DNA of 64,000 bases from Candidatus Latescibacterota bacterium (GCA_965200315.1 OZ241362.1:2560001-2624000); one strand, 5' to 3'. Shown: positions 1 through 64,000, numbered from the stretch's first letter. Numbers and translations are program-made. The notes: generated by a model from the letters alone, not told the origin.

Positions 1-559
1 GGATCGAGCGAAAGGCCTCCGTCCAGTTGTGGTACTCGATGCTCTGAGCGGTGCGGCCATTGGTCCGCATCCCCCACGTGAGGGCGACGTTGAGTTGGAA
101 CGCCCCGCCGGGGTGTATTAGGCCCGAGTACAGATCGCCGCACATGACCCTTGGTGCCATGCACGTCAGGTACTGGCTGCGGTGCGGCGCACTCTGCCAC
201 TGCACCCATCCGAGGTAGGAGCCTCCGGCCATGCCGATCTTGCCGTCGCTCCACTCCTGCTGGCCAATCCATTCCTGCGTATCAAAACCGTCCGGGCCGT
301 GGCCGAACAGGGCGTAGTGAACGCCGTCGGAGTCCCAGCGCCCCCGCACGTCTTGGATGACGCAGGCATAGCCGTTATTGGCCAGCCGCATGGCCTTCTC
401 GATCAGGAGCGATGTGTTGTTGTCGTATGGCGTGCGCATTAGCACGGTCGGGAACCTACCCGATGCCTTCGGCAGATAGATGTCGGAAGAAAGATCAACG
501 CCGTCCCGCATCCGCGTTCGGATGTTCAAGCTCATATCGACTGCGTAGTTTGGCTGCAT
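1..559 (-). CDS. CocE/NonD family hydrolase (partial, runs off window start)
   Basis: Not in the ORF track. Manual translation from ATG at 559: MQPNYAVDMSLNIRTRMRDGVDLSSDIYLP...PTVLMRTPY...QDVRGRWDSDG...DGFDTQEWI...WSDGKIGMAGGSYLG. These are the CocE motifs RTPY, QDVRG and the GxSYxG nucleophile. Confidence 0.9.
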   Translation of the reverse strand, partial: MQPNYAVDMSLNIRTRMRDGVDLSSDIYLPKASGRFPTVLMRTPYDNNTSLLIEKAMRLANNGYACVIQDVRGRWDSDGVHYALFGHGPDGFDTQEWIGQQEWSDGKIGMAGGSYLGWVQWQSAPHRSQYLTCMAPRVMCGDLYSGLIHPGGAFQLNVALTWGMRTNGRTAQSIEYHNWTEAFRSI

Positions 560-592
560 AGTTGGCCTCGGTGGGTTGCAGAGTAGCCGCGC

Positions 593-886
593 CTACTGGT
601 TGCGAATCGCCTCGATTTTGCCGTCGCGCTCGGCAAAGAGCTCGTTGCGGACTTTGCTCATTTGCTCCTGTACTTGGCGGCGCGCTTCGCCGAGGGCCTG
701 CGGGTCTGCGCCAGTAGCTTGCTCTAGCTGCCCCTTGAGCGCGATCTCTTGCTCGGCCCACTTGGCCTCGTACTGCTTGCGCACTTGGTCTATGGCCTCT
801 TTCTGCTCGTCTGTCAGCTTGATACCCTCTGCGCCCCCGACTGCCTCGTTGGCCTTTTCCATGGCCAACTCAAGTGCCGATTTCAT
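593..886 (-). CDS. Small helical hypothetical protein
   Basis: 97 aa charged coiled-coil-like ORF (MKSALELAMEK...) with a CAGGAG SD upstream; co-oriented with the CocE gene. Confidence 0.75.
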   Translation of the reverse strand: MKSALELAMEKANEAVGGAEGIKLTDEQKEAIDQVRKQYEAKWAEQEIALKGQLEQATGADPQALGEARRQVQEQMSKVRNELFAERDGKIEAIRNQ

Positions 887-902
887 GGCAAACTCTCCTG
901 TG

Positions 903-931
903 TTGACATCTCCCGACTACGGCCTTAACAT
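903..931 (+). promoter_or_regulatory. Sigma70-type promoter for the YtoQ-family gene
   Basis: TTGACA (903-908), 17-bp spacer, TAACAT (926-931). Confidence 0.5.
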
Positions 932-1041
932 CGCAAAAAAGATAGAGGCTGGCCGCAATCGCGACAAATTGCGTCGTCCGCCCTCTACCACCGAGCAGGC
1001 AGCGACCTGCCGCTCCAACTCACCACGCCCAAAGGAACCTT

Positions 1042-1485
1042 ATGTCCAAACAGTGGAAGGTCTATCTAGCCGGCGAGATTCACAGCGACTGGCGCGAGCG
1101 CATCGCCCAAGCGGCCAGCGACCTGCCGGTCGAGTTCACCGCTCCGGTCACCGATCACGCGGCCAGCGACAACTGCGGAGTCGACATGCTCGGGCCGGAG
1201 GAAAGCAGCTTTTGGAAGGATCACAAAGGCGCGCAGATCAACGCCATCCGCACCCGCACCCAAATCCGCGACGCCGATTTGGTGGTGGTGCGCTTCGGCG
1301 ATCAGTACCGCCAGTGGAACGCGGCTTTTGACGCGGGGTTTGCCGCCGCCTGCAACAAGCCGCTAATCATCCTCCACCCATCCGAGTTGCAACACGCGCT
1401 CAAGGAAGTGGATGCGGCCGCGCTCGCCGTGGCCGATGCGCCCGAACAGGTCGCGGCCATCCTGCGCTATGTCATCGAAAAGTAA
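1042..1485 (+). CDS. YtoQ family protein (nucleoside 2-deoxyribosyltransferase-like)
   Basis: VYLAGEIHSDWRE, AINAIRT-like segment, VVVRFGDQYRQWNAAFDAG and HALKEVD motifs. Confidence 0.9.
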   Translation: MSKQWKVYLAGEIHSDWRERIAQAASDLPVEFTAPVTDHAASDNCGVDMLGPEESSFWKDHKGAQINAIRTRTQIRDADLVVVRFGDQYRQWNAAFDAGFAAACNKPLIILHPSELQHALKEVDAAALAVADAPEQVAAILRYVIEK

Positions 1486-1491
1486 AACAGC

Positions 1492-4041
1492 TCAGCGCAG
1501 CAAAATCATCTTGCGCTGTGCGCGGTAGGAATCGGCTTTGAGCACATAGAAATAGAGACCGCTGCGGTAGCCAGACGCATCCCATTCCACCTCGTGCCGT
1601 CCCGGCGTCATCCGCCTCTCCACCAGCCGCTCAACCTCCTGCCCCAAGACGTTGTACACCGTCAATTGCACTAAGCTGGCAACGGGCAAATCGAAGCGGA
1701 TTTTGGTCGTCGGGTTGAACGGGTTGGGCGCGTTTGGATGCAAGGCGTAGTGCTCGGGACGCGGCTGCGCTCCCTTTTGTGCTTCGACGCGCTGGTCAGA
1801 GCCCAATTCCAGCGTCCCCTCGCCCGCTAGCTCCAACACGAGCAGATCGCCTTCGATGGCCGTGCCCCACCACTCGCCGCCGAGGAAACGAGCCGCGGTC
1901 CACTCGTTTCCCGAATGGGGTATTTTTAACTGATAGCCCGCATCGGGGCCGCGCACAAAACCCGCATAGTCATCTCGATCCAAGCTCACGTCTATCACTT
2001 CGCTGGCGTGGAAAACGGTCTCGCCGTCGGCCAAAAGATAGGTTGCGTCTTGCGCTACAAAACGGGTGAGTTGACCATCGACATAGCGGACGTAGCCGAA
2101 GCGGGCATCGCTGACCAAGCTCGCATCCGGCCCAGATACAGCGGCCTTGGATGCCTTGCCGTTGCGGAGCCAAGCCAAATCCCGTACCCCGGTCAGCGCC
2201 ACTAAGGCCGCCTCAGCTCCTTGCGCGGATGCAGTCTCAAACGCCGGCCTAGCATCCCTAAGCGCCCGCGGATACAGTACTGCCAAGTAGCGCCCATCGA
2301 CGCCCTCTTGCTGCACCCGCAACACCGCGTGGGTCCGCTCTTGGCGATAGTCAAAGGAGTGAATCGCCTCGCTCTCAAGCGCGGCCCGGCCGGGTTGGTC
2401 GGGCAAAAACGCCAGCAACTCGGCCTGATCCCGCGTCCAACGCGCCAAGTTGCCCACACGGGCATATGTGCCCCCACTAGTGCCGCCGCCGTTGCCGTGC
2501 AGCCGCCACTCGTAGGCGTGGCGACGGCCCGGGGCGTCGATTTCGTCGGCCACCATGAAGTACTTGTGGTCGGCAAAAAAGACCCGCCGCCTCAGCTCGA
2601 CGCCCCGGTAGGCGGCGCGGACTTCCGAGTAGTCGCCAGCGGTACTCGTGAAGAATGCCTCGATAAAAGCGTCGTTGCGGTCGCCGATGGTCCCCACCAA
2701 GGGCACAATTCGGCGCGGCGGACCCTTGCCATCAACCAGCACCACGTTGTGATTGCGGCCTTTGTTGACCTTGTCGTGGTTGTCAAAATTGATGTAACCC
2801 GCATCTAAGGCCAGCATCTCGCCGGCGGCGTACAGCACAAAGCTAGTCTCGTCGGGATGCTCGTGCGCGAACCCATGCTCGCGTACCGCGCCGTTTTCGC
2901 CGCGCAAGAGCATGTAGGTGGCTGCGGCCGACCAGTCGCTGCGGAAGACGGCGTCCCCAGCTCCCGGCATAAAAACCGACGGACCGTGCGTCGGCTCTTG
3001 CGCGGACACGCTGTCGTCGTACAGGGCGATGGCGTCCATCTCGGAAAACTCGCGCACGTACAGGCCGCGTTCGTTGTTTTCCCAATCCCAGCGGTGGACC
3101 CCGCCGTTGGCTTGCGCGGCCGCTAGGTAATGCCCGTAGAAATCGTCTAAGTGGCTGTCGTCGATGTTCGGCCGGCGGCCATTGGGCAGCCGCAGGTTCA
3201 GGGACCACTCGTGCATCTTCTCGATCTTGGAATCGGCAAACAGGTCCAAGCCGATGCGGTTCTTGAGCGCGAACAAATAGGGCAAATAGACATCCGCGGC
3301 GTAGCGGCTGTAAAACGGCCCCTCCGCGTACCCTCCGTCCCTTTCTTCAATCTGGAAGTCGAGGCTGCTGGTGACCATCTCCAAGGCGCGGTCAGCCCAT
3401 TCCTGCGGCGTACCCTCGCCGCTGGTGTACTCGCTCAAGGCCAGAGCCGCCAGCCCGAGGCCGCCGTACGCACGGATGTGCCAGTTGTCGAGATGCGGAG
3501 TCTCGTGCAAGCGAATTTTGACCTTGAACGGCCCAAGCCCCACCTTGCCAATCACGATGCCCTTCCACAGGCGGTCGGCTTCCTCGCCGAGGATCGACCG
3601 CATTGCTTGCAGGGCCTGGGGGTCGTTGGCCGCAGCATAGGGGTGCAAGATGTCGTACGCCACGGCGTACTGGGCCACGACCTCGCCTTCGTTGTGCGGC
3701 TCGCCCAAATCACCTCCTCGCGGCGGGAACGCCACCCCCTGCATCACCTCCAACGCACGCTCGGCAAACGCGGCATCGTCGGTCATCAGCCAAGCGAAGG
3801 CGAGGGACTTGGCGTAGCGGACCTCGGCGCGTTCGTCGGCAAAGGCCGCCGGGGCGTTCCGCGCCCGCTGCAACACAATCTGCCACCACGTGGCATACGG
3901 CTCGCGCTGGACGCGCTCTTTGAGCAGGGGAATATCTTCGGCAGAAAAAAGCAGGCCCGGATGCACTTCGGCGGATAGCGTCTGCGCGGCAGCACCCACA
4001 GGCGCGAGGGCCAAGGCAGCGCAAAAGGCCAAGGCGAGCAT
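1492..4041 (-). CDS. Secreted heparinase II/III-family polysaccharide lyase with T9SS type A/FlgD-like C-terminal domain
   Basis: Signal peptide MLALAFCAALALAPVGAAA|Q; DGGYAEGPFY, HEHPDETSF, LDAGY and HNVVLVDG motifs; tail HPNAPNPFNPTTKIRF...SGLYFYVL...RKMILLR. Start moved to ATG 4041 (AGAGG SD). Confidence 0.85.
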   Translation of the reverse strand: MLALAFCAALALAPVGAAAQTLSAEVHPGLLFSAEDIPLLKERVQREPYATWWQIVLQRARNAPAAFADERAEVRYAKSLAFAWLMTDDAAFAERALEVMQGVAFPPRGGDLGEPHNEGEVVAQYAVAYDILHPYAAANDPQALQAMRSILGEEADRLWKGIVIGKVGLGPFKVKIRLHETPHLDNWHIRAYGGLGLAALALSEYTSGEGTPQEWADRALEMVTSSLDFQIEERDGGYAEGPFYSRYAADVYLPYLFALKNRIGLDLFADSKIEKMHEWSLNLRLPNGRRPNIDDSHLDDFYGHYLAAAQANGGVHRWDWENNERGLYVREFSEMDAIALYDDSVSAQEPTHGPSVFMPGAGDAVFRSDWSAAATYMLLRGENGAVREHGFAHEHPDETSFVLYAAGEMLALDAGYINFDNHDKVNKGRNHNVVLVDGKGPPRRIVPLVGTIGDRNDAFIEAFFTSTAGDYSEVRAAYRGVELRRRVFFADHKYFMVADEIDAPGRRHAYEWRLHGNGGGTSGGTYARVGNLARWTRDQAELLAFLPDQPGRAALESEAIHSFDYRQERTHAVLRVQQEGVDGRYLAVLYPRALRDARPAFETASAQGAEAALVALTGVRDLAWLRNGKASKAAVSGPDASLVSDARFGYVRYVDGQLTRFVAQDATYLLADGETVFHASEVIDVSLDRDDYAGFVRGPDAGYQLKIPHSGNEWTAARFLGGEWWGTAIEGDLLVLELAGEGTLELGSDQRVEAQKGAQPRPEHYALHPNAPNPFNPTTKIRFDLPVASLVQLTVYNVLGQEVERLVERRMTPGRHEVEWDASGYRSGLYFYVLKADSYRAQRKMILLR

Positions 4042-4048
4042 ACATCCT

Positions 4049-4681
4049 CTAAAAGACGCGGCGCAGATCAAAGCCCCACAGCAGGCCCAAGGTGACGTAG
4101 CCCTTGCCGACTAAAACCTTGAAACCGCCGACGGTCCGGCCTGGCGCATCGAAAAACATCCCCAAGGTGCCATACGCCGTCGCTGGGCTTAGGTGGCGGT
4201 AGCCCGCCCCGGCAAACAGCTTGCCCGGCCGTCCGGTAATCCACACTTCGTCGAGGACAATATAGGCCAGATCCGCACTGAGCGAGCGCAGCCAATCCGT
4301 GCCGCCCGAGCAGCGGTAGTCCGCCACGCGGTATCCAGTCCGCGTATCGAAGCAGTAGGTACGGGTGGGATAGGGGCGGAAGTAACGAGGGTCGCGGTCG
4401 TCGCCTTCGTGAAAGCTCACATCGAGCACATTGGCCGAACAGATGAGGCGCAAGCGGTTGAATACCGCCCTAAACCCCAAGGGAACGCGCACGCCCGCGC
4501 CGCGATGATCCAAGTTGATGAAACCCAAACCTACCGCAGCATAGTACCCGTCGTGCTGCCGCTTGGGCACCTCTTCGGGCACGGCATCTTGGATGCGCAC
4601 GGCCTCGGCCCCACTCGCCAACAGCAAGCCGATCCAGACAAGGTGTATGTATGTGCATTGTATCACCTGTTTGTCCTCCAC
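4049..4681 (-). CDS. Hypothetical exported protein (beta-strand rich, ends in Phe)
   Basis: Signal-peptide-like LVWIGLLLASGAEA and amphipathic strands; ends 7 bp before the lyase start. Confidence 0.65.
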   Translation of the reverse strand: MEDKQVIQCTYIHLVWIGLLLASGAEAVRIQDAVPEEVPKRQHDGYYAAVGLGFINLDHRGAGVRVPLGFRAVFNRLRLICSANVLDVSFHEGDDRDPRYFRPYPTRTYCFDTRTGYRVADYRCSGGTDWLRSLSADLAYIVLDEVWITGRPGKLFAGAGYRHLSPATAYGTLGMFFDAPGRTVGGFKVLVGKGYVTLGLLWGFDLRRVF

Positions 4682-4911
4682 CTATACAATCTATACGTCG
4701 CGGCAAAAATGCCAATGGCCCTGTGGGGTCAGCACCGTACGGACGAGGTGGTGTAGGTGCTCACTGGGCTATCTCGGCGAATCGGCGCAGGGATTTATCA
4801 CCCGCCAGCAACCCCTCGGCCTCCCGCTCCACCGCCAAAGAATCTCGTCTAGCGTCCGCAGCGGCTGCGGCTTTCCTTGCCCACTCTACCGCGCCCCGTA
4901 TTTTACCCTAC

Positions 4912-5748
4912 ATGATCCGCAAGATACAGTCCACCGCCATCGTCTTGCTCCTAACGACTAATGCCAGTTGTCTGGCCCCGTCTGACGAAGGCGCTGAATC
5001 TGCTGCTCTCCAGCCGCAACAGCCCTCTGAAATCCCGACGTATTCCTACCGAGTCGTCCACTCCTTCCCTCACGACCCAGACGCCTTCACCCAAGGGCTA
5101 CTCTACCACGACGGCTTTCTCTACGAAAGCACCGGCCAGCACGGCCAGTCGTCCCTGCGCAAGGTCGAGCTCGAAACAGGAGCTGTCGTGCAGCTCCACC
5201 AGCTAGACGACAGCTTCTTCGCCGAGGGACTCGCCCTCTTCGGCAATCGCCTGCTCCAGCTAACTTGGCGATCTAACAAGGGCTTTGCCTATCGTCTCGA
5301 TTCGTTTGAGCCGCTAGCGGAGTTCACCTATCCCACCGAGGGCTGGGGGCTGACGTACGACGGCGAACTACTCGTTATGAGCGATGGCAGCGCGACCCTG
5401 TACTTCCGCGACCCATTTACCTTCGCCGAGGTAAGCCGAGTCGCCGTGGTGGCCCAAGGCCGCCCCGTATCTCAACTCAACGAACTCGAGTGGGTCGCCG
5501 GCGAGATCTTTGCCAATATCTGGCAGAACGACACCATCGCCCGCATCGACCCGGCGACCGGCCAAGTCGCGGGGTGGATTGACCTCGCCGGGCTGTTGAG
5601 CGATCAAGACCGCCGTAGCTCTAACGCCGAGGTGCTCAACGGCATTGCCTACGACCCCGAGAGCGAGCGACTCTTCGTCACCGGCAAGTGGTGGCCCAAG
5701 CTCTACCAAATCGAACTCATATCCCCTTCACCGAGAGGTACCCCATGA
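4912..5748 (+). CDS. Glutaminyl-peptide cyclotransferase (type I, beta-propeller), probable lipoprotein
   Basis: PHDPDAFTQGL, YESTG, FAEGL, QLTW, EGWGLT, MSDGS, LNELE, VLNGIAYD and VTGKWWP motifs; lipobox-like NASC. Confidence 0.93.
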   Translation: MIRKIQSTAIVLLLTTNASCLAPSDEGAESAALQPQQPSEIPTYSYRVVHSFPHDPDAFTQGLLYHDGFLYESTGQHGQSSLRKVELETGAVVQLHQLDDSFFAEGLALFGNRLLQLTWRSNKGFAYRLDSFEPLAEFTYPTEGWGLTYDGELLVMSDGSATLYFRDPFTFAEVSRVAVVAQGRPVSQLNELEWVAGEIFANIWQNDTIARIDPATGQVAGWIDLAGLLSDQDRRSSNAEVLNGIAYDPESERLFVTGKWWPKLYQIELISPSPRGTP

Positions 5749-6260
5749 CCCAAGACCGCGTCCCCGTGTGCATCGCCGTGCTCACGGTCTCCGACACCCG
5801 CGACGAAGCAACCGACAAGTCCGGCAAGCTGCTGGCCGAACGCCTCGAAGCGGCTGGCCACATCCTGCACGAAAAGCAAATCCTGCCCGACGACATCTAT
5901 CAGCTCCGCGCCCAAGTCTCGCAGTGGATTGCCGAGCCTCGCGTCCAAGCCATCGTCACCACCGGCGGCACCGGCCTCACGGGCCGCGACGGTACGCCCG
6001 AGGCTGTCAGCGTGCTCTTCGACAAGGAAATCGAGGGCTTTGGCGAGGTCTTCCGCGTACTCTCCTACGAGGAGATCGGCACTGCAACCCTGCAATCGCG
6101 CTGCGTGGCCGGCGTCGCCAACAGCACCTACATCTTCTGCCTGCCTGGCTCCTCCGGGGCTTGCGCCACCGGCTGGGACAAGCTCATCGGGCCGCAGCTA
6201 GATTCTACCAACCAGCCCTGTAACCTCGTCGATCTGATGCCGAGATTGTCCGAAATTTGA
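5745..6260 (+). CDS. moaB: Molybdenum cofactor biosynthesis protein B
   Basis: VLTVSDTR, DKSG, TTGGTGLTGRDGTPEA, GFGE and LPGS motifs; ATGA overlap with the upstream gene. Confidence 0.93.
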   Translation: MTQDRVPVCIAVLTVSDTRDEATDKSGKLLAERLEAAGHILHEKQILPDDIYQLRAQVSQWIAEPRVQAIVTTGGTGLTGRDGTPEAVSVLFDKEIEGFGEVFRVLSYEEIGTATLQSRCVAGVANSTYIFCLPGSSGACATGWDKLIGPQLDSTNQPCNLVDLMPRLSEI

Positions 6261-6282
6261 CGAGAGGAACTACGCGCCTAGC

Positions 6283-8133
6283 TCAAGCCAATAAGTTCTT
6301 TAGGAATTGCCCGGTGTACGACTCGCTCACTTCGGCGAGCTCCTCCGGCGTCCCCTGCCCGACGATCTGGCCGCCGTTGTGCCCGCCCTCGGGACCTAAG
6401 TCGATGATGTAGTCCGCAGTCTTGATCACATCCAAATGGTGCTCAATGACCAAGACCGTATGACCGGCCTCGACTAGGCGGTTGAGGCTGTCGAGCAGGT
6501 GCTGAATGTCGGCCAAATGCAGCCCAGTGGTAGGCTCGTCGAGCAGATAGAGGTTGCTTTTGCCGCGCTTGAGCTTGCCCAGTTCGTCGGCCAGCTTGAC
6601 GCGCTGGGCCTCGCCGCCGGAGAGGGTCCCCGCCCGGCGCGTGAGGCTGAGATAATCCAAGCCAATGCCCATGATGAGGTCCAGCCGCAACGCGAGCTCG
6701 CGCACGATCTGCTCGCCGGCCTGCTTCCTTTGCGCGGGCATGGGAACGCCCTTGAGAAAATCGCGCAACTCTTGCAGGTGCATCTCGCACAGGTCGTGGA
6801 TGGTGCGGCCAGCCACGGTGACGAGCATGCGCGAGGCTTTGAGCCGAGTGCCGCCACAATCCGGGCAGTCGTACTCGACCATGACCTTGCGCAGATAGTC
6901 CTCCATCCCCGAATACGCTACCCCTTGGCGGCGGTAGCGGCGATAGCGGCGATCGATTTGGTTGATGATCCCATCAAAAGAGACCTTGCGCCCCTTGTAG
7001 CGACGGCCCTCGGTCGCGCCCGGCGGCAGGACAATAGTAAAGCGCTCGCCTTTGGTGCCGTGGAATAGCACGTCCCCGATGCGGTCGGACAGCTCGGCAA
7101 AGGGCGCGTCCAAGTCGAAGCCGTAGTGCTGGGCCAAGCTATAGAAGATGCGGCCGCCCCACCCATTGCGGTCGTAGTTGAATGCCTCGCGCACAAAGGC
7201 ACCGTCGATGATGCTCCGGCTCTTGTCGGGCACCAGCAGATCGGGATGGACCTGTAGATAGGTGCCCAAGCCCGAACAGGTGACGCAGGCGGAGAGCGGC
7301 TCGTTGAAGGTGAAGTAGCCTTGAGTCAGCTCGGCCATGCTGAGGCGGTGCCCCGGGCAGCCGAAGCCTTCGTAGAAGGCCGCGACCTCTTGTTCGGAAG
7401 CGATTTCAGGGTTTAGCAAGTGGAAGCTGAGAAAGCTTTCGCCCACCACTAGGCCGTGCTCAATGGAAGCGAGGAGTTGCTTTTGCAGGTCGCCGCGGAT
7501 GACGAAGCGGTCAATGACGGCCTCGATGTGGAAATCCTCGTTCTCGTCGAGCTCGATCTCCTCGCTCAAATCGCATAGCTCGCCATCGATGCGCACTCGC
7601 CGATACCCCTTGGTGCGAATGTCGTCAAACAGAAAAGCGTAGTCCTCGCCGTAGATCTTAAACACCGGCGCACGGATTTCTACCTCGGCCCCGTCCGGCA
7701 GAGACAGCAAGTGCTCGGCCATCTGGTAGGGTGTGCGGTAGGCGATGGGGCGGCGGCAATAGGGGCAGTGGGCTTGGCCTATTGTGGAGAAGAGCATCCG
7801 CAGGTATTCGTACAAGTCGGTCATGGTGCCGACGGTCGAGCGCGGGTTGTTGAAGATGGTCTTCTGCTCAATGGAAATGACCGGCGAAAGCCCGGTGACA
7901 AAATCGACATCCGGCTTCTTCATCTGCTCGACAAAGTGCTTAGCATAAGTGGACATGGACTCCATGAAGCACCGCTGGCCCTCGGCGTACACCGTGTCAA
8001 AGGCCAGCGAGGATTTGCCCGAGCCGCTGATGCCGGTGATGACGACCAGTTTATCGCGCGGAATGCTGACGTCGATGTTTTGCAGGTTGTTTTCGCGTGC
8101 GCCCTTGATGGCGATCGAATCTCGTATAGCCAT
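6283..8133 (-). CDS. uvrA: UvrA-family ABC ATPase, shortened (616 aa, single composite NBD)
   Basis: [28 protein letters not shown], zinc fingers (CPYC, CVTC, CPDC). Only one [19 protein letters not shown] set and no second Walker A. Confidence 0.85.
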
Positions 8134-8149
8134 AGTGTGTCCTGTTGTG

Positions 8150-8755
8150 CTAGTGCAGCCCCCAATCGGCCCCATCGTCGTAGTAATAAGCCGCTTCCTG
8201 TAGCTCTGTGCGGCTCTTTTCGGTGAGGCGCAGCGGTGCTGACATCTTTTGCAGCAGGCCCTTTTCAACCAGCCACTCGCAGGCAAAGTCCGCACCTTCC
8301 ATCTTGAAATGCTCCTCTATTTCCGACACCGTGCGCATAGCCTCGGCCTCCTCCAAATAGTCGAGTAGAGGCCGGAACAGGTCCCAGAGGTGGTCGTCGA
8401 GGTAGGTCTCTACGCGCTGGAGGGCGGCCTTGAGGGTGCGGGCGTTTTTGGGAGCGGCGATGAGATCCGTGTAGATGGCGTTGAAGAACTCAGGGTTGAA
8501 GGCGAGGGCTTGGTGAATGACCTCGCGGCCGGGGGCTTGGCCGTTGAGGATGCACTCGACGCTGGCGAGTTGATCGGCCACGTTGAGCAGCCACAGGAAG
8601 CTGTAGTTGTAGTCCTTCTTCACCTGGTACCACTTCTGGGCTTTGGCCAAGGTGGCCAACAGCGGCAGGGCGCGCCGCAGCAACTGGTAGTCGCGGTCGC
8701 GCGCGCCGATGCGCTCGGCGTCTTGGTACCACGCGGCAATGGATTCGGCACAGGG
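8150..8755 (-). pseudogene. 5'-truncated gene, C-terminal part of a YgxA-like nucleotidyltransferase-type protein
   Basis: Protein-like frame (ESIAAWYQD...LAKAQKW...PGREVIHQAL...ACEWLVEKG...EAAYYY) has no plausible start; the upstream sequence is the antisense of an unrelated fragment. Family call is tentative. Confidence 0.55.
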
Positions 8756-8780
8756 TAGCTCCCTGAAGCCCGGCGAATAG

Positions 8781-9020
8781 GCAGAAGTAGAGCGGGAAAG
8801 CGACAACATCGACATCCTGATCCGCGACCACCCTTCCGCGGTGGTAATCGAGAACAAGATCTGGGCCGAGGATCAACCCGAGCAACTGCGGAGATACGCT
8901 AAAAAACTGAAGGGGCAAGGTTATACGCCTCATCTGTTGTACCTGACGCTTCATGGCCACTCCCCCTCCGAAGATAGCGCAGGTGGTCTCAAGTACAAAT
9001 GTATTTCCTACAAGGAGGAA
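8781..9020 (+). pseudogene. PD-(D/E)XK nuclease internal fragment
   Basis: Frame reads AEVERESDNIDILIRDHPSAVVIENKIWAEDQPEQLRRY...LLYLTLHG...ISY (ID...IENK...QL.RY core); both ends missing. Confidence 0.75.
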
Positions 9021-9039
9021 TCTGAAATACCCGACTCGC

Positions 9040-9147
9040 GGCAGGTAAAGGCCCACTCGTCTTCAAAGACTCCGACTGCATCGGCAAAGTCGATTCCGTG
9101 TTTTCGTAGATTGGATTGGCTTTGGCGGCATCCCATTGATAACCCAT
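9040..9147 (-). pseudogene. BrnT-family toxin remnant (frameshifted, truncated)
   Basis: MGYQWDAAKA, then a 1-nt frameshift, then QSNLRKHGIDFADAVGVFED (WD..K...N..KHGIDF motif). Operator-like TGTACA...TGCACA upstream; no BrnA. Confidence 0.8.
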
Positions 9148-9233
9148 CTTTATATGTACATAATGATGCACAATCAAGATGTTTACCCTGCAACCTTTGA
9201 GCCGTAAGCCCCCTGCTTCCGGCTCGGCGGCGC

Positions 9234-9254
9234 TAGCGCCTGTTGCGCTGCCGC
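9234..9254 (+). repeat. Left copy of a 21-bp imperfect direct repeat flanking the AAA-nuclease pair
   Basis: tagcgcctgttgcgctgccgc versus tagcacctgttgcactgccgc at 12578-12598 (2 mismatches). Confidence 0.7.
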
Positions 9255-9376
9255 TGAGCATCAACGAAGCGCATCGCATTTCTTTGCATAGGTTTCCCCT
9301 GTCGCCTATCTTGTCGGCTATAGGTCCCCTACTTCCCCGACACTCTATCCGTTGGCCGGGCTGTGGAGTAAAACCC

Positions 9377-10942
9377 ATGTTAAAGGTGAAAACCGAAGCG
9401 GGACAGACGGCCAAGCGCAAACTGCCCATCGGCATTCAGACCTTTCGCAAAATCCGCGAGGACCCCTGCTACTACGTCGATAAGACCGCCTACATAGCGC
9501 GGTTAGTCGCCGAGGGCACCCACTACTTTCTGTCGCGCCCGCGTCGCTTTGGCAAGAGCCTGTTTCTCGATACGATCAAGGAACTGTTCGAGGGCAACGA
9601 GCCTTTGTTTAAGGGGCTGGCCATTTACGACCAGTGGGATTGGTCGGTGCGCCATCCGGTGCTGCGGCTGAGCTTTGGCAGCGGCAATTTCAAGGAGCCG
9701 GGCAATCTGCACAAGGAGACGATGGCCCAATTGGGTGCCATAGAGAAAGTTGACGGCTGCGACACTGCACCGGCTTACTTTCGGCATTTGCTTAGGACGC
9801 TGCATCAACGGACCGGGCAGCCAGTAGCGGTGCTAGTCGACGAGTACGACAAGCCGATTCTCGACGCGCTGGAGGCGCCAGAAGTCGCCCGCGCCAACCT
9901 CGACTACTTGCGCGGATTGTACGCGACCATTAAGGATAGCGACGCGCACATCGCGTTTACCTTCCTCACTGGGGTAAGCAAATTCTCCAAAGTCAGCTTG
10001 TTCTCCGGCCTCAACAACCTCATTGACCTCACCTTGGACCCGCACTACTCCGCTATCTGCGGCTATACCGAGGCAGACTTGGACGCGGTGTTCGCCCCAG
10101 AGTTGCCCGGCTTGGACCGCGACGCCATCCGCGCTTGGTACAACGGCTACAACTGGTTGGGCGAAGAGGCCGTGTACAACCCATTTGATGTCCTGCTGCT
10201 GTTTCGACGACGCGCCTTTGCCGCCTACTGGTTTGAGACAGGTACGCCGACGTTTCTGCTCGAGACGTTGGTGGCACGCGGCGTCAGTGCCCTCGCCTTA
10301 GACGACATGCTCGGCAGCGACGAATTGTTGTCGGCCTTTGACGTGGATCACATTGCGACCGAGGCGCTGCTGTTCCAGACCGGCTATCTGACCATCCGCC
10401 GCACCGAGCTACGCGGCGGGGAGTTATACTACCGGCTGGGCTACCCCAACCGCGAGGTGCAGCAAAGCCTGAACAAGAGCCTGCTGAATCACCTGACGGG
10501 CAACCCCTCGCGCCAAGTTGAGCACAACGCCCGGCTGTACGACCTGCTGCTAGTCAACGACTTCGACAGCTTGAAAACGCTGTTCGAGGCGTTTTTTGCC
10601 AGCATTCCGTATCAGTGGCATACCAACAACGAGATCGCCAACTACGAGGGCTATTACGCCAGCGTGTTCTATTCCTACTTTGCGTCGCTGGGGCTGGCCA
10701 TCACCGTGGAGGACAGCAGCCGAGCGGGTCGCTTGGACATGGCGGTCCTGTTCAATGGAAATGTGTACCTGTTTGAGTTCAAGGTAGTGAGACAGATGTC
10801 CAAGGGGGCGGCACTGCAGCAGCTAAAGGCGCGGGATTACGCGGCCAAGTATCGCGGACGAGGCGAGCCGATTTACCTGATCGGAGTGGAGTTCAGTCGC
10901 AAGAGTCGCACCTTGGCGGCTTTTGAGGTCGAGCGCGTATGA
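9377..10942 (+). CDS. AAA-like ATPase with C-terminal PD-(D/E)XK nuclease domain, copy 1
   Basis: LPIGIQTF, YYVDKT, SRPRRFGKSL, LVDEYDKP, TGVSKFSK, YNPFD, YWFETGTP, GRLD...FEFK. Start ATG 9377 with GGAG SD. Confidence 0.92.
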   Translation: MLKVKTEAGQTAKRKLPIGIQTFRKIREDPCYYVDKTAYIARLVAEGTHYFLSRPRRFGKSLFLDTIKELFEGNEPLFKGLAIYDQWDWSVRHPVLRLSFGSGNFKEPGNLHKETMAQLGAIEKVDGCDTAPAYFRHLLRTLHQRTGQPVAVLVDEYDKPILDALEAPEVARANLDYLRGLYATIKDSDAHIAFTFLTGVSKFSKVSLFSGLNNLIDLTLDPHYSAICGYTEADLDAVFAPELPGLDRDAIRAWYNGYNWLGEEAVYNPFDVLLLFRRRAFAAYWFETGTPTFLLETLVARGVSALALDDMLGSDELLSAFDVDHIATEALLFQTGYLTIRRTELRGGELYYRLGYPNREVQQSLNKSLLNHLTGNPSRQVEHNARLYDLLLVNDFDSLKTLFEAFFASIPYQWHTNNEIANYEGYYASVFYSYFASLGLAITVEDSSRAGRLDMAVLFNGNVYLFEFKVVRQMSKGAALQQLKARDYAAKYRGRGEPIYLIGVEFSRKSRTLAAFEVERV

Positions 10943-11006
10943 GCATCAGTCCCATAATCCCCTAGTACGCTAACTATTCCGTTGGCCGGGATGTGGAGTA
11001 AGCCCC

Positions 11007-12569
11007 ATGCTACAAGGACAGACGACCAAGCGCAAACTACCCATCGGCATTCAGACCTTCCGCGAGATTCGCCAAGACAATTGCTACTACGTCGATAAGA
11101 CCGCCTACATAAGGCGGTTGGTCGCCGAGGGCAAACACTACTTTCTGTCGCGCCCGCGTCGCTTTGGCAAGAGCCTGTTTCTCGATACGATCAAGGAACT
11201 GTTCGAGGGCAACGAGCCTTTGTTTAAGGGGCTGGCCATTCACGATGGGTGGGATTGGGCGGTGCGCCATCCCGTGCTGCGGCTTGACTTCAGCAGCGGC
11301 AACTTCAAGGAGCCAAGCTACCTGCACAAGGATGTGATGGCCCAGCTAGACGCTATGGAGAGCGAGGCGGCGGTCACTGCCAGCTACGACACCTCACCAG
11401 CCCGCTTGCGACATTTGATGAAGGCACTGCATCAGCGTACCGGCCAGCGGGTGGCCATGCTAATTGACGAGTACGACAAGCCGATTCTCGACGCGCTGGA
11501 GGCGCCAGAAGTCGCCCGCGCCAACCGCGACTACTTGCGCGGGCTGTATGCGACCATCAAGTTCGGCGACGCGCACATCGCGTTTACTTTCCTCACCGGC
11601 GTGAGCAAGTTTTCCAAAGTCAGCTTGTTCTCCGGCCTCAACAACCTCATTGACCTCACCTTAGAGCCGAGCTATTCTGCCATTTGCGGCTACACCGAGG
11701 CAGACTTGGACGCGGTGTTCGCCCCAGAGTTGCCCGGCTTGGACCGCGACGCCATCCGCGCTTGGTACAACGGCTACAACTGGTTGGGCGAAGAGGCCGT
11801 GTACAACCCATTTGATGTCCTGCTGCTGTTTCGACGACGCGCCTTTGCCGCCTACTGGTTTGAGACAGGTACGCCGACGTTTCTGCTCGAGACGTTGGTG
11901 GCACGCGGCGTCAGCGCCCTCGCCTTAGACGACATGCTCGGCAGCGACGAATTGCTGTCGGCGTTTGACGTGGATCACATTGCGACCGAGGCGCTACTGT
12001 TCCAGACCGGCTATCTGACCATTCGCCGCATTGAGTCGCGCGGCGGGGAGCTATACTACCGGCTGGGCTACCCCAACCGCGAGGTGCAGCAAAGCCTGAA
12101 CAAGAGCCTGCTGAATCACCTGACGGGCAACCCCTCGCGCCAAGTTGAGCACAACGCCCGGCTGTACGACCTGCTGCTGGTCAACGACTTCGACAGCTTG
12201 AAAACGCTGTTCGAGGCGTTTTTTGCCAGCATTCCGTATCAGTGGCATACCAACAACGAGATCGCCAACTACGAGGGCTATTACGCCAGCGTGTTCTATT
12301 CCTACTTCGCGTCGCTGGGGCTGGCCATCACCGTGGAGGACAGCAGCCGAGCGGGTCGCTTGGACATGGCGGTCCTGTTCAATGAGAATGTATACCTGTT
12401 TGAGCTCAAGGTAGTGGAACAAGCGTCGGCGGGGGCGGCCATCAAGCAGTTGAAGGAGCGCGACTACGCAGCCAAGTATCGCGGGCGAGCCGAGCCGATT
12501 TACCTAATCGGAGTGGAGTTCAGTCGCAAGAGTCGCACCTTGGCGGCTTTTGAGGTCGAGCGCGTATGA
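11007..12569 (+). CDS. AAA-like ATPase with C-terminal PD-(D/E)XK nuclease domain, copy 2
   Basis: Same motifs as copy 1; long near-identical DNA blocks, including the upstream ccgttggccggg.tgtggagtaa leader. Confidence 0.92.
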   Translation: MLQGQTTKRKLPIGIQTFREIRQDNCYYVDKTAYIRRLVAEGKHYFLSRPRRFGKSLFLDTIKELFEGNEPLFKGLAIHDGWDWAVRHPVLRLDFSSGNFKEPSYLHKDVMAQLDAMESEAAVTASYDTSPARLRHLMKALHQRTGQRVAMLIDEYDKPILDALEAPEVARANRDYLRGLYATIKFGDAHIAFTFLTGVSKFSKVSLFSGLNNLIDLTLEPSYSAICGYTEADLDAVFAPELPGLDRDAIRAWYNGYNWLGEEAVYNPFDVLLLFRRRAFAAYWFETGTPTFLLETLVARGVSALALDDMLGSDELLSAFDVDHIATEALLFQTGYLTIRRIESRGGELYYRLGYPNREVQQSLNKSLLNHLTGNPSRQVEHNARLYDLLLVNDFDSLKTLFEAFFASIPYQWHTNNEIANYEGYYASVFYSYFASLGLAITVEDSSRAGRLDMAVLFNENVYLFELKVVEQASAGAAIKQLKERDYAAKYRGRAEPIYLIGVEFSRKSRTLAAFEVERV

Positions 12570-12577
12570 ATGTCGGA

Positions 12578-12598
12578 TAGCACCTGTTGCACTGCCGC
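12578..12598 (+). repeat. Right copy of the 21-bp imperfect direct repeat
   Basis: Matches 9234-9254 at 19 of 21 positions. Confidence 0.7.
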
Positions 12599-12623
12599 CG
12601 CTAAAAACCTATCGTAGCCAACC

Positions 12624-13637
12624 ATGTCCAACACACCTACCATCCAAACCACAACCGTCGGCTCCTACCCCGTCCCAGACTGGCTTCAAGCCCTGCCCTC
12701 CGAGCAGGCCCTCGTCGATGCCACTCGCGTGGTGTTCGACACCCAGTGCCAAGCCGGCATCGACCTGCCCACCGACGGCGAGCTATACCGCTTCGACATC
12801 AACCACCCAGACACCAACGGCATGATCGAGTACTTCGTCCGGCCCATGGGCGGCACCCGCACGGAATTTGGCCGGCGCGAGCGAGAGGAGTTCGCTGCCA
12901 GACAAAGCATGGGCTTCCGCGCCAAGCCCGCGGCCGTGGTCGAAGCCGAACTCGGCGCGGGTAGCCTCGACCTGCTCGCCGACTGCACCCGCACCGCCGC
13001 CGTGGCCGGTGGCCCCTTCAAGTTTACCCTGACCAGCCCCTACATGCTGGCCCGCACCCTCCTCGATCATCACTACGGCGACTTTGAGACCCTACTGATG
13101 GCCGTTGCCCACGTCCTCGCCGACCAAGTCCGCGGCCTGCCCTGCACCTGCGTCCAAATCGACGAGGCCAACATCCCCGGCAACCCAGCCGACGGCCCCC
13201 TCGCGGCCCGCGCCATCAACGCCGTGCTCGACGGCATCGACGCGGATACCCAAAAGGCCGTCCACTTCTGCTTTGGCAACTACGGCGGCCAGACCATCCA
13301 GCAGGGCGAGTGGCGCACCCTGCTCGACTTTCTCAACGAGCTGTACGCCGATCACTTGGTGCTCGAACTCGCCCACCGCCCAGCGAGCGACCTAAGCGCC
13401 CTGCAACAAATCGACCCGCGCATCGGCATCGGCATTGGCGTGATCGACATCAAAGTCAACCACATCGAGACCGCCGAAGAGATCGCTCGCCGCATAGAAG
13501 CCGCCGTTGTCGCCGCCGGGCCCGACCGCATCCGCTTCATCCACCCAGACTGCGGCTTTTGGATGCTCAAACGCTCCATCGCCGACCGCAAGATCGCAGC
13601 ACTGGCCGAAGGGCGGGATTTGTACTTGGGGACTTAA
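12624..13637 (+). CDS. Cobalamin-independent methionine synthase II family (C-terminal-domain-only MetE-like)
   Basis: TTTVGSYP, TDGELYR, QIDE, zinc ligands HFCFGNY / LE / HPDCGF. Confidence 0.9.
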   Translation: MSNTPTIQTTTVGSYPVPDWLQALPSEQALVDATRVVFDTQCQAGIDLPTDGELYRFDINHPDTNGMIEYFVRPMGGTRTEFGRREREEFAARQSMGFRAKPAAVVEAELGAGSLDLLADCTRTAAVAGGPFKFTLTSPYMLARTLLDHHYGDFETLLMAVAHVLADQVRGLPCTCVQIDEANIPGNPADGPLAARAINAVLDGIDADTQKAVHFCFGNYGGQTIQQGEWRTLLDFLNELYADHLVLELAHRPASDLSALQQIDPRIGIGIGVIDIKVNHIETAEEIARRIEAAVVAAGPDRIRFIHPDCGFWMLKRSIADRKIAALAEGRDLYLGT

Positions 13638-13661
13638 GTAGGAATTACTCGGGGCCAATTC

Positions 13662-14015
13662 TCAGGCCCAACTCAACGCGCCAGAATCTCCCAGTCCGTA
13701 GTCTGCAGAATATCGCGCCGATGGGCTTCCTTCAGTTCCAGATCGTAGCGGCCCATTGGATTGCAGTCGTCGCGCAGCATGATGGCCGGCACCCCCTCGT
13801 CGCAGGAAAACTGCCTGACAGGTGGAGATTCCCTCTTGGGCAAAAGGGTGGATCATCTCGCCAGCGAATGGGTCCGACGGAAAAGTCGCCTTGTCGCCGA
13901 AGTAAGCCAACACCACGACGTCCCCCCACTCGCTTTCGTCCAGATCGACAGCACACTGAAATTTCGTATCGCTATGAGCAAAAGTACCGTCGCTAAATGC
14001 GTCTGGATAACTCAA
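13662..14015 (-). pseudogene. Probable frameshifted hypothetical gene
   Basis: The ORF is protein-like up to ...HPFAQEGISTC; a second frame continues QFSCDEGVPAIMLRDDCNPMGRYDLELKEAHRRDILQTTDWEILAR*. Confidence 0.35.
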
Positions 14016-14021
14016 CAGCTT

Positions 14022-14756
14022 CTAAGGGCTAGTGCGGCGCATAATACTGAGGAGCTGGCCGGTCATGCCACTGGCCGGGGGTTGTGCGGCGAGGAAAAGC
14101 GCCGCGGCAACGACCTGTTCTGGTTCCTTCCACGGGTCGCTTGCAGCGCGAAAGCTGCTCGCCTTCTGCCAAGAAGGTTTTGACAGTTCCGTCTTAACCG
14201 GGCCGGGTATGAGAACGTTGGCGATGATGCCCTCGCTCCACACTTCTTCTGCAATGGCTTGGGTCAACCCGTGCAAGGCCGCTTTGGACGCGCAATAGAC
14301 GCTCAGCTCCGCGTGGCCGACCTGGCCCATGCCGGAGCCGACGTTGATGATGTTCCCGCTGCCCTGCCGCTGCATAATGGGCAATACCGCGCGGCAACAG
14401 CGGACGACAGCCATGACGTTAATTTGCCACGCCTGCTCCCACTCTTTATCCGTCGCGTCTAAAAACAGTCCGCGCGGATTGATGCCGGCGTTGTTGACGA
14501 GAATATCGATCCGACCGAACCGCTCTACTGTTTTCTGCACGAGGCGTTCCACCGCTGCGCTCACCCGCAGATCGGTCGGCACAGCTAAGGCTTCACCGCC
14601 CTGCGCGGCAATCGCCGCGGCGACTTCGTCGAGCTGTGCCGTGCTGCGCGCAGCCATGGCAACCTGCGCACCCTCGGCAGCGTAGCCCATAGCGATAGCG
14701 CGGCCAATGCCGCGACCCCCGCCCGTGATGAGGGCGACTTTGTCTTTGAGCTGCAT
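14022..14756 (-). CDS. SDR family NAD(P)-dependent oxidoreductase
   Basis: TGGGRGIG, NNAG and YCASK motifs. Confidence 0.93.
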   Translation of the reverse strand: MQLKDKVALITGGGRGIGRAIAMGYAAEGAQVAMAARSTAQLDEVAAAIAAQGGEALAVPTDLRVSAAVERLVQKTVERFGRIDILVNNAGINPRGLFLDATDKEWEQAWQINVMAVVRCCRAVLPIMQRQGSGNIINVGSGMGQVGHAELSVYCASKAALHGLTQAIAEEVWSEGIIANVLIPGPVKTELSKPSWQKASSFRAASDPWKEPEQVVAAALFLAAQPPASGMTGQLLSIMRRTSP

Positions 14757-14763
14757 AGTTGAA

Positions 14764-15735
14764 CTATCCGCGCAAGTAGCCGGCGACCTCTTTAGCGAAA
14801 TAAGTCAAGATCATATCCGCGCCGGCCCGCTTGATCCCTGTCAACACCTCCATAATGGCCTGCTCGCGCTGGACCCACCCCCGCTCCACAGCCGCCACAA
14901 TCATCCCGTACTCGCCGGATACATTGTACGCGGCAATCGGCACGTCAAAGGCTTGGCGGGCCGCGGCGATTACGTCGAGATAGGCCAGCGCCGGCTTGAC
15001 CATCACCACATCGGCCCCTTCCTCAATGTCGAGCGCGATCTCCACAAGTGCCTCGCGGCCATTGGCCGGGTCCATCTGATAGGTCTTCTTGTCGCCCTTC
15101 TTGGGTGCCGACTGGAGCGCGCAGCGGAACGGGCCGTAAAAGCACGAGGCGTATTTAGCCGAATACGCCAAGATGCCGACGTTTTTATAACCAGCCGCGT
15201 CGAGTGCCCGGCGGATGCCCCCGACCCGGCCGTCCATCATGTCTGAGGGCGCGACCCAATCGACGCCGGCTTCGGCGTGCGACAGGGCCATCTTGCACAG
15301 CACCTCTATGGTCTCGTCGTTTACTACCTCGCCATCGACGACCAAACCGTCGTGGCCGTGGTGGGTGTAGGGGTCGAGGGCCACATCGGTCTGCACGCAG
15401 AGTTCGGGCACCGCGGCCTTGAGGCTGCGGATCGCTCGTTGGATCAGGCCCTGCGGGTCGTAGGACTGGGTCGCCTGATCGTCTTTTTCGTTCGAGTAGC
15501 CGAAGATATTGACCGCCGGGATGCCCAACGCCCCCAGCTCGCGGCACTCATCGACTAGCTCGTCAACCGAGAAGCGATATTGGCCGGGCATGTCGTCGAT
15601 GGGTGCGCGCGTTTTTTCGCCTTCGGTGACAAACAGCGGGCAGATCAGGTCATCGACTCGCAAGTGGGTCTCGCGCACCAAGCTGCGCACGGCTTCTGAG
15701 CGCCTGAGTCGTCGGGGCCTCTTGGTCAATTCCAC
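14764..15735 (-). CDS. hemB: Porphobilinogen synthase (Asp-rich, non-Cys metal site)
   Basis: RPRRLRR, DVALDPYTHHGHDG, APSDMMDGR, YSAKYAS, DKKTYQMD, MVKPA and YNVSGEY motifs. Confidence 0.97.
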   Translation of the reverse strand: MELTKRPRRLRRSEAVRSLVRETHLRVDDLICPLFVTEGEKTRAPIDDMPGQYRFSVDELVDECRELGALGIPAVNIFGYSNEKDDQATQSYDPQGLIQRAIRSLKAAVPELCVQTDVALDPYTHHGHDGLVVDGEVVNDETIEVLCKMALSHAEAGVDWVAPSDMMDGRVGGIRRALDAAGYKNVGILAYSAKYASCFYGPFRCALQSAPKKGDKKTYQMDPANGREALVEIALDIEEGADVVMVKPALAYLDVIAAARQAFDVPIAAYNVSGEYGMIVAAVERGWVQREQAIMEVLTGIKRAGADMILTYFAKEVAGYLRG

Positions 15736-15796
15736 GGCAATCTCCTAGTCAAATTTCTCTTCAAGCAGACGGGATAGATCGGGGTTATCACACAGA

Positions 15797-15892
15797 CTCA
15801 GTACGCGACACTGCGGTCTTAGCTGGGACCCGCGTGGACGGGTCAGGGACTGCGGAGAAAACGCGTCCGCAGAGTGGGGGTCGTGTACTGAG
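15797..15892. mobile_element. 96-bp MITE-like palindromic element
   Basis: 13-bp terminal IR ctcagtacgcgac / gtcgtgtactgag (1 mismatch); flanks cacacaga / cacgcaga (8-bp duplication, 1 mismatch); two internal hairpins. Confidence 0.65.
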
Positions 15893-16038
15893 CACGCAGA
15901 TTAATGTCAAAAAATGGCCTAGCGGAAGCAATCTAGTCGCGGGGTTTCAGAGAAAGGGGGCCAAGGTCTTCATCCGCTTCCCAGACTAGGCACAACGTCG
16001 ATTCAGCGGACGAAAAATCCATCGCCGATCAACCGCGC

Positions 16039-17334
16039 TCACAGATAAAGCTTCAGCAACTCGTCCTCTGTCTTTTCGCACCATGCTCGCAGGCGATGGC
16101 GATGATCGTCGAGCACATCCTTGAACCGCACGTTGACGGCGAGGTTGACCATTTCGCCCGGATCTGTTTGCAGATCGACGAGCTGTTCGCGGTAGCGACC
16201 CATGGGATAGGCGCTGTATTTGTAGCGGTCAGTGAGCACGGCGCACGAAGCACCGCTACCGCCTGGTCCCATGCCAATGTCCATGATGGTTGCAACGACG
16301 AGTTCCCTGCGCCAATCGTCGGGCGCGTTGCCCTCGGCAAGCGGTCGCAAGCTCAGCCCTTCGAGGCCATCGGGAACGCTCGCACCGCCAACATCGCATA
16401 GTGTGGGCAGCAAGTCGAGACCGAGGGAGACCAGATGGGTATTATCAACGCCACCAGCTCGCGTGCTCCCTTTGTGACTGATGATAAACGGAACGTTGAT
16501 GACTTCCTCGTAGAGGCTGGTTTTTTGATTCCAGTTGTGTGCGCCGTGTCCGTCGCCGTGGTCGGAGGTGAAGATGATATAGGTCTCTTCTTCGAGGCCG
16601 AGGTCGCGCAGGCCACTGAGCAGCACACCGATTTCAGCATCAACTTTTTCGCACAGGCGATAGTAGTAAAATCGCAGCCGTCGCCAGTCGTCTTCTGTGT
16701 ATTCGGTGGTGGGATAGACTCGGCGGTTAGCCTGCCGCAGCATCTGCAGGATGTCGGGTGAATAAGGTGGGATGGCGAAGTTTGCGGGCAGATTTGGGCA
16801 TTCTTCTACCGTGGCCGGTTCCGGCACCGGGCCTTGCGGCAGGGGCTGATTGCGGGCGACTTGGCAGATGTCGTGGGGGTTGAGGAAGGACGCGAAAAGG
16901 AAGAAGGGATTGTCGCGGTCGCGCTGCATGAATTCGATGGAGCGCAGCGGCACCTCGTCGTCGCGACTGCCGCAGATGACTTCGAGCCCGCTTTCTTCGG
17001 GCGTGGTGCCGGGGACGTGCCATTTGCCAGAAAGGGCGCAATCGTACCCCGCGTCGGCGAGGAAGTTGCCGAGCGTTCGGCCTCTGTATCCGGGCTTGAT
17101 GGGTGTGTTGTTGCTGATCGCGCCATTTTGATGGGGAAAAAGACCAGTCATAAAGCTGGCGCGCTGGGGGCCACACAAGGGATGCGTACAATAGGCGCGA
17201 GTGAACCGTACCCCTGTTTCGGCGAGGCTGTCCATATTGGGAGTGTACACGTCGGGGTTGCCGGCGCAGGACATGGCCCCGGCGTATTGCTGGTCCGTGA
17301 TGATGAAGAGAACATTGGGACGGCGTTTTGGCAT
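16039..17334 (-). CDS. Sulfatase (Cys-type, formylglycine-dependent)
   Basis: RPNVLFIITDQQ, CGPQRAS (CxPxR), GKWH, NPHD and FTSDHGD motifs. Start ATG 17334. Confidence 0.93.
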   Translation of the reverse strand: MPKRRPNVLFIITDQQYAGAMSCAGNPDVYTPNMDSLAETGVRFTRAYCTHPLCGPQRASFMTGLFPHQNGAISNNTPIKPGYRGRTLGNFLADAGYDCALSGKWHVPGTTPEESGLEVICGSRDDEVPLRSIEFMQRDRDNPFFLFASFLNPHDICQVARNQPLPQGPVPEPATVEECPNLPANFAIPPYSPDILQMLRQANRRVYPTTEYTEDDWRRLRFYYYRLCEKVDAEIGVLLSGLRDLGLEEETYIIFTSDHGDGHGAHNWNQKTSLYEEVINVPFIISHKGSTRAGGVDNTHLVSLGLDLLPTLCDVGGASVPDGLEGLSLRPLAEGNAPDDWRRELVVATIMDIGMGPGGSGASCAVLTDRYKYSAYPMGRYREQLVDLQTDPGEMVNLAVNVRFKDVLDDHRHRLRAWCEKTEDELLKLYL

Positions 17335-17412
17335 ACTTGGTCCTTGCTCCTTTATAGGCTTCAGGCGGAAGGCGAAAAATACGAATGAGCAGATGGAACG
17401 TCCAACGCCGAA

Positions 17413-17440
17413 GTAACAAAACGCCCTCGGCATCGTTCTA
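17413..17440 (+). promoter_or_regulatory. ECF-sigma-type promoter candidate
   Basis: GTAAC (17413-17417), 16 bp, CGTTCTA (17434-17440); matches the general ECF AAC/CGT pattern and lies directly upstream of the anti-sigma-like gene. Confidence 0.5.
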
Positions 17441-17476
17441 TAAGCGTGTGCACACACCTGACATCATGGAGACGCA

Positions 17477-18505
17477 ATGCACTTAGAACAGGCGGTTGAA
17501 AAATTCGGGCCGCTGGTCATGTTTGAACACAAACTCATCGAATACCTCGACGGCGAACTGTCCGACGCCGAAAAGCGGGAAGTAGAGGAGTACCTACAGG
17601 CCCATCCCGAAGCCATCGAGCTCAAAGGCGATTTCTCCCTGCTGTGCGCGGCCGGAAAATCAATCCGCGAGTCCAATTTTCCTGCGGATTTGCTCTTGGA
17701 AGCCAACCGCAAGCTCGCCGCTCGCCTAGCCGATTCGCGTCAAGAGCATGTGGCTTCCGCTCCCGTCGCGTCTTACAATGGATCACCAGAGACCACCCCC
17801 AGCCAGACCTTGCAGTCGAACTGGCGGCGCCGGTTCCGGCCACCCGTACTCGCCGCCGTACTCGCTGCTCTAGCGATCCTCTTCATAGGTGCCGTCACTC
17901 AGAGGGCAGCTCTCGCTGATATTGCCAGCAGCTTACTACAGAGAATCGTGGTAACCTTCAACGACGAATCCCTGTCCGATAGCCAACAGCAGACGTTCGA
18001 CGAGCTTGTTGAGATTACGGAAACCGTAGATGAGAATGGCGAGCAGGTCGTCACCATCAACGTACCCACCGATCAAATCCTCCAAGAACTCGGAGACGAA
18101 GGCGGTGCCCTGAAAGTGAGGGTCATCGGCGAGCAAATCAGTGAAGCTGAAGTAGAAAGCACCAACGCCTTTCTCGATTCGTTTGAAACCGCACTTACAA
18201 CCGCGCTTCACCGTGATCATGATCATGACATAGATCGGGCTATTACGATCAGCGCAGTAGGGGTGCCTAATACGGTCTTTGAAGGAAACTCCGATTCAAC
18301 AAAGGAAGTAAAGGCTATTTTTCTCGGCGACATCACCAAGCTAAACCTCAATTCGCTAAACCTCGATTCGCTACAAACCGTGTCTGACTCACTAATCGCC
18401 GCAGGTGCCGCGAAGATCGTTTCTCCGTCTCCGGGCGTCATCGAGGACAAGAGCTGGGGCGACATCAAGAAAGCCACCGATTCCACCCCGGACGATTCTC
18501 CCTAA
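17477..18505 (+). CDS. Anti-sigma-factor-like membrane protein with C-terminal SWGDIK motif
   Basis: N-terminal LIEYLDGELSDAEKREVEEYL (anti-sigma domain lacking HxxxCxxC), one TM helix (VLAAVLAALAILFIGAV), acidic extracytoplasmic part, tail PGVIEDKSWGDIKK. Confidence 0.75.
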   Translation: MHLEQAVEKFGPLVMFEHKLIEYLDGELSDAEKREVEEYLQAHPEAIELKGDFSLLCAAGKSIRESNFPADLLLEANRKLAARLADSRQEHVASAPVASYNGSPETTPSQTLQSNWRRRFRPPVLAAVLAALAILFIGAVTQRAALADIASSLLQRIVVTFNDESLSDSQQQTFDELVEITETVDENGEQVVTINVPTDQILQELGDEGGALKVRVIGEQISEAEVESTNAFLDSFETALTTALHRDHDHDIDRAITISAVGVPNTVFEGNSDSTKEVKAIFLGDITKLNLNSLNLDSLQTVSDSLIAAGAAKIVSPSPGVIEDKSWGDIKKATDSTPDDSP

Positions 18506-18545
18506 CCAAGCAGATCGCTCGGTTTTAAGCCGAGCCTTCAAAGAG

Positions 18546-18583
18546 AACGGGCCCTAGGTCGTCATCGACCGGGGCCCGTTTGT
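18546..18583 (+). terminator. Hairpin, probable intrinsic terminator
   Basis: aacgggccc...gtcg-tcat-cgac...gggcccgtt followed by T-rich bases, between convergent genes. Confidence 0.55.
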
Positions 18584-18656
18584 CATCCTGTTTCCTGTAC
18601 GTCGATTCAGCGAACCAAGCACCCAAGGCGATTCCAGCGGATGGAATATCCATCGC

Positions 18657-19054
18657 TTATTGCGTCGCGCCTGTTTGAGGGGATTCAAGCGTTGCGAGTA
18701 TTTCTTCGAGTGTACGGCGCTGTTGTTCGGTACGATCGATTGTCGCATGACCATCGAGGAACTGATGTCCGTAGTAACCAAACTGCGAGTGATTGCCGCC
18801 GACGATTTCGATCCATTGCGTACGTTCTGGAAGATTCTGCTTCGTCGATTCGATCATTTCCACCGTTGCAATACCGTCATTGCTGGCGAAGACCTTCTTT
18901 TTTTCTCGGCGACACCTCCTGCGCGGAATGAATCGTATAGCCAAAGTGTGAATGCAATACCGGCGGCGATCCAGACAATCCGAAAGATCCTCCAGATTCG
19001 CCGTCCAAGTCGCTTCAAAGGCTTAGCGGGAGTTTCAGATTCAGTACGATTCAT
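18657..19054 (-). pseudogene. Alpha/beta hydrolase with internal deletion and frameshift
   Basis: The N-terminal anchor (RIVWIAAGIAFTLWLYDSF) is joined out of frame near 18895 to the C-terminal VFASNDGIA...WIEIVGGNHSQFGYYGHQ..DG. The GxSxG region is missing. Confidence 0.75.
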
Positions 19055-19080
19055 AGCAGCACCATGCAATGTTTTGTTGC

Positions 19081-19119
19081 TTAAGGGTAAAGCACGGAGG
19101 TATCGACGAAGACGCTCAC
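19081..19119 (-). pseudogene. VapC/PIN toxin stub (12 codons)
   Basis: GTG overlaps the antitoxin TGA and reads MSVFVDTSVLYP*; VFVDTS is the PIN N-terminal motif. Confidence 0.7.
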
Positions 19120-19367
19120 CTGCGGTAGGCCTCCTGCAGGTGAGCGTCATGTTGCGCGGCTCCATCGCTGCCGCCGGAGCGGAATTGTCCAGCCACCGAG
19201 ATCGTGCGTTCGATGCGCTCGTCATCGGTCGCGGCTGTCTCCGCCGACCGCAGCAAGAGATCGACCCCTTGGCGAATCACCGTCGCCAGCGAAACCTGCC
19301 GCTCGGCAGCGATCCGTTTGACGCACCGCGCTTTTTCATCGGTCAACTGAATCTGTGTGCGAACCAT
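19116..19367 (-). CDS. CopG/ribbon-helix-helix antitoxin
   Basis: MVRTQIQLT...VSLATVIRQGVD...GQFRSG.SD.A.QHDAHL, typical of VapB-like RHH antitoxins. Confidence 0.8.
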   Translation of the reverse strand: MVRTQIQLTDEKARCVKRIAAERQVSLATVIRQGVDLLLRSAETAATDDERIERTISVAGQFRSGGSDGAAQHDAHLQEAYRR

Positions 19368-19436
19368 TCGGCTAGCTCCATGTTATCATATCATGCCATA
19401 ATGATGACAAGTCGCTCGGCGAAATCAATCTGATGC

Positions 19437-19595
19437 TTAGTTAGCAAGTTGATCTAACTTTCCTGATTTCACATCTTTTTCAAACTGTTGATCCCAAACT
19501 TCGGCATCGAATTCGTCAAACCATTCCCTGAAACCGTCAAGTTCATCCGCCGAAAGTTGGGAAATGGCTGATTGAAGTTCTTGCACGACTTGCAT
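19437..19595 (-). pseudogene. Small addiction-module antitoxin-like gene, prematurely terminated
   Basis: Manual translation: MQVVQELQSAISQLSADELDGFREWFDEFDAEVWDQQFEKDVKSGKLDQLAN*. The family normally continues about 12 aa; no partner toxin. Confidence 0.6.
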
Positions 19596-19691
19596 GACTA
19601 AATTCCCCTTTTCACTAAAATCTCTTCGACCTGAGGCTTTTCACCCGCCGTCTCTTCTTTGATCGTCCCACGGAGGTCCACTAGCAAACCA

Positions 19692-20375
19692 ATGAGCCAC
19701 TCCGTCCGACGCCATCTGCGCCTTGAAATCGAGGCGTACGACAAGACCATCCGCGCCTTCATTCCCGCGTACGGGGAAATGCTGGCGCGAGCCGCAAATG
19801 TCGTTGCCGAGACCAAGCCGAAAAAAGTAATCGACCTCGGCGCTGGCACGGGCGCGTTGGCACAAGCCGTATTGCAGCGGTGCGAGGAAGCGACGGTCGA
19901 GCTGATCGATGCCGACGCTGAGATGCTCGCTCAGGCCCGCGAACGGCTCGCGCCTTTTGCCTCCAGAGTGCAGTACACAGTGCGAGCGTTCCAAGGGCCG
20001 CTACCCGCCTGCGACTCAGCGGTCGCCTCCCTCGCATTGCACCACGTCCCCACCCTAGCCGAAAAACGGACGATCTTCAGCGCAATTCACGCTGCGTTGC
20101 GCCCGGGCGGAGTATTCGTCAATGCGGATGCGACCATGCCCGCCGCCCCATCTGCTCGCCGTGCCGAATACGAAACTTGGGCGGCCCACCTCGTCTCCTC
20201 CGGCATCGCCGAGGAACGCGCCTATAGCCATTTCGCAGAATGGGCCGACGAAGATACCTACTTTCCAGTGGAAGACGAACTCGCCGCGCTGACCGACGCC
20301 GGTTTTGCCGCTACCTGCCTATGGCGCGTCTCACCGGTCACAGTCGTAAAAGCAGTCAAAGACGCTGCCTCTTAG
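19692..20375 (+). CDS. Class I SAM-dependent methyltransferase
   Basis: VIDLGAGTG, IDAD, SLALHH and LRPGG motifs. Confidence 0.9.
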   Translation: MSHSVRRHLRLEIEAYDKTIRAFIPAYGEMLARAANVVAETKPKKVIDLGAGTGALAQAVLQRCEEATVELIDADAEMLAQARERLAPFASRVQYTVRAFQGPLPACDSAVASLALHHVPTLAEKRTIFSAIHAALRPGGVFVNADATMPAAPSARRAEYETWAAHLVSSGIAEERAYSHFAEWADEDTYFPVEDELAALTDAGFAATCLWRVSPVTVVKAVKDAAS

Positions 20376-20503
20376 TGAGTGGTGAGTGGCGAGTTGCGTT
20401 TTGCAGCTAGGCCGCATCTTTTTTGCACTCGGCAAAGCAACTTGGCTCCGGCCCATTGCGCCATTATTTTTTAGGTCCCCATTCACCACAGCCCCGAGAT
20501 TTT

Positions 20504-22276
20504 ATGACAGCTATAATCCTCGCCGTTCTCCTCCTCTTCGCCTTACCCGTTCAAGCCAAAACCCGGATCGAAGCGGCATACAACGCCGGCGAACTCGACT
20601 TGGAGACGGCCCTGATCTACCAAGTCCTCAGCGTACGTGCGCCCGACCAACTGCCGGCCATCTACCGAGAGTCCGGCGGGCTAGCGGTTTGCGGGACCCC
20701 ACAGCTAGTCCAAGCCATGAGCGCGGCTCCCAACCTGAGCGCCGAGTTCCAAACGCGCTTGGGCAAGCTAGCGAAAGACCGGCCGGATGCCCAGCACAAT
20801 CTCCTCTCGCCATCGGGACGCTTTCGCGTCCACTACGATACCGAAGGATTCAACGCGGTCGCGCCTAAGGATGCTGATGCCAACGGCATCCCAGACTACA
20901 TTGACCTCACTCTCGCCATCCTCGACAGCACTTGGGTGCTCGAAATCGAGCAACTCGGCTACAATCCGCCCCCTTCGGACAACGGCTTGGGCGGTGGCGA
21001 CGAATACGACGTTTATATTGTCGAGCTAGGAGTCGGCAGGAGTTTTTACGGATTCGCCTATCCTGGGACGTCCGGCGAGGCCACCTACAGCCATCTCGAA
21101 ATTGACAACGACTTCACCAACCCGGGCTACAAGCAGACGCGCGGATTGGACGCCCTGCGCGTGACCATCGCCCACGAGTTCCACCATGCCCTTCAGTTTG
21201 GCTACTACGCAAAATTCGACGGCAGTTGGTGGCAGGAATCAACCTCGACGTGGATGGAGGAAGTCGCCTATCCGCACATCGACGATTATCTCCAGTATTT
21301 GACCTACTTCCTCCGCGAACCCCAACGCGCCTTCAACTCCGGCCCTTATCAAAGCCTCCACACCTACGGCTCCGCGATTTTTTCTTTTTTTCTCGATCAG
21401 CGCTATGGCCGCGAACTCAACCGCTTGATCTGGGAAGAACTGGGCCAGCGCAAAAGCGTCCATCTCGATCACTTCGACCGCGTCATCCGCCAAGTCGAGC
21501 CGGGGGGCTTGGGCGTCACTGTGGGCGAATTTGCCGTGTGGAACTATTTCACCAACAACCGCTACCGCGGCTCCTACTATGCCGAAGCAGACAAATACCC
21601 GACCGTCCCCACCCGCGACATCGCCATCGCCGCCGAAACCGTCGCCCGCGACACCAGCCTAGTCGATGCCACCGGCAGCGTCTATCTGCGCCTTGAACCA
21701 CAGCTACGCCGAGGGGGAGTCGATCTGTTCTTCGACGCCAACCAAGGGGCGTGGCGTCGCCACTTGCTCTTAGTCGGTCCAGACAGCATCTCCGTGCAGC
21801 TCGTCTCCGAGCCGACGGTCCGCATCAGGGGCTGGGACCAGTTCGACGAAATCGTCCTCGTCGCCACCTCGGCCGAGCGCACCGGCTTGGCCTACCAGCA
21901 CCTGTTTACCGCGCAGTTCGATTCCAGCCTGACCGACGCGCCAGCCGCTTTAGCCACCAATTTCCCCAACCCGTTCCACCCAGCCGCTTTGGCCGCCAAC
22001 TACCCCAACCCCTTCCGCCCCGGCCAACACTCGCATACCCGGTTGGCGTTCGCGTTAGCCGTCCCCAGCCGAGCAACGCGCCTCGCGCTCTTTACCGCCA
22101 ACGGCATGCTCGTCTGGGAGCGAGACTTAGGCCCGCTCCGGGCGAGCGCAAACCACGCCGTGCTGTGGGATGGCCGCAACCTCGAGGGTAATCCTGTAGC
22201 CAGCGGCATCTATCACCTGCTCCTTGAAGCCGACAGCACCGCCGCCAAGCGCACAATAGCGGTGGTGCGCGATTGA
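20504..22276 (+). CDS. Secreted zinc metalloprotease (MXAN_6640-like) with FlgD-like CTD, copy 1
   Basis: Signal peptide, CGT propeptide motif, F(R)VHYD, IAHEFHHA, WWQESTSTWME, NYPNPF...WDGRN..G..VASGIY. Confidence 0.85.
   Translation: MTAIILAVLLLFALPVQAKTRIEAAYNAGELDLETALIYQVLSVRAPDQLPAIYRESGGLAVCGTPQLVQAMSAAPNLSAEFQTRLGKLAKDRPDAQHNLLSPSGRFRVHYDTEGFNAVAPKDADANGIPDYIDLTLAILDSTWVLEIEQLGYNPPPSDNGLGGGDEYDVYIVELGVGRSFYGFAYPGTSGEATYSHLEIDNDFTNPGYKQTRGLDALRVTIAHEFHHALQFGYYAKFDGSWWQESTSTWMEEVAYPHIDDYLQYLTYFLREPQRAFNSGPYQSLHTYGSAIFSFFLDQRYGRELNRLIWEELGQRKSVHLDHFDRVIRQVEPGGLGVTVGEFAVWNYFTNNRYRGSYYAEADKYPTVPTRDIAIAAETVARDTSLVDATGSVYLRLEPQLRRGGVDLFFDANQGAWRRHLLLVGPDSISVQLVSEPTVRIRGWDQFDEIVLVATSAERTGLAYQHLFTAQFDSSLTDAPAALATNFPNPFHPAALAANYPNPFRPGQHSHTRLAFALAVPSRATRLALFTANGMLVWERDLGPLRASANHAVLWDGRNLEGNPVASGIYHLLLEADSTAAKRTIAVVRD
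21941..22018 (+). repeat. 39-bp in-frame tandem duplication
   Basis: ccagccgctttagccaccaatttccccaacccgttccac / ccagccgctttggccgccaactaccccaaccccttccgc, encoding PAALATNFPNPFH PAALAANYPNPFR. Confidence 0.85.
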
Positions 22277-22316
22277 AGGGCGCAAACGACTCAGTACCCC
22301 CCGGCTAGGACATTTT

Positions 22317-23963
22317 ATGATTCTGGCGCTGATTATCGGAATACTGCTATCTACGGCACACGACAATCACGCAGAAACACCTACACAGCACACCCCGGCC
22401 GCCCTGCGCTGCGGCACCCCCTACGTGCTCCAAGCCCTCGACGCGGCCTCCGCACTCGGCCCCGAACATCTGCGGCTCAAACTCGTGCAAGACCGCCGGA
22501 TCGCTCAGCATATCCTGCTAACGCCTTCCGGCCATTTCCGCGTCCACTACGATACCGAGGGACGTCACGCAGTTCCGCCTACGGACGACGACGGCAACGA
22601 CATCCCGGACTACATCGACCTAGCCGCCACGGTCCTCGATAGCACTTGGATTTTGGAAGTCGAGCAACTTGGCTACAAGCCGCCCCCTTCGGATAACGGC
22701 TTGGGCGGAGGAGACGAATACGATATTTATATCGTCGAATTAAGCGGTAGCTACTATGGGTTCACCCATCCCGATGCAATCGCCGCGACCACCTCTAGCT
22801 ACATCAGAATCGACAACAACTTTACCGACCTTCGTTACAGGAAAACCCGCGGACTGGACGCCCTGCGCGTGACCATCGCCCACGAGTTCCACCACGCCAT
22901 CCAATTTGGCTACTACGCATACGGGGCCGGTAACTGGTGGCAGGAATCAACTTCGACGTGGATGGAGGAAGTAGCCTATCCGCATATCAACGACTATCTC
23001 CAGTACTTAATCCACTTCCTCGGCGAACCTCAACGCGCCCTCAACTCCGGCCTTCCCGGCAAGAATCACACCTACGGCTCTGCGATCTTCTCGCTCTTCC
23101 TCGATCAGCGCTACGGCCGCGAACTCAACCGCCTGATCTGGGAAGAAATAGGCCAGCGCAAAAGCGTCCATCTCGATCATTTCGACCACGTCATCCGCCA
23201 AGTCGAGCCGGGCGGACTAGGCGTTGCTATGGGCGAATTTGCCGTGTGGAACTATTTCACTAACAACCGCTACCGCGGCTCCTACTATGCCGAAGGGAAC
23301 TTATATCCCACCGTCCCCACCCGCGACATCGCCGTCGCCGCCGAAGCAGTCGCCCGCGACACCAGCCGAGTCGATGCCACCGGCAGCGTCTATCTGCGCC
23401 TAGAGCCGCAACTGCGGGCGGGCGGAGTCGATCTGTTCTTTGACGCCAACCAAGGGGCATGGCGTCGCCACTTGCTCTTAGTCGGGCCCGACACCACCTC
23501 TTCGCAACTCGTTTCCGAACCGACGGTCCGCATCACGGGTTGGGACCAGTTCGACGAAATCGTCCTCGTCGCTACCGCGGCCGAGCGCACCGGCTTGGCC
23601 TACCAACACTTCTTTACCGCGCAATTCGATCCCAGTCTGACCGACCCCGACCAACCCGCCGCCCTCGCCACCCTGCTCAAGCCCAACTACCCCAACCCCT
23701 TCCGCCCCAGCCACCATCCACACACTCGGCTGGCGTTTGACCTAGCCTTCCCCAGCAGCAAAACGCGCCTCGCGCTCTTTACCGCCAACGGCGCACTCGT
23801 CTGGGAGCAAGACTTAGGGGAGCGTGCGGCGCGCGAAGACCACGCCGTGCTGTGGGACGGCCGCAATGCCGCTGGCAACCTCGTCGCCAGCGGCATCTAT
23901 CACCTGCTCCTCAAAGCCGACGGCACCGCGGCCAAGCGCACAATAGCAGTCGTGCGCGATTGA
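22317..23963 (+). CDS. Secreted zinc metalloprotease (MXAN_6640-like) with FlgD-like CTD, copy 2
   Basis: Same motifs as copy 1 (CGTP, HEFHH, NYPNPF, WDGRN); tandem paralog. Confidence 0.85.
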   Translation: MILALIIGILLSTAHDNHAETPTQHTPAALRCGTPYVLQALDAASALGPEHLRLKLVQDRRIAQHILLTPSGHFRVHYDTEGRHAVPPTDDDGNDIPDYIDLAATVLDSTWILEVEQLGYKPPPSDNGLGGGDEYDIYIVELSGSYYGFTHPDAIAATTSSYIRIDNNFTDLRYRKTRGLDALRVTIAHEFHHAIQFGYYAYGAGNWWQESTSTWMEEVAYPHINDYLQYLIHFLGEPQRALNSGLPGKNHTYGSAIFSLFLDQRYGRELNRLIWEEIGQRKSVHLDHFDHVIRQVEPGGLGVAMGEFAVWNYFTNNRYRGSYYAEGNLYPTVPTRDIAVAAEAVARDTSRVDATGSVYLRLEPQLRAGGVDLFFDANQGAWRRHLLLVGPDTTSSQLVSEPTVRITGWDQFDEIVLVATAAERTGLAYQHFFTAQFDPSLTDPDQPAALATLLKPNYPNPFRPSHHPHTRLAFDLAFPSSKTRLALFTANGALVWEQDLGERAAREDHAVLWDGRNAAGNLVASGIYHLLLKADGTAAKRTIAVVRD

Positions 23964-23986
23964 GAAGCCGTCTGCAAGTTCCAGCG

Positions 23987-24037
23987 TTGACAATCACATT
24001 GTGATGACGTATGGTAACGGCCCAATTATACGTCATC
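23987..24037 (+). promoter_or_regulatory. TA promoter with overlapping operator palindromes
   Basis: TTGACA (23987), 17 bp, TATGGT (24010). Perfect IR gatgacgtat / atacgtcatc (24003-24012, 24028-24037) and palindrome atcaca-t-tgtgat (23993-24005). Confidence 0.75.
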
Positions 24038-24051
24038 TGTGGAGGCAACTG

Positions 24052-24288
24052 ATGCAAACCAAGCTCACGCTGCGCCTAGAGGAGCAATTGATCGAACGCG
24101 CTAAGGCTCATGCCAAAAAGCGGGGCAAGTCCGTATCGCAGATGGTGGCTGACTATTTCGCGCTGCTGGACCGGGACGATCCGCCAGAGACACTAGCACC
24201 GCTCACTCGTTCCTTATATGGCACCTTACGGGGCACTGCGGTCAATGAGGGTACATACCGCGAATATCTCGAGGAAAAATACTTGTGA
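24052..24288 (+). CDS. DUF6364-type RHH antitoxin
   Basis: MQTKLTLRLEEQLIERAK..A..RGKSVSQMVADYF...YREYLEEKY; GGAGG SD. Confidence 0.85.
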   Translation: MQTKLTLRLEEQLIERAKAHAKKRGKSVSQMVADYFALLDRDDPPETLAPLTRSLYGTLRGTAVNEGTYREYLEEKYL

Positions 24289-24806
24289 AAGTGATGGTCG
24301 ATACCAACGTCGTACTCGACTTGCTGCTAGACCGAACTCCACATGCAGTGAACGCAGCGCAGATTTTCTCTTTGATAGAGCGCAATGTCATAACCGGCTG
24401 TCTCGGCGCTACCACTTTGACCACTGTGCGTTACTTGGCCACAAAAGCTGTCGGAGAGCAAAAAGCACGGCGGGAAATTCGCAAATTACTTCGTCTTTTT
24501 GAAGTAACCCCGGTCAACCGGGCGGTGCTAGAAGCGGCACTGGCGGCGGAAGGCTTCCGCGACTTTGAAGATGCTGTTCTCCACGAGGCAGCACACCAAG
24601 CCGACGCCGATGCCTTGGTGACGCGCAACGGAAGCGATTTCAAAGCGGTATTATTGGCGGTTTACGAACCGCGCGAATTGCTCAATATCGTCCAAGCCCA
24701 CCATACTCACCGCACCAAAGAAGTCCGGTTGGGACGCTGCCTGATCGACAGCATTGACGATGGCTCTCAAGCACTGTCCACAGCAGAGGAAGAAGACGCT
24801 CAGTGA
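24285..24806 (+). CDS. PIN-domain toxin
   Basis: VDTNVVLD, DFEDAV and LVTRN..DF motifs; GTGA overlap with the antitoxin. Confidence 0.9.
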   Translation: MKVMVDTNVVLDLLLDRTPHAVNAAQIFSLIERNVITGCLGATTLTTVRYLATKAVGEQKARREIRKLLRLFEVTPVNRAVLEAALAAEGFRDFEDAVLHEAAHQADADALVTRNGSDFKAVLLAVYEPRELLNIVQAHHTHRTKEVRLGRCLIDSIDDGSQALSTAEEEDAQ

Positions 24807-24844
24807 GGCTGATCGATACTAACCTCTTGGTAGAGGTCTAAGTC

Positions 24845-26776
24845 TTGCCGGCACCTCTGCGCCGCGTCTCACTCCGCGCCATTGCCATCGGGGCCATCGG
24901 CTGCCTCGCCATCGCCGTGGGCGAGCCTTTTGGCGTCATGGTGATGCGCAGTTCGCCCATGGCCGCCGACTACTCGACCGGCGCGGCCCTGTTCTTGTTT
25001 TTTCTTTTCACCTTACTCATCAATCCGCTCGCCAAATTACTCACCGGCACCAGCCTGCACACCGGCGAGTTGGCCACCGTGTACATAATGATGGTCGTGG
25101 GGGCCGCCATTCCCTCTTGGGGCCTAACCATGAATCTGATCCCGCTCCTCGGCGGGTTCTTTTATTACGCCACCCCGGAAAACGACTGGGTCAATACCAT
25201 CCAGCCCTACATATCCCATCTCCTCGTGCCGGAAGACAGTGCAGCCATCCAAAAGCTGTTTGAAGGTAATGCCCAAGGCGAACGCATCCCCTGGGGGGTT
25301 TGGGCGACGCCGCTGATGGCGTGGAGCCTGTTTGCAGTCAACATGTACTTCACCACGCTGTGCGTGCTCGTCGTGCTGCGCAAGCAGTGGGTCGAGCGCG
25401 AGCGGCTCAACTTCCCGCTGGCCACCCTGCCCATAGAAATGAGTGCCCGCGCCAAGGACCAAGCCTTTGCGCCTTTTTACCGCAATTACCTGACTTGGAT
25501 TGGCTTTGCCATTCCCGCGCTCATCAGCTCGGTCAACGCCCTGCACCGCTATTTTAACTTCATCCCCTCGATTGACCTCAACCTCTGGGTGCCCTTTTTG
25601 CGCCACTCTATCGGGGTCAACTTTCGCCCTCACTTCGAGGTCATCGGCCTCTCCTACTTGCTCAATCTCGACATCTCCATGGGCGTGTGGTTCTTCGCCC
25701 TGCTCAATATGCTGACCATCGGCTTGTTCCGCCTGACGGGGTGGAACATCGGCCCGGAGCAGCCCTATTCTTCGCCCTCTCCGCCCAGCCTCGCCCACAT
25801 CGCCCTCGGCGCGTTGTTCTTCTTAGTGCTGTCCAGCTTGTGGAGCGGGCGTCAGCACTTGCGCCAAGTCTGGCGCAAGGCCCTGCGCGGCGACGATGCC
25901 ATCGACGACAGCGGGGAATTGCTTCCGTACCGGGTCGCGGTCTTTGGCTTTATCGCGAGCTTTTCCCTCGGCGTGTTCGCGCTCTACGCCGCCAATATGA
26001 ACCTGCCGACCGCCTTTGTCTTTCAGTTGTCGGCCCTCGTGATCTTCGTCGGTTTGGCGCGCATCATCTCGCAGGCCGGGCTGGCCTATTGCCGCGCACC
26101 AGTGGCCCCGGCCGTGTTTACAGTCAACACCCTCGGATCGTCGTCGGTGGGTGCTCCGGGCCTGACGGCACTGGCGCTCAACTTCCCGTGGTCTGCCGAC
26201 ATCCGCACCTTCGTCATGGCCTCGGCCGCTACGGGCCTCAAGCTGGCTGAAGGGACGCGCCTCGAATACCGCCGCGTGTTCTGGGCCATTGCCGTGGCCA
26301 TTGTCGTCACCCTCGCCGGCTCAATCACCGCGATCATCCACCTCGCGTACACCTATGGCGGCATCAACCTGAGCGGTTGGCAATTTGGCTATATGACGAC
26401 CTATACCGGCAACTGGATTACCAACAACATCAACAACATGCAGCCCACTCATGTTTGGCATTTGTCCTTTGCCGGCCTCGGCGCATTCTTGATGGGCCTG
26501 TTGACCTTTATCAAAAACCGCTTCGTCGGCTTTCCCATTCACCCCATCGGCTTGGCCATCGGGCTGCCGCATCCGGTGCAGCTAATCTGGCCGTCGGTCT
26601 TTTTCGCTTGGCTGCTCAAGGCACTCATTCTCAAATACGGCGGCCCCCGGCTCTACACGCGCTTGCGTCCGTTCTTTTTGGGGCTAGTGTTAGGCGCGTT
26701 TGGCTCAGCCGGGTTGTGGCTTCTCATCGACATCTGCACCGGCATGACGGGCAACCGGCTGATTAACATCGGCTAA
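24845..26776 (+). CDS. DUF6785/DUF6784-type polytopic membrane protein (OPT-like transporter candidate)
   Basis: ELATVYIM, YYATPEN, KQWVERERLNFPL, FPIHPIG, ILKYGG..LY..LRPFFLGL; many TM helices. Confidence 0.8.
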   Translation: MPAPLRRVSLRAIAIGAIGCLAIAVGEPFGVMVMRSSPMAADYSTGAALFLFFLFTLLINPLAKLLTGTSLHTGELATVYIMMVVGAAIPSWGLTMNLIPLLGGFFYYATPENDWVNTIQPYISHLLVPEDSAAIQKLFEGNAQGERIPWGVWATPLMAWSLFAVNMYFTTLCVLVVLRKQWVERERLNFPLATLPIEMSARAKDQAFAPFYRNYLTWIGFAIPALISSVNALHRYFNFIPSIDLNLWVPFLRHSIGVNFRPHFEVIGLSYLLNLDISMGVWFFALLNMLTIGLFRLTGWNIGPEQPYSSPSPPSLAHIALGALFFLVLSSLWSGRQHLRQVWRKALRGDDAIDDSGELLPYRVAVFGFIASFSLGVFALYAANMNLPTAFVFQLSALVIFVGLARIISQAGLAYCRAPVAPAVFTVNTLGSSSVGAPGLTALALNFPWSADIRTFVMASAATGLKLAEGTRLEYRRVFWAIAVAIVVTLAGSITAIIHLAYTYGGINLSGWQFGYMTTYTGNWITNNINNMQPTHVWHLSFAGLGAFLMGLLTFIKNRFVGFPIHPIGLAIGLPHPVQLIWPSVFFAWLLKALILKYGGPRLYTRLRPFFLGLVLGAFGSAGLWLLIDICTGMTGNRLINIG

Positions 26777-27801
26777 CCGTGGTCGATGCCGAGCTTGATC
26801 GAACGCTCGGGATGCTGATTGATCTCCATATACGCATCAGCGGACGCGGCAAACGGCACGATCGGGTCAATGAGGTCGTCGGCTTGCAAACGCCCTTCGA
26901 CCAACAGGGCCAGCGACTCCTCGCGGATGCGGGCAAAATCCCAACCGGCCTGCGGCAACGGCTCGCTATTGGCCCGGCTGGAAATGACCTGAATGCGGTT
27001 GCGGTGCCACTCGCCGGCCAAGCGCAAACCCTGCTCTCCGTGGTAATACGCGGTCGAGACCAAGGTGCCAGCATAGCAGGTCGCGCGCATGGCGTCTTCA
27101 AATGCTCGGTAGGAACCACTCGTTTCAAAGGCGATGTCCGCGCCGATTTTTTCGGTGTGCTGCTTGATCTCCAAGCCAGCGTCCATGGCCACCGGGTCCA
27201 GCGCCAGGTCGGCGTTGTGGCGCAGGGCCGCGGCGCGGCGGCACTCGATGGGATCGACTACCGCCACCCAGCGCGCACCGCACACACGCGCGGCCTGCGC
27301 GACCATCAGCCCAATGGCACCGAGTCCAAAGACGGCGACCCGATCTCCCAAGCGCACCGCACCATCGCGCACCGCGCCCACGGCAAAGTCGGCTGGGTCC
27401 CAATACATAATGGCTTGCGGCGAGATTCCGTCCGGGGCCTTTTGCACGCGCACCGCCGCAACGGTGTGCGTCTCGCGGATGGGCAAATGCGCGAAAACCC
27501 GGTCGCCCTCGCGCAGCGTTGTCACCTCGGCACCCACTTGGACAACCTCAGCCAAGCACATGTTGCCGAGGCGGCGGGGGAAGCCACTGGACGCGGATTC
27601 GCCGCGGCGGTGCAGGCGCAGCTCGCCGTCCCAGCGGTCGGAGGCGTCGGGCGTGTCGGCGCGGAAACCGCGCAACTCAGTGCCGTGCTTGACCGAGCTG
27701 AAGAGGCTTTGGACGCGGATTTCATCCGAGGCTAAGGGCGGTTCTTGATACGAACTGAGGACCGCATGGCCGGGGCGGTCGGCGATTAGTTCGCGAGGCA
27801 T
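26773..27801 (-). CDS. Zinc-type (MDR) alcohol dehydrogenase family protein
   Basis: SSVKHGTE, VAVFGLGAIG and FETSG motifs. Start ATG 27801. Confidence 0.85.
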   Translation of the reverse strand: MPRELIADRPGHAVLSSYQEPPLASDEIRVQSLFSSVKHGTELRGFRADTPDASDRWDGELRLHRRGESASSGFPRRLGNMCLAEVVQVGAEVTTLREGDRVFAHLPIRETHTVAAVRVQKAPDGISPQAIMYWDPADFAVGAVRDGAVRLGDRVAVFGLGAIGLMVAQAARVCGARWVAVVDPIECRRAAALRHNADLALDPVAMDAGLEIKQHTEKIGADIAFETSGSYRAFEDAMRATCYAGTLVSTAYYHGEQGLRLAGEWHRNRIQVISSRANSEPLPQAGWDFARIREESLALLVEGRLQADDLIDPIVPFAASADAYMEINQHPERSIKLGIDHG

Positions 27802-27905
27802 GAGGGAAACTCCTATGAGAGAGGTTAAGTCGCATTGACGTGAACGGGCGTTTGCAACCCGCCCCTGCAAATGCGTATTTGTCAAAACACAACCTGAGTA
27901 TAGCA

Positions 27906-29015
27906 ATGAACGCATACCAACGCTTCGTCCGCCCCCTCCTGTTCCGCTGCGATCCAGAGCGCATCCACGAGCAGACTCTCGAGCTTGGCGAGCGGGTCGG
28001 TTCTTCCGCGCTTGGCCGTCGTCTGCTTTCCAGTCTCTTTGCCTTTGCGGACGCACGGCTTTCTACCCAAGTGGGCAGCTTGCACTTTGCCAATCCGCTG
28101 GGCCTAGCGGCCGGGTTCGACAAAAACGGCCGGGTGATCCAAGCACTTGCGGCCATGGGCTTTGGGTTCGTGGAGGTGGGGTCTGTATCCGCGCATCCCT
28201 CGGCTGGGAACCCGCGGCCCCGCTTGTTTCGCCTGCCGTTAGACGAGGCGATCGTCGTCAATTATGGAGTGCCCAATGACGGGACAACAGTCGTCGCCGC
28301 CCGCGTATCTCAACAGCCGACGGCTACTCCCTTGGGGATCAACCTAGTCGAAACCAATACCGGACGGGCCATGACGCCCGATGCAGTCGTGGCGGAGCTA
28401 GCCGCGGCCCTAGTGCCCTTTGTGGGGCGGGCCGACTACATCGCGTTCAATCTCAACTGTCCGAACACCACCGGCGGCGTCAGCCCATTCACCAGCGGGG
28501 AGCACTTGCGCGACTTGCTGCGGGAATGCGCTGCCATCGACGACTTGCCGCTGGTTTTTCTCAAGCTCACAGCGCACACCGACCCGGCGCGGTTGGACTG
28601 GATGCTGGAGACGGTCGATCCCTTTGCCTTCGTCAAGGGCTTCATCTTCAACCTGCCGCCGGGGACGAATTACCCGCTCAAGTCTCCGGCCCCTCTCTTC
28701 ACCTCCCTGCCCGGCACCTTGTGCGGCCGGCCCGTTCAGGCCCTGATCGACGAAACCGTGCGCTTCTGGTACGGGCGCATCGACCGCCAGCGGCACAAAA
28801 TCATCGGCGTCGGGGGGATTTCATCGGCCGAGGACGCCTACCGCAAAATTCGCCTTGGCGCGTCGCTCGTGCAGCTTTACTCCGCGCTCATTTTTCGGGG
28901 GCCGGGGATCGTGCGGCAAATCAACGCGGGGTTGGCCCGGCTATTGGAACGAGATGGTTTTGTTCGGGTAGAGGACGCGGTGGGAATCGATAACCAAGCA
29001 AAAGCTGCCGTGTGA
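27906..29015 (+). CDS. pyrD: Quinone-dependent dihydroorotate dehydrogenase-like protein (divergent)
   Basis: DPERIH, NPLGLAAGFDKN, GFGFVEVGS, GNPRPRLFRL, CPNT, IIGVGGI and GASLVQLYS motifs. Confidence 0.8.
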   Translation: MNAYQRFVRPLLFRCDPERIHEQTLELGERVGSSALGRRLLSSLFAFADARLSTQVGSLHFANPLGLAAGFDKNGRVIQALAAMGFGFVEVGSVSAHPSAGNPRPRLFRLPLDEAIVVNYGVPNDGTTVVAARVSQQPTATPLGINLVETNTGRAMTPDAVVAELAAALVPFVGRADYIAFNLNCPNTTGGVSPFTSGEHLRDLLRECAAIDDLPLVFLKLTAHTDPARLDWMLETVDPFAFVKGFIFNLPPGTNYPLKSPAPLFTSLPGTLCGRPVQALIDETVRFWYGRIDRQRHKIIGVGGISSAEDAYRKIRLGASLVQLYSALIFRGPGIVRQINAGLARLLERDGFVRVEDAVGIDNQAKAAV

Positions 29016-29087
29016 TCAGGGTTAGTGGCAAGGGACATTTCTCCCTCGGCATCACAGGGCCGCCGCGCACCAAGGCCGAATAGAAGG

Positions 29088-29972
29088 TCAGCTTCGGGCG
29101 TTGATCTGCAAATCCCACGCCCGCCAGTAGTACTTGAGCGGGTCGTCCGCGTCCCACTTGGCGTAAATGTTCTCCCAATCCGTAAAGTGCATGTGCGGCT
29201 CCAGCGAGTCTGCGCGCACCGGGTGGCTCATGGGCTGGTAGCGATAGTCGAGCGAAATGCGCAGGCGGTCACCGCTTTCGTTGTCTTGGCCCTGATGAGC
29301 GGTTAGACTGTGGCATATAAGCACGTCGCCGGCGACAAAATCGCCGCCCGCCCACAGCGTATCCTCGGGCAGCGCGACGGCATGGCCGCCCGCGCCGGTC
29401 GCCGCTTGAACGTCTAGCTTGCCCAGTTTGTGGCTGCCCGGCGCCACCGCCAAGCTGCCCAGCGCGGCCGGACAGTCTCCCGCCGGAATCCAAGCTGTCC
29501 ACGTCTCGTCCGTGCCGCCGATGTAAAAGTTGTCTTGGTGTGGTGGGGTGGTGTGCGCCAGCGCGTTGGGGAAAATGACTCGGCAGATATTGCGGCTGTG
29601 GGGCAGAGCCTCCTCGCCGAAAAGCGTTGCAAACATCGCCAAAATCGCCGGGTGCAAAGCCAGCGCATTAAAAGCGCGCAACCGCTGGACATCGGTGTAA
29701 AAGGCGATCCACTCGGGCGAGCGGCCTTCGATAAAAAGCTGCCCGTCGCGCACGACTCCGTCCATCAAGGGCGCGTCGTCGTCGAGCCAGCCGTGCTGCC
29801 GACAGACTTCGAGAATCTGGCGGCGCAGGTAGAGCACCGCCTCTGAATCCAACAGCGAGCGGAAGAACAAATATCCCTGCTCAACCGCGCGCGCACGCAA
29901 GGCCGCGGGCGCGGCGATCAGGGGTGTGGAATCGACGAAAGGTTCGATGTTGACCATGGTTTGCTGGGCCAT
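29088..29972 (-). CDS. Phytanoyl-CoA dioxygenase (PhyH) family Fe/2OG oxygenase
   Basis: TPPHQD, WIPAGD, PGSH, AGDVL.CH..TAH and RISLDYRYQ motifs. Confidence 0.9.
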   Translation of the reverse strand: MAQQTMVNIEPFVDSTPLIAAPAALRARAVEQGYLFFRSLLDSEAVLYLRRQILEVCRQHGWLDDDAPLMDGVVRDGQLFIEGRSPEWIAFYTDVQRLRAFNALALHPAILAMFATLFGEEALPHSRNICRVIFPNALAHTTPPHQDNFYIGGTDETWTAWIPAGDCPAALGSLAVAPGSHKLGKLDVQAATGAGGHAVALPEDTLWAGGDFVAGDVLICHSLTAHQGQDNESGDRLRISLDYRYQPMSHPVRADSLEPHMHFTDWENIYAKWDADDPLKYYWRAWDLQINARS

Positions 29973-29976
29973 TGAA

Positions 29977-30429
29977 TCACTCCTCTTTTTTGTCCCAAAA
30001 AGCGTGTAAGATGGCGATGTACTCGTCGGAAAGCTCGTGCTCAATCGCCCCTTCAATGACGGCGTTGAGATATTCCTCCGAGGGCAGGTAGTGGTGTCCG
30101 GCGTCGAGGCGGGACAGATACGTCCAAACTTCGCCGAGCTTAGGTATGGTTATCGTGTCCCGCCGGTACTTGATACCTTCACTTTCGTAGTGATCGAGGC
30201 GTCTGAAGTCGTCCTGCGTCATGGCATAGACGACGCCTTCGACGAATGCGTCTGCGTTGGGCCGGATGCTGGCCACGCCCATGCCGCTGCGCGTAAAGGA
30301 GATCATCGGGAAACACAACTCATAGCCTTCCAAGCGCACCACAGAATGGACGCGGGCACCCGGGCAGCGGGCCTGCATCTGGCTTCGGAGCAAGTTGGAC
30401 CCGTAGGCGAAGTAGAGCAATTCAGCCAT
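29977..30429 (-). CDS. Gamma-glutamylcyclotransferase family protein
   Basis: YFAYGSNL, RCP, VEGVVY, LDHYE and PSEEYL motifs. Confidence 0.9.
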   Translation of the reverse strand: MAELLYFAYGSNLLRSQMQARCPGARVHSVVRLEGYELCFPMISFTRSGMGVASIRPNADAFVEGVVYAMTQDDFRRLDHYESEGIKYRRDTITIPKLGEVWTYLSRLDAGHHYLPSEEYLNAVIEGAIEHELSDEYIAILHAFWDKKEE

Positions 30430-30468
30430 TACCAACCTCCTTTGGTTGGGAGAGCTACACCGCGCACG

Positions 30469-31641
30469 TTACCACCCTTTCCACGAGCCATCGGCGTACC
30501 GATACTGGCGATAGGCCATCGGCTCGTAGGGCAGCGCGGCTAGATCGGCTTCCTTGACCTCAACGCCGAGGCCGGGCGCGTCCGAGAGGGCAATATGGCC
30601 ACCCTCAACGCACCAATCGTGATCGACATAGCGGTCGTAGATCGAAAGATAGAAGTGGTTGGTCTCTTGAATGAGGAAATTGCCCATCAGCGCATCGGCT
30701 TGCAGGGTCGCCGCCGTGCAGAGCGGGCCACCGGCATTGTGCGGAGCCATTAGCATCTGTTCGGCTTCGGCCGCGCGGGCGATTTCGAGCAGATGCGCGA
30801 TGCCAAAACAGTGGGTGATATCCGGCTGCAAGTAGGCGCAGGCGCGCTCGGCGATTAGGGGGCGAAATTGTCCTAACGTAAAGAGCTTTTCACCGGTGGC
30901 GATGGGGACGGGGCTTTTGCGCGTCACTTCTAAGAGGGCCTCCACCGAGCCGGTTTTGACCGGCTCTTCGAGCAGCAGCGGGCGGCAGGCTGCGGTGCGC
31001 CGCGCGAATTCGACGCTCATTTCCGGGGTAGGGCTGCCGTGGGCGTCGATCAGGATGTCGAACTCAGCCCCCACTTCCCTCCGCATCGCTTCGACGCAAG
31101 CAACCGAGTGGTCGATGGCCGCACCATCCATCGGCCACGTGCGGTCCTCCAAGGGATTGCCTTTGACACCGGCAAAGCCTTGGGCTTGGATATGGCGCGC
31201 GTCCGCGGCGGCTTGTTTCGGCGCGGCCAAGCTGCCGCCATTGCTATAGACGCGGATTTTGTCGCGCCGCCGGCCGCCCAGCAGGGTATGCACCGGCACG
31301 CCCCAAGCTTTGCCCGCTAAGTCGTGCAGGGCGGCGTCCATGGCGGCGATAGCCGTGCCGAAAACCGGACCGCCCTTCCACGGCAAGCGGTTTTGGATAT
31401 CCTCGGTTAATGCTCGGTAGTGGAGCGGATCGCGGTCCAAGAGCAGCTCTTCCCACGCGGCGAGCGTGGCTTCGACTGAGGGCACCAGCCATTCGCCACT
31501 GCCCTCGCCCCAGCCGCTGAGGCCGACATCCGTCTCTATCTTGAAGAAGAGCCACGTCTTGGAAGAGCTGGCAATCAGCGCGGCGGTGTCTTGGCCCGTG
31601 GGGACGCTAAATTTGTAGGTCTTGGTTGCGGTAATTTTCAC
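30469..31641 (-). CDS. Mandelate racemase/galactonate dehydratase-like enolase superfamily enzyme
   Basis: KIETD.G.SGWGE, DLAGKAWGVPV..LLGG, KxN, DAHG, EEP, ATGE, QPD and APHN motifs. Confidence 0.9.
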   Translation of the reverse strand: MKITATKTYKFSVPTGQDTAALIASSSKTWLFFKIETDVGLSGWGEGSGEWLVPSVEATLAAWEELLLDRDPLHYRALTEDIQNRLPWKGGPVFGTAIAAMDAALHDLAGKAWGVPVHTLLGGRRRDKIRVYSNGGSLAAPKQAAADARHIQAQGFAGVKGNPLEDRTWPMDGAAIDHSVACVEAMRREVGAEFDILIDAHGSPTPEMSVEFARRTAACRPLLLEEPVKTGSVEALLEVTRKSPVPIATGEKLFTLGQFRPLIAERACAYLQPDITHCFGIAHLLEIARAAEAEQMLMAPHNAGGPLCTAATLQADALMGNFLIQETNHFYLSIYDRYVDHDWCVEGGHIALSDAPGLGVEVKEADLAALPYEPMAYRQYRYADGSWKGW

Positions 31642-31659
31642 GGCCGCATCCTGTGGATT

Positions 31660-31687
31660 TTGACAAGGAGTGCGGATATAGTACCAT
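31660..31687 (+). promoter_or_regulatory. Sigma70-type promoter candidate facing the phage-like islet
   Basis: TTGACA (31660-31665), 16 bp, TACCAT (31682-31687). Confidence 0.4.
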
Positions 31688-31820
31688 TCAGACTCGCCGC
31701 ACGCAAACCCTTGTCTCCTCTGAGGGATTATGGCCCAACAACGCTTTCAGCGCACTGCGCCTTAGTCCGCGTTGGAGTGATCGCCGGCCCCGGCGGCCAC
31801 ACCTTGAGCAACGCCAAAAC

Positions 31821-32078
31821 GAAATCACGGAGTATTTCGACTGCGAGCATTTGCCCGAGGACTTGCAGCCGGTCAGCGCGGAAGTAGGGGAGGCCGCCCG
31901 CTACATGGACGAGACCCCGCCCAACTGCGCCAAGAAATCTATTGGACTGCGCAAGCTGCTTGAAATGAAGGACTGTCTGGTTCGTGCCGCACTTCGGAAA
32001 CGACGTGCCGGCAATCACAAAAAACCTGAACTCACCAACCACCCAACACCCAAGCGAGGGGATCATCATGGGTTTTGA
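31821..32078 (+). pseudogene. Small phage-type helical-hairpin protein (YF..EHLP..LQ.VS...GLRKLLE.KD..VRA), possibly degenerate
   Basis: Core at 31821-32000: EITEYFDCEHLPEDLQPVSAEVGEAARYMDETPPNCAKKSIGLRKLLEMKDCLVRAALRK. No good start codon next to the core. Confidence 0.6.
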
Positions 32079-32631
32079 AGAAGCAGTAGATAAAGTACTG
32101 GCCCACGAAGGAGGCTTCGTGGATGACCCCGCCGACCGGGGCGGCATGACCTTTATGGGCATTTCGCGCCGGTGGTTCCCAGACGAGCCCCTTTGGAAGA
32201 AGATCAACTCCTTGCTAGATGAAGGTCGCAATCCCAATGAGGCGATGGACGAGCTACGCCCCGACGTGAAGGACTTTTACCGGCGCGAGTTTTGGAACAA
32301 GTACGGTTGCGAAACCTTGCCCGAAAGCATCAAGGAGCGCCACTTTGATTTTACCGTCAATGCCGGCGCGGGGTCGGCCACCAAGATCATACAGATCCTT
32401 GGGAATGTCTTTTGCCAAGAGGAACTTGGGGGAGTCATCGACGAGGATGGCCTTACCGGCCCCGCGACCCGTCGAGCCATCGAGGCACTGGGCAATCTCG
32501 GCGAGGACATGCAAGAGATTCTACCGATTGCGTACCGCTCCCTACAGGGCGTCCACTTTCTCGACATCTACAAGTCCAATCGCAGTCAAGGCCGATTCAT
32601 TCGCGGCTGGCTACTCAATAGAGCCCGCTAG
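32068..32631 (+). CDS. Glycoside hydrolase family 108 lysozyme (endolysin/secretion activator type)
   Basis: HEGGFVDDPADRGGMTFMGI, FYRREFW, FDFTVNAG, DGLTGPAT and FIRGWL motifs. Confidence 0.92.
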   Translation: MGFEEAVDKVLAHEGGFVDDPADRGGMTFMGISRRWFPDEPLWKKINSLLDEGRNPNEAMDELRPDVKDFYRREFWNKYGCETLPESIKERHFDFTVNAGAGSATKIIQILGNVFCQEELGGVIDEDGLTGPATRRAIEALGNLGEDMQEILPIAYRSLQGVHFLDIYKSNRSQGRFIRGWLLNRAR

Positions 32632-32707
32632 CGCCCACCCTGCTGTGGGCCTCGCAAGACGCAAGATAGCTTAGTTTGGCAGCAAGCCAAAACAAAGGAA
32701 AACACCC

Positions 32708-33799
32708 ATGAAAGCTTGGCGCTTCTATGCCTTCGGCGACATGCGGCTCGACGACATTGAGCTGGAGCCCTGCCCACCCGACCACGTGCTAGTCGAGCCG
32801 CTGGTAGTCCAACCCAGCGCCACCGAAGCCCAGCTCGCCTTTGGCATTCCGACTTTGGCGTACGACCACATCAAGAGCCGGCTGCAAACGGACGCGCCGC
32901 TCCAGCTCTTCGGCCACGAATTTTGCGCCCGCATTGTAGAGGTCGGCTCAGCCGTCACAGGATACGCCCCCGGCGACCGCGTGGCGGCCCGTGCCAAGCT
33001 GCCCTGCGGCGAATGCTCCACGTGCAGCGCCGAGCGCAGCGACGACTGCCGGCTCGGTCCGATCATTGGTTTCCAACTGCGAGGCTGCTTTGCCGAGCGC
33101 GCTCTGCTCCCGGCCATCGCGCTGGTCAAGGTCGATGACCGCATCTCCGACAGCGAGGCCGCCACCCTGCAATCGCTGAGCGACAGCATCGCCGGCGTCG
33201 AGACCGCGCAGATCCGGCCGGGCGATTCGGTCGCCGTCTTTGGCCAAGGCAGCATGGGCATCGAGAGCATGCAGGCCGCACGCGCCTGCGGAGCGGGCCA
33301 GCTCATCACCGTGGATGTGCGGCCCGAGGCGTGCGAGATCTCGCTCGCGCTAGGGGCCGATCACGCCATCAACGCCAGTGAGGACGATCCGGTCGAAGCG
33401 ATCCGCGACCTGACCGGCGGCGAGGGCGCCGACGTGGTATTCGAGTGCGCTGGCGGCAGCGTCAAGCTGGGACTGGCCGGCGACCGGGCGCTCAAACAGG
33501 CCATGCACGCGGTGCGCTCCGGCGGCAAGCTGGTGGGCATCTCTTGGTTTGGGGCACCCCTAGAACTGGATGTGGACCTGATGCGGGAGCGCAGCTTGCG
33601 CTACCTCTTCCCGGACATCAGCTCGCAGGCCCATCTGGAGTACACAGTGCGGCTGGTGGCCTCGGGGCGCATCAGCATGAAACCCACCATTCGGCACATA
33701 TTAGAGGGAATCGATAAGGTGCCGGAGGCATTTGAAATCACGGCCCACAAAGCCCAGTACCAAGCCATCAATCCCGCGCAAGTCGTGATCGCCACCTAG
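32708..33799 (+). CDS. Zinc-binding (MDR) sugar/alcohol dehydrogenase
   Basis: GHE, CGECSTC...C structural zinc site, GQGSMG and VFECAG motifs. Confidence 0.9.
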   Translation: MKAWRFYAFGDMRLDDIELEPCPPDHVLVEPLVVQPSATEAQLAFGIPTLAYDHIKSRLQTDAPLQLFGHEFCARIVEVGSAVTGYAPGDRVAARAKLPCGECSTCSAERSDDCRLGPIIGFQLRGCFAERALLPAIALVKVDDRISDSEAATLQSLSDSIAGVETAQIRPGDSVAVFGQGSMGIESMQAARACGAGQLITVDVRPEACEISLALGADHAINASEDDPVEAIRDLTGGEGADVVFECAGGSVKLGLAGDRALKQAMHAVRSGGKLVGISWFGAPLELDVDLMRERSLRYLFPDISSQAHLEYTVRLVASGRISMKPTIRHILEGIDKVPEAFEITAHKAQYQAINPAQVVIAT

Positions 33800-34650
33800 G
33801 GAATATCTGGATAGTTCAACCGCATCCCCGTCTTGTCCAAATCGTACTGCGAGATGTGCCAACGCCCCAAGTTGGCGCTGAGAAAGAGCGAGCGATCCGG
33901 GCCGCAGAAGGCGATATTGGTCGGAGCCGCCATGGCAGTGCCCTCGTAATCGTCGGCCAAAATGTCGAGTTGGCCGTCGGCATACTGATAGATGCGGTCC
34001 GGGCGATAGCAGGAGCAGTACAGGGTGCCCTCGTCGTCAAAGGCGAGGCCATCGGGAACGGTCTGAGGGAGTTCAAACGCGGTCTCGGCGGCACCAGCGC
34101 GGCCGTCGGCCTCGATTTTGATGCGGGCCACTCGGGGGTTGATGCTCATGGCCATGTAGAGGTATTCGCCCGTCGCATCCAGCGCCGTCCCATTGGGGAA
34201 ATCTGCCAAGGCACGGCTCCAGACTTCGCCTTGGCCTCCGGGGGCGATCTTACAAATCCAACCGTCGTTTTGGTGCCAGCCCCCAGAATTGGATACATAC
34301 AAGTTGCCGGCCGCGTCAAAGACCGGGTAGTTGGCCGCAGCCAGCGGCACCTCGCCCGCGTGGTCGCAATACGTGCTGACCGCGCCATCCGGCTCGACGC
34401 GCTTGACGTCGCCGTTACAGACGTACAGGCGGTGCTGGGCATCCTGACAGATGCCGCCGACAAAGCCGTCAACTCGGGCGAACTCTTCAAACTCGCGTCG
34501 GGCTAAGTCGATGCGGTAGATTTGGCCCGCTTCGCCGCCGGCATAGGCATAGCCATCGCAGCCCCAAGCAATGCACTCGGGGTGGTCGAGGCCGCTGCCA
34601 AAATCGCCGATAATCGCTGAAATTTGGGTGTGGGCATCGAGAAGGGCCAT
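33796..34650 (-). CDS. SMP-30/gluconolactonase family protein
   Basis: LDHPE, ANYPVFD..GNLYVS, FPNG, VPDGLAFD and PTNIAF motifs. Confidence 0.9.
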   Translation of the reverse strand: MALLDAHTQISAIIGDFGSGLDHPECIAWGCDGYAYAGGEAGQIYRIDLARREFEEFARVDGFVGGICQDAQHRLYVCNGDVKRVEPDGAVSTYCDHAGEVPLAAANYPVFDAAGNLYVSNSGGWHQNDGWICKIAPGGQGEVWSRALADFPNGTALDATGEYLYMAMSINPRVARIKIEADGRAGAAETAFELPQTVPDGLAFDDEGTLYCSCYRPDRIYQYADGQLDILADDYEGTAMAAPTNIAFCGPDRSLFLSANLGRWHISQYDLDKTGMRLNYPDIP

Positions 34651-35000
34651 AGCGTTCCTTTCGCAATAAGTGTGTAGAGTCGGCACCGACGGTAATTCAA
34701 AGTCTCCGCGCCGACAAGCCCTTTCCACGGGTGCGCCATATCCACCTCACCAACGCGGCTCTGATATACAAAGGACACGCAATATAGCCATCCTAAATTA
34801 TCCCCGAGATAATCCGCAGATAGACGCAGAACAGTAGCAACAAGACGCGATCTGCATAGCGAGTCAAGCCGTTCAGGACTGCTCGTCCCCGGCAAAATCT
34901 AGGTTAGCCACCCTAATGCCCCGCTGGTATTCATACGCTTCATCTACCGGCGCAATGACCCAAGCATTTTCCGGCTGCAAAGCGCCGACCAACGCGGCGG

Positions 35001-35238
35001 CATATACCAAGCCGTCTGTTGAGTCAATGCTAAATCACGAGCCCGTTGATAACTCGACAAACTCTTTTTAGCATTAGCCATCAACTCTAGCGCCAGAAAC
35101 CACTTTTGTAGCAGGACGCGAGTTCCTTGAAAAATCGTACCGGACAGCACGTTAAAACTCGCCCACCTTCTGACCTGCGGCCTTGCGGGCTACTTGGTCG
35201 CTTTGACATGAGGGACAAAGGGCTTTCGCCGGCCAACG
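35001..35238 (-). mobile_element. IS1595-family transposase remnant (N-terminal part, deleted and frameshifted)
   Basis: RWPAKALCPSCQSDQVARK, a gap removing the second Cys pair, then SFNVLSGTIFQGTRVLLQKWFLA...AKKSLSSYQ.ARDL.LTQQTAWYM. DDE domain absent. Confidence 0.8.
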
Positions 35239-35312
35239 GTTACTCCGTTTTTAACGGCCATCTCAACGCAAAATCGCTCTTATAAACGCCTCAGTACGGC
35301 GAAAATATAGAC

Positions 35313-37427
35313 ATGCCGAATTATCAGCTAATGGTACGCAGCTTTGTCATGCCCCTGCTTAAAGATGCAGGGGCAGGCTCTGTCCAGAAACGCCCGTTTG
35401 CGGTTCGGGTGCTGGGCTGGATTCCCGCGTTCGCGGGAACCACAAGCGATGAACGCTGCATAAGGCTGCGTACCATCAGTTATCAGTCAGCTTTCCTCTT
35501 TGCGCTGTATATTTTTGCGTTCGCTCCCTTAAAAACCGCCCACGCTGAATCCGGCGACCCAAGACCGGCAAAAATTCTCAAGCCCTTTCCCGAGCCGGCA
35601 GCAATCGTCGATCCGCCGTGGTTGGTGCGTCGCCAGCAAGCTCAGTTGGAAGCCGCCCAAGCCTACGAGGTCTTTTGCGACTTCTCCTTTACCGACCAGC
35701 TCAAAGTTAGTGGCATTGCGTTTCGCAATAGGGTGGTGGAGGATTCAGCCAAGGACCATCTCCCGGTCCACTACGACCACGGCAATGGGCTGGCGGTGGG
35801 AGACGTGGACGGCGACGGACGCTACGACCTCTACTTTACGACCCAAGTGGGAAGCAATCAGCTATGGCGCAATCTCGGCGGAGCACACTTTGCAGACTAC
35901 ACCACGCCGAGTCTGGAGTTGGCCGACAGGATCGGGGTGAGCGCGTCGTTTGGCGATATTGACAACGATGGCGATGTCGATCTGTACGCTACGGCCGTGC
36001 GGTTGGGCAACCGGCTCTTGGTCAACGACGGAGCCGGCCGCTTTGAGGATATAACCGAGCATTCGGGCACGGGCTGGCAGGCGCACTCGTCGTCCGGTGA
36101 ATTCTTCGACTACGACAACGATGGATTGCTGGATCTGTTTGTGACCAATGTGGGGGTCTATACCCAAGATGAAGAGAGGACCGCGGCGGTCGATCCGACG
36201 CGGCTAAAAGTGGGGGCAACCTACCAGTACTACCGGGGTTTCCAGGATGCCTTCTCCGGGCATTTGAAGCCCGAGCGCGCCGAGCAGAGTGCGCTGTTCA
36301 AGAACCTCGGACAGCGGGTTTTCGCCGAGGTCTCGCACGAGGTGGGGTTATTGGATTCGAGCTGGTCGGGGGACGCCAGTCCGGTGGATTTTAACGGGGA
36401 TGGCTGGCAAGACCTCTACGTGCTCAATATGCAGGGGCATGACTCCTACTACGAGAATGTGGCCGGGCAGCACTTCGTCAAAAAGAGCCGCGAAGTGTTC
36501 CCCAAAACGCCGTGGGGTTCGATGGGAATCAAGGCCCTCGACTACGACAACGACGGCCGGCTAGATCTCTTCGTCTCCGATATGCACTCCGATATGAGTC
36601 AGCCGGCGGGTCCTTGGGACGAAAAACTCAAGTCGTATATCCAATATCCAGACGAATTTTTGCTCAGCGGGGGATTAAGTATCTTCGGCAACGCCTTTTA
36701 CCACCAAGTAGACGAGGGGCAGTTCGAGGAAATTTCCGACCTGATCGGTGCTGAAAACTACTGGCCGTGGGGGTTGAGCAGCGGCGATCTCAACGCCGAT
36801 GGTTGGCAAGATGTGTTCGTGGCTTCGAGCATGAATTATCCCTTTCGCTATGGAGTCAACACCGTCTTGCTCAACGACCAAGGGCGCGGCTTCCTCGACA
36901 GCGAGTTTGTGTTAGGAGTGGAGCCGCGACGCGACGGTCGCACCGCGCAGCCGTGGTTCGCCCTCGACTGCGACGAGGCGGATTTAAAGCACAAGCTCTG
37001 CGAGGGGCAGGAAGGGGGCTTGCTGGTGTACGGCGCCTTGGGGACGCGCTCGTCGGCTCTGTTCGACGTGGAGGGCGATGGCGATATCGACATTGTGACC
37101 AATGAGTTCAATGGGGTGCCGCTGGTCTTGCTCAGCGATCTGAGTCAGCGTCGGGCGGTGCGTTATGTGGAGGTAGTACTGGCGGGAAAATCGTCGAATC
37201 GGGATGGGTTGGGCGCGGTGGTCTCAGTAGAAGCCGGCGATCAAGTATATACCCAAGTGCAGGATGGGCAGTCGGGGTATCTGTCGCAGAGCGTTTATGG
37301 ACTCTACTTTGGCTTGGGGAAGGCGACGGTGATAGATCGCCTAACGGTGCGCTGGCCCTCGGGTCCGGTACAAATCTTGGATGGTCCCTTCCAGACCAAC
37401 CAGCGACTCCGCGTAGAGGAACCGTAG
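35313..37427 (+). CDS. CRTAC1/ASPIC-UnbV FG-GAP repeat protein with in-frame MITE insertion in its N-terminus
   Basis: Repeated GD.D.DG..DL loops and C-terminal SNRDGLGA...GYLSQS...FGLG...VRWPSG. Removing 159 bp restores MPNYQSAFLFALYIFAFAPLKTAHA|E. Confidence 0.9.
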   Translation: MPNYQLMVRSFVMPLLKDAGAGSVQKRPFAVRVLGWIPAFAGTTSDERCIRLRTISYQSAFLFALYIFAFAPLKTAHAESGDPRPAKILKPFPEPAAIVDPPWLVRRQQAQLEAAQAYEVFCDFSFTDQLKVSGIAFRNRVVEDSAKDHLPVHYDHGNGLAVGDVDGDGRYDLYFTTQVGSNQLWRNLGGAHFADYTTPSLELADRIGVSASFGDIDNDGDVDLYATAVRLGNRLLVNDGAGRFEDITEHSGTGWQAHSSSGEFFDYDNDGLLDLFVTNVGVYTQDEERTAAVDPTRLKVGATYQYYRGFQDAFSGHLKPERAEQSALFKNLGQRVFAEVSHEVGLLDSSWSGDASPVDFNGDGWQDLYVLNMQGHDSYYENVAGQHFVKKSREVFPKTPWGSMGIKALDYDNDGRLDLFVSDMHSDMSQPAGPWDEKLKSYIQYPDEFLLSGGLSIFGNAFYHQVDEGQFEEISDLIGAENYWPWGLSSGDLNADGWQDVFVASSMNYPFRYGVNTVLLNDQGRGFLDSEFVLGVEPRRDGRTAQPWFALDCDEADLKHKLCEGQEGGLLVYGALGTRSSALFDVEGDGDIDIVTNEFNGVPLVLLSDLSQRRAVRYVEVVLAGKSSNRDGLGAVVSVEAGDQVYTQVQDGQSGYLSQSVYGLYFGLGKATVIDRLTVRWPSGPVQILDGPFQTNQRLRVEEP
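35328..35479. mobile_element. 152-bp MITE, family A copy 1
   Basis: TIR ctaatggtacgcagc / gctgcgtaccatcag (14/15); perfect 7-bp TSD ttatcag (35321-35327, 35480-35486); internal hairpins gcccctgc...gcaggggc and ttcccgcg-tt-cgcgggaa. Confidence 0.88.
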
Positions 37428-37451
37428 GGGCGGTTCGCGAATCGCCCCTAT
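37424..37451. repeat. GTAG-type REP palindrome overlapping the stop codon
   Basis: gtaggggcggttcgcgaatcgcccctat. Confidence 0.8.
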
Positions 37452-37464
37452 ATCTGCTGGCGGA

Positions 37465-37500
37465 CTTCGACAAGCTCAGCCCGCGCAGCGCTTGTCGAAG
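37465..37500. repeat. Palindromic repeat cttcgacaagc...gcttgtcgaag
   Basis: Perfect 11-bp IR with a 14-nt loop. Confidence 0.7.
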
Positions 37501-37545
37501 CGCATCCCCGGAATCAACTTACTCGTGCGTAACATTATTTCTTAA

Positions 37546-37679
37546 CTGATGTTACGTAGTACGTGGCCGGTGGTTGGTTTTCGGCCCGATTTCCGCTGGG
37601 ATCGCGGACATCTTGCCCGCGGCGAGGGCGTCCCGCCCTCGATCCGACGAGGCCGGTGGCTGCGGGTGCGTAACATCAC
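37546..37679. mobile_element. 134-bp MITE, family A copy 2
   Basis: Ends ctgatgttacg / cgtaacatcac; perfect 7-bp TSD ttcttaa (37539-37545, 37680-37686); orphan right end gtgcgtaacattat at 37525-37538. Confidence 0.82.
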
Positions 37680-37701
37680 TTCTTAAAAAAGAGCATTCAG
37701 T

Positions 37702-40224
37702 GTGGAAGAACACGGTCGGGACTTAGAGCAGTCTGAACAGAAGATGCTCTGGGTCCTGTTCTTTTTTTCGGGGGTCAGCAGCTTAGTCTATCAGGTGGTG
37801 TGGGCGCGGATGCTGACCGTGGTCTTCGGCACCACCCTGCTGGCTACTAGCACCGTGCTCAGCGCCTTCATGGCTGGCCTAGCCTTGGGTAGTTGGGTTT
37901 TGGGGCGGCACATCGACCGCTGCAAGCACCCGCTACGAGTTTTTGCCGCGCTAGAAGCCGGCATCGGTCTTTTTGCCCTTTTCTTTCCCACCATTAGTGC
38001 GAATTTGGGAAATGCCTACGGTGCTCTAGCGGGATTACAGGGGAACTTCTACCTGTTTTCCTTAGCCCGCTTCGGCCTTTGCTTCGCCTTGCTCCTGATC
38101 CCCACGGCGCTGATGGGGGGCACCCTACCGGTCATGGCCAAGTTTGCGGTGCGGCGGCTGGGCCGGGTAGGCGGTCGGGTCGGACAGCTCTATGCGGTCA
38201 ACACGCTGGGGGCGGTCATCGGGGTGTTGGCGGCGACTTTCGGACTGATGGAAGGGCTGGGTTTGCAGGGGACGACGCAAGCTGTCGCTGCGGTGAATCT
38301 CTTGGTGGCGGGCGCGGCTTGGCTGTGGGGAGGTCAAAGAGCCGTCAGCGGCGAAGAGGTGGTAGAAAAAAAGACCGCGTACGCTGACCGCGTCCTGTGG
38401 GGCGTACTGGTCGGCTTTGCACTCTCTGGTTTTGCGGCCCTCGGCTACGAAGTGGCGTGGATGCGGCTGTTGATGGTGAGTTTCTCCTTCAATTCACACT
38501 ACGAGTTCAGCATTGTCTTGGTGGCCTTTTTGAGTGGATTGGCCTTGGGGGGGTGGCTGGGCAGTCGGCTACTCACGCGGCGGGCAGAGCTGCTCGCGAT
38601 TTTTGTCTGGGTCCAGTTTTTGATCGGCGTGTGCGGTGCCCTGTCCGTGTTGGCCTTTGCCCACTTATCCGCTCTTGTAGAGCCGATCCAGCGAGCGGAC
38701 TCGTGGTGGGTGTCCCGGACCGGCGTGTTTTTTACGGCTGTCGCCATCATGCTGCTGCCGACCGTGGCGATGGGCGTTATCTTTCCGCTAGTCAGCCAAA
38801 TCTACACGCGACAACTGGCGCGGCTGGGGCGCGGCATAGGGGATATAGGTGCTGTCAACAGCTTGGGCGCGGTTGGGGGGGCCTTTGTGACGGGGTTTGT
38901 GCTGATTCCGCTGCTGGGGACCGAGTGGAGCGTCAAGGTGCTGGCGGCGTTGAATGGCTTGGTTGGCCTAACCATCTCCTTAGTTAGCCTGCAACGCAAG
39001 CGGCTGGTCTGGGGCGGGGCGGCGGGTTTGGCTCTGCTGTTGGTCCTAGTGCCCTCGGATGTGCTACGGAGCATTGCCGAGCCAGAGGCCGTCAACCGGG
39101 AACTGGTATTTTACCGAGAAGGGGCCGAAGGCGTCATCACCGTTGAGCAACAAACCGATGGTTTCCGCAAAATGGCGCTCAATGGAGGCGGGCAAGTGCC
39201 TACCGACTACAGCTCGCTGCAAATTTTCCGCCTGTTGGGCCATTTGCCCCTGCTCCTGCATCCCGATCCTCAAGAGGTGTTGGTCGTCTCCTTGGGCGGC
39301 GGTATCGCCTTGGGGGCCGCCGCCCAGTACGAGCCGCGCCGCATCACTTGCGTCGAGTTGGTGCCAGAGGTAATAGACGCGGCCCGGACGCACTTTGGCG
39401 AATTTAATCACCACGTGCTTGAGAATCCGACTGCGTGGAATATCGAATTAGTTATCGACGACGGCCGCAACTTTCTCCTCTCCAGCCGCGACACCTACCA
39501 GATCATCACCGGGGACGCTACCCATCCGACGAGCGCCGATAGCTGGGTGCTCTACACCAAGGAATTTTACGAGTTGTGCCGGGCGCACCTGAGCACCGAC
39601 GGGATCATGGCCCAGTGGCTGCCCTTTCACGGCCTGCCGCCAGCCGACTACCAGACCATCGTGCGGACCTTTCAGCACGTCTTTCCCCACGCCACCTTGT
39701 GGCGCTCGAACAACTATTCGATCATGGTAGGGACCATGCAGCCGCAGGCGATTGATTGGGAGAGGCTCAAAGAGAAGATGGCTCCGCCGCGAGTGCATCG
39801 CAGCTTGGAAAACATTGATATGGGAAACGCATTTGCGCTCTTGAACAGCCTAGTGATGGACGAGGAGGCCCTGCGGCACTATGTGGGAGAAGGCCCGCTC
39901 AACACCGACGACCACCCCTACATAAGCTTTGTCAGCCCGAAGGGCTACAGCAGCGGCTCGTGGGAGGTGTTGGAAAACTTGGCCCCGCTCCGCACCTCGG
40001 CTCTGTCGCTGCTGACGACACCCTCTGCTGCAGTGCGAAAAAAACTAGAGGTCTATTTCCGGGCTGGAGAACACGCGCTAGAGGGGGACATCATGCGGCT
40101 GCAAAACCGCGACCGGGCCGCGGCAAGGGCTTATCAGCGTGCGCTACAGGCGAATCCCGCGGATAGCTCGTCGGCCTATTTTTTCGACCTACTGGCCGAG
40201 CAATTGTTGAGAATTAAAAATTAG
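37702..40224 (+). CDS. Fused membrane domain/spermidine synthase-like protein with C-terminal TPR
   Basis: SGVSSLVYQVVWAR, LYAVNTLGA, LGGGIA, VELVPEV, DDGRNFL, LYTKEFY, QWLP and NTDDHP motifs. Confidence 0.88.
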   Translation: MEEHGRDLEQSEQKMLWVLFFFSGVSSLVYQVVWARMLTVVFGTTLLATSTVLSAFMAGLALGSWVLGRHIDRCKHPLRVFAALEAGIGLFALFFPTISANLGNAYGALAGLQGNFYLFSLARFGLCFALLLIPTALMGGTLPVMAKFAVRRLGRVGGRVGQLYAVNTLGAVIGVLAATFGLMEGLGLQGTTQAVAAVNLLVAGAAWLWGGQRAVSGEEVVEKKTAYADRVLWGVLVGFALSGFAALGYEVAWMRLLMVSFSFNSHYEFSIVLVAFLSGLALGGWLGSRLLTRRAELLAIFVWVQFLIGVCGALSVLAFAHLSALVEPIQRADSWWVSRTGVFFTAVAIMLLPTVAMGVIFPLVSQIYTRQLARLGRGIGDIGAVNSLGAVGGAFVTGFVLIPLLGTEWSVKVLAALNGLVGLTISLVSLQRKRLVWGGAAGLALLLVLVPSDVLRSIAEPEAVNRELVFYREGAEGVITVEQQTDGFRKMALNGGGQVPTDYSSLQIFRLLGHLPLLLHPDPQEVLVVSLGGGIALGAAAQYEPRRITCVELVPEVIDAARTHFGEFNHHVLENPTAWNIELVIDDGRNFLLSSRDTYQIITGDATHPTSADSWVLYTKEFYELCRAHLSTDGIMAQWLPFHGLPPADYQTIVRTFQHVFPHATLWRSNNYSIMVGTMQPQAIDWERLKEKMAPPRVHRSLENIDMGNAFALLNSLVMDEEALRHYVGEGPLNTDDHPYISFVSPKGYSSGSWEVLENLAPLRTSALSLLTTPSAAVRKKLEVYFRAGEHALEGDIMRLQNRDRAAARAYQRALQANPADSSSAYFFDLLAEQLLRIKN

Positions 40225-40252
40225 GAATTGCGAGTTCTTAAATTTTTAATTC
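40212..40252. terminator. AT-rich inverted repeat at the gene end
   Basis: aattaaaaatt...aatttttaatt spanning the stop codon. Confidence 0.4.
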
Positions 40253-40256
40253 CTAC

Positions 40257-40379
40257 CTGACGTCACGCATGGGCCTCCCACATCTCTTGTCATTCCCGCC
40301 TAAACGGCACCCGCTTGCGCGGCGTACCGGAGGGGGCGGTCCCCATAACGCGCCAAGACGCGACAGCACGTAACGTCCG
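40257..40379. mobile_element. 123-bp degenerate MITE, family A copy 3
   Basis: Ends ctgacgtcacgc / acgtaacgtccg; flanks ttcctac / ttcccaa (5/7); internal ttgtcattcccg resembles copy 1. Confidence 0.55.
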
Positions 40380-40392
40380 TTCCCAATTGATT

Positions 40393-42336
40393 ATGAACGC
40401 CTTGGGCAGCAAAAATAGAGAAGGGGTACCGTATCGGGCCTTGCTCGTCGGTGCTTTGATGGCCGTGGTGATCAACACGGTTTTTCCCTATGGCCTCTTG
40501 GTGATGGGAACCCTCGATTGGACCGGGGATTTCATCGCCCTGAGCGCGATTTTTCTTCTCTTTCTCCTGCTACTGGTCAACATTCCGCTCAAGTGGCTCG
40601 GGCGCCGATGGACCTTATCGGCCCAAGAGTTGGTGGTGATCTACGCCATGATGGTCGCGGCTTCGGCGATTCCCTCCACTGGGGTCACGGCTCAGTTGGT
40701 CCCCTTTTTGGCCGGAGTCTATTACTACGCCACGCCCGAAAACAACTGGGCCGAATTGCTCCACCCCCATATCCAGCCGTGGCTGGCCCCGCAAGACCCG
40801 ATGGCGGTCAAGTACTTCTATGAAGGGTTGCCCCAAGAGGCGGCCATCCCCTGGGGAGCATGGTTGGTGCCCCTGTTGGCGTGGGCTTCTTTTTTGGCAG
40901 CGCTCTATTTGATGATGATTGCCCTGTCGGCACTGCTGCACGAACAATGGGCCCGCAACGAACGCCTGATCTTCCCGCTCGTCCAGTTGCCGCTGTACAT
41001 GATCCACGAGGACGACAGGCCCTCGGCGGTCAATCCCTTTCTGAAGGAACCGCTGATGTGGCTGGGGTTTGCCATTCCCTTCGTCCTATTGGGAATCAAT
41101 GCCCTGCACAAGTACTATCCCTTTGTTCCGCCCATCGAGTTGTCGACCCAGTTGGCCGTCTTCCACGATATGCGGGGCGTCTTGTTCAACTTGTGGTTTA
41201 TCGTCCTCGGCCTGACGTACTTCCTCAGTCTCGAAGTATCCTTTAGTCTGTGGTTTTTCTACTTGCTCAACTTCTTCCAGTTGGGCCTTTTCAACACCTT
41301 TGGGTTCAGCATTGCAGAAATCCGGCTGATGCACACCGAAGGGTCCATCGCCACCGCTCAGCAAGCCATGGGGGCGTTGATTGCCCTTGTGGCGGCCAGC
41401 TTGTGGACGGCCCGTCGGCACCTCAAAGAGATCGTCGCCAAGGCCTGGAAAAAGAAGGAGCCGGGCGAGGGGCAGATGCTCTCCTACCGCAAGGCGATAT
41501 GGCTCCTGATAGGGGCCTTCCTCTACGCGGTCTTATGGCTGAAAAGCGCGGGCTTGCCCGTGGGGGCGGCCCTGCTGTTGCTCGTTATTGCCTTTGTGGT
41601 ATTCGTCGGGTTGACGCGGATCGTCGCCGAAGGGGGCATGGGGTATGGCCGGGCGCAGATGACGCCAACAGCCTTTGCGCTCAATGCGCTGGGCACGGCA
41701 CCCATTGGGTCGCGCGGATTGATGGTGCTCGGGTTTGCCAATGGCTGGGCCGGGGATATCCGCACGACCGTTATGGCAGCGGCTTCCAACAGCACCCGGC
41801 TGGCCGAAGTAGTAGGGACGCGCCGGCCGCCGCTCTTTTGGGCTTTGCTCATAGCCATCGCCGTGAGTTTGGTCGCCTCGGCTTGGACGGTACTTTCCAT
41901 CGCCTATACCTATGGAGGGGTCAATCTCCACTACTGGTTTTACAGCATTATGGGCCGCTGGACGTTTAACGACCTAGCGGCGAATCAGCTCAATCCGGTG
42001 GCCGCGTGGAATTTCTGGGGGCCGCGGGGCACGTTCACCGGCTTGGGGGCTGGGCTGATGTTTTTGTTGTTGTACCTGCGCCACCGCTTCTTGTGGTGGC
42101 CCATCCATCCGATCGGCCTGCCGGTGGGGGGGACCTATGTGATGTTTTTCGCTTGGTCGAGTATGGCGCTGGGCTGGCTGGCGAAGTGGATCGTATTGAA
42201 GTACGGCGGCGTTAAGCTCTTTCGCCGGCTGCGGCCCTTTTTTCTCGGCATGGTGTTGGGCCAAGTCAGCAGTGCGGGTTTGTGGATGGCGGTGGATCTG
42301 ATTGCCGGGTGGGATGCCGTGGTGACGCGATGGTAG
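40393..42336 (+). CDS. DUF6785/DUF6784-type polytopic membrane protein, paralog 2
   Basis: ELVVIYAM, YYATPENNW, EQWARNERLIFPL, DIRT, WWPIHPIG and LKYGG...LRPFFLG motifs. Confidence 0.8.
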   Translation: MNALGSKNREGVPYRALLVGALMAVVINTVFPYGLLVMGTLDWTGDFIALSAIFLLFLLLLVNIPLKWLGRRWTLSAQELVVIYAMMVAASAIPSTGVTAQLVPFLAGVYYYATPENNWAELLHPHIQPWLAPQDPMAVKYFYEGLPQEAAIPWGAWLVPLLAWASFLAALYLMMIALSALLHEQWARNERLIFPLVQLPLYMIHEDDRPSAVNPFLKEPLMWLGFAIPFVLLGINALHKYYPFVPPIELSTQLAVFHDMRGVLFNLWFIVLGLTYFLSLEVSFSLWFFYLLNFFQLGLFNTFGFSIAEIRLMHTEGSIATAQQAMGALIALVAASLWTARRHLKEIVAKAWKKKEPGEGQMLSYRKAIWLLIGAFLYAVLWLKSAGLPVGAALLLLVIAFVVFVGLTRIVAEGGMGYGRAQMTPTAFALNALGTAPIGSRGLMVLGFANGWAGDIRTTVMAAASNSTRLAEVVGTRRPPLFWALLIAIAVSLVASAWTVLSIAYTYGGVNLHYWFYSIMGRWTFNDLAANQLNPVAAWNFWGPRGTFTGLGAGLMFLLLYLRHRFLWWPIHPIGLPVGGTYVMFFAWSSMALGWLAKWIVLKYGGVKLFRRLRPFFLGMVLGQVSSAGLWMAVDLIAGWDAVVTRW

Positions 42337-42340
42337 GCTG

Positions 42341-43978
42341 CTACGGCTCGCGCACGGTCAGCACCTGATTGGCCGCCACATCGCGCAGCGTCTGCACCGT
42401 GCCGCTGGGCCAGTGGAGGACGACGCTTTCGACGATGGCGGCGCTGCCCAAACCAAAGTGGACCTTGAGATCGCTGTGCGATAGGAAGCTGGTGCCGCTG
42501 CGCACCTCGGCGGCCTGGTGCTTACCCGCGGCACTTATTTCGATCCGGGTGCCAATTCCGTCGCGGTTGCTGCGAGTGCCTACGGTGGCGATCTGCAAGT
42601 AGTTGCCCTTGTTGCCGCCATCATTGCGCAGGAGATTGGGCGTGCTGTTGAGATTTAAGACGAAGAGGTCGATGTCGCCGTCGCGATCGTAGTCGGCAAA
42701 GCTGGTCCCTCGGCTCACCTCGACTAAGGCAAAGCCCGAACCAGCGCGTGCAGAAACCTCGGCAAAGGTGCCGTCGCCCAAGTTTTGGTAGAGGAAATTA
42801 GGCTCGGCATAGCTGCTGTTGGTATGGGGCAAGTCGGCTTGGGGATAGGTGTGGCCATTGGCCGCGAAGAGGTCTTGGTCGCCATCGTTGTCAAAGTCGA
42901 AAAACCCTGCGCCCCACCCCACCTCGGGAATGCCCTGCGCCGCAATGCGGGATATGAAGGATACGTCGAGAAAAAATCCACCGCGCTGATTTTTGTAGAG
43001 GGTATTGTACTCGCCTTCAAAGTTGGTGACAAAGATATCGAAGTAGCCATCGTTGTCGTAATCGCCAACCGCCGCGCCCATGCACCCCTGTTCGGTGCCG
43101 TCGCCGCTATAGGCCACGCCCGCGCTGAGCCCCGTGTCCACAAAGAGGCCGTCGCCTTGGTTGTGGTACAGATTGTTAGGGGCCGAGTCGTTGGCGACGA
43201 AAATATCGGGCCAGCCATCGCGGTCAAAATCGCCGAAGACGACCCCGTACCCATAGTACTTTGCACCAGCAATGCCGACTTCCTCGCTGCGGTCTGCTAG
43301 GGTGCCGTCACCCCTGTTGTGGTAGAATACATCGCCAGCCGGGAGCAAGCCGCGCGGGCCGCAAAAAATATCGACGGTCTTCCATACACAGGGGACAGTA
43401 GAATTGTATTCCCGCGAAAAGTCGATGTAATTGGCCACGTATAGATCGACATAGCCGTCTAGATCGGCATCGCCGAAAGCGCAGCCGACGCCCCATCTTG
43501 TGTCCCCAACGCCAGCTTTTTCAGTGCCATCCGCAAACGTGCCATCGCCCTGATTCTGATAGAAAGTATTGCGGCCAAAGTTGGTCACGTACAGGTCCAA
43601 ATCGCCGTCGTTGTCGTAGTCGGCAGCGGCACAACCCATGGACCAACTCGTGTCACCCACCCCGGCCGCGCCAGTGACGTCGATAAAGCGATCCCCGTGG
43701 TTGCGGTAGAGGTGGTTGGTCGGCTCTTGGCCCGGTGGAAAGCCTTCAAAGCGGGAGCCGTTGGCCACGTATAGATCGACATAGCCGTCGCTGTCGTAGT
43801 CGAAAAAGGCCGTGCCCCCCACAGCGGTTTCAACGATGTATTCCTGTGTGCGGCCCGAGACGTTCCGCGCCGTGATGCCGAGCGCGGCAGCTTGGTCGGT
43901 GAACTGAGTGGGTAGGGGTTGGGCTGACACGAGGGCCGTACACAGGAGGACGAAGCCTCCGCTAACTAGCGAGTACAT
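42341..43978 (-). CDS. CRTAC1/ASPIC-UnbV FG-GAP repeat protein
   Basis: Signal peptide VSA|Q, repeated DYDNDGD.DL, SNRDGIG...SFLSHSD..VHFGLG...WPSG. Confidence 0.92.
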   Translation of the reverse strand: MYSLVSGGFVLLCTALVSAQPLPTQFTDQAAALGITARNVSGRTQEYIVETAVGGTAFFDYDSDGYVDLYVANGSRFEGFPPGQEPTNHLYRNHGDRFIDVTGAAGVGDTSWSMGCAAADYDNDGDLDLYVTNFGRNTFYQNQGDGTFADGTEKAGVGDTRWGVGCAFGDADLDGYVDLYVANYIDFSREYNSTVPCVWKTVDIFCGPRGLLPAGDVFYHNRGDGTLADRSEEVGIAGAKYYGYGVVFGDFDRDGWPDIFVANDSAPNNLYHNQGDGLFVDTGLSAGVAYSGDGTEQGCMGAAVGDYDNDGYFDIFVTNFEGEYNTLYKNQRGGFFLDVSFISRIAAQGIPEVGWGAGFFDFDNDGDQDLFAANGHTYPQADLPHTNSSYAEPNFLYQNLGDGTFAEVSARAGSGFALVEVSRGTSFADYDRDGDIDLFVLNLNSTPNLLRNDGGNKGNYLQIATVGTRSNRDGIGTRIEISAAGKHQAAEVRSGTSFLSHSDLKVHFGLGSAAIVESVVLHWPSGTVQTLRDVAANQVLTVREP

Positions 43979-44024
43979 CGCTTTTGCTGCCAGCTCAAAT
44001 GTGAGGGCCGTGCGACCGTCATGG

Positions 44025-45731
44025 CTAGGGAGCGGGAATTTCTTGGGAAAAAAACTGGAGAGCGAAGTAGTTCAAGGACCCATCTTCTACTTCGACGGTG
44101 GGTTGTAGAGCGCCGCCTCGGTACTGGGTGAGAAAAATATAGGATCTGTACCCCCGTTCTGAAAGGCGTTGCAACAGGTGCTCGTAGTGTCTGGGGGTGG
44201 AGACGTGAAAGAAGGGCCTTTGGTAAAATTCGCCGCAGAGGGCGTGGGGAACCCAGCGCCGATTGGTGATGACGACCTCTTCGCTGCGCTGGCGCATCTC
44301 GCTATTGAGGCGATAGGAGAAGGCTTTCTTCTGCGCGAGAAGCGAAATTCCATACACTTGGGCGGCCAAGCTAATCACTAGCACAGCACCCACAGCGAGA
44401 GCGCTTACTCTGAAGTAGGGCTGCTGGCGTTCCAGCCAGTCAATCAAGTTTGCGGCCGCTAAGACCGCGAAGAGCGGGTAGAGGAGCAGAAAGTAGCGGT
44501 TGCCCCAGTGGATGCCCATGGAACCTACCTTGGGCGCGGCCAAGGCGTAGAGTGCGGCAAAGCTCAAGGCGACCAGCCAAATCCAGCGTCTAAAAGCAGA
44601 CGTTGCGGAACCAGCGGAACGCAAGAAGGCCAAGGCTACAAAGGGAGCCGAGGCAAACAGGGCATTGGACGATTTGAGCATGTAGTCGATGGGACTCGCG
44701 GAAAAAAAATAACCCCCGAGCGACAAACCGGCACTTACTAGGGCCACAGCACTGTACGCGGGCACGGCCTTTGACAAAGCCGGGGGCGCAAAGCGCGGGT
44801 TAAGTACAAAGGCAAGGACGAAGGGAAGGACGAGGACGAGGGATAGCGCGGGAATCGGGTTGGACGCGATGAAGAGGTTGTAAAACACCCGCGGCCGCGC
44901 CTCAAAATGGTGGACCCAGTCGGCGGCCGTGGCCAAGTGCGTATTCAAATGGTAACCGAAGGGATGGCCGATGGTCAGCCATTGGAAGAGCCAGAGCGGC
45001 AGGAGGGAAGCAAAGAGGATCAGGGCCGACGAGACGAGGATTTTTAACCTGCCTGCGCTGGCATAAAAGGCAGTGCATAAGGCCAGCACCAAGCAAAGCA
45101 AATAGAACTCGTCTCTGAAATAGACCGATAATCCGGCCGCGGCCATGCCCAAGCCTAGGTGCTTGGGGGCGGAGTCTGCGAGAAACTGCAACAGATAGCG
45201 CACACTCCAAACCCCCAAACAAATCGCCGGGGTGTGCTCCCAGAAAACGAGACTGTAGAAAAACACCGGCGTGCAGAGTCCGGCGGTGAGGACGGCGACA
45301 TGCCCGACCGCAATTCGCGGAGAGACCAAACTCGCCAGTTGGGCCAAGCCAGCCAACATGGCCAGCGAGGAGAGCGCCGGTAACAGATAAAGCCCCCAAT
45401 GGCCTAAGTGGGCAAAAAAAAGGGCGGAGATAAGGGCAAAGACCGGTGAGAAAACGGAATAGAGTTTGCCGGACTCGACGCGCGTGAAATAATAGGGCAG
45501 GGGATTGTAAACGAAGTCTGGATCGACGATCTGCCCCGGCCAAGGGATGGAAAAATCTGTGTAGCTACTGGTAGCTAAGGCTTGGACTTGGAGGAATTTG
45601 TTGGCGTTATCGGTAATCCAAAAGCCGCGTTTTTCGAGGATGCAGAGGGCGGCGAAATAGCAGACTGAGATGGCGAGCAGAGAGCACAGGACTGAGCGGC
45701 CGGGATGGAATCGGCGGAAGAGAACGACCAT
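44025..45731 (-). CDS. Polytopic membrane protein, GT-C glycosyltransferase-like
   Basis: N-terminal TM followed by acidic loop WITDN..K, FYS..FWEH, FRDE and WGNRY motifs; about 13 hydrophobic segments and a soluble C-terminal domain. Confidence 0.6.
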   Translation of the reverse strand: MVVLFRRFHPGRSVLCSLLAISVCYFAALCILEKRGFWITDNANKFLQVQALATSSYTDFSIPWPGQIVDPDFVYNPLPYYFTRVESGKLYSVFSPVFALISALFFAHLGHWGLYLLPALSSLAMLAGLAQLASLVSPRIAVGHVAVLTAGLCTPVFFYSLVFWEHTPAICLGVWSVRYLLQFLADSAPKHLGLGMAAAGLSVYFRDEFYLLCLVLALCTAFYASAGRLKILVSSALILFASLLPLWLFQWLTIGHPFGYHLNTHLATAADWVHHFEARPRVFYNLFIASNPIPALSLVLVLPFVLAFVLNPRFAPPALSKAVPAYSAVALVSAGLSLGGYFFSASPIDYMLKSSNALFASAPFVALAFLRSAGSATSAFRRWIWLVALSFAALYALAAPKVGSMGIHWGNRYFLLLYPLFAVLAAANLIDWLERQQPYFRVSALAVGAVLVISLAAQVYGISLLAQKKAFSYRLNSEMRQRSEEVVITNRRWVPHALCGEFYQRPFFHVSTPRHYEHLLQRLSERGYRSYIFLTQYRGGALQPTVEVEDGSLNYFALQFFSQEIPAP

Positions 45732-45760
45732 GTATGGAACGCAGAGAAGTTTGGCGATGC

Positions 45761-46789
45761 TTACGGCGAACTGGGCGACAAATTGTCGAAGACGATGAAC
45801 TGATGCTCAGCCAATCCGAGCTGCTCGGCTAGTGTATAACCAGCGCTCATCGGCAAGGAGGGGTTCAATTCCACGATCATCAGGTCTCGCTTGTCGGTGC
45901 CGATCTGGCCCAACTGGGCCAGTCCGTCCAAGCTGCTCAGGAGGGTATTGCCGCCAATGTAGAGGCTCTTACCCACTTGCCTGAGATTGTCCAATCCAGC
46001 CAAGTTTTGCAGGGCTTGGTTGCGGTTTATGCTCACAGCACCTCCGACCGCCGTCAGAGCGTTCAACCCTTCCAAGTGCTTGAGGACGGGATGCTCATCA
46101 ATGGCCAACCCACCCTTAATAGTCGCAATTCCGTTCAAACCCCGCAGGTCTCTGAGCGCGCCATTGAATATGAGCAGCAAATCCCCCTCTACCACCGAGA
46201 GACTGCCCAGCCCCTTTAGATCTCGCAGGGCCTTGTTATCCCTGATTTTGATGCTACCCCCCACGTGAGTCAGCCCGCTCAGACCATCTATGTTAATCAA
46301 CTCGGTCGTGGCATCGACGAAGAGATGGCCGTCGACGCGCCTGAGCGCTTTAAGCCCATTGAGGTCTCGCAGCGAAAAATTGCAGCTAATCTCGAAATTT
46401 CCTCCCACGCGTTCTAGCTGTTCTAGCCCTTGCAGTGCAATCAATCCATTGGAGAGAATATAGAAATTCCCTTCTACATAGCTGAGATTGTGCAGCCCTT
46501 TCAGGTCGGTCAGTGCCCCGTTATTCCGAATTGCGAAATCTCCCTCTACTCCGACCAGATTGTGCAGCGGCTCTATGCTGCTCAAGTACGCATTCTCCAA
46601 TAAAAAATCCCCCTGCACCACAAAAGCGTTCTTCTGCGCCCCCGCCCAAGCATCTAACTCCTCCTGAGACCCAATAACTATCGCCCCAGTCCCCCCAACG
46701 GCCAGCGGATCTTCAGACTCTCCCTGACAGCCGACCCAAAGGGCGACCCCCAAGACAGAGATTCCAAAACCCCATCTCCAACTAGCCAT
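45761..46789 (-). CDS. Receptor-L-domain-like repeat lipoprotein
   Basis: Lipobox WVGC; about 11 repeats of GGxLxIxxNxxLxxLxGLxxLxxV. Confidence 0.85.
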   Translation of the reverse strand: MASWRWGFGISVLGVALWVGCQGESEDPLAVGGTGAIVIGSQEELDAWAGAQKNAFVVQGDFLLENAYLSSIEPLHNLVGVEGDFAIRNNGALTDLKGLHNLSYVEGNFYILSNGLIALQGLEQLERVGGNFEISCNFSLRDLNGLKALRRVDGHLFVDATTELINIDGLSGLTHVGGSIKIRDNKALRDLKGLGSLSVVEGDLLLIFNGALRDLRGLNGIATIKGGLAIDEHPVLKHLEGLNALTAVGGAVSINRNQALQNLAGLDNLRQVGKSLYIGGNTLLSSLDGLAQLGQIGTDKRDLMIVELNPSLPMSAGYTLAEQLGLAEHQFIVFDNLSPSSP

Positions 46790-46791
46790 AC

Positions 46792-48459
46792 TCACCCGCC
46801 CTTCACGTCTTCCTTCTCTTCCTGAATTTTCAACAAGTTATCCTCGAAAACCTCAACCGAGTACTTCTCGTGTAACCCGCGCATATACTCCACGTACGCG
46901 TTTTGCGAACGTGCAATTTTCACATAAGCCCGCGCCCGCCGCTGTGAAAAAATGTGGTAGGGCTTCTTGGGGGCCGGTTGCTTCTCCGCCACCTTGAACA
47001 CCGAATACCCCCCTCTCACCTTTACCGGCCCCCCCACATCCCCCACTTGCAGATCTTTGGCTACTTTGTAGAGGTCTTGGTATAACCCGACCGGACTCAA
47101 GACCAACCGGCCCTCGTGGTGCGCCCGCTCCTTGCGAATCGTATAGTCACTAGCCAATTGCACCGCGTCGGCACCTCCCACCAACTCCGCTTTCAGACTG
47201 AGGGCCTGCTCCTTAAAGGCCACTAGAATCTCGGTCATGACAATGTTTTCAAAGCCCTGAAACTTCTCGGGATTTTGATCGTAAAAGGCTCTCGCCTCTT
47301 CATCGGTGATCGGCGGCAGCCGCTCCTCAACCTCGCGCTTGCGCAACGCGCTCACCAGCATCTCGCTGCGCTTGTTGGCCACTGCCGAGAGGATCATCTG
47401 ATGTTTATCCAGTCCCTTGCCGCGGGCTTCTTCTAGAAACATCCGATTGGGGATGGCCGAATCCTGTATATAATCGACGATCCAGTTTAGCTCGTAATCG
47501 CGCGAATAACCCTCTTCTTTCTCCGGTATGCTCAGCACGAGATCGTCAATGGTGATCGCGCCGCCGTTGTAGCGGCACAAAACCTCTTCGCCCTCTCCGG
47601 GCAACGCCATCCGCTCTGCGGGCGACAGCGCTAGACGCATCAGCACGTGGTCTAGCTTGTCGTAGTGAATTTGCGGCGCGTACTTGCCAGCGAGCGAATC
47701 GCGCAGAACTTGGGCGCGCTGTAGGCGCTTTTGGGCGAACACCTCTTCCCGGACGAACCGAGCGACCTCCCGAAAGGTGACCGGAGCGTCGTCTAAAATT
47801 TTGACGATCACGTAGCGCTGTGGATCGCCCCAAGGCAGCGGCTCGGAAATCTCGCCGCCCTGCATGGAAAAGATACGCCGGAGCGGCGGGGCCACATCGT
47901 CAATTGTATAGTACTTTTCCACGTCCCCGCCTTGGTCCCGCGTCGCCTCGTAGAGCGAGTGCTTTCTGGCCAATTGACCGAAATCAGCACCAGCCTCAAG
48001 TTCGTCGAGCAGGTCGAGGGCCTCGTCTCGGGCCGCTACCAAAATACCCGCATAGCGCAGTGCGCGATCCCGGTGCGAATCCCGGTAGTACTGCATCAGT
48101 TCCTCTTTGACAATGGAAATTCGCCGATCAATCTCGCTACTTCTGTAGAGCCTGACGGTCTGGTCCGCGGCGAACTGCTCGAGCTTGTGCTTAAACTCCC
48201 GTTCGTCGCCAATGCCAGCTCGTTCCGCTTCGGCGAGCAATAGTTTTTTGTCGATCAGTCCATTGAGCAGAATCCGGTCGGCTGCGACGCCGGTCTTACC
48301 CATCTGGTAGGCTTTGGGGATATTCGCGGCATAGGCCCTGAACTCGCTGACGGCAATGGGTTGGTCTTTTATCTGGGCGAGCACTAGATCGTCTTGGGCT
48401 ATACAGGGAAGCCAAAGCCCTAGGATGCAAGCGACTGAGCGCACTATTCCATTCTTCAT
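46792..48459 (-). CDS. Periplasmic parvulin-type PPIase/chaperone (SurA/PrsA-like, two parvulin domains)
   Basis: LIDKKLLLAEA, GADFGQLARKHS...GGD, GEISEP, GDVGGPV...GYSVFKV. Start ATG 48459, signal peptide CIA|Q. Confidence 0.85.
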   Translation of the reverse strand: MKNGIVRSVACILGLWLPCIAQDDLVLAQIKDQPIAVSEFRAYAANIPKAYQMGKTGVAADRILLNGLIDKKLLLAEAERAGIGDEREFKHKLEQFAADQTVRLYRSSEIDRRISIVKEELMQYYRDSHRDRALRYAGILVAARDEALDLLDELEAGADFGQLARKHSLYEATRDQGGDVEKYYTIDDVAPPLRRIFSMQGGEISEPLPWGDPQRYVIVKILDDAPVTFREVARFVREEVFAQKRLQRAQVLRDSLAGKYAPQIHYDKLDHVLMRLALSPAERMALPGEGEEVLCRYNGGAITIDDLVLSIPEKEEGYSRDYELNWIVDYIQDSAIPNRMFLEEARGKGLDKHQMILSAVANKRSEMLVSALRKREVEERLPPITDEEARAFYDQNPEKFQGFENIVMTEILVAFKEQALSLKAELVGGADAVQLASDYTIRKERAHHEGRLVLSPVGLYQDLYKVAKDLQVGDVGGPVKVRGGYSVFKVAEKQPAPKKPYHIFSQRRARAYVKIARSQNAYVEYMRGLHEKYSVEVFEDNLLKIQEEKEDVKGG

Positions 48460-48484
48460 AAATCTAAAACCATAGTTTGTAGGG

Positions 48485-50407
48485 TTAATAAACCAGCCGC
48501 ACGACCGCGACTTCGACATCCTTGGCCTTGTCCGAGTCCACTTCGAGACGCAAAAGATAGAGTCCGGGGGGTAGCAAGTTGCCCGCATCGTCCACGCCCT
48601 CCCAAGCAGCCGAGAACCGGCCACTAGCCGCGCTACTATGGGCCACCTCGCATCGCTTCACTCCCGCCAGATCGTAGAGATCAATCGCCACGGGCACAGC
48701 ACCGCTGAGATTTACCAGATCGTATTCAATCTGTAGCACATCGTTGACGCCATCGCCGTTGGGGGTAAAAAGCCGCGGCGAAAGCCACAATGCCTTGACC
48801 GCCGGATTGGCCACCGTACTCAAGCCGACGCTCAAGGTATTGCTCTCGGCCAGATCATCGGCGTTCCCCTCAGTGATGCGCTGGCGCACTTCATGGGGGA
48901 GTTGGCTATCGAAAACCCGGCCCGAAAACACCGTGCCCACCTGAAAGACCTCGGCCTGAAATTTGACCTCGACCAACTCGCCCGTGCGGTTGAGATCAAT
49001 CCGCGGTACTTGTACCACAAAGCTCTTCGCGTCCCTTTCCGCAATGGTAAAATCCTGTTCTTCGCCGCCGATGTACACTGCGTCAATGCTCGTGACCTCT
49101 ATGGGGGTGTTGATCTCAATGCTGTCGAAGCCGAGATCATTCTGCTCTAAGTTGGGCAGGATTTTGTAGATGAATTGGACGACCTCGCCCACCTCGACTT
49201 GGTGTGGCACGATCTCGGCTAGTACTTGGCTAGCTACCGGCGGCTGGGAGACGCTAAACTGCAAGTACTCCATGCGTCCGGCCGCAAGGGCCCGCTCCGA
49301 GAGGAAGTCCGCCTTGAACTGCAAGTAGCGCCGAGGCCGCGAACCCACCAATTCGGAATGCCCCCTATCGAAGTCGAGCGGTGGCGTCCAGAACTCCCAA
49401 TTTTCGTTGTCTGGGCTGATCCCGGCTTTCTCGCCGGCCTCCAGTCTTTTATAGCGGTCCAGAGTGAGCGGTTCGCCGCTGGTTGCAAAGCGGGAGCGCT
49501 CGTCGCCTCTGAACGTAAAGCGCCAGTAGAAATTGGGATCCGTGTCGTCGCCGCTGCGCATACTTAGATTGACCGTTGCGCCCTGATCTCGGCTGCCCGC
49601 CCAAGTCAGTTCGCCTAGGCTAGAAGCCATACCCAAATCAATGACATTGGATACATAGCTGGCCTGCGAGGCAAAGCCATCGCCGAAAATTTCAAATTCG
49701 GCGATCTCCCAATTGCCAACGGGTGCCTTAAAAAGAATTTCGGCAATGGGCCGGTCGGGCAGTTCCAACTCGAGAAAGGGCTCCAAATTATTGGCAACCG
49801 AGAACACGACATCGTAATCGAGAAAAGCCCCGCGCCAATGGTATTGCCCTTCTCGAGTTCCCTTTTTGCGCGAATCGCCGTCGTTGGTTCCTATCTCGAA
49901 TACCTCGATGAAGCGCTGGTGGGCAAAGCGCTCCGTGGTAGAAATTTTGATGCGCCGGATGGGAAACAGTCCGTTCAGCTCAAACCAGATGCCCTTCTTG
50001 CACGGCGAGCAGTCGGCCGACTGGCTGCGGCCACTTCCCAAATAAGCAGTGGTCAGATCCCCGTCCATCAAGAAGTCTAAGAGGGCTTCCGATTGCCAAC
50101 CGTAGGAATTGTTCGAGCGTATGCCCCCGCCCCGTTCCCGAATCAGCGGCGTCAGATTGACGCCAGGGTCTAAGCGCTGAGGCTCAATAGAACGAGTTGC
50201 GACCTCCAAGAGGTCTATCCTACCGAGCTGTTTTTCATCCACGTCAGCCCAAGACAACTGGATAAATTCAAATTCCCCATCCACTTCCGGCGGCGGCAAT
50301 TCCTCGCCGCCAATGCGATACACGGTGAGCGCCTCAACCGCAGCCAACCCATAGCAAAAGCTCCCTACTAGAGCAACCGCCAAAAGTCGCAGTAAATTCC
50401 CACTCAT
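48485..50407 (-). CDS. Secreted multidomain protein with FlgD/gliding-motility-type CTD (FTPNGDGVND), paralog A
   Basis: Signal peptide, discoidin-like segment (FELNGLFPIRRI...WEIAEFEIFGDG), YVSNVIDLG, RRYLQF, PRLFTPNGDGVND...YDLAG...WEG.D..G..LPPGLY. Confidence 0.8.
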   Translation of the reverse strand: MSGNLLRLLAVALVGSFCYGLAAVEALTVYRIGGEELPPPEVDGEFEFIQLSWADVDEKQLGRIDLLEVATRSIEPQRLDPGVNLTPLIRERGGGIRSNNSYGWQSEALLDFLMDGDLTTAYLGSGRSQSADCSPCKKGIWFELNGLFPIRRIKISTTERFAHQRFIEVFEIGTNDGDSRKKGTREGQYHWRGAFLDYDVVFSVANNLEPFLELELPDRPIAEILFKAPVGNWEIAEFEIFGDGFASQASYVSNVIDLGMASSLGELTWAGSRDQGATVNLSMRSGDDTDPNFYWRFTFRGDERSRFATSGEPLTLDRYKRLEAGEKAGISPDNENWEFWTPPLDFDRGHSELVGSRPRRYLQFKADFLSERALAAGRMEYLQFSVSQPPVASQVLAEIVPHQVEVGEVVQFIYKILPNLEQNDLGFDSIEINTPIEVTSIDAVYIGGEEQDFTIAERDAKSFVVQVPRIDLNRTGELVEVKFQAEVFQVGTVFSGRVFDSQLPHEVRQRITEGNADDLAESNTLSVGLSTVANPAVKALWLSPRLFTPNGDGVNDVLQIEYDLVNLSGAVPVAIDLYDLAGVKRCEVAHSSAASGRFSAAWEGVDDAGNLLPPGLYLLRLEVDSDKAKDVEVAVVRLVY

Positions 50408-50448
50408 TATCTACTTCCTACACCGCCGGTAAATGATCCAGATAGTAA

Positions 50449-50488
50449 ATAAAAGAAGGGGAGGAATAGAATTCCCCCCCTTCTTTAT
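50449..50488 (-). terminator. Intrinsic terminator after the TWGQIK gene
   Basis: Minus strand aaagaagggggggaat-tct-attcctccccttcttt followed by tattt. Confidence 0.8.
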
Positions 50489-50515
50489 GAGGCGCTTATA
50501 CGGCGCAAAAACCGC

Positions 50516-51436
50516 TTACTTGCCGAATGAAGCCTTGATCTGGCCCCAAGTGTTGTCTTCGACGGCTGTGGGCGCGATACCTTCAAAGGCGGACTCGTCA
50601 ACGCCCAGCATCACCCAGTCGGCCAAGAAATCGGCGTCGCCAAAGGACTCGACGTTGGGGCTGAGGGCCCAACGCGAATGGCAGTTACAATCGTCGGCCA
50701 ACTCAGCATCGGTATCAAAGACGTGCCCGGCAAGGCCGATGATCTCATCCTGTTCAAAGTCGTGCAGAACACTTCCTTGGGGGTCTTCCCAGTTGAAGTC
50801 GTCCCAATAGACGCTCCACCATTCGGCCCGTTGGCGCATCTCCTCAAAGGAATTGGGAGCCGTGCCACTAAACCAATAGGCATGGTCCGAGTACGGCGGC
50901 GTGTCGTACCAAGTAGCCTGGGTCATCCAAAACCAGTTCCACTCTCCCTCGCGGGCTTGGCCATTGTCGAACCAATAGTGGCTGATTTGCGCATGGCGAC
51001 CGCGCTGGCGTGCCTTCTCCTCGTCGGTCTGGCCTTCCAGATCCCAGAAGGAGCCGCCCGAGTGATCGGCATCTACAGTCGTTTCGACCGACTCGTTGCC
51101 CAACTGGTACTTGTCGTCGAAGCGCTCGTAGGCCCAGTAGAGGCGGTTGGTTTCCTCGTTCCAAGTGGGAATCCAGCGGAAGGAAATCGAGGACACGTCC
51201 AGATCGCCGGTGTAGATCCACGTCCGGCCCGTGCTCTGTACGACGCTCTGCTCGGTGATCCAAAATTCCTCGGGAATGATATCCCATTCGCTCAGATCGG
51301 CATCTAGGACCGGAAGGTGTGTCTCGGGCCATTGCCACACCGCGCCAATAAAATCGGGCGGATCGTGAGCCTGAACTTTGGTGCTCAAGCCGAGCAAAAG
51401 CACCGGAATAAATAAGGCTGACAAAACTTTTTTCAA
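50516..51436 (-). CDS. Secreted CBM9/DOMON-like protein with C-terminal TWGQIK motif
   Basis: Signal peptide VQA|H, PVLDADLSEW, W.EETNRLY, DADHSGG, tail PTAVEDNTWGQIKASF; strong AAGGAGG SD and TTG start. Confidence 0.8.
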   Translation of the reverse strand: MKKVLSALFIPVLLLGLSTKVQAHDPPDFIGAVWQWPETHLPVLDADLSEWDIIPEEFWITEQSVVQSTGRTWIYTGDLDVSSISFRWIPTWNEETNRLYWAYERFDDKYQLGNESVETTVDADHSGGSFWDLEGQTDEEKARQRGRHAQISHYWFDNGQAREGEWNWFWMTQATWYDTPPYSDHAYWFSGTAPNSFEEMRQRAEWWSVYWDDFNWEDPQGSVLHDFEQDEIIGLAGHVFDTDAELADDCNCHSRWALSPNVESFGDADFLADWVMLGVDESAFEGIAPTAVEDNTWGQIKASFGK

Positions 51437-51524
51437 GGCGAACCTCCTTCTTAGAGGTGTGAGGTTTTGGTTTTGCAGAACGATGCTCTAATTAATAAAA
51501 ACAGCCTATAAGGTCAAGCAAAAA

Positions 51525-54431
51525 TCACTTTAAGCCGGCGATAATCGACAGAAAACTCAAGCCCGAGGTCTCAATCTCTCGGCTCCGGTCGACAACCTCC
51601 AACGAGCGGCGGTCGAGGCGGATGCCCACCTGAGTGGTTAGCTCGTAGCCTAGATATTGGCTGATATTGGTCAATTGCAACGCCAAAACCGAGCCGCGAA
51701 AATCCCCAGTGAAAAGCCCCGCTGTCCGTTCGTTTTCCCTTTCTTCGAGGTCGAAGAAAGAGCGCTGCTCCAAGCCGAACTCAAACTCAGAAGTCTCAAA
51801 CACTGGAATGCTGCCGACAAAGAAGAAGATGCCGTCCCAAGAGCGCCGCGTGTCGAAGGCTCGGCTAAAGGGCACCTCGCGCAGGAATTCGCTCTTGAGT
51901 TTGGGCCTGAAACTCAGCGACCGCCAGTAAAAGACGCATTCTATCTTGTTGATCAGCCCGACAAAACCTGAGGTCCGTCGCCCGTTGCGCCCCTCAGGAC
52001 CTAGCGGGTCAAAGGCCACTGTAGGATCGCCAACCTCGTCGGAGGCATCGCGCAAAAATTCGCGCTGCCGCCAAGTCTCCCATTTGAAGCGATGCAGGGT
52101 CTGCCACAAACGCGGGCTAGAGTACTCCCAGTCGGCGTAAAAAGTGTTGATCCAAGTGTCCTCCGCAGCCAAGGGATCCAACACCGGCACATTGCTGCCG
52201 GCCGACTCGGCCGCTGCGCCGAATGTGCTCCTAGGGATGACCCATTGCACCAAGTGGTCGGCGATCTCGTCCTCGGCCTTCTTAACCATGTCGAAAATCC
52301 GCAGACGGCCCCACCGCGACCCGCTCTGCTCCAAGAGGAACATGCCATAGCTAGTCAGGTTGCGGCGGTTGCTCGCCAAGCGGGTTTGCCGCAACTGACC
52401 CACCCGTAGCTGGATACCCGGTGCCACCTCGAGCCCGCCGAAGACGTTGTAACCCCAGTGATCTTTCTTGTAGGGATAGTCCGGCTCTTGGTCGTTTTCA
52501 AAGCGCTCCACCCACCCATTGTTGTTGAGATCGATGCCGAAGAGAAATTCTGGGCGATCTGCGGCATAGCGCAAAAAAGGCTCGTCGTAGTCGGGGAAAA
52601 AATTCACCCGATCGACCGTGCTATTCTGGTTGAAATCCGATATGAAGTCGCGATTCTCGTCATAACCGGGGAAAACCGCCGGGTCGGCCACGCCGCGCAC
52701 CTCGATTTCGCTGCGTCGCTCGGTGGGGACAAAGCTGCCCTCGCCCACCCGCAGCCAGTCGGGTTGGCGGTCGTTGTCGTCGTTGTCATCTACAAACTCG
52801 TAGTGCAAATTGACGGCCTCGGGAGCGTAGTCCGACACCCCGTCTCGATTTACGGTCAGGACGCTGGTGCGGTACCCATCTTCCATACCAAATCCCTCGC
52901 CCCTAAAGCTCCAAGGCCCCTCTTGGAAGGCCAAATTGACCAACCAGCCTACTTCATGGCGATCCCCCTCGATACCATTGATCGCACGGTGGGAATCCCG
53001 TCCTATGCTGGGGTACTTTCGGTACTGGGTATTGAGGTTTATTTCTCCGTAAAAATCGAAGCCGTGAAAATCCCGCACCTCGGCCGTCAGACCGACGATC
53101 TGGTCGGCCGTAGGCAGCCCATAGTCGAAGACAACCTCGCGCTGGTTCAGTTGGTTCTTGATATTGCCGTCGGCCCGCGCCACGGGTAAAAATTGAGGCA
53201 CGTTAAATTCGTCCGTCTGCCTATTGGAACTGACCTCGACGCGATAGTCGTTGGCTAGCACGAGGCGGAAGCGCACGTCTCGAATGGCACTAATCGCGGC
53301 TTCGGCCTCAGATAGGGTGAGGTTTAGATGTTGCTGGAAGAGCACCCGCAAGGTTCCTTCTTCCCCGGCCGTTTCCCTAGGGGCTAAGGGGTATTGCAAA
53401 ATTATTTGGTCTGCGCCATCGGCCGTTAGAAATCCCCGATCTCGCCTCCCCCCCTCAATGGTCGGTCTAAAGCCGATACTGCTGCTGAGGATGACGGTAT
53501 CCCGCTCCACGTGAACTAGCTGATCCTGAACCGTCTCCTGACGGCTCAGGGTGGTGCGGATCTCGATCTCCTCGCTAACCAAGACGGCACCGCCCTCTCC
53601 GTCTTCCGGCGAGTCGTCCGAGAGCCGCACCAAGAGCAGGTCAACCCGCTGGGCCAGTTGCCCCGCCGTCAGGGCACCCTTGAACACATTCCCTTGGAAG
53701 CTCTCATTGCTGCCCGTGTTGTTGTGGCTGTTGACGAAGTTCACCCCCAACGTAAAAGAATCGCGCAAATCGGCTTCGATCCGGCCCGCTGTGAGGTTAG
53801 TAGCGTACTGGAAGCGCGCAGTGCCCCCCGAAAGGAGCGGGAACGAAATCCGCGAAAAAAGCCCAGTGGCGCGAAAGCGGTCGGCGGCAAAGTCGGCTAC
53901 TACCCCGTTGAACCCCGCCTTGCGGAAGGTCATCGGCGTTAGCGTAGTCCATATCTCGTCTCCGACCATAATCGAATAGCGGTACTGACCCTTGGAATCG
54001 CCGGATATGACCAAGCGGCTAAACCAGTTGTTGTACGAGGCCCCTTTTCTCACCGAGGAACTCTCGGCGATCAGCGGTTTTGTCTGGCGCCAGTCGTACA
54101 CCAGCCACCCCCGCGTAATGAGGCGACCGAAAGGATCGTAGAAGAGATCACCCTCCGATGTGGGGTTGATATAGCGCCTGTGGGCTTGGCGGGCGTAGTT
54201 GGTGTACTCCCATTGATTGCGGCCGAATTCGCCAAACAGGGGAGCCGGCATGTACCAGCGCTGCACGGTCGGATCCAGCGCCTCCATGTAAGTAGAAACG
54301 CCGGGCACGTGGTAGATGACGCGGTCTCCCACCCGATCTCCCAGCCGCCCCCCATAGTCGACTTGAGCAGCGGCTACTACCCACAGATTCAACCCGGCTA
54401 AGGCAGCCAATATGATGTAACGCGCCTTCAT
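51525..54431 (-). CDS. Large exported hypothetical protein (968 aa), putative outer-membrane barrel with Ca-binding loops, paralog A
   Basis: Signal peptide AAA|Q; TTLTPMTF.K..FNG, LSDDSPEDG.GGA, DDNDDNDRQPD, DENRDFISDFNQN, GIDLNNNGW; amphipathic strands in the C-terminal third. Confidence 0.7.
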   Translation of the reverse strand: MKARYIILAALAGLNLWVVAAAQVDYGGRLGDRVGDRVIYHVPGVSTYMEALDPTVQRWYMPAPLFGEFGRNQWEYTNYARQAHRRYINPTSEGDLFYDPFGRLITRGWLVYDWRQTKPLIAESSSVRKGASYNNWFSRLVISGDSKGQYRYSIMVGDEIWTTLTPMTFRKAGFNGVVADFAADRFRATGLFSRISFPLLSGGTARFQYATNLTAGRIEADLRDSFTLGVNFVNSHNNTGSNESFQGNVFKGALTAGQLAQRVDLLLVRLSDDSPEDGEGGAVLVSEEIEIRTTLSRQETVQDQLVHVERDTVILSSSIGFRPTIEGGRRDRGFLTADGADQIILQYPLAPRETAGEEGTLRVLFQQHLNLTLSEAEAAISAIRDVRFRLVLANDYRVEVSSNRQTDEFNVPQFLPVARADGNIKNQLNQREVVFDYGLPTADQIVGLTAEVRDFHGFDFYGEINLNTQYRKYPSIGRDSHRAINGIEGDRHEVGWLVNLAFQEGPWSFRGEGFGMEDGYRTSVLTVNRDGVSDYAPEAVNLHYEFVDDNDDNDRQPDWLRVGEGSFVPTERRSEIEVRGVADPAVFPGYDENRDFISDFNQNSTVDRVNFFPDYDEPFLRYAADRPEFLFGIDLNNNGWVERFENDQEPDYPYKKDHWGYNVFGGLEVAPGIQLRVGQLRQTRLASNRRNLTSYGMFLLEQSGSRWGRLRIFDMVKKAEDEIADHLVQWVIPRSTFGAAAESAGSNVPVLDPLAAEDTWINTFYADWEYSSPRLWQTLHRFKWETWRQREFLRDASDEVGDPTVAFDPLGPEGRNGRRTSGFVGLINKIECVFYWRSLSFRPKLKSEFLREVPFSRAFDTRRSWDGIFFFVGSIPVFETSEFEFGLEQRSFFDLEERENERTAGLFTGDFRGSVLALQLTNISQYLGYELTTQVGIRLDRRSLEVVDRSREIETSGLSFLSIIAGLK

Positions 54432-54433
54432 CC

Positions 54434-57241
54434 TTACAGTCCGGCATAGATGGTGATGAAACTAGTGGTCTCGGTTCGTCCTTTGGTGAGCTTGTCGAAG
54501 ATCCGGGGTTCGACCTCCCTCACCGTCTCAGTGAAGGTTCGGCCGATACGCAGGCCGAGTTGCGTCGTCAGCTTGTAACCCAAATAGTTCGAGTTGTTGG
54601 TTAGCTGCACCGCAAAAACCGCAGAGCGCAAGTCTCCGGTCTCTTCGGCGATGCCCTGCTCAACCATATCCTCCTCCGGCTGTACCAGTTCGTTGAACTG
54701 GGCCAACTCCACCCCGAAATCGACTACGCTACTGTTGAGTAGGGGCACTTGAGCCAAAAGCGAGGCAATCCCAGTCCATTGTTTTAAGTCTTCTTCGGCT
54801 AGCACAAAGGCGTCTTGACGGAAGTACTCACTTTTGAGCCTAGGCTGTAGGAGGAAGCGGCCTAGGTGCAGCTTGTACTCGAATTTGTTGATCAAGCCCA
54901 AGAGGGAAGGCGAACCGGCCAGTATCCGGCCATCGATGTCGCGGGCCTCGTCTTGGGCTTGGTTGTAGCGCTCGTATTTGAGTTTGTTGACGATCTCAAA
55001 ATTGGCAATGGCGGTGTAGTCCACACCCAGCCACGCGGTGTTGATGTAGGTATCGGGAAAGACCAGCATATCCGCCACCAGCGGCGGCGTGGGCGCGTCG
55101 AGGAAGGGCAGCGGTGCCCGCCGGGCATCCGGGATAGTGTCCGCGACCCGCTTGAACATATCGAAGACCCGTACCCGCCCGAAACCGGGGTAGTCCTTGT
55201 CGAGGGTGAACATGGCATACGCGGTTTGATTGTCCCGATCGTCCGAGAGCATGCGCTCATCGAGGCGCCCCACTAGCAGGCGCGCCTCGGGGAGGAGGTG
55301 AACGCCAAAAAAGACGTTGTAGCCGCGCCGGTCGGGCTTGTAGGGATAGTCGGCTAACTCGTCGTCCTCAAAACGGTCAATCCAGCCGTTGTTGTTGAGG
55401 TCAATGCCGAAGAGCAGTTCAGGCCGATCGACGTGATAGCGCAAAAACGGCTCTTCGTAGTCGGGAATGGAGTTGGGAACTGAGCGGTTGTCGTTCTGGT
55501 TGAAGTCCGAAATGAAGTCGAGGTTTTCGTCCCAGCCGGGGAACACCTCCCGGTCATTCGCCTGCGAGCCTACCCGGGCCCAATCGGGCTGGCGGTCTTG
55601 GTCGTCATTGTCGGCGACAAATTCGTACACCGAGCGTATGGGATCGTCGTAGAACACATCCCCTTGGGGTAGGGAGACAAAAGCCGAGGTCGAATAGTCG
55701 GCATCCACCGAGTAGGCTTCGCCATAACTGAAAAATGGGTAGGCTTCTTTGGACAAATTGAAGATAGCGGCCTGACCACTCTCCGCCGAGACCTCGTGCC
55801 CTTCGTTGGCGTTGAACAGGGCGGCATTCGGGTACTGGAAATAGCGCAGGTTGTTGTTCCATTCACCGTAGAAATCAAAGCCCCACACCTTCTTGCCCTC
55901 AATGGTGAATCCGGCGACCATATTGGCCGAGGGCAAGCCGTAGTTAAAAAGGACCCGTTGGGCGTTGGATATATCCCTTATATTGCCGGAAGCCCGACTT
56001 ATCTCGATGAGCACCGGCTCGGCTTCTTCGATGACTTGGTTGGTCAGCGGCGGCGGCGGCACCGGGCGCGTACCAGTCTGCAGATTGGACCACATTTCGA
56101 CCTTGAAGTCGTTGGCTAGCACATAGTCGAACTCCACCTCGACTATGGTAGTTAAATCCGGCCCCACATACGCCGGGTCTGTAAAGTCGTAATTGAGGAT
56201 GATTCGCTCGCTGCCGTCGGCGGCCAAAAAGCCCGTGCGCGGAAAGCCGCCGAACACGGTCGGCCACTCCGCGCCCTCGCGTACCACCTCGTCCAACGTC
56301 AAGACGGTCTCTAGACCCGTTTCAAAATCGCGGCTCTTGATGCGTATATCGTGGCTGAAAAGGGCCGCGCCACCAGCCCCGTCCTCGGGGCTGTCGTCGC
56401 TAAGGACGATAGCTATGGCCGTAACCGGCGTACTAGTCTGTCCCGAGGTGAGGTTCCCCGCTAGGAGATTGCCTTCAAACATGTCCAAGGCGGTATTGGC
56501 ATTGTGGGCGTTGACCACGGTCCCACCCACCGTAATAAAGTCGCCCACCTGAGCGAGGGCTCGGCCACCGAACAGGGAGGTTGAATTAGATTGCCGCCTC
56601 GGATTGATGGTCACGCCCACGGCCGGATCATTGATCCGCGAGGCCAGCACGGTGGCGGCGTATTTGTCCGCGGCGAAGTCGATCTGGACTCCGTTGAAAT
56701 TCGGCTTGGAAAAGGTCATCGGCGTAAGGGTGGTGCGGATCGCGTTGCCCACGGTAATGGCGTAGGAGTACTGGCCCCTAGAGTCGCCGCTTACGGTCAC
56801 CGAGCTGAAGAATTGCTCGAATTGGCGGCCCTTGAAGATACCGCTGCCCAGCTCTTGGGGCTGGTCTTGACGCCAGTCGTACACCAGCCAGCCGCGGTTG
56901 ATATAGTTGCCGAAAAAGTCGTAGAAGTAGTCGCCCTCTAAGTTGGTGTTGATATAGCGCTGGTACTGGTCGCGGGCGTAGTTGGAGTACTCCCATTGGC
57001 GCCACCTGAACTCGTAGTAAAGTTCTTGGGGAACGTACCACTTCTGTACGGCGGGATCGAGGGCTCCAAAGAGCACGCCTGGCCCCCGGGGCTCAAAACT
57101 GACTTCGCCGCCGCGCTGGCTCCCTAGGCGAGTGCCGTAGTCTTGGGCGTGGAGCACGGTTTGGAACGCGACCAATAGTGCCAGCCCAATCGTTAAAATC
57201 GCTCCGCGGACATGCAAGGCCGCACCCTCCCAATTCTGCAT
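54434..57241 (-). CDS. Large exported hypothetical protein (935 aa), paralog B
   Basis: Collinear with 51525-54431 (DYG.RLG, LDP.VQ.WY, RQWEY.NYAR, GWLVYDWRQ, DNDDQDRQPDW, YLGY.LTTQ.G, I.AGL end). Confidence 0.7.
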   Translation of the reverse strand: MQNWEGAALHVRGAILTIGLALLVAFQTVLHAQDYGTRLGSQRGGEVSFEPRGPGVLFGALDPAVQKWYVPQELYYEFRWRQWEYSNYARDQYQRYINTNLEGDYFYDFFGNYINRGWLVYDWRQDQPQELGSGIFKGRQFEQFFSSVTVSGDSRGQYSYAITVGNAIRTTLTPMTFSKPNFNGVQIDFAADKYAATVLASRINDPAVGVTINPRRQSNSTSLFGGRALAQVGDFITVGGTVVNAHNANTALDMFEGNLLAGNLTSGQTSTPVTAIAIVLSDDSPEDGAGGAALFSHDIRIKSRDFETGLETVLTLDEVVREGAEWPTVFGGFPRTGFLAADGSERIILNYDFTDPAYVGPDLTTIVEVEFDYVLANDFKVEMWSNLQTGTRPVPPPPLTNQVIEEAEPVLIEISRASGNIRDISNAQRVLFNYGLPSANMVAGFTIEGKKVWGFDFYGEWNNNLRYFQYPNAALFNANEGHEVSAESGQAAIFNLSKEAYPFFSYGEAYSVDADYSTSAFVSLPQGDVFYDDPIRSVYEFVADNDDQDRQPDWARVGSQANDREVFPGWDENLDFISDFNQNDNRSVPNSIPDYEEPFLRYHVDRPELLFGIDLNNNGWIDRFEDDELADYPYKPDRRGYNVFFGVHLLPEARLLVGRLDERMLSDDRDNQTAYAMFTLDKDYPGFGRVRVFDMFKRVADTIPDARRAPLPFLDAPTPPLVADMLVFPDTYINTAWLGVDYTAIANFEIVNKLKYERYNQAQDEARDIDGRILAGSPSLLGLINKFEYKLHLGRFLLQPRLKSEYFRQDAFVLAEEDLKQWTGIASLLAQVPLLNSSVVDFGVELAQFNELVQPEEDMVEQGIAEETGDLRSAVFAVQLTNNSNYLGYKLTTQLGLRIGRTFTETVREVEPRIFDKLTKGRTETTSFITIYAGL

Positions 57242-57280
57242 GGTAAAAATTCATCGCGAGGGGTTTCCCCTCGCCCGGTA

Positions 57281-59566
57281 TCAATACGCGACCCCAACAA
57301 CCCCCACCCGCTTCTCTTCTCCGGTCCCCGCATCCAAAGCAACGGAAAAGATATAGTGGCCTGGGGGGACCGCGTTGTCCTCATCGTCGCGCCCGTCCCA
57401 AAAACGGGGAAATCGCCCGCTCATATCCAAGCCTTCGTAGAGGTTGCGGACCAACCGGCCACTCAAATCGTAGACCCCGAGCCGCACCCGGGTGGGGTGG
57501 GCTATGTTGGTGATGTCATAGGTAATGGCCGCCCGCTCGTTGACCCCGTCGCCATTGGGGGTAAAAACCCCGGGCACGGCCGCTACATTTACTAGCAGTT
57601 CGTCGGTAATCGGCACCCCGACAAAGAGGTTTTCTGGATCGAGGGTGCCCACGACTTTGCGGTCGGGATCATCCATGCCCTCCCGACTCAAATCCGCGGC
57701 ATTACCGGCCAACACCACTTGACCTAGCACCTCGTTGTCGGCATGGAGCGCCCGGCCGGCAAAGCGAGTTCCTAGGCGTAGGACTGTATTCTCGAACTCT
57801 AAAGTCAAAAGGGCTCCATCCTCCGCAATCCGCGGGAAGGCCATGACCAAGGCGTCGTCGCGCACAGCTACCACGCTAAAGCCACTCTGCTCGACCGGAA
57901 GCGCCGCGAGGGACACGCCGGAAAAATCCGCCGATGCTGCCGTGCCGTCGGGCCGGCGTATTCCCACTTGGCCAATTGACTCAGTGCGCAGCGGTGTGCT
58001 GATTTCAAAGCGATCAAAGCCCGCATTCTGAGGAGAGGATTTGACCAAGACGCCATACGTGAAGCGGGTGGCTTGGCCCAAGATGGCGGTGCGAGGCAAA
58101 ATCTCGGCGATGAGGGAGTCGGCGAAGACGGGCTGGAAAACGTCCCAAGCCACTCCGCCGATGCCAGTAGCCGCATCGACATCGGCGTTGAAGAATTCGA
58201 TCATAACTTGAAAATAGCGCCGCGGGCTAGGCGATACGATCAGCGTCCCCGCTCCTTGCACTTGAAGTTGGTCTGGGGCGACAATACCCTCGGGCGAATA
58301 GGGGGGGGACCAAGGACTCCAATTGGTGAGGTCTTCGCGAATCACCGACTTTTGGTCGCTCGCTAATTTGTTGTAGTCCGCTTGGCCAAGGGTGATCTGG
58401 GCTCGCTGTTCAAAAGGCAACTGGCCAAAGGTCAAAAGCGCCTCGCGCCCGTCCATCTCTTCGTTGTCGAGGATGTTGGCGACCAAGTTCTCGAGTTCGC
58501 TGTCTTCTACATCTTCGGCTCTCTTCCAAGGCGCGTCGATGGGGATGTCGAAAACGGTATCTCCCCGCTGTTCAACTCGGCCAGAGGATTGCTTGCCGAC
58601 GCGGGTAAACTCGACCGGCTGGGAATCGTCCCCACTGCGGGTGCGGACCTGGACCCTAGAGCGAGTTGGATCGCCCACCTGCTCTTCAACCCAGCGCAAA
58701 CGGCCCAAAAGTGCTTGGTCGCCAAAGTCGAATACATTGGAAATGTACACGGCCTGCGGCACAAAACCCTCGCTGAACACTTGAAACTCGGCGATCTCAA
58801 AGTCTGCGGCCGTCAGGGACTTGAGCCGCAAAAAGCGCACGAAGCGGGTGGGAATTCGCACGTCCACCACCGCTTCTTGGTTCTGCCCTTCAAAGGCGAC
58901 CGTTTCCCAGATTAGACTGCCCTCGCGGCGCGATTCGGGTTGGCCGTCATTGACGAAAATTTCGTAGCCCTTCAAAAAGTCGTCTTGAGACTGGAAATCC
59001 GGGGCTGGAAAGGCCGGATCGGCGTTGCGCGGAAAAAACTTGAACCGATTGACGCCAAAGATAGCCCCCAAGTCGAATTCGATGAGTAAGCCAAAAGCTC
59101 CGGTCCCCCCCGTGCCCGATGATCGCACCGCTAAGGCGGTATTTCCGTCGTCGTCGAACATCTGGGGAAAATCGGCTTCGAGAAAGCGGAAAGAGGGGAT
59201 GGGCGTGATGACGCTGCCACCGCGCTCCTTGGAGTTGACGCCGATCAATATGTTGTCCGTCGTATCGGCCTGCTGCGGAAAGATCCAATACGTGCGCTCA
59301 AAGGGAGCAAAGTCGATGACGCCGCCGGGCGCATTGGATTGATCGACCGTCGCCGGGTCGAGGATCACTAGGGCCGGAACCTCCCCGCCGCCACTCTCCC
59401 AAGACAACCCGCCCTCGCCCCCTAGTTGGACGACCTCCATTTGGGCACCAACTGGCGACTGGGCACTCAACGCTCCGAGAGCAGAAAAGAGCATAAGTAC
59501 CCTAAGCGCGATCCATCGGCACCTGTAATCCCTTTGATCTGCCGCGGATGATGACATGGCTGGCAT
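57281..59566 (-). CDS. Secreted multidomain protein with FlgD/gliding-motility-type CTD (FTPNGDGVNE), paralog B
   Basis: Discoidin-like FDLGAIFGVNRFKFFPR...FEIAEFQVFSEG, YISNVFDFG, WSPWSPPY, RRYFQ, PGVFTPNGDGVN...YDLSGRLVR...WDGRD..VPPGHY. Confidence 0.8.
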   Translation of the reverse strand: MPAMSSSAADQRDYRCRWIALRVLMLFSALGALSAQSPVGAQMEVVQLGGEGGLSWESGGGEVPALVILDPATVDQSNAPGGVIDFAPFERTYWIFPQQADTTDNILIGVNSKERGGSVITPIPSFRFLEADFPQMFDDDGNTALAVRSSGTGGTGAFGLLIEFDLGAIFGVNRFKFFPRNADPAFPAPDFQSQDDFLKGYEIFVNDGQPESRREGSLIWETVAFEGQNQEAVVDVRIPTRFVRFLRLKSLTAADFEIAEFQVFSEGFVPQAVYISNVFDFGDQALLGRLRWVEEQVGDPTRSRVQVRTRSGDDSQPVEFTRVGKQSSGRVEQRGDTVFDIPIDAPWKRAEDVEDSELENLVANILDNEEMDGREALLTFGQLPFEQRAQITLGQADYNKLASDQKSVIREDLTNWSPWSPPYSPEGIVAPDQLQVQGAGTLIVSPSPRRYFQVMIEFFNADVDAATGIGGVAWDVFQPVFADSLIAEILPRTAILGQATRFTYGVLVKSSPQNAGFDRFEISTPLRTESIGQVGIRRPDGTAASADFSGVSLAALPVEQSGFSVVAVRDDALVMAFPRIAEDGALLTLEFENTVLRLGTRFAGRALHADNEVLGQVVLAGNAADLSREGMDDPDRKVVGTLDPENLFVGVPITDELLVNVAAVPGVFTPNGDGVNERAAITYDITNIAHPTRVRLGVYDLSGRLVRNLYEGLDMSGRFPRFWDGRDDEDNAVPPGHYIFSVALDAGTGEEKRVGVVGVAY

Positions 59567-59655
59567 ATCTTTTGACTCGGCTTCTCTGGGCTAAGGCAAC
59601 TAACTGTATGAAATACGAAAAGACACAGCAACCAAAATCCGGCAACGTATAGCAG

Positions 59656-61002
59656 CTAAGGTTGGTTGGCTTCAATTTGAATCTCGCCCGTAAACCCATT
59701 GGCGATCAAACGCTCCGCTAGGGCCTTAGCTGCACTACTAGGCAAGTTTCTATTGGCCCTAATGCCCAGCCGACCACCTACTTTTTCTAGCCTTGCCAAG
59801 CCCGCTACACTCTGCAATTTCTCGTTAAATTGGATGAATAAATGTCCTTCAATAGTCCTAAGTTCGCCGAGCCCAGCCGCGTTGACCAAGGCACTGTTGC
59901 CGAAGATGGATACGTTCCCCCGGATCCTGCTTAGGCGGTGCAGCCCTTCCAAACTGCGCAGCGCTCCATTATCGACGATCAGCAAATCCCCGCCGACGTA
60001 AGCCAAGCGTCGTAGGCCCGCCAAACTTTGCAGCGTGCTGTTGTCGATGAGCAAGAGAAGTCCTTCAATGCGGGCCAAGCGGGCCAAGCCTTCGAGACTG
60101 GGCAGGACGCTATTGGCCTGAATCAACAAATCACCCCCAATGCGCTGGCACCCGGCCAAGCCCGCCAAAGATACCAGCGCATCGTTTTTCTCGACTCTCA
60201 GGCTACCCCCGATCCAACTCAGCTTATCCAAGCCCGCCAAGCACTCCAAGCGGTTGTTGCCAATTACCAACACATTTCCAGCGACGCGCTCAAGCTGCTC
60301 TAGGCCCGCTAGGTCGACCAAGGCCCCATTGCTCTTGATTCGCAAAAAACCGCCCACATCCTCCAGCCGCCGCAGTCCCCCTAGCGCCTGCAACGACCGA
60401 TTGCGCTCGATGGCCAACCCGCCCATTAGGCGTTTGATCCCCCCTAGGCCTACCAGACTCTTTAGCGATCCATTGCCGACGACGAGGACCTGTCCCGCTA
60501 TGGTCTCCAGTCGCTCCAGCCCCTCAATATGGGCGAGGCGGCGATTGAATTGAACCCTGAGCGACCCACCCACGCGATTAATTCGACGCAACCCCTTCAG
60601 ATCAACCAAGGCATTGTTGCGCTCGATGATTAAGCTACCTCCTAATTCCTCCAGAGACCGCAATCCCGCCAAATCCGCGAGTTGGGGGTTGCGCCGAATT
60701 CGCAAACTGCCCCCAATCCTCTTTAGGTGGTGCAGGCCCGCCAAACTTTTCAACGAATCGCTATGCTCAATGCTCAGATCGCCTCCTACATACTCGAGCC
60801 GCTCCAACCCGTGCAGCATCTTCAGTTGGTCGCTCTGCACGAGCAAATGCCCTTCGACAGACCGGCCTGTCAAAGCGCGTAGGTCGGCTGCCGAATCGAC
60901 GACAAACCCTTCTGTTGATTTGTTCGGCTCAACCGCTTTTATCGCGCTAACACTCCAACACAATACCCCAATCAGCGGTACGAGCAGGGCTTTGCGATTC
61001 AT
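59656..61002 (-). CDS. Secreted receptor-L-domain-like repeat protein
   Basis: Signal peptide plus about 16 regular 24-aa repeats GGxLxIxxNxxLxxLxGLxxLxxI. Confidence 0.85.
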   Translation of the reverse strand: MNRKALLVPLIGVLCWSVSAIKAVEPNKSTEGFVVDSAADLRALTGRSVEGHLLVQSDQLKMLHGLERLEYVGGDLSIEHSDSLKSLAGLHHLKRIGGSLRIRRNPQLADLAGLRSLEELGGSLIIERNNALVDLKGLRRINRVGGSLRVQFNRRLAHIEGLERLETIAGQVLVVGNGSLKSLVGLGGIKRLMGGLAIERNRSLQALGGLRRLEDVGGFLRIKSNGALVDLAGLEQLERVAGNVLVIGNNRLECLAGLDKLSWIGGSLRVEKNDALVSLAGLAGCQRIGGDLLIQANSVLPSLEGLARLARIEGLLLLIDNSTLQSLAGLRRLAYVGGDLLIVDNGALRSLEGLHRLSRIRGNVSIFGNSALVNAAGLGELRTIEGHLFIQFNEKLQSVAGLARLEKVGGRLGIRANRNLPSSAAKALAERLIANGFTGEIQIEANQP

Positions 61003-61054
61003 TTTGTGTCCCCGGAATAAAGTTTCCCCGGTCAACGCGGTAGGGAACTCAGAG

Positions 61055-62674
61055 TCAGCGAGTAGGTTGGACTATGCGTACAATCTGATTGGCGTCAACA
61101 GCGTCCAACGTCTGGACTTGGCCGTCGGGCCAGCGAATCGCGATATCCGCCTTCGTCGCCCGACCAAGGCCAAAGTGGAGGCGGGGATCGTGGCCGGATA
61201 GATAGCTCCCCCCGGACTGGCGCTCCCGGACCTGACGCACACCGCCCGCGATAACAGTAACGCGGGTCCCTAGCGCATCCCGCTGACCAGTACCGACCAA
61301 GAGGAGTTCGACCCAGTGCTGGCGATTGCCCCCGTCGTTGCGCAACAGACGAGGCCGCCCGGCCACGGTAGTCGCCAGTAGCTCCAGATCGCCGTCGTTG
61401 TCCCAATCGGCCACAGCCGCGCCGCGAACCGCGCTCTCAACGACAAAGTCGGCACCCAACTGGTCGGAGACTTCTTCAAAGTGGGCACCGTCTTGGTTGC
61501 GCAGCATAAGGTCGGGCTGGGCGTAGCGGAGGTCGGCGTCGAGTTGCTCGATATTATCCACCACGTGCCCGTTGCCGACAAATAAATCGAGGTCGCCGTC
61601 ATTGTCGTAGTCCATAAATTTGGTCCCGAACCCCAAGGGCAGATACGTGAGGGCCCCCAAGCCGAAGTGGGCGGTAAAATCGGCAAAGCGCCCCCGGCCA
61701 TCATTCCAGTAGAGGGTGTTGGTCTCGCGCGAGTAATTGGTTACGAAAAGATCGGCGTACCCATCGTTGTCGAAATCGCCGAAGTCAACGCCCATACCGG
61801 CTTCGGCGTGCCCATCTTCGTTGTATTGCACCCCGGCTTGTAGGCCGATCTCGACAAAGCGCGTCTCTTGGTTTTCGTAGAGAAAATTCGGCGTACCATC
61901 GTTGGCCACGTAAATATCCGTATCGCCGTCCAAGTCGCTGTCTGCAAAGGCCACGCCCAGCCCTCGTCCCACCGCACGGATGCCCACCCTCTTGGTCACA
62001 TCGACAAAGCGCCTGCCATCGTTGCGATAGAGCACATCCCCGATGGGTGCGTAGGTGCTTGGCTCGCAGTAAAAGCGAATCGTCCCCCGCTTGCACTCGA
62101 TATTGCCCGGCAAGCTGAAATGCACATAATTGGCCACAAAGAGGTCCAGGTCCCCATCGTTGTCGAAATCCAAAAATCCGCTGCTGGTGCCCCAGCGCCC
62201 GTCGCCCACGCCGGCTATTTGGGTAACGTCTGCAAAGCGCCCGCCGCCGTTATTGCTCAACAGCACATTGGGACCGAAGTTGGTTGCGTAGAGATCTTGA
62301 TCCCCATCGTTGTCGAAATCGCCCGCCGCACATCCCATGCCGTAGCCCCGATCGCCAGTTCCAGACGCGACAGAGAGATCGGCGAAAGTCCCATCGCCAG
62401 CGTTGCGATAAAGGCGATTGATGGGCGAAGTCGGGGGCAGGGCCCCCGAAAGATGGGCACCGTTAATCAGGTATATGTCCTGCCAGCCGTCCCCATCGGC
62501 GTCAAAGAATGCTGCGCCTGCGCCAAAGGTCTCGACATAGTAGTATTCGCCTTGAGCACCGTTGTAGTGTTGGAAGTCAATTCCGGCTTCTTGGGCGACT
62601 TCCCGGTAGCGCACTTGCGCCTGTGCAGCGACGACACAAGCGCACAAGATGGACAATAGTGAGTATCTTCTCAT
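61055..62674 (-). CDS. CRTAC1/ASPIC-UnbV FG-GAP repeat protein
   Basis: Signal peptide AQA|Q, repeated DFDNDGD.DL, GGSYLSGHDPRLHFGLG...WPDG. Confidence 0.92.
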   Translation of the reverse strand: MRRYSLLSILCACVVAAQAQVRYREVAQEAGIDFQHYNGAQGEYYYVETFGAGAAFFDADGDGWQDIYLINGAHLSGALPPTSPINRLYRNAGDGTFADLSVASGTGDRGYGMGCAAGDFDNDGDQDLYATNFGPNVLLSNNGGGRFADVTQIAGVGDGRWGTSSGFLDFDNDGDLDLFVANYVHFSLPGNIECKRGTIRFYCEPSTYAPIGDVLYRNDGRRFVDVTKRVGIRAVGRGLGVAFADSDLDGDTDIYVANDGTPNFLYENQETRFVEIGLQAGVQYNEDGHAEAGMGVDFGDFDNDGYADLFVTNYSRETNTLYWNDGRGRFADFTAHFGLGALTYLPLGFGTKFMDYDNDGDLDLFVGNGHVVDNIEQLDADLRYAQPDLMLRNQDGAHFEEVSDQLGADFVVESAVRGAAVADWDNDGDLELLATTVAGRPRLLRNDGGNRQHWVELLLVGTGQRDALGTRVTVIAGGVRQVRERQSGGSYLSGHDPRLHFGLGRATKADIAIRWPDGQVQTLDAVDANQIVRIVQPTR

Positions 62675-62762
62675 ATACTAGACAGACGGCTCGGTTACTT
62701 TGACCGGCAATCTAACCACAAACCGGAACACTCGTGCAAATGCACCTAAAAACGGGCAGTCA

Positions 62763-64000
62763 ATGACCCGCTTCTACCTACCTCGCAAAAGGGTTGCGTC
62801 TTGGCTTGGGGCCGTCCTCTGTCTGCTCACTTGCGCCTGTGGACCCAAGGAGCGAGACCCCTTGGTCCGCGCCGGGATGTACGCCTTTGCTCAGGAGCGC
62901 TACAGCGAAGCCATCGTCGCCTTGCACAAGGCGTTGGCCTCACGCGCCGACGATTACGAAGTCCACCACTATCTCGCTCGCTCTTATTTAGCATTGAGTA
63001 AATTCCCCCAAGCCCTGCGCGCGATCGAACACGCGATTGAGCTAGCCCCCCAAAAAGACCAGACGCGCGCCGAGTTGTACGAAGTCCTCGGCATCATTCA
63101 CACGGCCCGCTACACCTCTAGGGCGTATAGCCAAAACCAGCAGCGCGATGTCGAAGCAGCGCGGGCCGCCTTTGAGCAAGCGACCGCGCTCGATCCTCAC
63201 CGGGCAACGGCTTATTACAACTTGGGCCTATTGCACGGCTATCGCAAAGAAGTAGATCAGGCCCAAGCAGCGTACACTGCGGCCTTGGCGGCGGACTCCA
63301 CCTTGGCACCAGCCTACAAAAAATTGGGCAAAATCCAGCGGGAAAAGGGGTTCCCGCCCGAGGCGGCCGGGGCCTTTAAAAAAGCGGTGCGCTTCGACCC
63401 GCAAGACGCCGAAGCGCACTTTCTCTTGGGGCTAGCCCAGCGCGATATGGGCGATAATGAGGCGGCTTTGCAGGCACTACTCAAGGCGACCGAACTCAAC
63501 CCCGACTCGCCCAAGCTCCGCCTCAACCTCGGCAATGTCTATCTCCGCTTGGGCCGCCGCGAAGAGGGCCGGCGGGAAATGGCGCGTTCCGAAAGCCTGC
63601 GCCAGCAGCATCGGGGTCTGCACTCCGAAATCTCCCCACCGACGCACAAATCGCTCCCCATCGGCTCGGCGCGGGATCACTACAATATGGGATTGAAGCA
63701 CCAGATGGCCGGCGAAACCGACCAGGCTTTGTTAGAGTTTCGTCGCGCGGTCGAAATCAAACCCGATCACAAAGACGCCCTCATCGGCCTCGGCCTCCTC
63801 CTCGCCGAGCAAGGCCAACAAAAACAGGCGGCCCGGTATTTTCAGCGGGCTATCGAGCTGGATCGAGAAAATCCCATTCTGTACGTGCATCTGGGCCATG
63901 CTCACCATCAGTCGGGCTTGCTCGCAAGGGCGGCCCAAACCTTTGCCAAGGCGGCCCAACTCGACACCTCCCTCATCGAGCCTCCCTATATGCTCGGTTT
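62763..64000 (+). CDS. TPR-repeat protein, probable lipoprotein (partial, runs off window end)
   Basis: Not in the ORF track. Manual translation: MTRFYLPRKRVASWLGAVLCLLTCACGP...YSEAIVALHKAL...AYYNLGLLH...AHFLLGLA...HYNMG; multiple TPR units. Confidence 0.88.
   Translation, partial: MTRFYLPRKRVASWLGAVLCLLTCACGPKERDPLVRAGMYAFAQERYSEAIVALHKALASRADDYEVHHYLARSYLALSKFPQALRAIEHAIELAPQKDQTRAELYEVLGIIHTARYTSRAYSQNQQRDVEAARAAFEQATALDPHRATAYYNLGLLHGYRKEVDQAQAAYTAALAADSTLAPAYKKLGKIQREKGFPPEAAGAFKKAVRFDPQDAEAHFLLGLAQRDMGDNEAALQALLKATELNPDSPKLRLNLGNVYLRLGRREEGRREMARSESLRQQHRGLHSEISPPTHKSLPIGSARDHYNMGLKHQMAGETDQALLEFRRAVEIKPDHKDALIGLGLLLAEQGQQKQAARYFQRAIELDRENPILYVHLGHAHHQSGLLARAAQTFAKAAQLDTSLIEPPYMLG

What the first reader, a model, noticed from the sequence alone, without database searches (positions are those of the whole stretch)
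42341..62674. 20-kb co-oriented envelope cluster that looks like an uncharacterised surface-protein export/assembly system
Seen: 11 consecutive minus-strand genes, nearly all exported. Transcription order is CRTAC1 > L-repeat > FTPNGDG-CTD protein > large paralog B > large paralog A > TWGQIK protein > FTPNGDG-CTD protein > PPIase > L-repeat lipoprotein > GT-C-like > CRTAC1, with a divergent TPR lipoprotein. The order is roughly mirror-symmetric around the two large paralogs, which are 2 bp apart. Known: in Bacteroidota, proteins with type B (FTPNGDG) CTDs need an adjacent PorP/SprF barrel for T9SS delivery. Inference: the large paralogs act as dedicated outer-membrane partners, the PPIase as chaperone, the GT-C protein as modifying or anchoring enzyme, and the rest as cargo. 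I recognise no described system with this gene set.
Basis: partly seen in the sequence, partly recalled or inferred. Interest (0 to 1): 0.82.

Follow-up and report, generated by a model that had tools for sequence, protein, structure and literature searches.

The report
Paired giant outer-membrane barrels with lectin-like partners
The 20-kb cluster is real, but only its middle is a conserved unit: two huge outer-membrane barrel proteins with sugar-binding-type exported partners and a folding helper, a module that an uncultured bacterial phylum keeps in several copies per genome and that no family library searched here describes.

Summary
There are 11 co-oriented minus-strand genes in the stated order, four paralog pairs, and the two large genes lie 2 nt apart.

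In 80 related Latescibacterota loci, which collapse to 23 groups at 75% identity, the conserved set is narrower:
- a discoidin + Ig-like-CTD protein (T), in 22/23 groups
- barrel B (23/23) next to barrel A
- a 306-aa protein (s), in 20/23 groups
- a double-parvulin PPIase, in 15/23 groups

The L-repeat and GT-C-like genes occur only in the window's own orthologs (1/23 each). CRTAC1-like genes occur in 11/23 groups.

A models as a giant beta-barrel. Its Foldseek hits are all large outer-membrane barrels, with SlpA first, but TM-scores are only 0.12-0.25. A and B are an ancient pair: they split at SH-aLRT 100. s has a CBM9/DOMON fold. Genomes carry at least 2-4 such loci.

My best reading, at about 0.4, is a heteromeric barrel platform that displays lectin-like proteins. 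It is analogous to PorP/SprF with type-B cargo but is not a member of that family. T9SS dependence was not tested. I found no description in print or in Pfam/NCBIfam.

The parts
57281..59566 (-). T1: exported 761-aa protein with a discoidin-like N-terminal region and an Ig-like C-terminal domain (FlgD_ig/CHU_C) that carries FTPNGDG and ends in VAY. Core part.
   Evidence: Pfam CHU_C 32.5 bits and FlgD_ig 30.8 bits, cut-offs 27. Atlas nearest cluster scores 0.94, with F5_F8_type_C in 70% of its members. T lies directly upstream of B in 53/80 loci and the T family is present in 22/23 groups.
57256..57274 (-). GC-rich 8-bp hairpin between T1 and barrel B. It may attenuate transcription (inferred).
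   Evidence: -16.4 kcal/mol, z -3.45, 0 of 200 shuffles fold as well.
54434..57241 (-). Barrel B: 935-aa signal-peptide protein, paralog of A. Core part.
   Evidence: 40% identical to A over the full length. No Pfam or NCBIfam family. Present in 23/23 groups. The B clade separates from the A clade at SH-aLRT 100.
51525..54431 (-). Barrel A: 968-aa giant outer-membrane beta-barrel with a conserved N-terminal ~115 aa and a conserved acidic D/N-rich loop region (about residues 549-654). Core part.
   Evidence: AF2 pLDDT 65.8, pTM 0.62, with long antiparallel strands from residue ~139 to 967. All 31 Foldseek PDB hits at E<=1e-3 are large OM barrels. 820 homologs, every source name seen reading 'hypothetical'. 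962 clusters at 50% identity.
50516..51436 (-). s: exported 306-aa CBM9/DOMON-fold protein. It has an invariant His at the predicted mature N-terminus and a C-terminal SWGxIKASF tail. Core part.
   Evidence: AF2 pLDDT 78, pTM 0.78. Foldseek to CBM9 1i82_A: E 4.6e-8, TMt 0.70. Alignment A2. Present in 20/23 groups. The tail motif is in 46/48 family ORFs.
50452..50486 (-). 16-bp hairpin with a U-rich tail between s and T2. Likely an intrinsic terminator or attenuator that splits the cluster into two units.
   Evidence: -24.6 kcal/mol, z -5.14, 0 of 200 shuffles. The exact 23-mer is kept in 5 of 80 loci, all close orthologs.
48485..50407 (-). T2: exported 640-aa paralog of T1 with the same C-terminal domain, ending in LVY. 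Core part.
   Evidence: 27% identity to T1, E 9e-53. CHU_C 29.0 bits, cut-off 27. Loci hold 2-4 T genes in 64/80 cases.
46792..48459 (-). Periplasmic double-parvulin PPIase of the SurA/PrsA/PpiD type. Frequent companion of the core.
   Evidence: Rotamase_2 70.6 bits and Rotamase 56.7 bits. All NCBIfam equivalogs are below cut-off. Start at 48459 gives MKNGIV..., matching ortholog lengths of 546-584 aa. Present in 15/23 groups and 58/80 loci.
62700..63998 (+). Divergent TPR protein, cut by the window end. Occasional companion.
   Evidence: Many TPR families. TPR genes lie near the core in 9/23 groups.
61055..62674 (-). CRTAC1-like FG-GAP/ASPIC protein. Accessory or loosely associated.
   Evidence: FG-GAP_3 155.7 bits and UnbV_ASPIC 80.5 bits. 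Present in 11/23 groups, in varying position and strand.
59656..61035 (-). Receptor-L-domain / LRR-like repeat protein. Accessory.
   Evidence: Recep_L_domain 87.2 bits. Present in 1/23 groups, and missing or degenerate even in the close orthologs L009, L010, L012 and L014.
45761..46795 (-). Receptor-L-domain repeat protein with a lipobox-like VGC. Accessory.
   Evidence: Recep_L_domain 47.2 bits. Present in 1/23 groups.
44025..45731 (-). Polytopic GT-C-like membrane protein (near the LA_3751/LA_3752 family). Accessory in this locus type.
   Evidence: NCBIfam 186.6 bits, E 7.3e-55, cut-off 200. About 10 TM-like segments. Present in 1/23 groups.
42341..43978 (-). Second CRTAC1-like FG-GAP/ASPIC protein. 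Accessory.
   Evidence: FG-GAP_3 191.2 bits and UnbV_ASPIC 77.6 bits. 45% identical to the first copy.

Best explanation
The cluster is a composite. Its conserved core is T1 > B > A > s > T2 plus a SurA-like PPIase, with a TPR gene and a third T class nearby. This core is one copy of a module that Latescibacterota genomes keep in several diverged copies.

B and A are Sec-exported proteins that fold into giant outer-membrane beta-barrels, roughly 26-30 strands, in the SlpA/LptD size class. They arose by an ancient duplication, are nearly always adjacent and often translationally coupled, and therefore most likely work as a hetero-oligomer.

The T proteins (discoidin-type lectin domain plus an Ig-like C-terminal domain ending in an aromatic residue) and s (CBM9/DOMON fold) are exported partners.

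Proposed mechanism:
- The parvulin chaperone escorts the very large barrels (and perhaps the T proteins) through the periplasm.
- The barrel pair sits in the outer membrane and holds the T and s proteins at the cell surface through their C-terminal domain or tail.
- This resembles how PorP/SprF barrels hold type-B-CTD proteins in Bacteroidota, and it yields a glycan-binding surface complex for adhesion or substrate capture.

Shown: gene content, paralogy, conserved synteny, fold classes.
Inferred: heteromer formation, surface display, CTD-barrel docking, glycan binding.

The CRTAC1-like, L-repeat and GT-C-like genes are neighbours specific to this locus type, not parts of the machine.
For: **Synteny**
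- Of 666 tblastn-confirmed relatives, the best 80 loci were kept. They form 23 groups at 75% identity of A.
- T is present in 22/23 groups, B in 23/23, s in 20/23 and the PPIase in 15/23.
- B and A are within 200 nt of each other in 51/80 loci, with gaps mostly -4 to +8 nt. In 15 more loci only the PPIase gene separates them.

**The barrel pair**
- A and B fall on two sides of one branch (SH-aLRT 100) with parallel sub-trees across locus types.
- In the AF2 model of A, residues ~139-967 are long beta hairpins.
- All 31 Foldseek hits at E<=1e-3 are large OM barrels: SlpA, LptD, MtrB, ushers, SprA and TonB-dependent transporters.
- A sister branch gives reproducible local SlpA_C similarity: 25/25 and 9/31 proteins, at 15-33.5 bits.

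**The partners**
- 41/43 dereplicated T proteins carry FlgD_ig and/or CHU_C at the C-terminus, and 17/43 carry F5_F8_type_C.
- 172/174 full-length T proteins end in x-x-Y.
- s matches the CBM9 fold with TMt 0.70.

**Copy number**
- The 80 loci include 2-4 loci from the same chromosome or MAG, for example OX638377.1 with L006, L020, L064 and L074.

**Precedent**
- Type-B CTD proteins bind PorP-like barrels for surface anchorage (PMC9143113, abstract; PMC12618676, abstract and section 10).
Against: - No experiment and no interaction evidence exists for any pair.
- The barrel model is of moderate confidence only (pLDDT 65.8). TM-scores to known barrels are 0.12-0.25, so only the fold class is supported. 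Barrel B was not modelled.
- The two most conserved regions of A (residues 17-137 and 549-654) are unmodelled, so key functional parts are unknown.
- Neither A nor B matches any Pfam or NCBIfam family, even at E<=10 for Pfam. A profile of the family did not retrieve SlpA from PDB sequences.
- The CTD aligns equally well with ordinary FlgD_ig/Por_Secre_tail CTDs of unrelated proteins in the window. It may be a general sorting signal rather than a barrel-docking domain.
- Carbohydrate binding is inferred from folds only. s has no sequence match to CBM9.
- The PPIase is absent from 8/23 groups within 10 kb.
- The A/B labels in the tree were assigned by best BLAST hit to the window proteins, which is partly circular.
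Confidence: 0.4

Rival explanations
1. Uptake channel. B and A are giant, TonB-independent diffusion pores. The T and s lectin-like proteins capture glycans and feed them to the pore. This would be a functional analogue of SusC/SusD loci, multiplied per genome for different substrates.
For: - The best structural neighbours include porin-like giant barrels (SlpA) and SusC-type or TonB-dependent transporters.
- There are two different carbohydrate-binding-type folds, discoidin and CBM9.
- Genomes carry several diverged loci. In a sister branch, 15 of the 120 listed representatives share the same longest-contig length of 5,870,491, which suggests at least 15 paralogs in one genome (inferred from length only).
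- Sulfatase, FGE-sulfatase, enolase-superfamily and amidohydrolase genes flank some locus types. The window also holds a heparinase, a sulfatase and sugar-acid enzymes.
Against: - There is no TonB-dependent plug, SusD or transporter family match in the cluster.
- No glycoside hydrolase lies inside the core.
- The catabolic neighbours vary between locus types and are common in these genomes, so the association may be chance.
- The pore lumen and any plug could not be assessed, because the N-terminal 120 aa are unmodelled.
Confidence: 0.2
2. All 11 genes form one dedicated export/assembly system. The barrels are the translocon or partner for type-B-CTD cargo, the PPIase is the chaperone, the GT-C protein is the modifying or anchoring enzyme, and the CRTAC1-like and L-repeat proteins are cargo.
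For: - The genes are co-oriented with short intergenic gaps.
- The whole 11-gene order is kept in close orthologs, for example L002, L006 and L008.
- A PMT_2 (GT-C) + TPR fusion gene lies near the core in another locus type. This hints at a recurrent link with GT-C enzymes.
- CRTAC1-like genes are near the core in 11/23 groups.
Against: - The L-repeat and GT-C-like genes are in 1/23 groups each.
- The upstream CRTAC1/L-repeat pair is missing or degenerate even in orthologs with 88-92% identical barrels: L009, L010, L012 and L014.
- CRTAC1-like and L-repeat proteins carry no CTD.
- A terminator-like hairpin splits the cluster.
- The window's GT-C-like protein is not similar to the membrane+TPR protein of type II loci.
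Confidence: 0.12
3. Envelope-structural role. B/A are SlpA-like abundant barrels that organise or tether the outer membrane, and the T proteins form a surface coat attached to them.
For: - SlpA structures are the top Foldseek hits: 7zgx_A, 8agd_A and 8ae1_A.
- Relatives give repeated local SlpA_C hits.
- SlpA is described as an OM-cell wall connector that may hold the S-layer substoichiometrically (PMC9388160, passages).
Against: - There is no SLH domain and no long coiled coil in A or B.
- Several diverged copies per genome, each with its own lectin-like partners, is unusual for a housekeeping tether.
- The SlpA_C hits are below cut-off and cover only about 100 of 656 profile positions.
Confidence: 0.1
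4. Chance neighbourhood. Unrelated genes for exported proteins happen to lie together.
For: The outer genes (CRTAC1-like, L-repeat, GT-C-like) behave in this way.
Against: The core order T-B-A(-s-T) recurs across 23 groups whose barrels are down to about 43% identical.
Confidence: 0.03

Closest known systems
PorP/SprF barrels with type-B-CTD cargo (Bacteroidota T9SS; PMC9143113 abstract; PMC12618676 abstract and section 10)
   Same: - The cargo gene lies directly upstream of a dedicated outer-membrane barrel gene.
- The cargo ends in a roughly 90-aa Ig-like domain with the FTPNGDG-type motif that passes Pfam CHU_C.
- Other CTD proteins of the 'ordinary' kind exist elsewhere in the same window.
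   Different: - The barrels are 935-968 aa, paired and of a different family, with no PorP/SprF match.
- NCBIfam TIGR04131 is below cut-off.
- The organism belongs to another phylum.
- T9SS core genes were not examined.
- The five motifs A-E could not be compared, because they are defined only in a figure.
SlpA giant outer-membrane barrel of Deinococcus-Thermus (PF21620 SlpA_C; PDB 7zgx, 8ae1; PMC9388160 passages)
   Same: - SlpA gives the best Foldseek hits.
- The strand-count class is similar (SlpA has 30 strands).
- There are insertions and probable metal-binding acidic loops.
- A sister branch of the family gives reproducible local SlpA_C similarity.
   Different: - No SLH domain or coiled-coil stalk.
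- Hetero-paralog pairs instead of homotrimers (the pairing itself is inferred).
- A and B give no SlpA_C hit at all.
- TM-scores are only 0.18-0.23.
SusC/SusD-type polysaccharide utilisation loci
   Same: - An outer-membrane barrel with surface carbohydrate-binding-type partners.
- Many diverged loci per genome.
   Different: - No TonB-dependent receptor, plug or SusD family.
- Two barrels per locus.
- The partners carry Ig-like CTDs rather than clear lipoprotein signals.
CBM9 / DOMON-fold proteins (PDB 1i82, 7nwn; NxrC 7b04_C; EbdC 2ivf_C)
   Same: The fold of the 306-aa protein s.
   Different: - No sequence-level match.
- s is about 100 aa larger.
- s is a stand-alone exported protein with an invariant N-terminal His and a conserved C-terminal tail.

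Membership tests
T9SS type-B CTD cargo | C-terminal domain matching the curated type-B models above cut-off | tested here: inconclusive
   Pfam CHU_C passes: 32.5 and 29.0 bits against a cut-off of 27. NCBIfam TIGR04131 fails: 21.6 bits against 35 for the 761-aa protein, and no hit for the 640-aa protein. FlgD_ig fits about as well. The PDB profile search finds FlgD at 2.2e-7 and the PorU CTD only at 0.19.
T9SS type-B CTD cargo | Cognate PorP/SprF-family barrel encoded next to the cargo | tested here: not met
   None of the 14 proteins of the cluster and its flanks matches a PorP/SprF family at E<=0.01.
T9SS type-B CTD cargo | Organism encodes the T9SS core (SprA/Sov, PorV, PorK/L/M/N) | not testable with these tools
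   None is present among the window proteins scanned.
T9SS type-B CTD cargo | Five conserved motifs A-E in the last 100 residues (PMC12618676) | not tested
   The motifs are defined only in a figure. The text read (section 10) does not spell them out.
PorP/SprF outer-membrane shuttle | Sequence match to the family | tested here: not met
   A and B are 968 and 935 aa and match no Pfam or NCBIfam family.
SlpA-like barrel (PF21620 SlpA_C) | Pfam match above the gathering score | tested here: not met
   No hit for A or B even at E<=10. Relatives score 15.2-33.5 bits against a cut-off of 35, over profile positions about 177-330 only.
SlpA-like barrel (PF21620 SlpA_C) | N-terminal SLH domain and long coiled-coil stalk | tested here: not met
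   No SLH family hit. The AF2 model has no long helix after the signal peptide.
SlpA-like barrel (PF21620 SlpA_C) | Roughly 30-stranded outer-membrane barrel | tested here: inconclusive
   The DSSP strand list suggests roughly 26-30 long strands.
SusC/SusD polysaccharide utilisation locus | TonB-dependent receptor with plug, plus SusD-like lipoprotein | tested here: not met
   No such family among the cluster proteins.
Chaperone-usher pathway | Usher family barrel and PapD-like chaperone | tested here: not met
   Ushers appear only as weak fold-class hits with TM 0.16-0.19. There is no Pfam usher or PapD match.
CBM9 | CBM9 fold and sequence family | tested here: inconclusive
   The fold is met: 1i82_A at E 4.6e-8 and TMt 0.70. 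The sequence family is not met: 0 Pfam families at E<=10 and no PDB profile hit.
SurA/PrsA/PpiD parvulin chaperones | Parvulin PPIase domains, and equivalog-level match | tested here: inconclusive
   Rotamase_2 at 70.6 bits and Rotamase at 56.7 bits pass. All NCBIfam equivalogs are far below cut-off, for example 78.7 against 303.
LA_3751/LA_3752 putative glycosyltransferase (GT-C-like) | NCBIfam NF047440 above cut-off | tested here: not met
   186.6 bits against a cut-off of 200, E 7.3e-55, covering 5-458 of 460 profile positions. This makes it a close relative just under the curated line.
CRTAC1/ASPIC-like FG-GAP proteins | FG-GAP_3 repeats plus a UnbV_ASPIC C-terminal domain | tested here: met
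   Both end genes pass both models.

The most novel reading that the evidence does not exclude
The T-B-A-s module may be a previously undescribed, CTD-dependent outer-membrane secretion-and-display apparatus of Latescibacterota. In this reading, a heteromeric pair of giant barrels itself translocates and then holds its lectin-like cargo, replacing both the SprA translocon and the PorP/SprF shuttle. As a bolder addition, the s subunit may be a metal-binding enzyme rather than a passive binding module: its mature N-terminal His is invariant in 20/20 sequences and there is a second invariant His, an arrangement reminiscent of a histidine brace (that comparison is recalled, not tested).
Probability: 0.12. 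Interest if true: 0.85.

Novelty: new variant of a known kind. Interest (0 to 1): 0.6.

Why it matters
Latescibacterota are uncultured and abundant in sediments, waters and animal-associated communities, and almost nothing is known about their cell surface.

This module consists of three protein families without any Pfam or NCBIfam model: the barrels, s, and most of T. The barrel family spans 962 clusters at 50% identity. The module is kept in several diverged copies per genome, which usually marks a major interface with the environment, such as substrate capture, adhesion or host contact.

It also extends the principle of a dedicated barrel next to a CTD protein beyond Bacteroidota, to barrels of a different and much larger type. 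It links those barrels distantly to the SlpA class.

If the barrels prove to be translocons or uptake pores, it would be a new outer-membrane transport route.

Tried and rejected
- **Complex prediction** (barrel B residues 141-935 with the T1 CTD residues 655-761). The verdict was 'no answer' (score 0.00, mark 0.32, controls not run). This is not evidence either way. A full B+A pair, or a barrel plus s, exceeds the 1000-residue limit and was not tried.
- **Sequence-profile searches of the barrel family against PDB chains** (A1; A4 with distant members). Nothing meaningful was found and SlpA was not retrieved.
- **s profile against PDB sequences**. No hit.
- **Pfam at E<=10** for A, B, s and the GT-C-like protein. 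Nothing useful.
- **Atlas search of A**. Only unnamed Latescibacterota/Gemmatimonadota clusters appeared. The nearest named cluster (DUF6029, 0.89) is a lead only.
- **A shared GT-C theme across locus types.** The window's GT-C-like protein is not similar to the membrane+TPR protein of type II loci. That protein shares only its TPR part with the PMT_2+TPR protein of type V loci.
- **L010 as evidence that the PPIase/L-repeat/GT-C/CRTAC1 block is dispensable.** Rejected: a restriction-modification/Fic island is inserted after T2 there, so the block may lie further on.
- **Literature.**
  - 'Latescibacteria' + 'type IX secretion': 0 papers.
  - 'T9SS' + 'Latescibacter': 0 papers.
  - 'FlgD Ig-like' + 'T9SS': 0 papers.
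  - ASPIC/UnbV/SusD/polysaccharide utilization, at least 3 of 4 terms: 0 papers.
  - A sponge Latescibacterota genome paper (PMC12993501, passages) holds none of 'secretion system', 'outer membrane', 'FG-GAP' or 'discoidin'.
- **The listing of cluster members** for the taxonomy of the distant branch was unavailable.

Full report
**1. The observation**

The region 42341-62674 holds eleven consecutive minus-strand ORFs of 306-968 aa with short gaps.
- CRTAC1-like FG-GAP_3 + UnbV_ASPIC proteins at both ends.
- Two Receptor-L-domain repeat proteins.
- Two proteins whose C-termini pass Pfam CHU_C (32.5 and 29.0 bits, cut-off 27) and match FlgD_ig.
- A protein with two parvulin domains.
- A polytopic protein just under the cut-off of the LA_3751/LA_3752 putative glycosyltransferase family (186.6 bits against 200).
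- Three proteins (935, 968 and 306 aa) with no family.

The four paralog pairs are real, and the 935- and 968-aa genes are 2 nt apart. The FTPNGDG motif occurs only in the two CTD proteins, and TWGQIK lies at the end of the 306-aa protein. A crude hydropathy scan finds an N-terminal hydrophobic segment in ten of the eleven proteins and about ten TM-like segments in the GT-C-like protein. No signal-peptide predictor was available. The PPIase ORF probably starts at 48459, which fits ortholog lengths.

**2. What is conserved**

The 968-aa protein (A) has 820 homologs in the 5.8-billion-protein set. None has a Pfam domain. Every name given by a source reads 'hypothetical protein', and the organisms named are Latescibacteria or Gemmatimonadetes MAGs.

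Of these, 666 were confirmed, and the best 80 were fetched with up to 10 kb on each side. I compared all window proteins with the ORFs of these loci and dereplicated the loci into 23 groups by 75% identity of A.

| Family | Groups (of 23) | Loci (of 80) |
|---|---|---|
| CTD protein family (T) | 22 | 78 |
| Barrel B | 23 | 79 |
| 306-aa protein (s) | 20 | 52 |
| PPIase | 15 | 58 |
| CRTAC1-like | 11 | 32 |
| TPR | 9 | 35 |
| DUF6785 | 6 | 21 |
| MFS-spermine synthase | 4 | 4 |
| L-repeat | 1 | 11 |
| GT-C-like | 1 | 11 |

Many loci are cut by contig ends, so these are lower bounds.

B and A are within 200 nt in 51 loci, with gaps mostly -4 to +8 nt. In 15 further loci only the PPIase gene separates them. 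T lies directly upstream of B in 53 loci, and most loci hold 2-4 T genes.

There are three T classes: about 750 aa upstream of B, about 640 aa, and about 840-940 aa. In window-type loci the largest class lies beyond the TPR gene (L009, L010 and L014), which here would be outside the window.

Even among orthologs whose barrels are 88-92% identical to the window's, the upstream CRTAC1/L-repeat pair is missing or degenerate (L009, L010, L012 and L014). So the mirror symmetry is a property of this locus variant, not of the system.

The same chromosomes contribute 2-4 different loci to the 80, for example OX638377.1 and OZ242214.1 with four each.

**3. The parts**

*Barrels*
- An AF2 model of A (39-row alignment) has pLDDT 65.8 and pTM 0.62. 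From residue ~139 to 967 it consists of long antiparallel strands, roughly 26-30 of them.
- All 31 Foldseek PDB hits at E<=1e-3 are large outer-membrane barrels: SlpA first, then LptD, MtrB, FimD/PapC, SprA and TonB-dependent transporters. TM-scores are only 0.12-0.25, so only the fold class is supported.
- Two very conserved stretches stay unmodelled: residues 17-137, and an acidic D/N-rich region at 549-654 whose loops look like calcium-binding motifs by eye.
- An exhaustive HMM search finds 962 clusters at 50% identity with E<=1e-3, and 322 with E<=1e-30.
- Distant full-length members give local, sub-threshold matches to Pfam SlpA_C: 9 of 31 proteins and 25 of 25 in one branch, at 15.2-33.5 bits against a cut-off of 35, always over profile positions about 177-330 of 656. 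About half of that branch carries the family in the collection's precomputed annotation.
- A and B themselves give no such hit, and profiles did not retrieve SlpA from PDB sequences.
- A quick maximum-likelihood tree of 47 barrels puts all 21 A-type and all 26 B-type proteins on two sides of one branch (SH-aLRT 100), with parallel sub-trees. The careful search did not finish, and the labels came from best BLAST hits. The duplication therefore predates the radiation of locus types, which, with the tight coupling, argues for a hetero-oligomer.

*T proteins*
- Of 44 dereplicated representatives of the T family, 43 were scanned; I left one out, a 1329-aa ORF from L050. Of the 43, 41 carry FlgD_ig and/or CHU_C at the C-terminus.
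- 17 of the 43, all of the large class, carry F5_F8_type_C.
- The nearest atlas cluster for the body of the 761-aa protein carries F5_F8_type_C in 70% of its members.
- 172 of 174 full-length T proteins end in x-x-Y.
- The T CTDs align with the CTDs of three unrelated window proteins: two FlgD_ig proteins and a heparinase with Por_Secre_tail. They differ by the FTPNGDG insertion and by the terminal Y.

*s*
- AF2 gives pLDDT 78 and pTM 0.78.
- Foldseek matches CBM9 modules (E 4.6e-8, TMt 0.70), then DOMON-type subunits NxrC and EbdC.
- All 20 aligned members have His as the first residue after the predicted signal-peptide cleavage site, an invariant DADHSGG, and a C-terminal SWGxIKASF tail. The tail is in 46 of 48 family ORFs.
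- The s family has 232 homologs, none with a Pfam domain, and every name given by a source reads 'hypothetical protein'.

**4. Transcription**

A 16-bp hairpin with a U-rich tail lies between s and the 640-aa gene (-24.6 kcal/mol, z -5.1). An 8-bp GC hairpin lies between the 761-aa gene and B. The total count of terminator-like sites is no higher than in shuffles (25 against 24.1), so only these two stand out. The cluster is probably at least two units.

**5. Mechanism**

The best-supported reading is a modular outer-membrane complex. A hetero-oligomer of two giant barrels, helped by a dedicated parvulin chaperone, holds lectin-like proteins (discoidin-type T, CBM9-type s) at the surface. The arrangement of a CTD protein gene directly upstream of its barrel gene parallels type-B CTD cargo and PorP/SprF barrels in Bacteroidota (PMC9143113, abstract; PMC12618676, abstract and section 10).

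Membership in that system is not supported:
- There is no PorP/SprF match.
- TIGR04131 is below cut-off.
- T9SS core genes were not examined.

A review names several FCB phyla that may have a T9SS, and Latescibacterota is not among them (PMC11285876, passages). The window does hold ordinary CTD proteins and a glutaminyl cyclase, so some CTD-dependent route is plausible.

The evidence does not separate the first rival from my reading well.

**6. Novelty**

None of my four specific literature searches found a description. Neither Pfam nor NCBIfam has a model for the barrels or for s. The kind (a barrel with surface partners) is known, but the families and the paired-giant-barrel architecture are not.

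**7. Left open**
- T9SS genes in the genome.
- The taxonomy and context of the distant branch (unavailable).
- The metagenome and viral collections, which were closed.
- Supplements of the cited papers, which were not consulted.
- Any direct interaction evidence.

Noticed in passing
window 50516-51436 (-), alignment A2: All 20 aligned members of the 306-aa family have His as the first residue after the predicted signal-peptide cleavage site (..A|H.P). They also have a second invariant His in DADHSGG. A mature N-terminal His is the hallmark of histidine-brace copper proteins (recalled), and the fold found here is CBM9/DOMON.
   Followed up: partly
window 17477-18505 (+), motif at 18452-18469: An unrelated 342-aa protein with no Pfam family shares only the near-C-terminal (V/A)(I/V)ED-x-SWG-x-IK motif with the 306-aa protein. 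This suggests a portable C-terminal tag in this organism.
   Followed up: partly
window 1492-4071 (-), 4651-5748 (+), 20423-22276 (+), 22317-23963 (+): Outside the cluster the window holds a heparinase II/III with a Por_Secre_tail CTD, a glutaminyl cyclase, and two further proteins with FlgD_ig-type CTDs. The organism therefore has 'ordinary' CTD proteins as well.
   Followed up: partly
window 35313-37427 (+), 24845-26776 (+), 40315-42336 (+): There is a third CRTAC1-like FG-GAP/ASPIC gene and two DUF6785+DUF6784 membrane-protein genes in the same 64 kb. These families are abundant here, which weakens any argument from their adjacency.
   Followed up: no
L041:13010-14755 (+) and equivalents in type II loci: Between A and s lies a 581-aa protein with a polytopic, His-rich N-terminal membrane part (no Pfam family) and C-terminal TPRs.
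   Followed up: partly
L075:19737-21551 (+) and equivalents in type V loci: A PMT_2 (GT-C) + TPR fusion protein, an FGE-sulfatase gene and two DUF6785 genes lie next to the T-T-T-B-A core.
   Followed up: no
L016, L017, L025, L038, L062: These loci have three barrel genes (B-T-B-A). The extra B forms its own subclade in the tree.
   Followed up: partly
proteins (for example P0301 and P0311 through P0386): In a sister branch of the barrel family, 15 of the 120 listed representatives share the same longest-contig length of 5,870,491. This suggests one genome with at least 15 paralogs. The taxonomy is unknown.
   Followed up: no
L010:15915-22469: A restriction-modification (ResIII/HSDR, N6_Mtase+Methylase_S) and Fic island is inserted directly after the T2 gene in a close ortholog of the window locus.
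   Followed up: yes
L003, L005, L021-L023, L062, L069, L080 (titles): Loci nearly identical to Latescibacterota loci carry record titles of Gemmatimonadota, Planctomycetota, Rhizobiaceae or Gemmatimonas phototrophica. These probably reflect labelling or binning differences between MAG records.
   Followed up: no
window 9179-10942 (+) and 11007-12569 (+): Two tandem AAA-ATPase_like + PDDEXK_9 genes.
   Followed up: no
window 37702-40224 (+): An MFS + spermine/spermidine synthase fusion protein. Relatives lie within 10 kb of the core in 4/23 groups.
   Followed up: no
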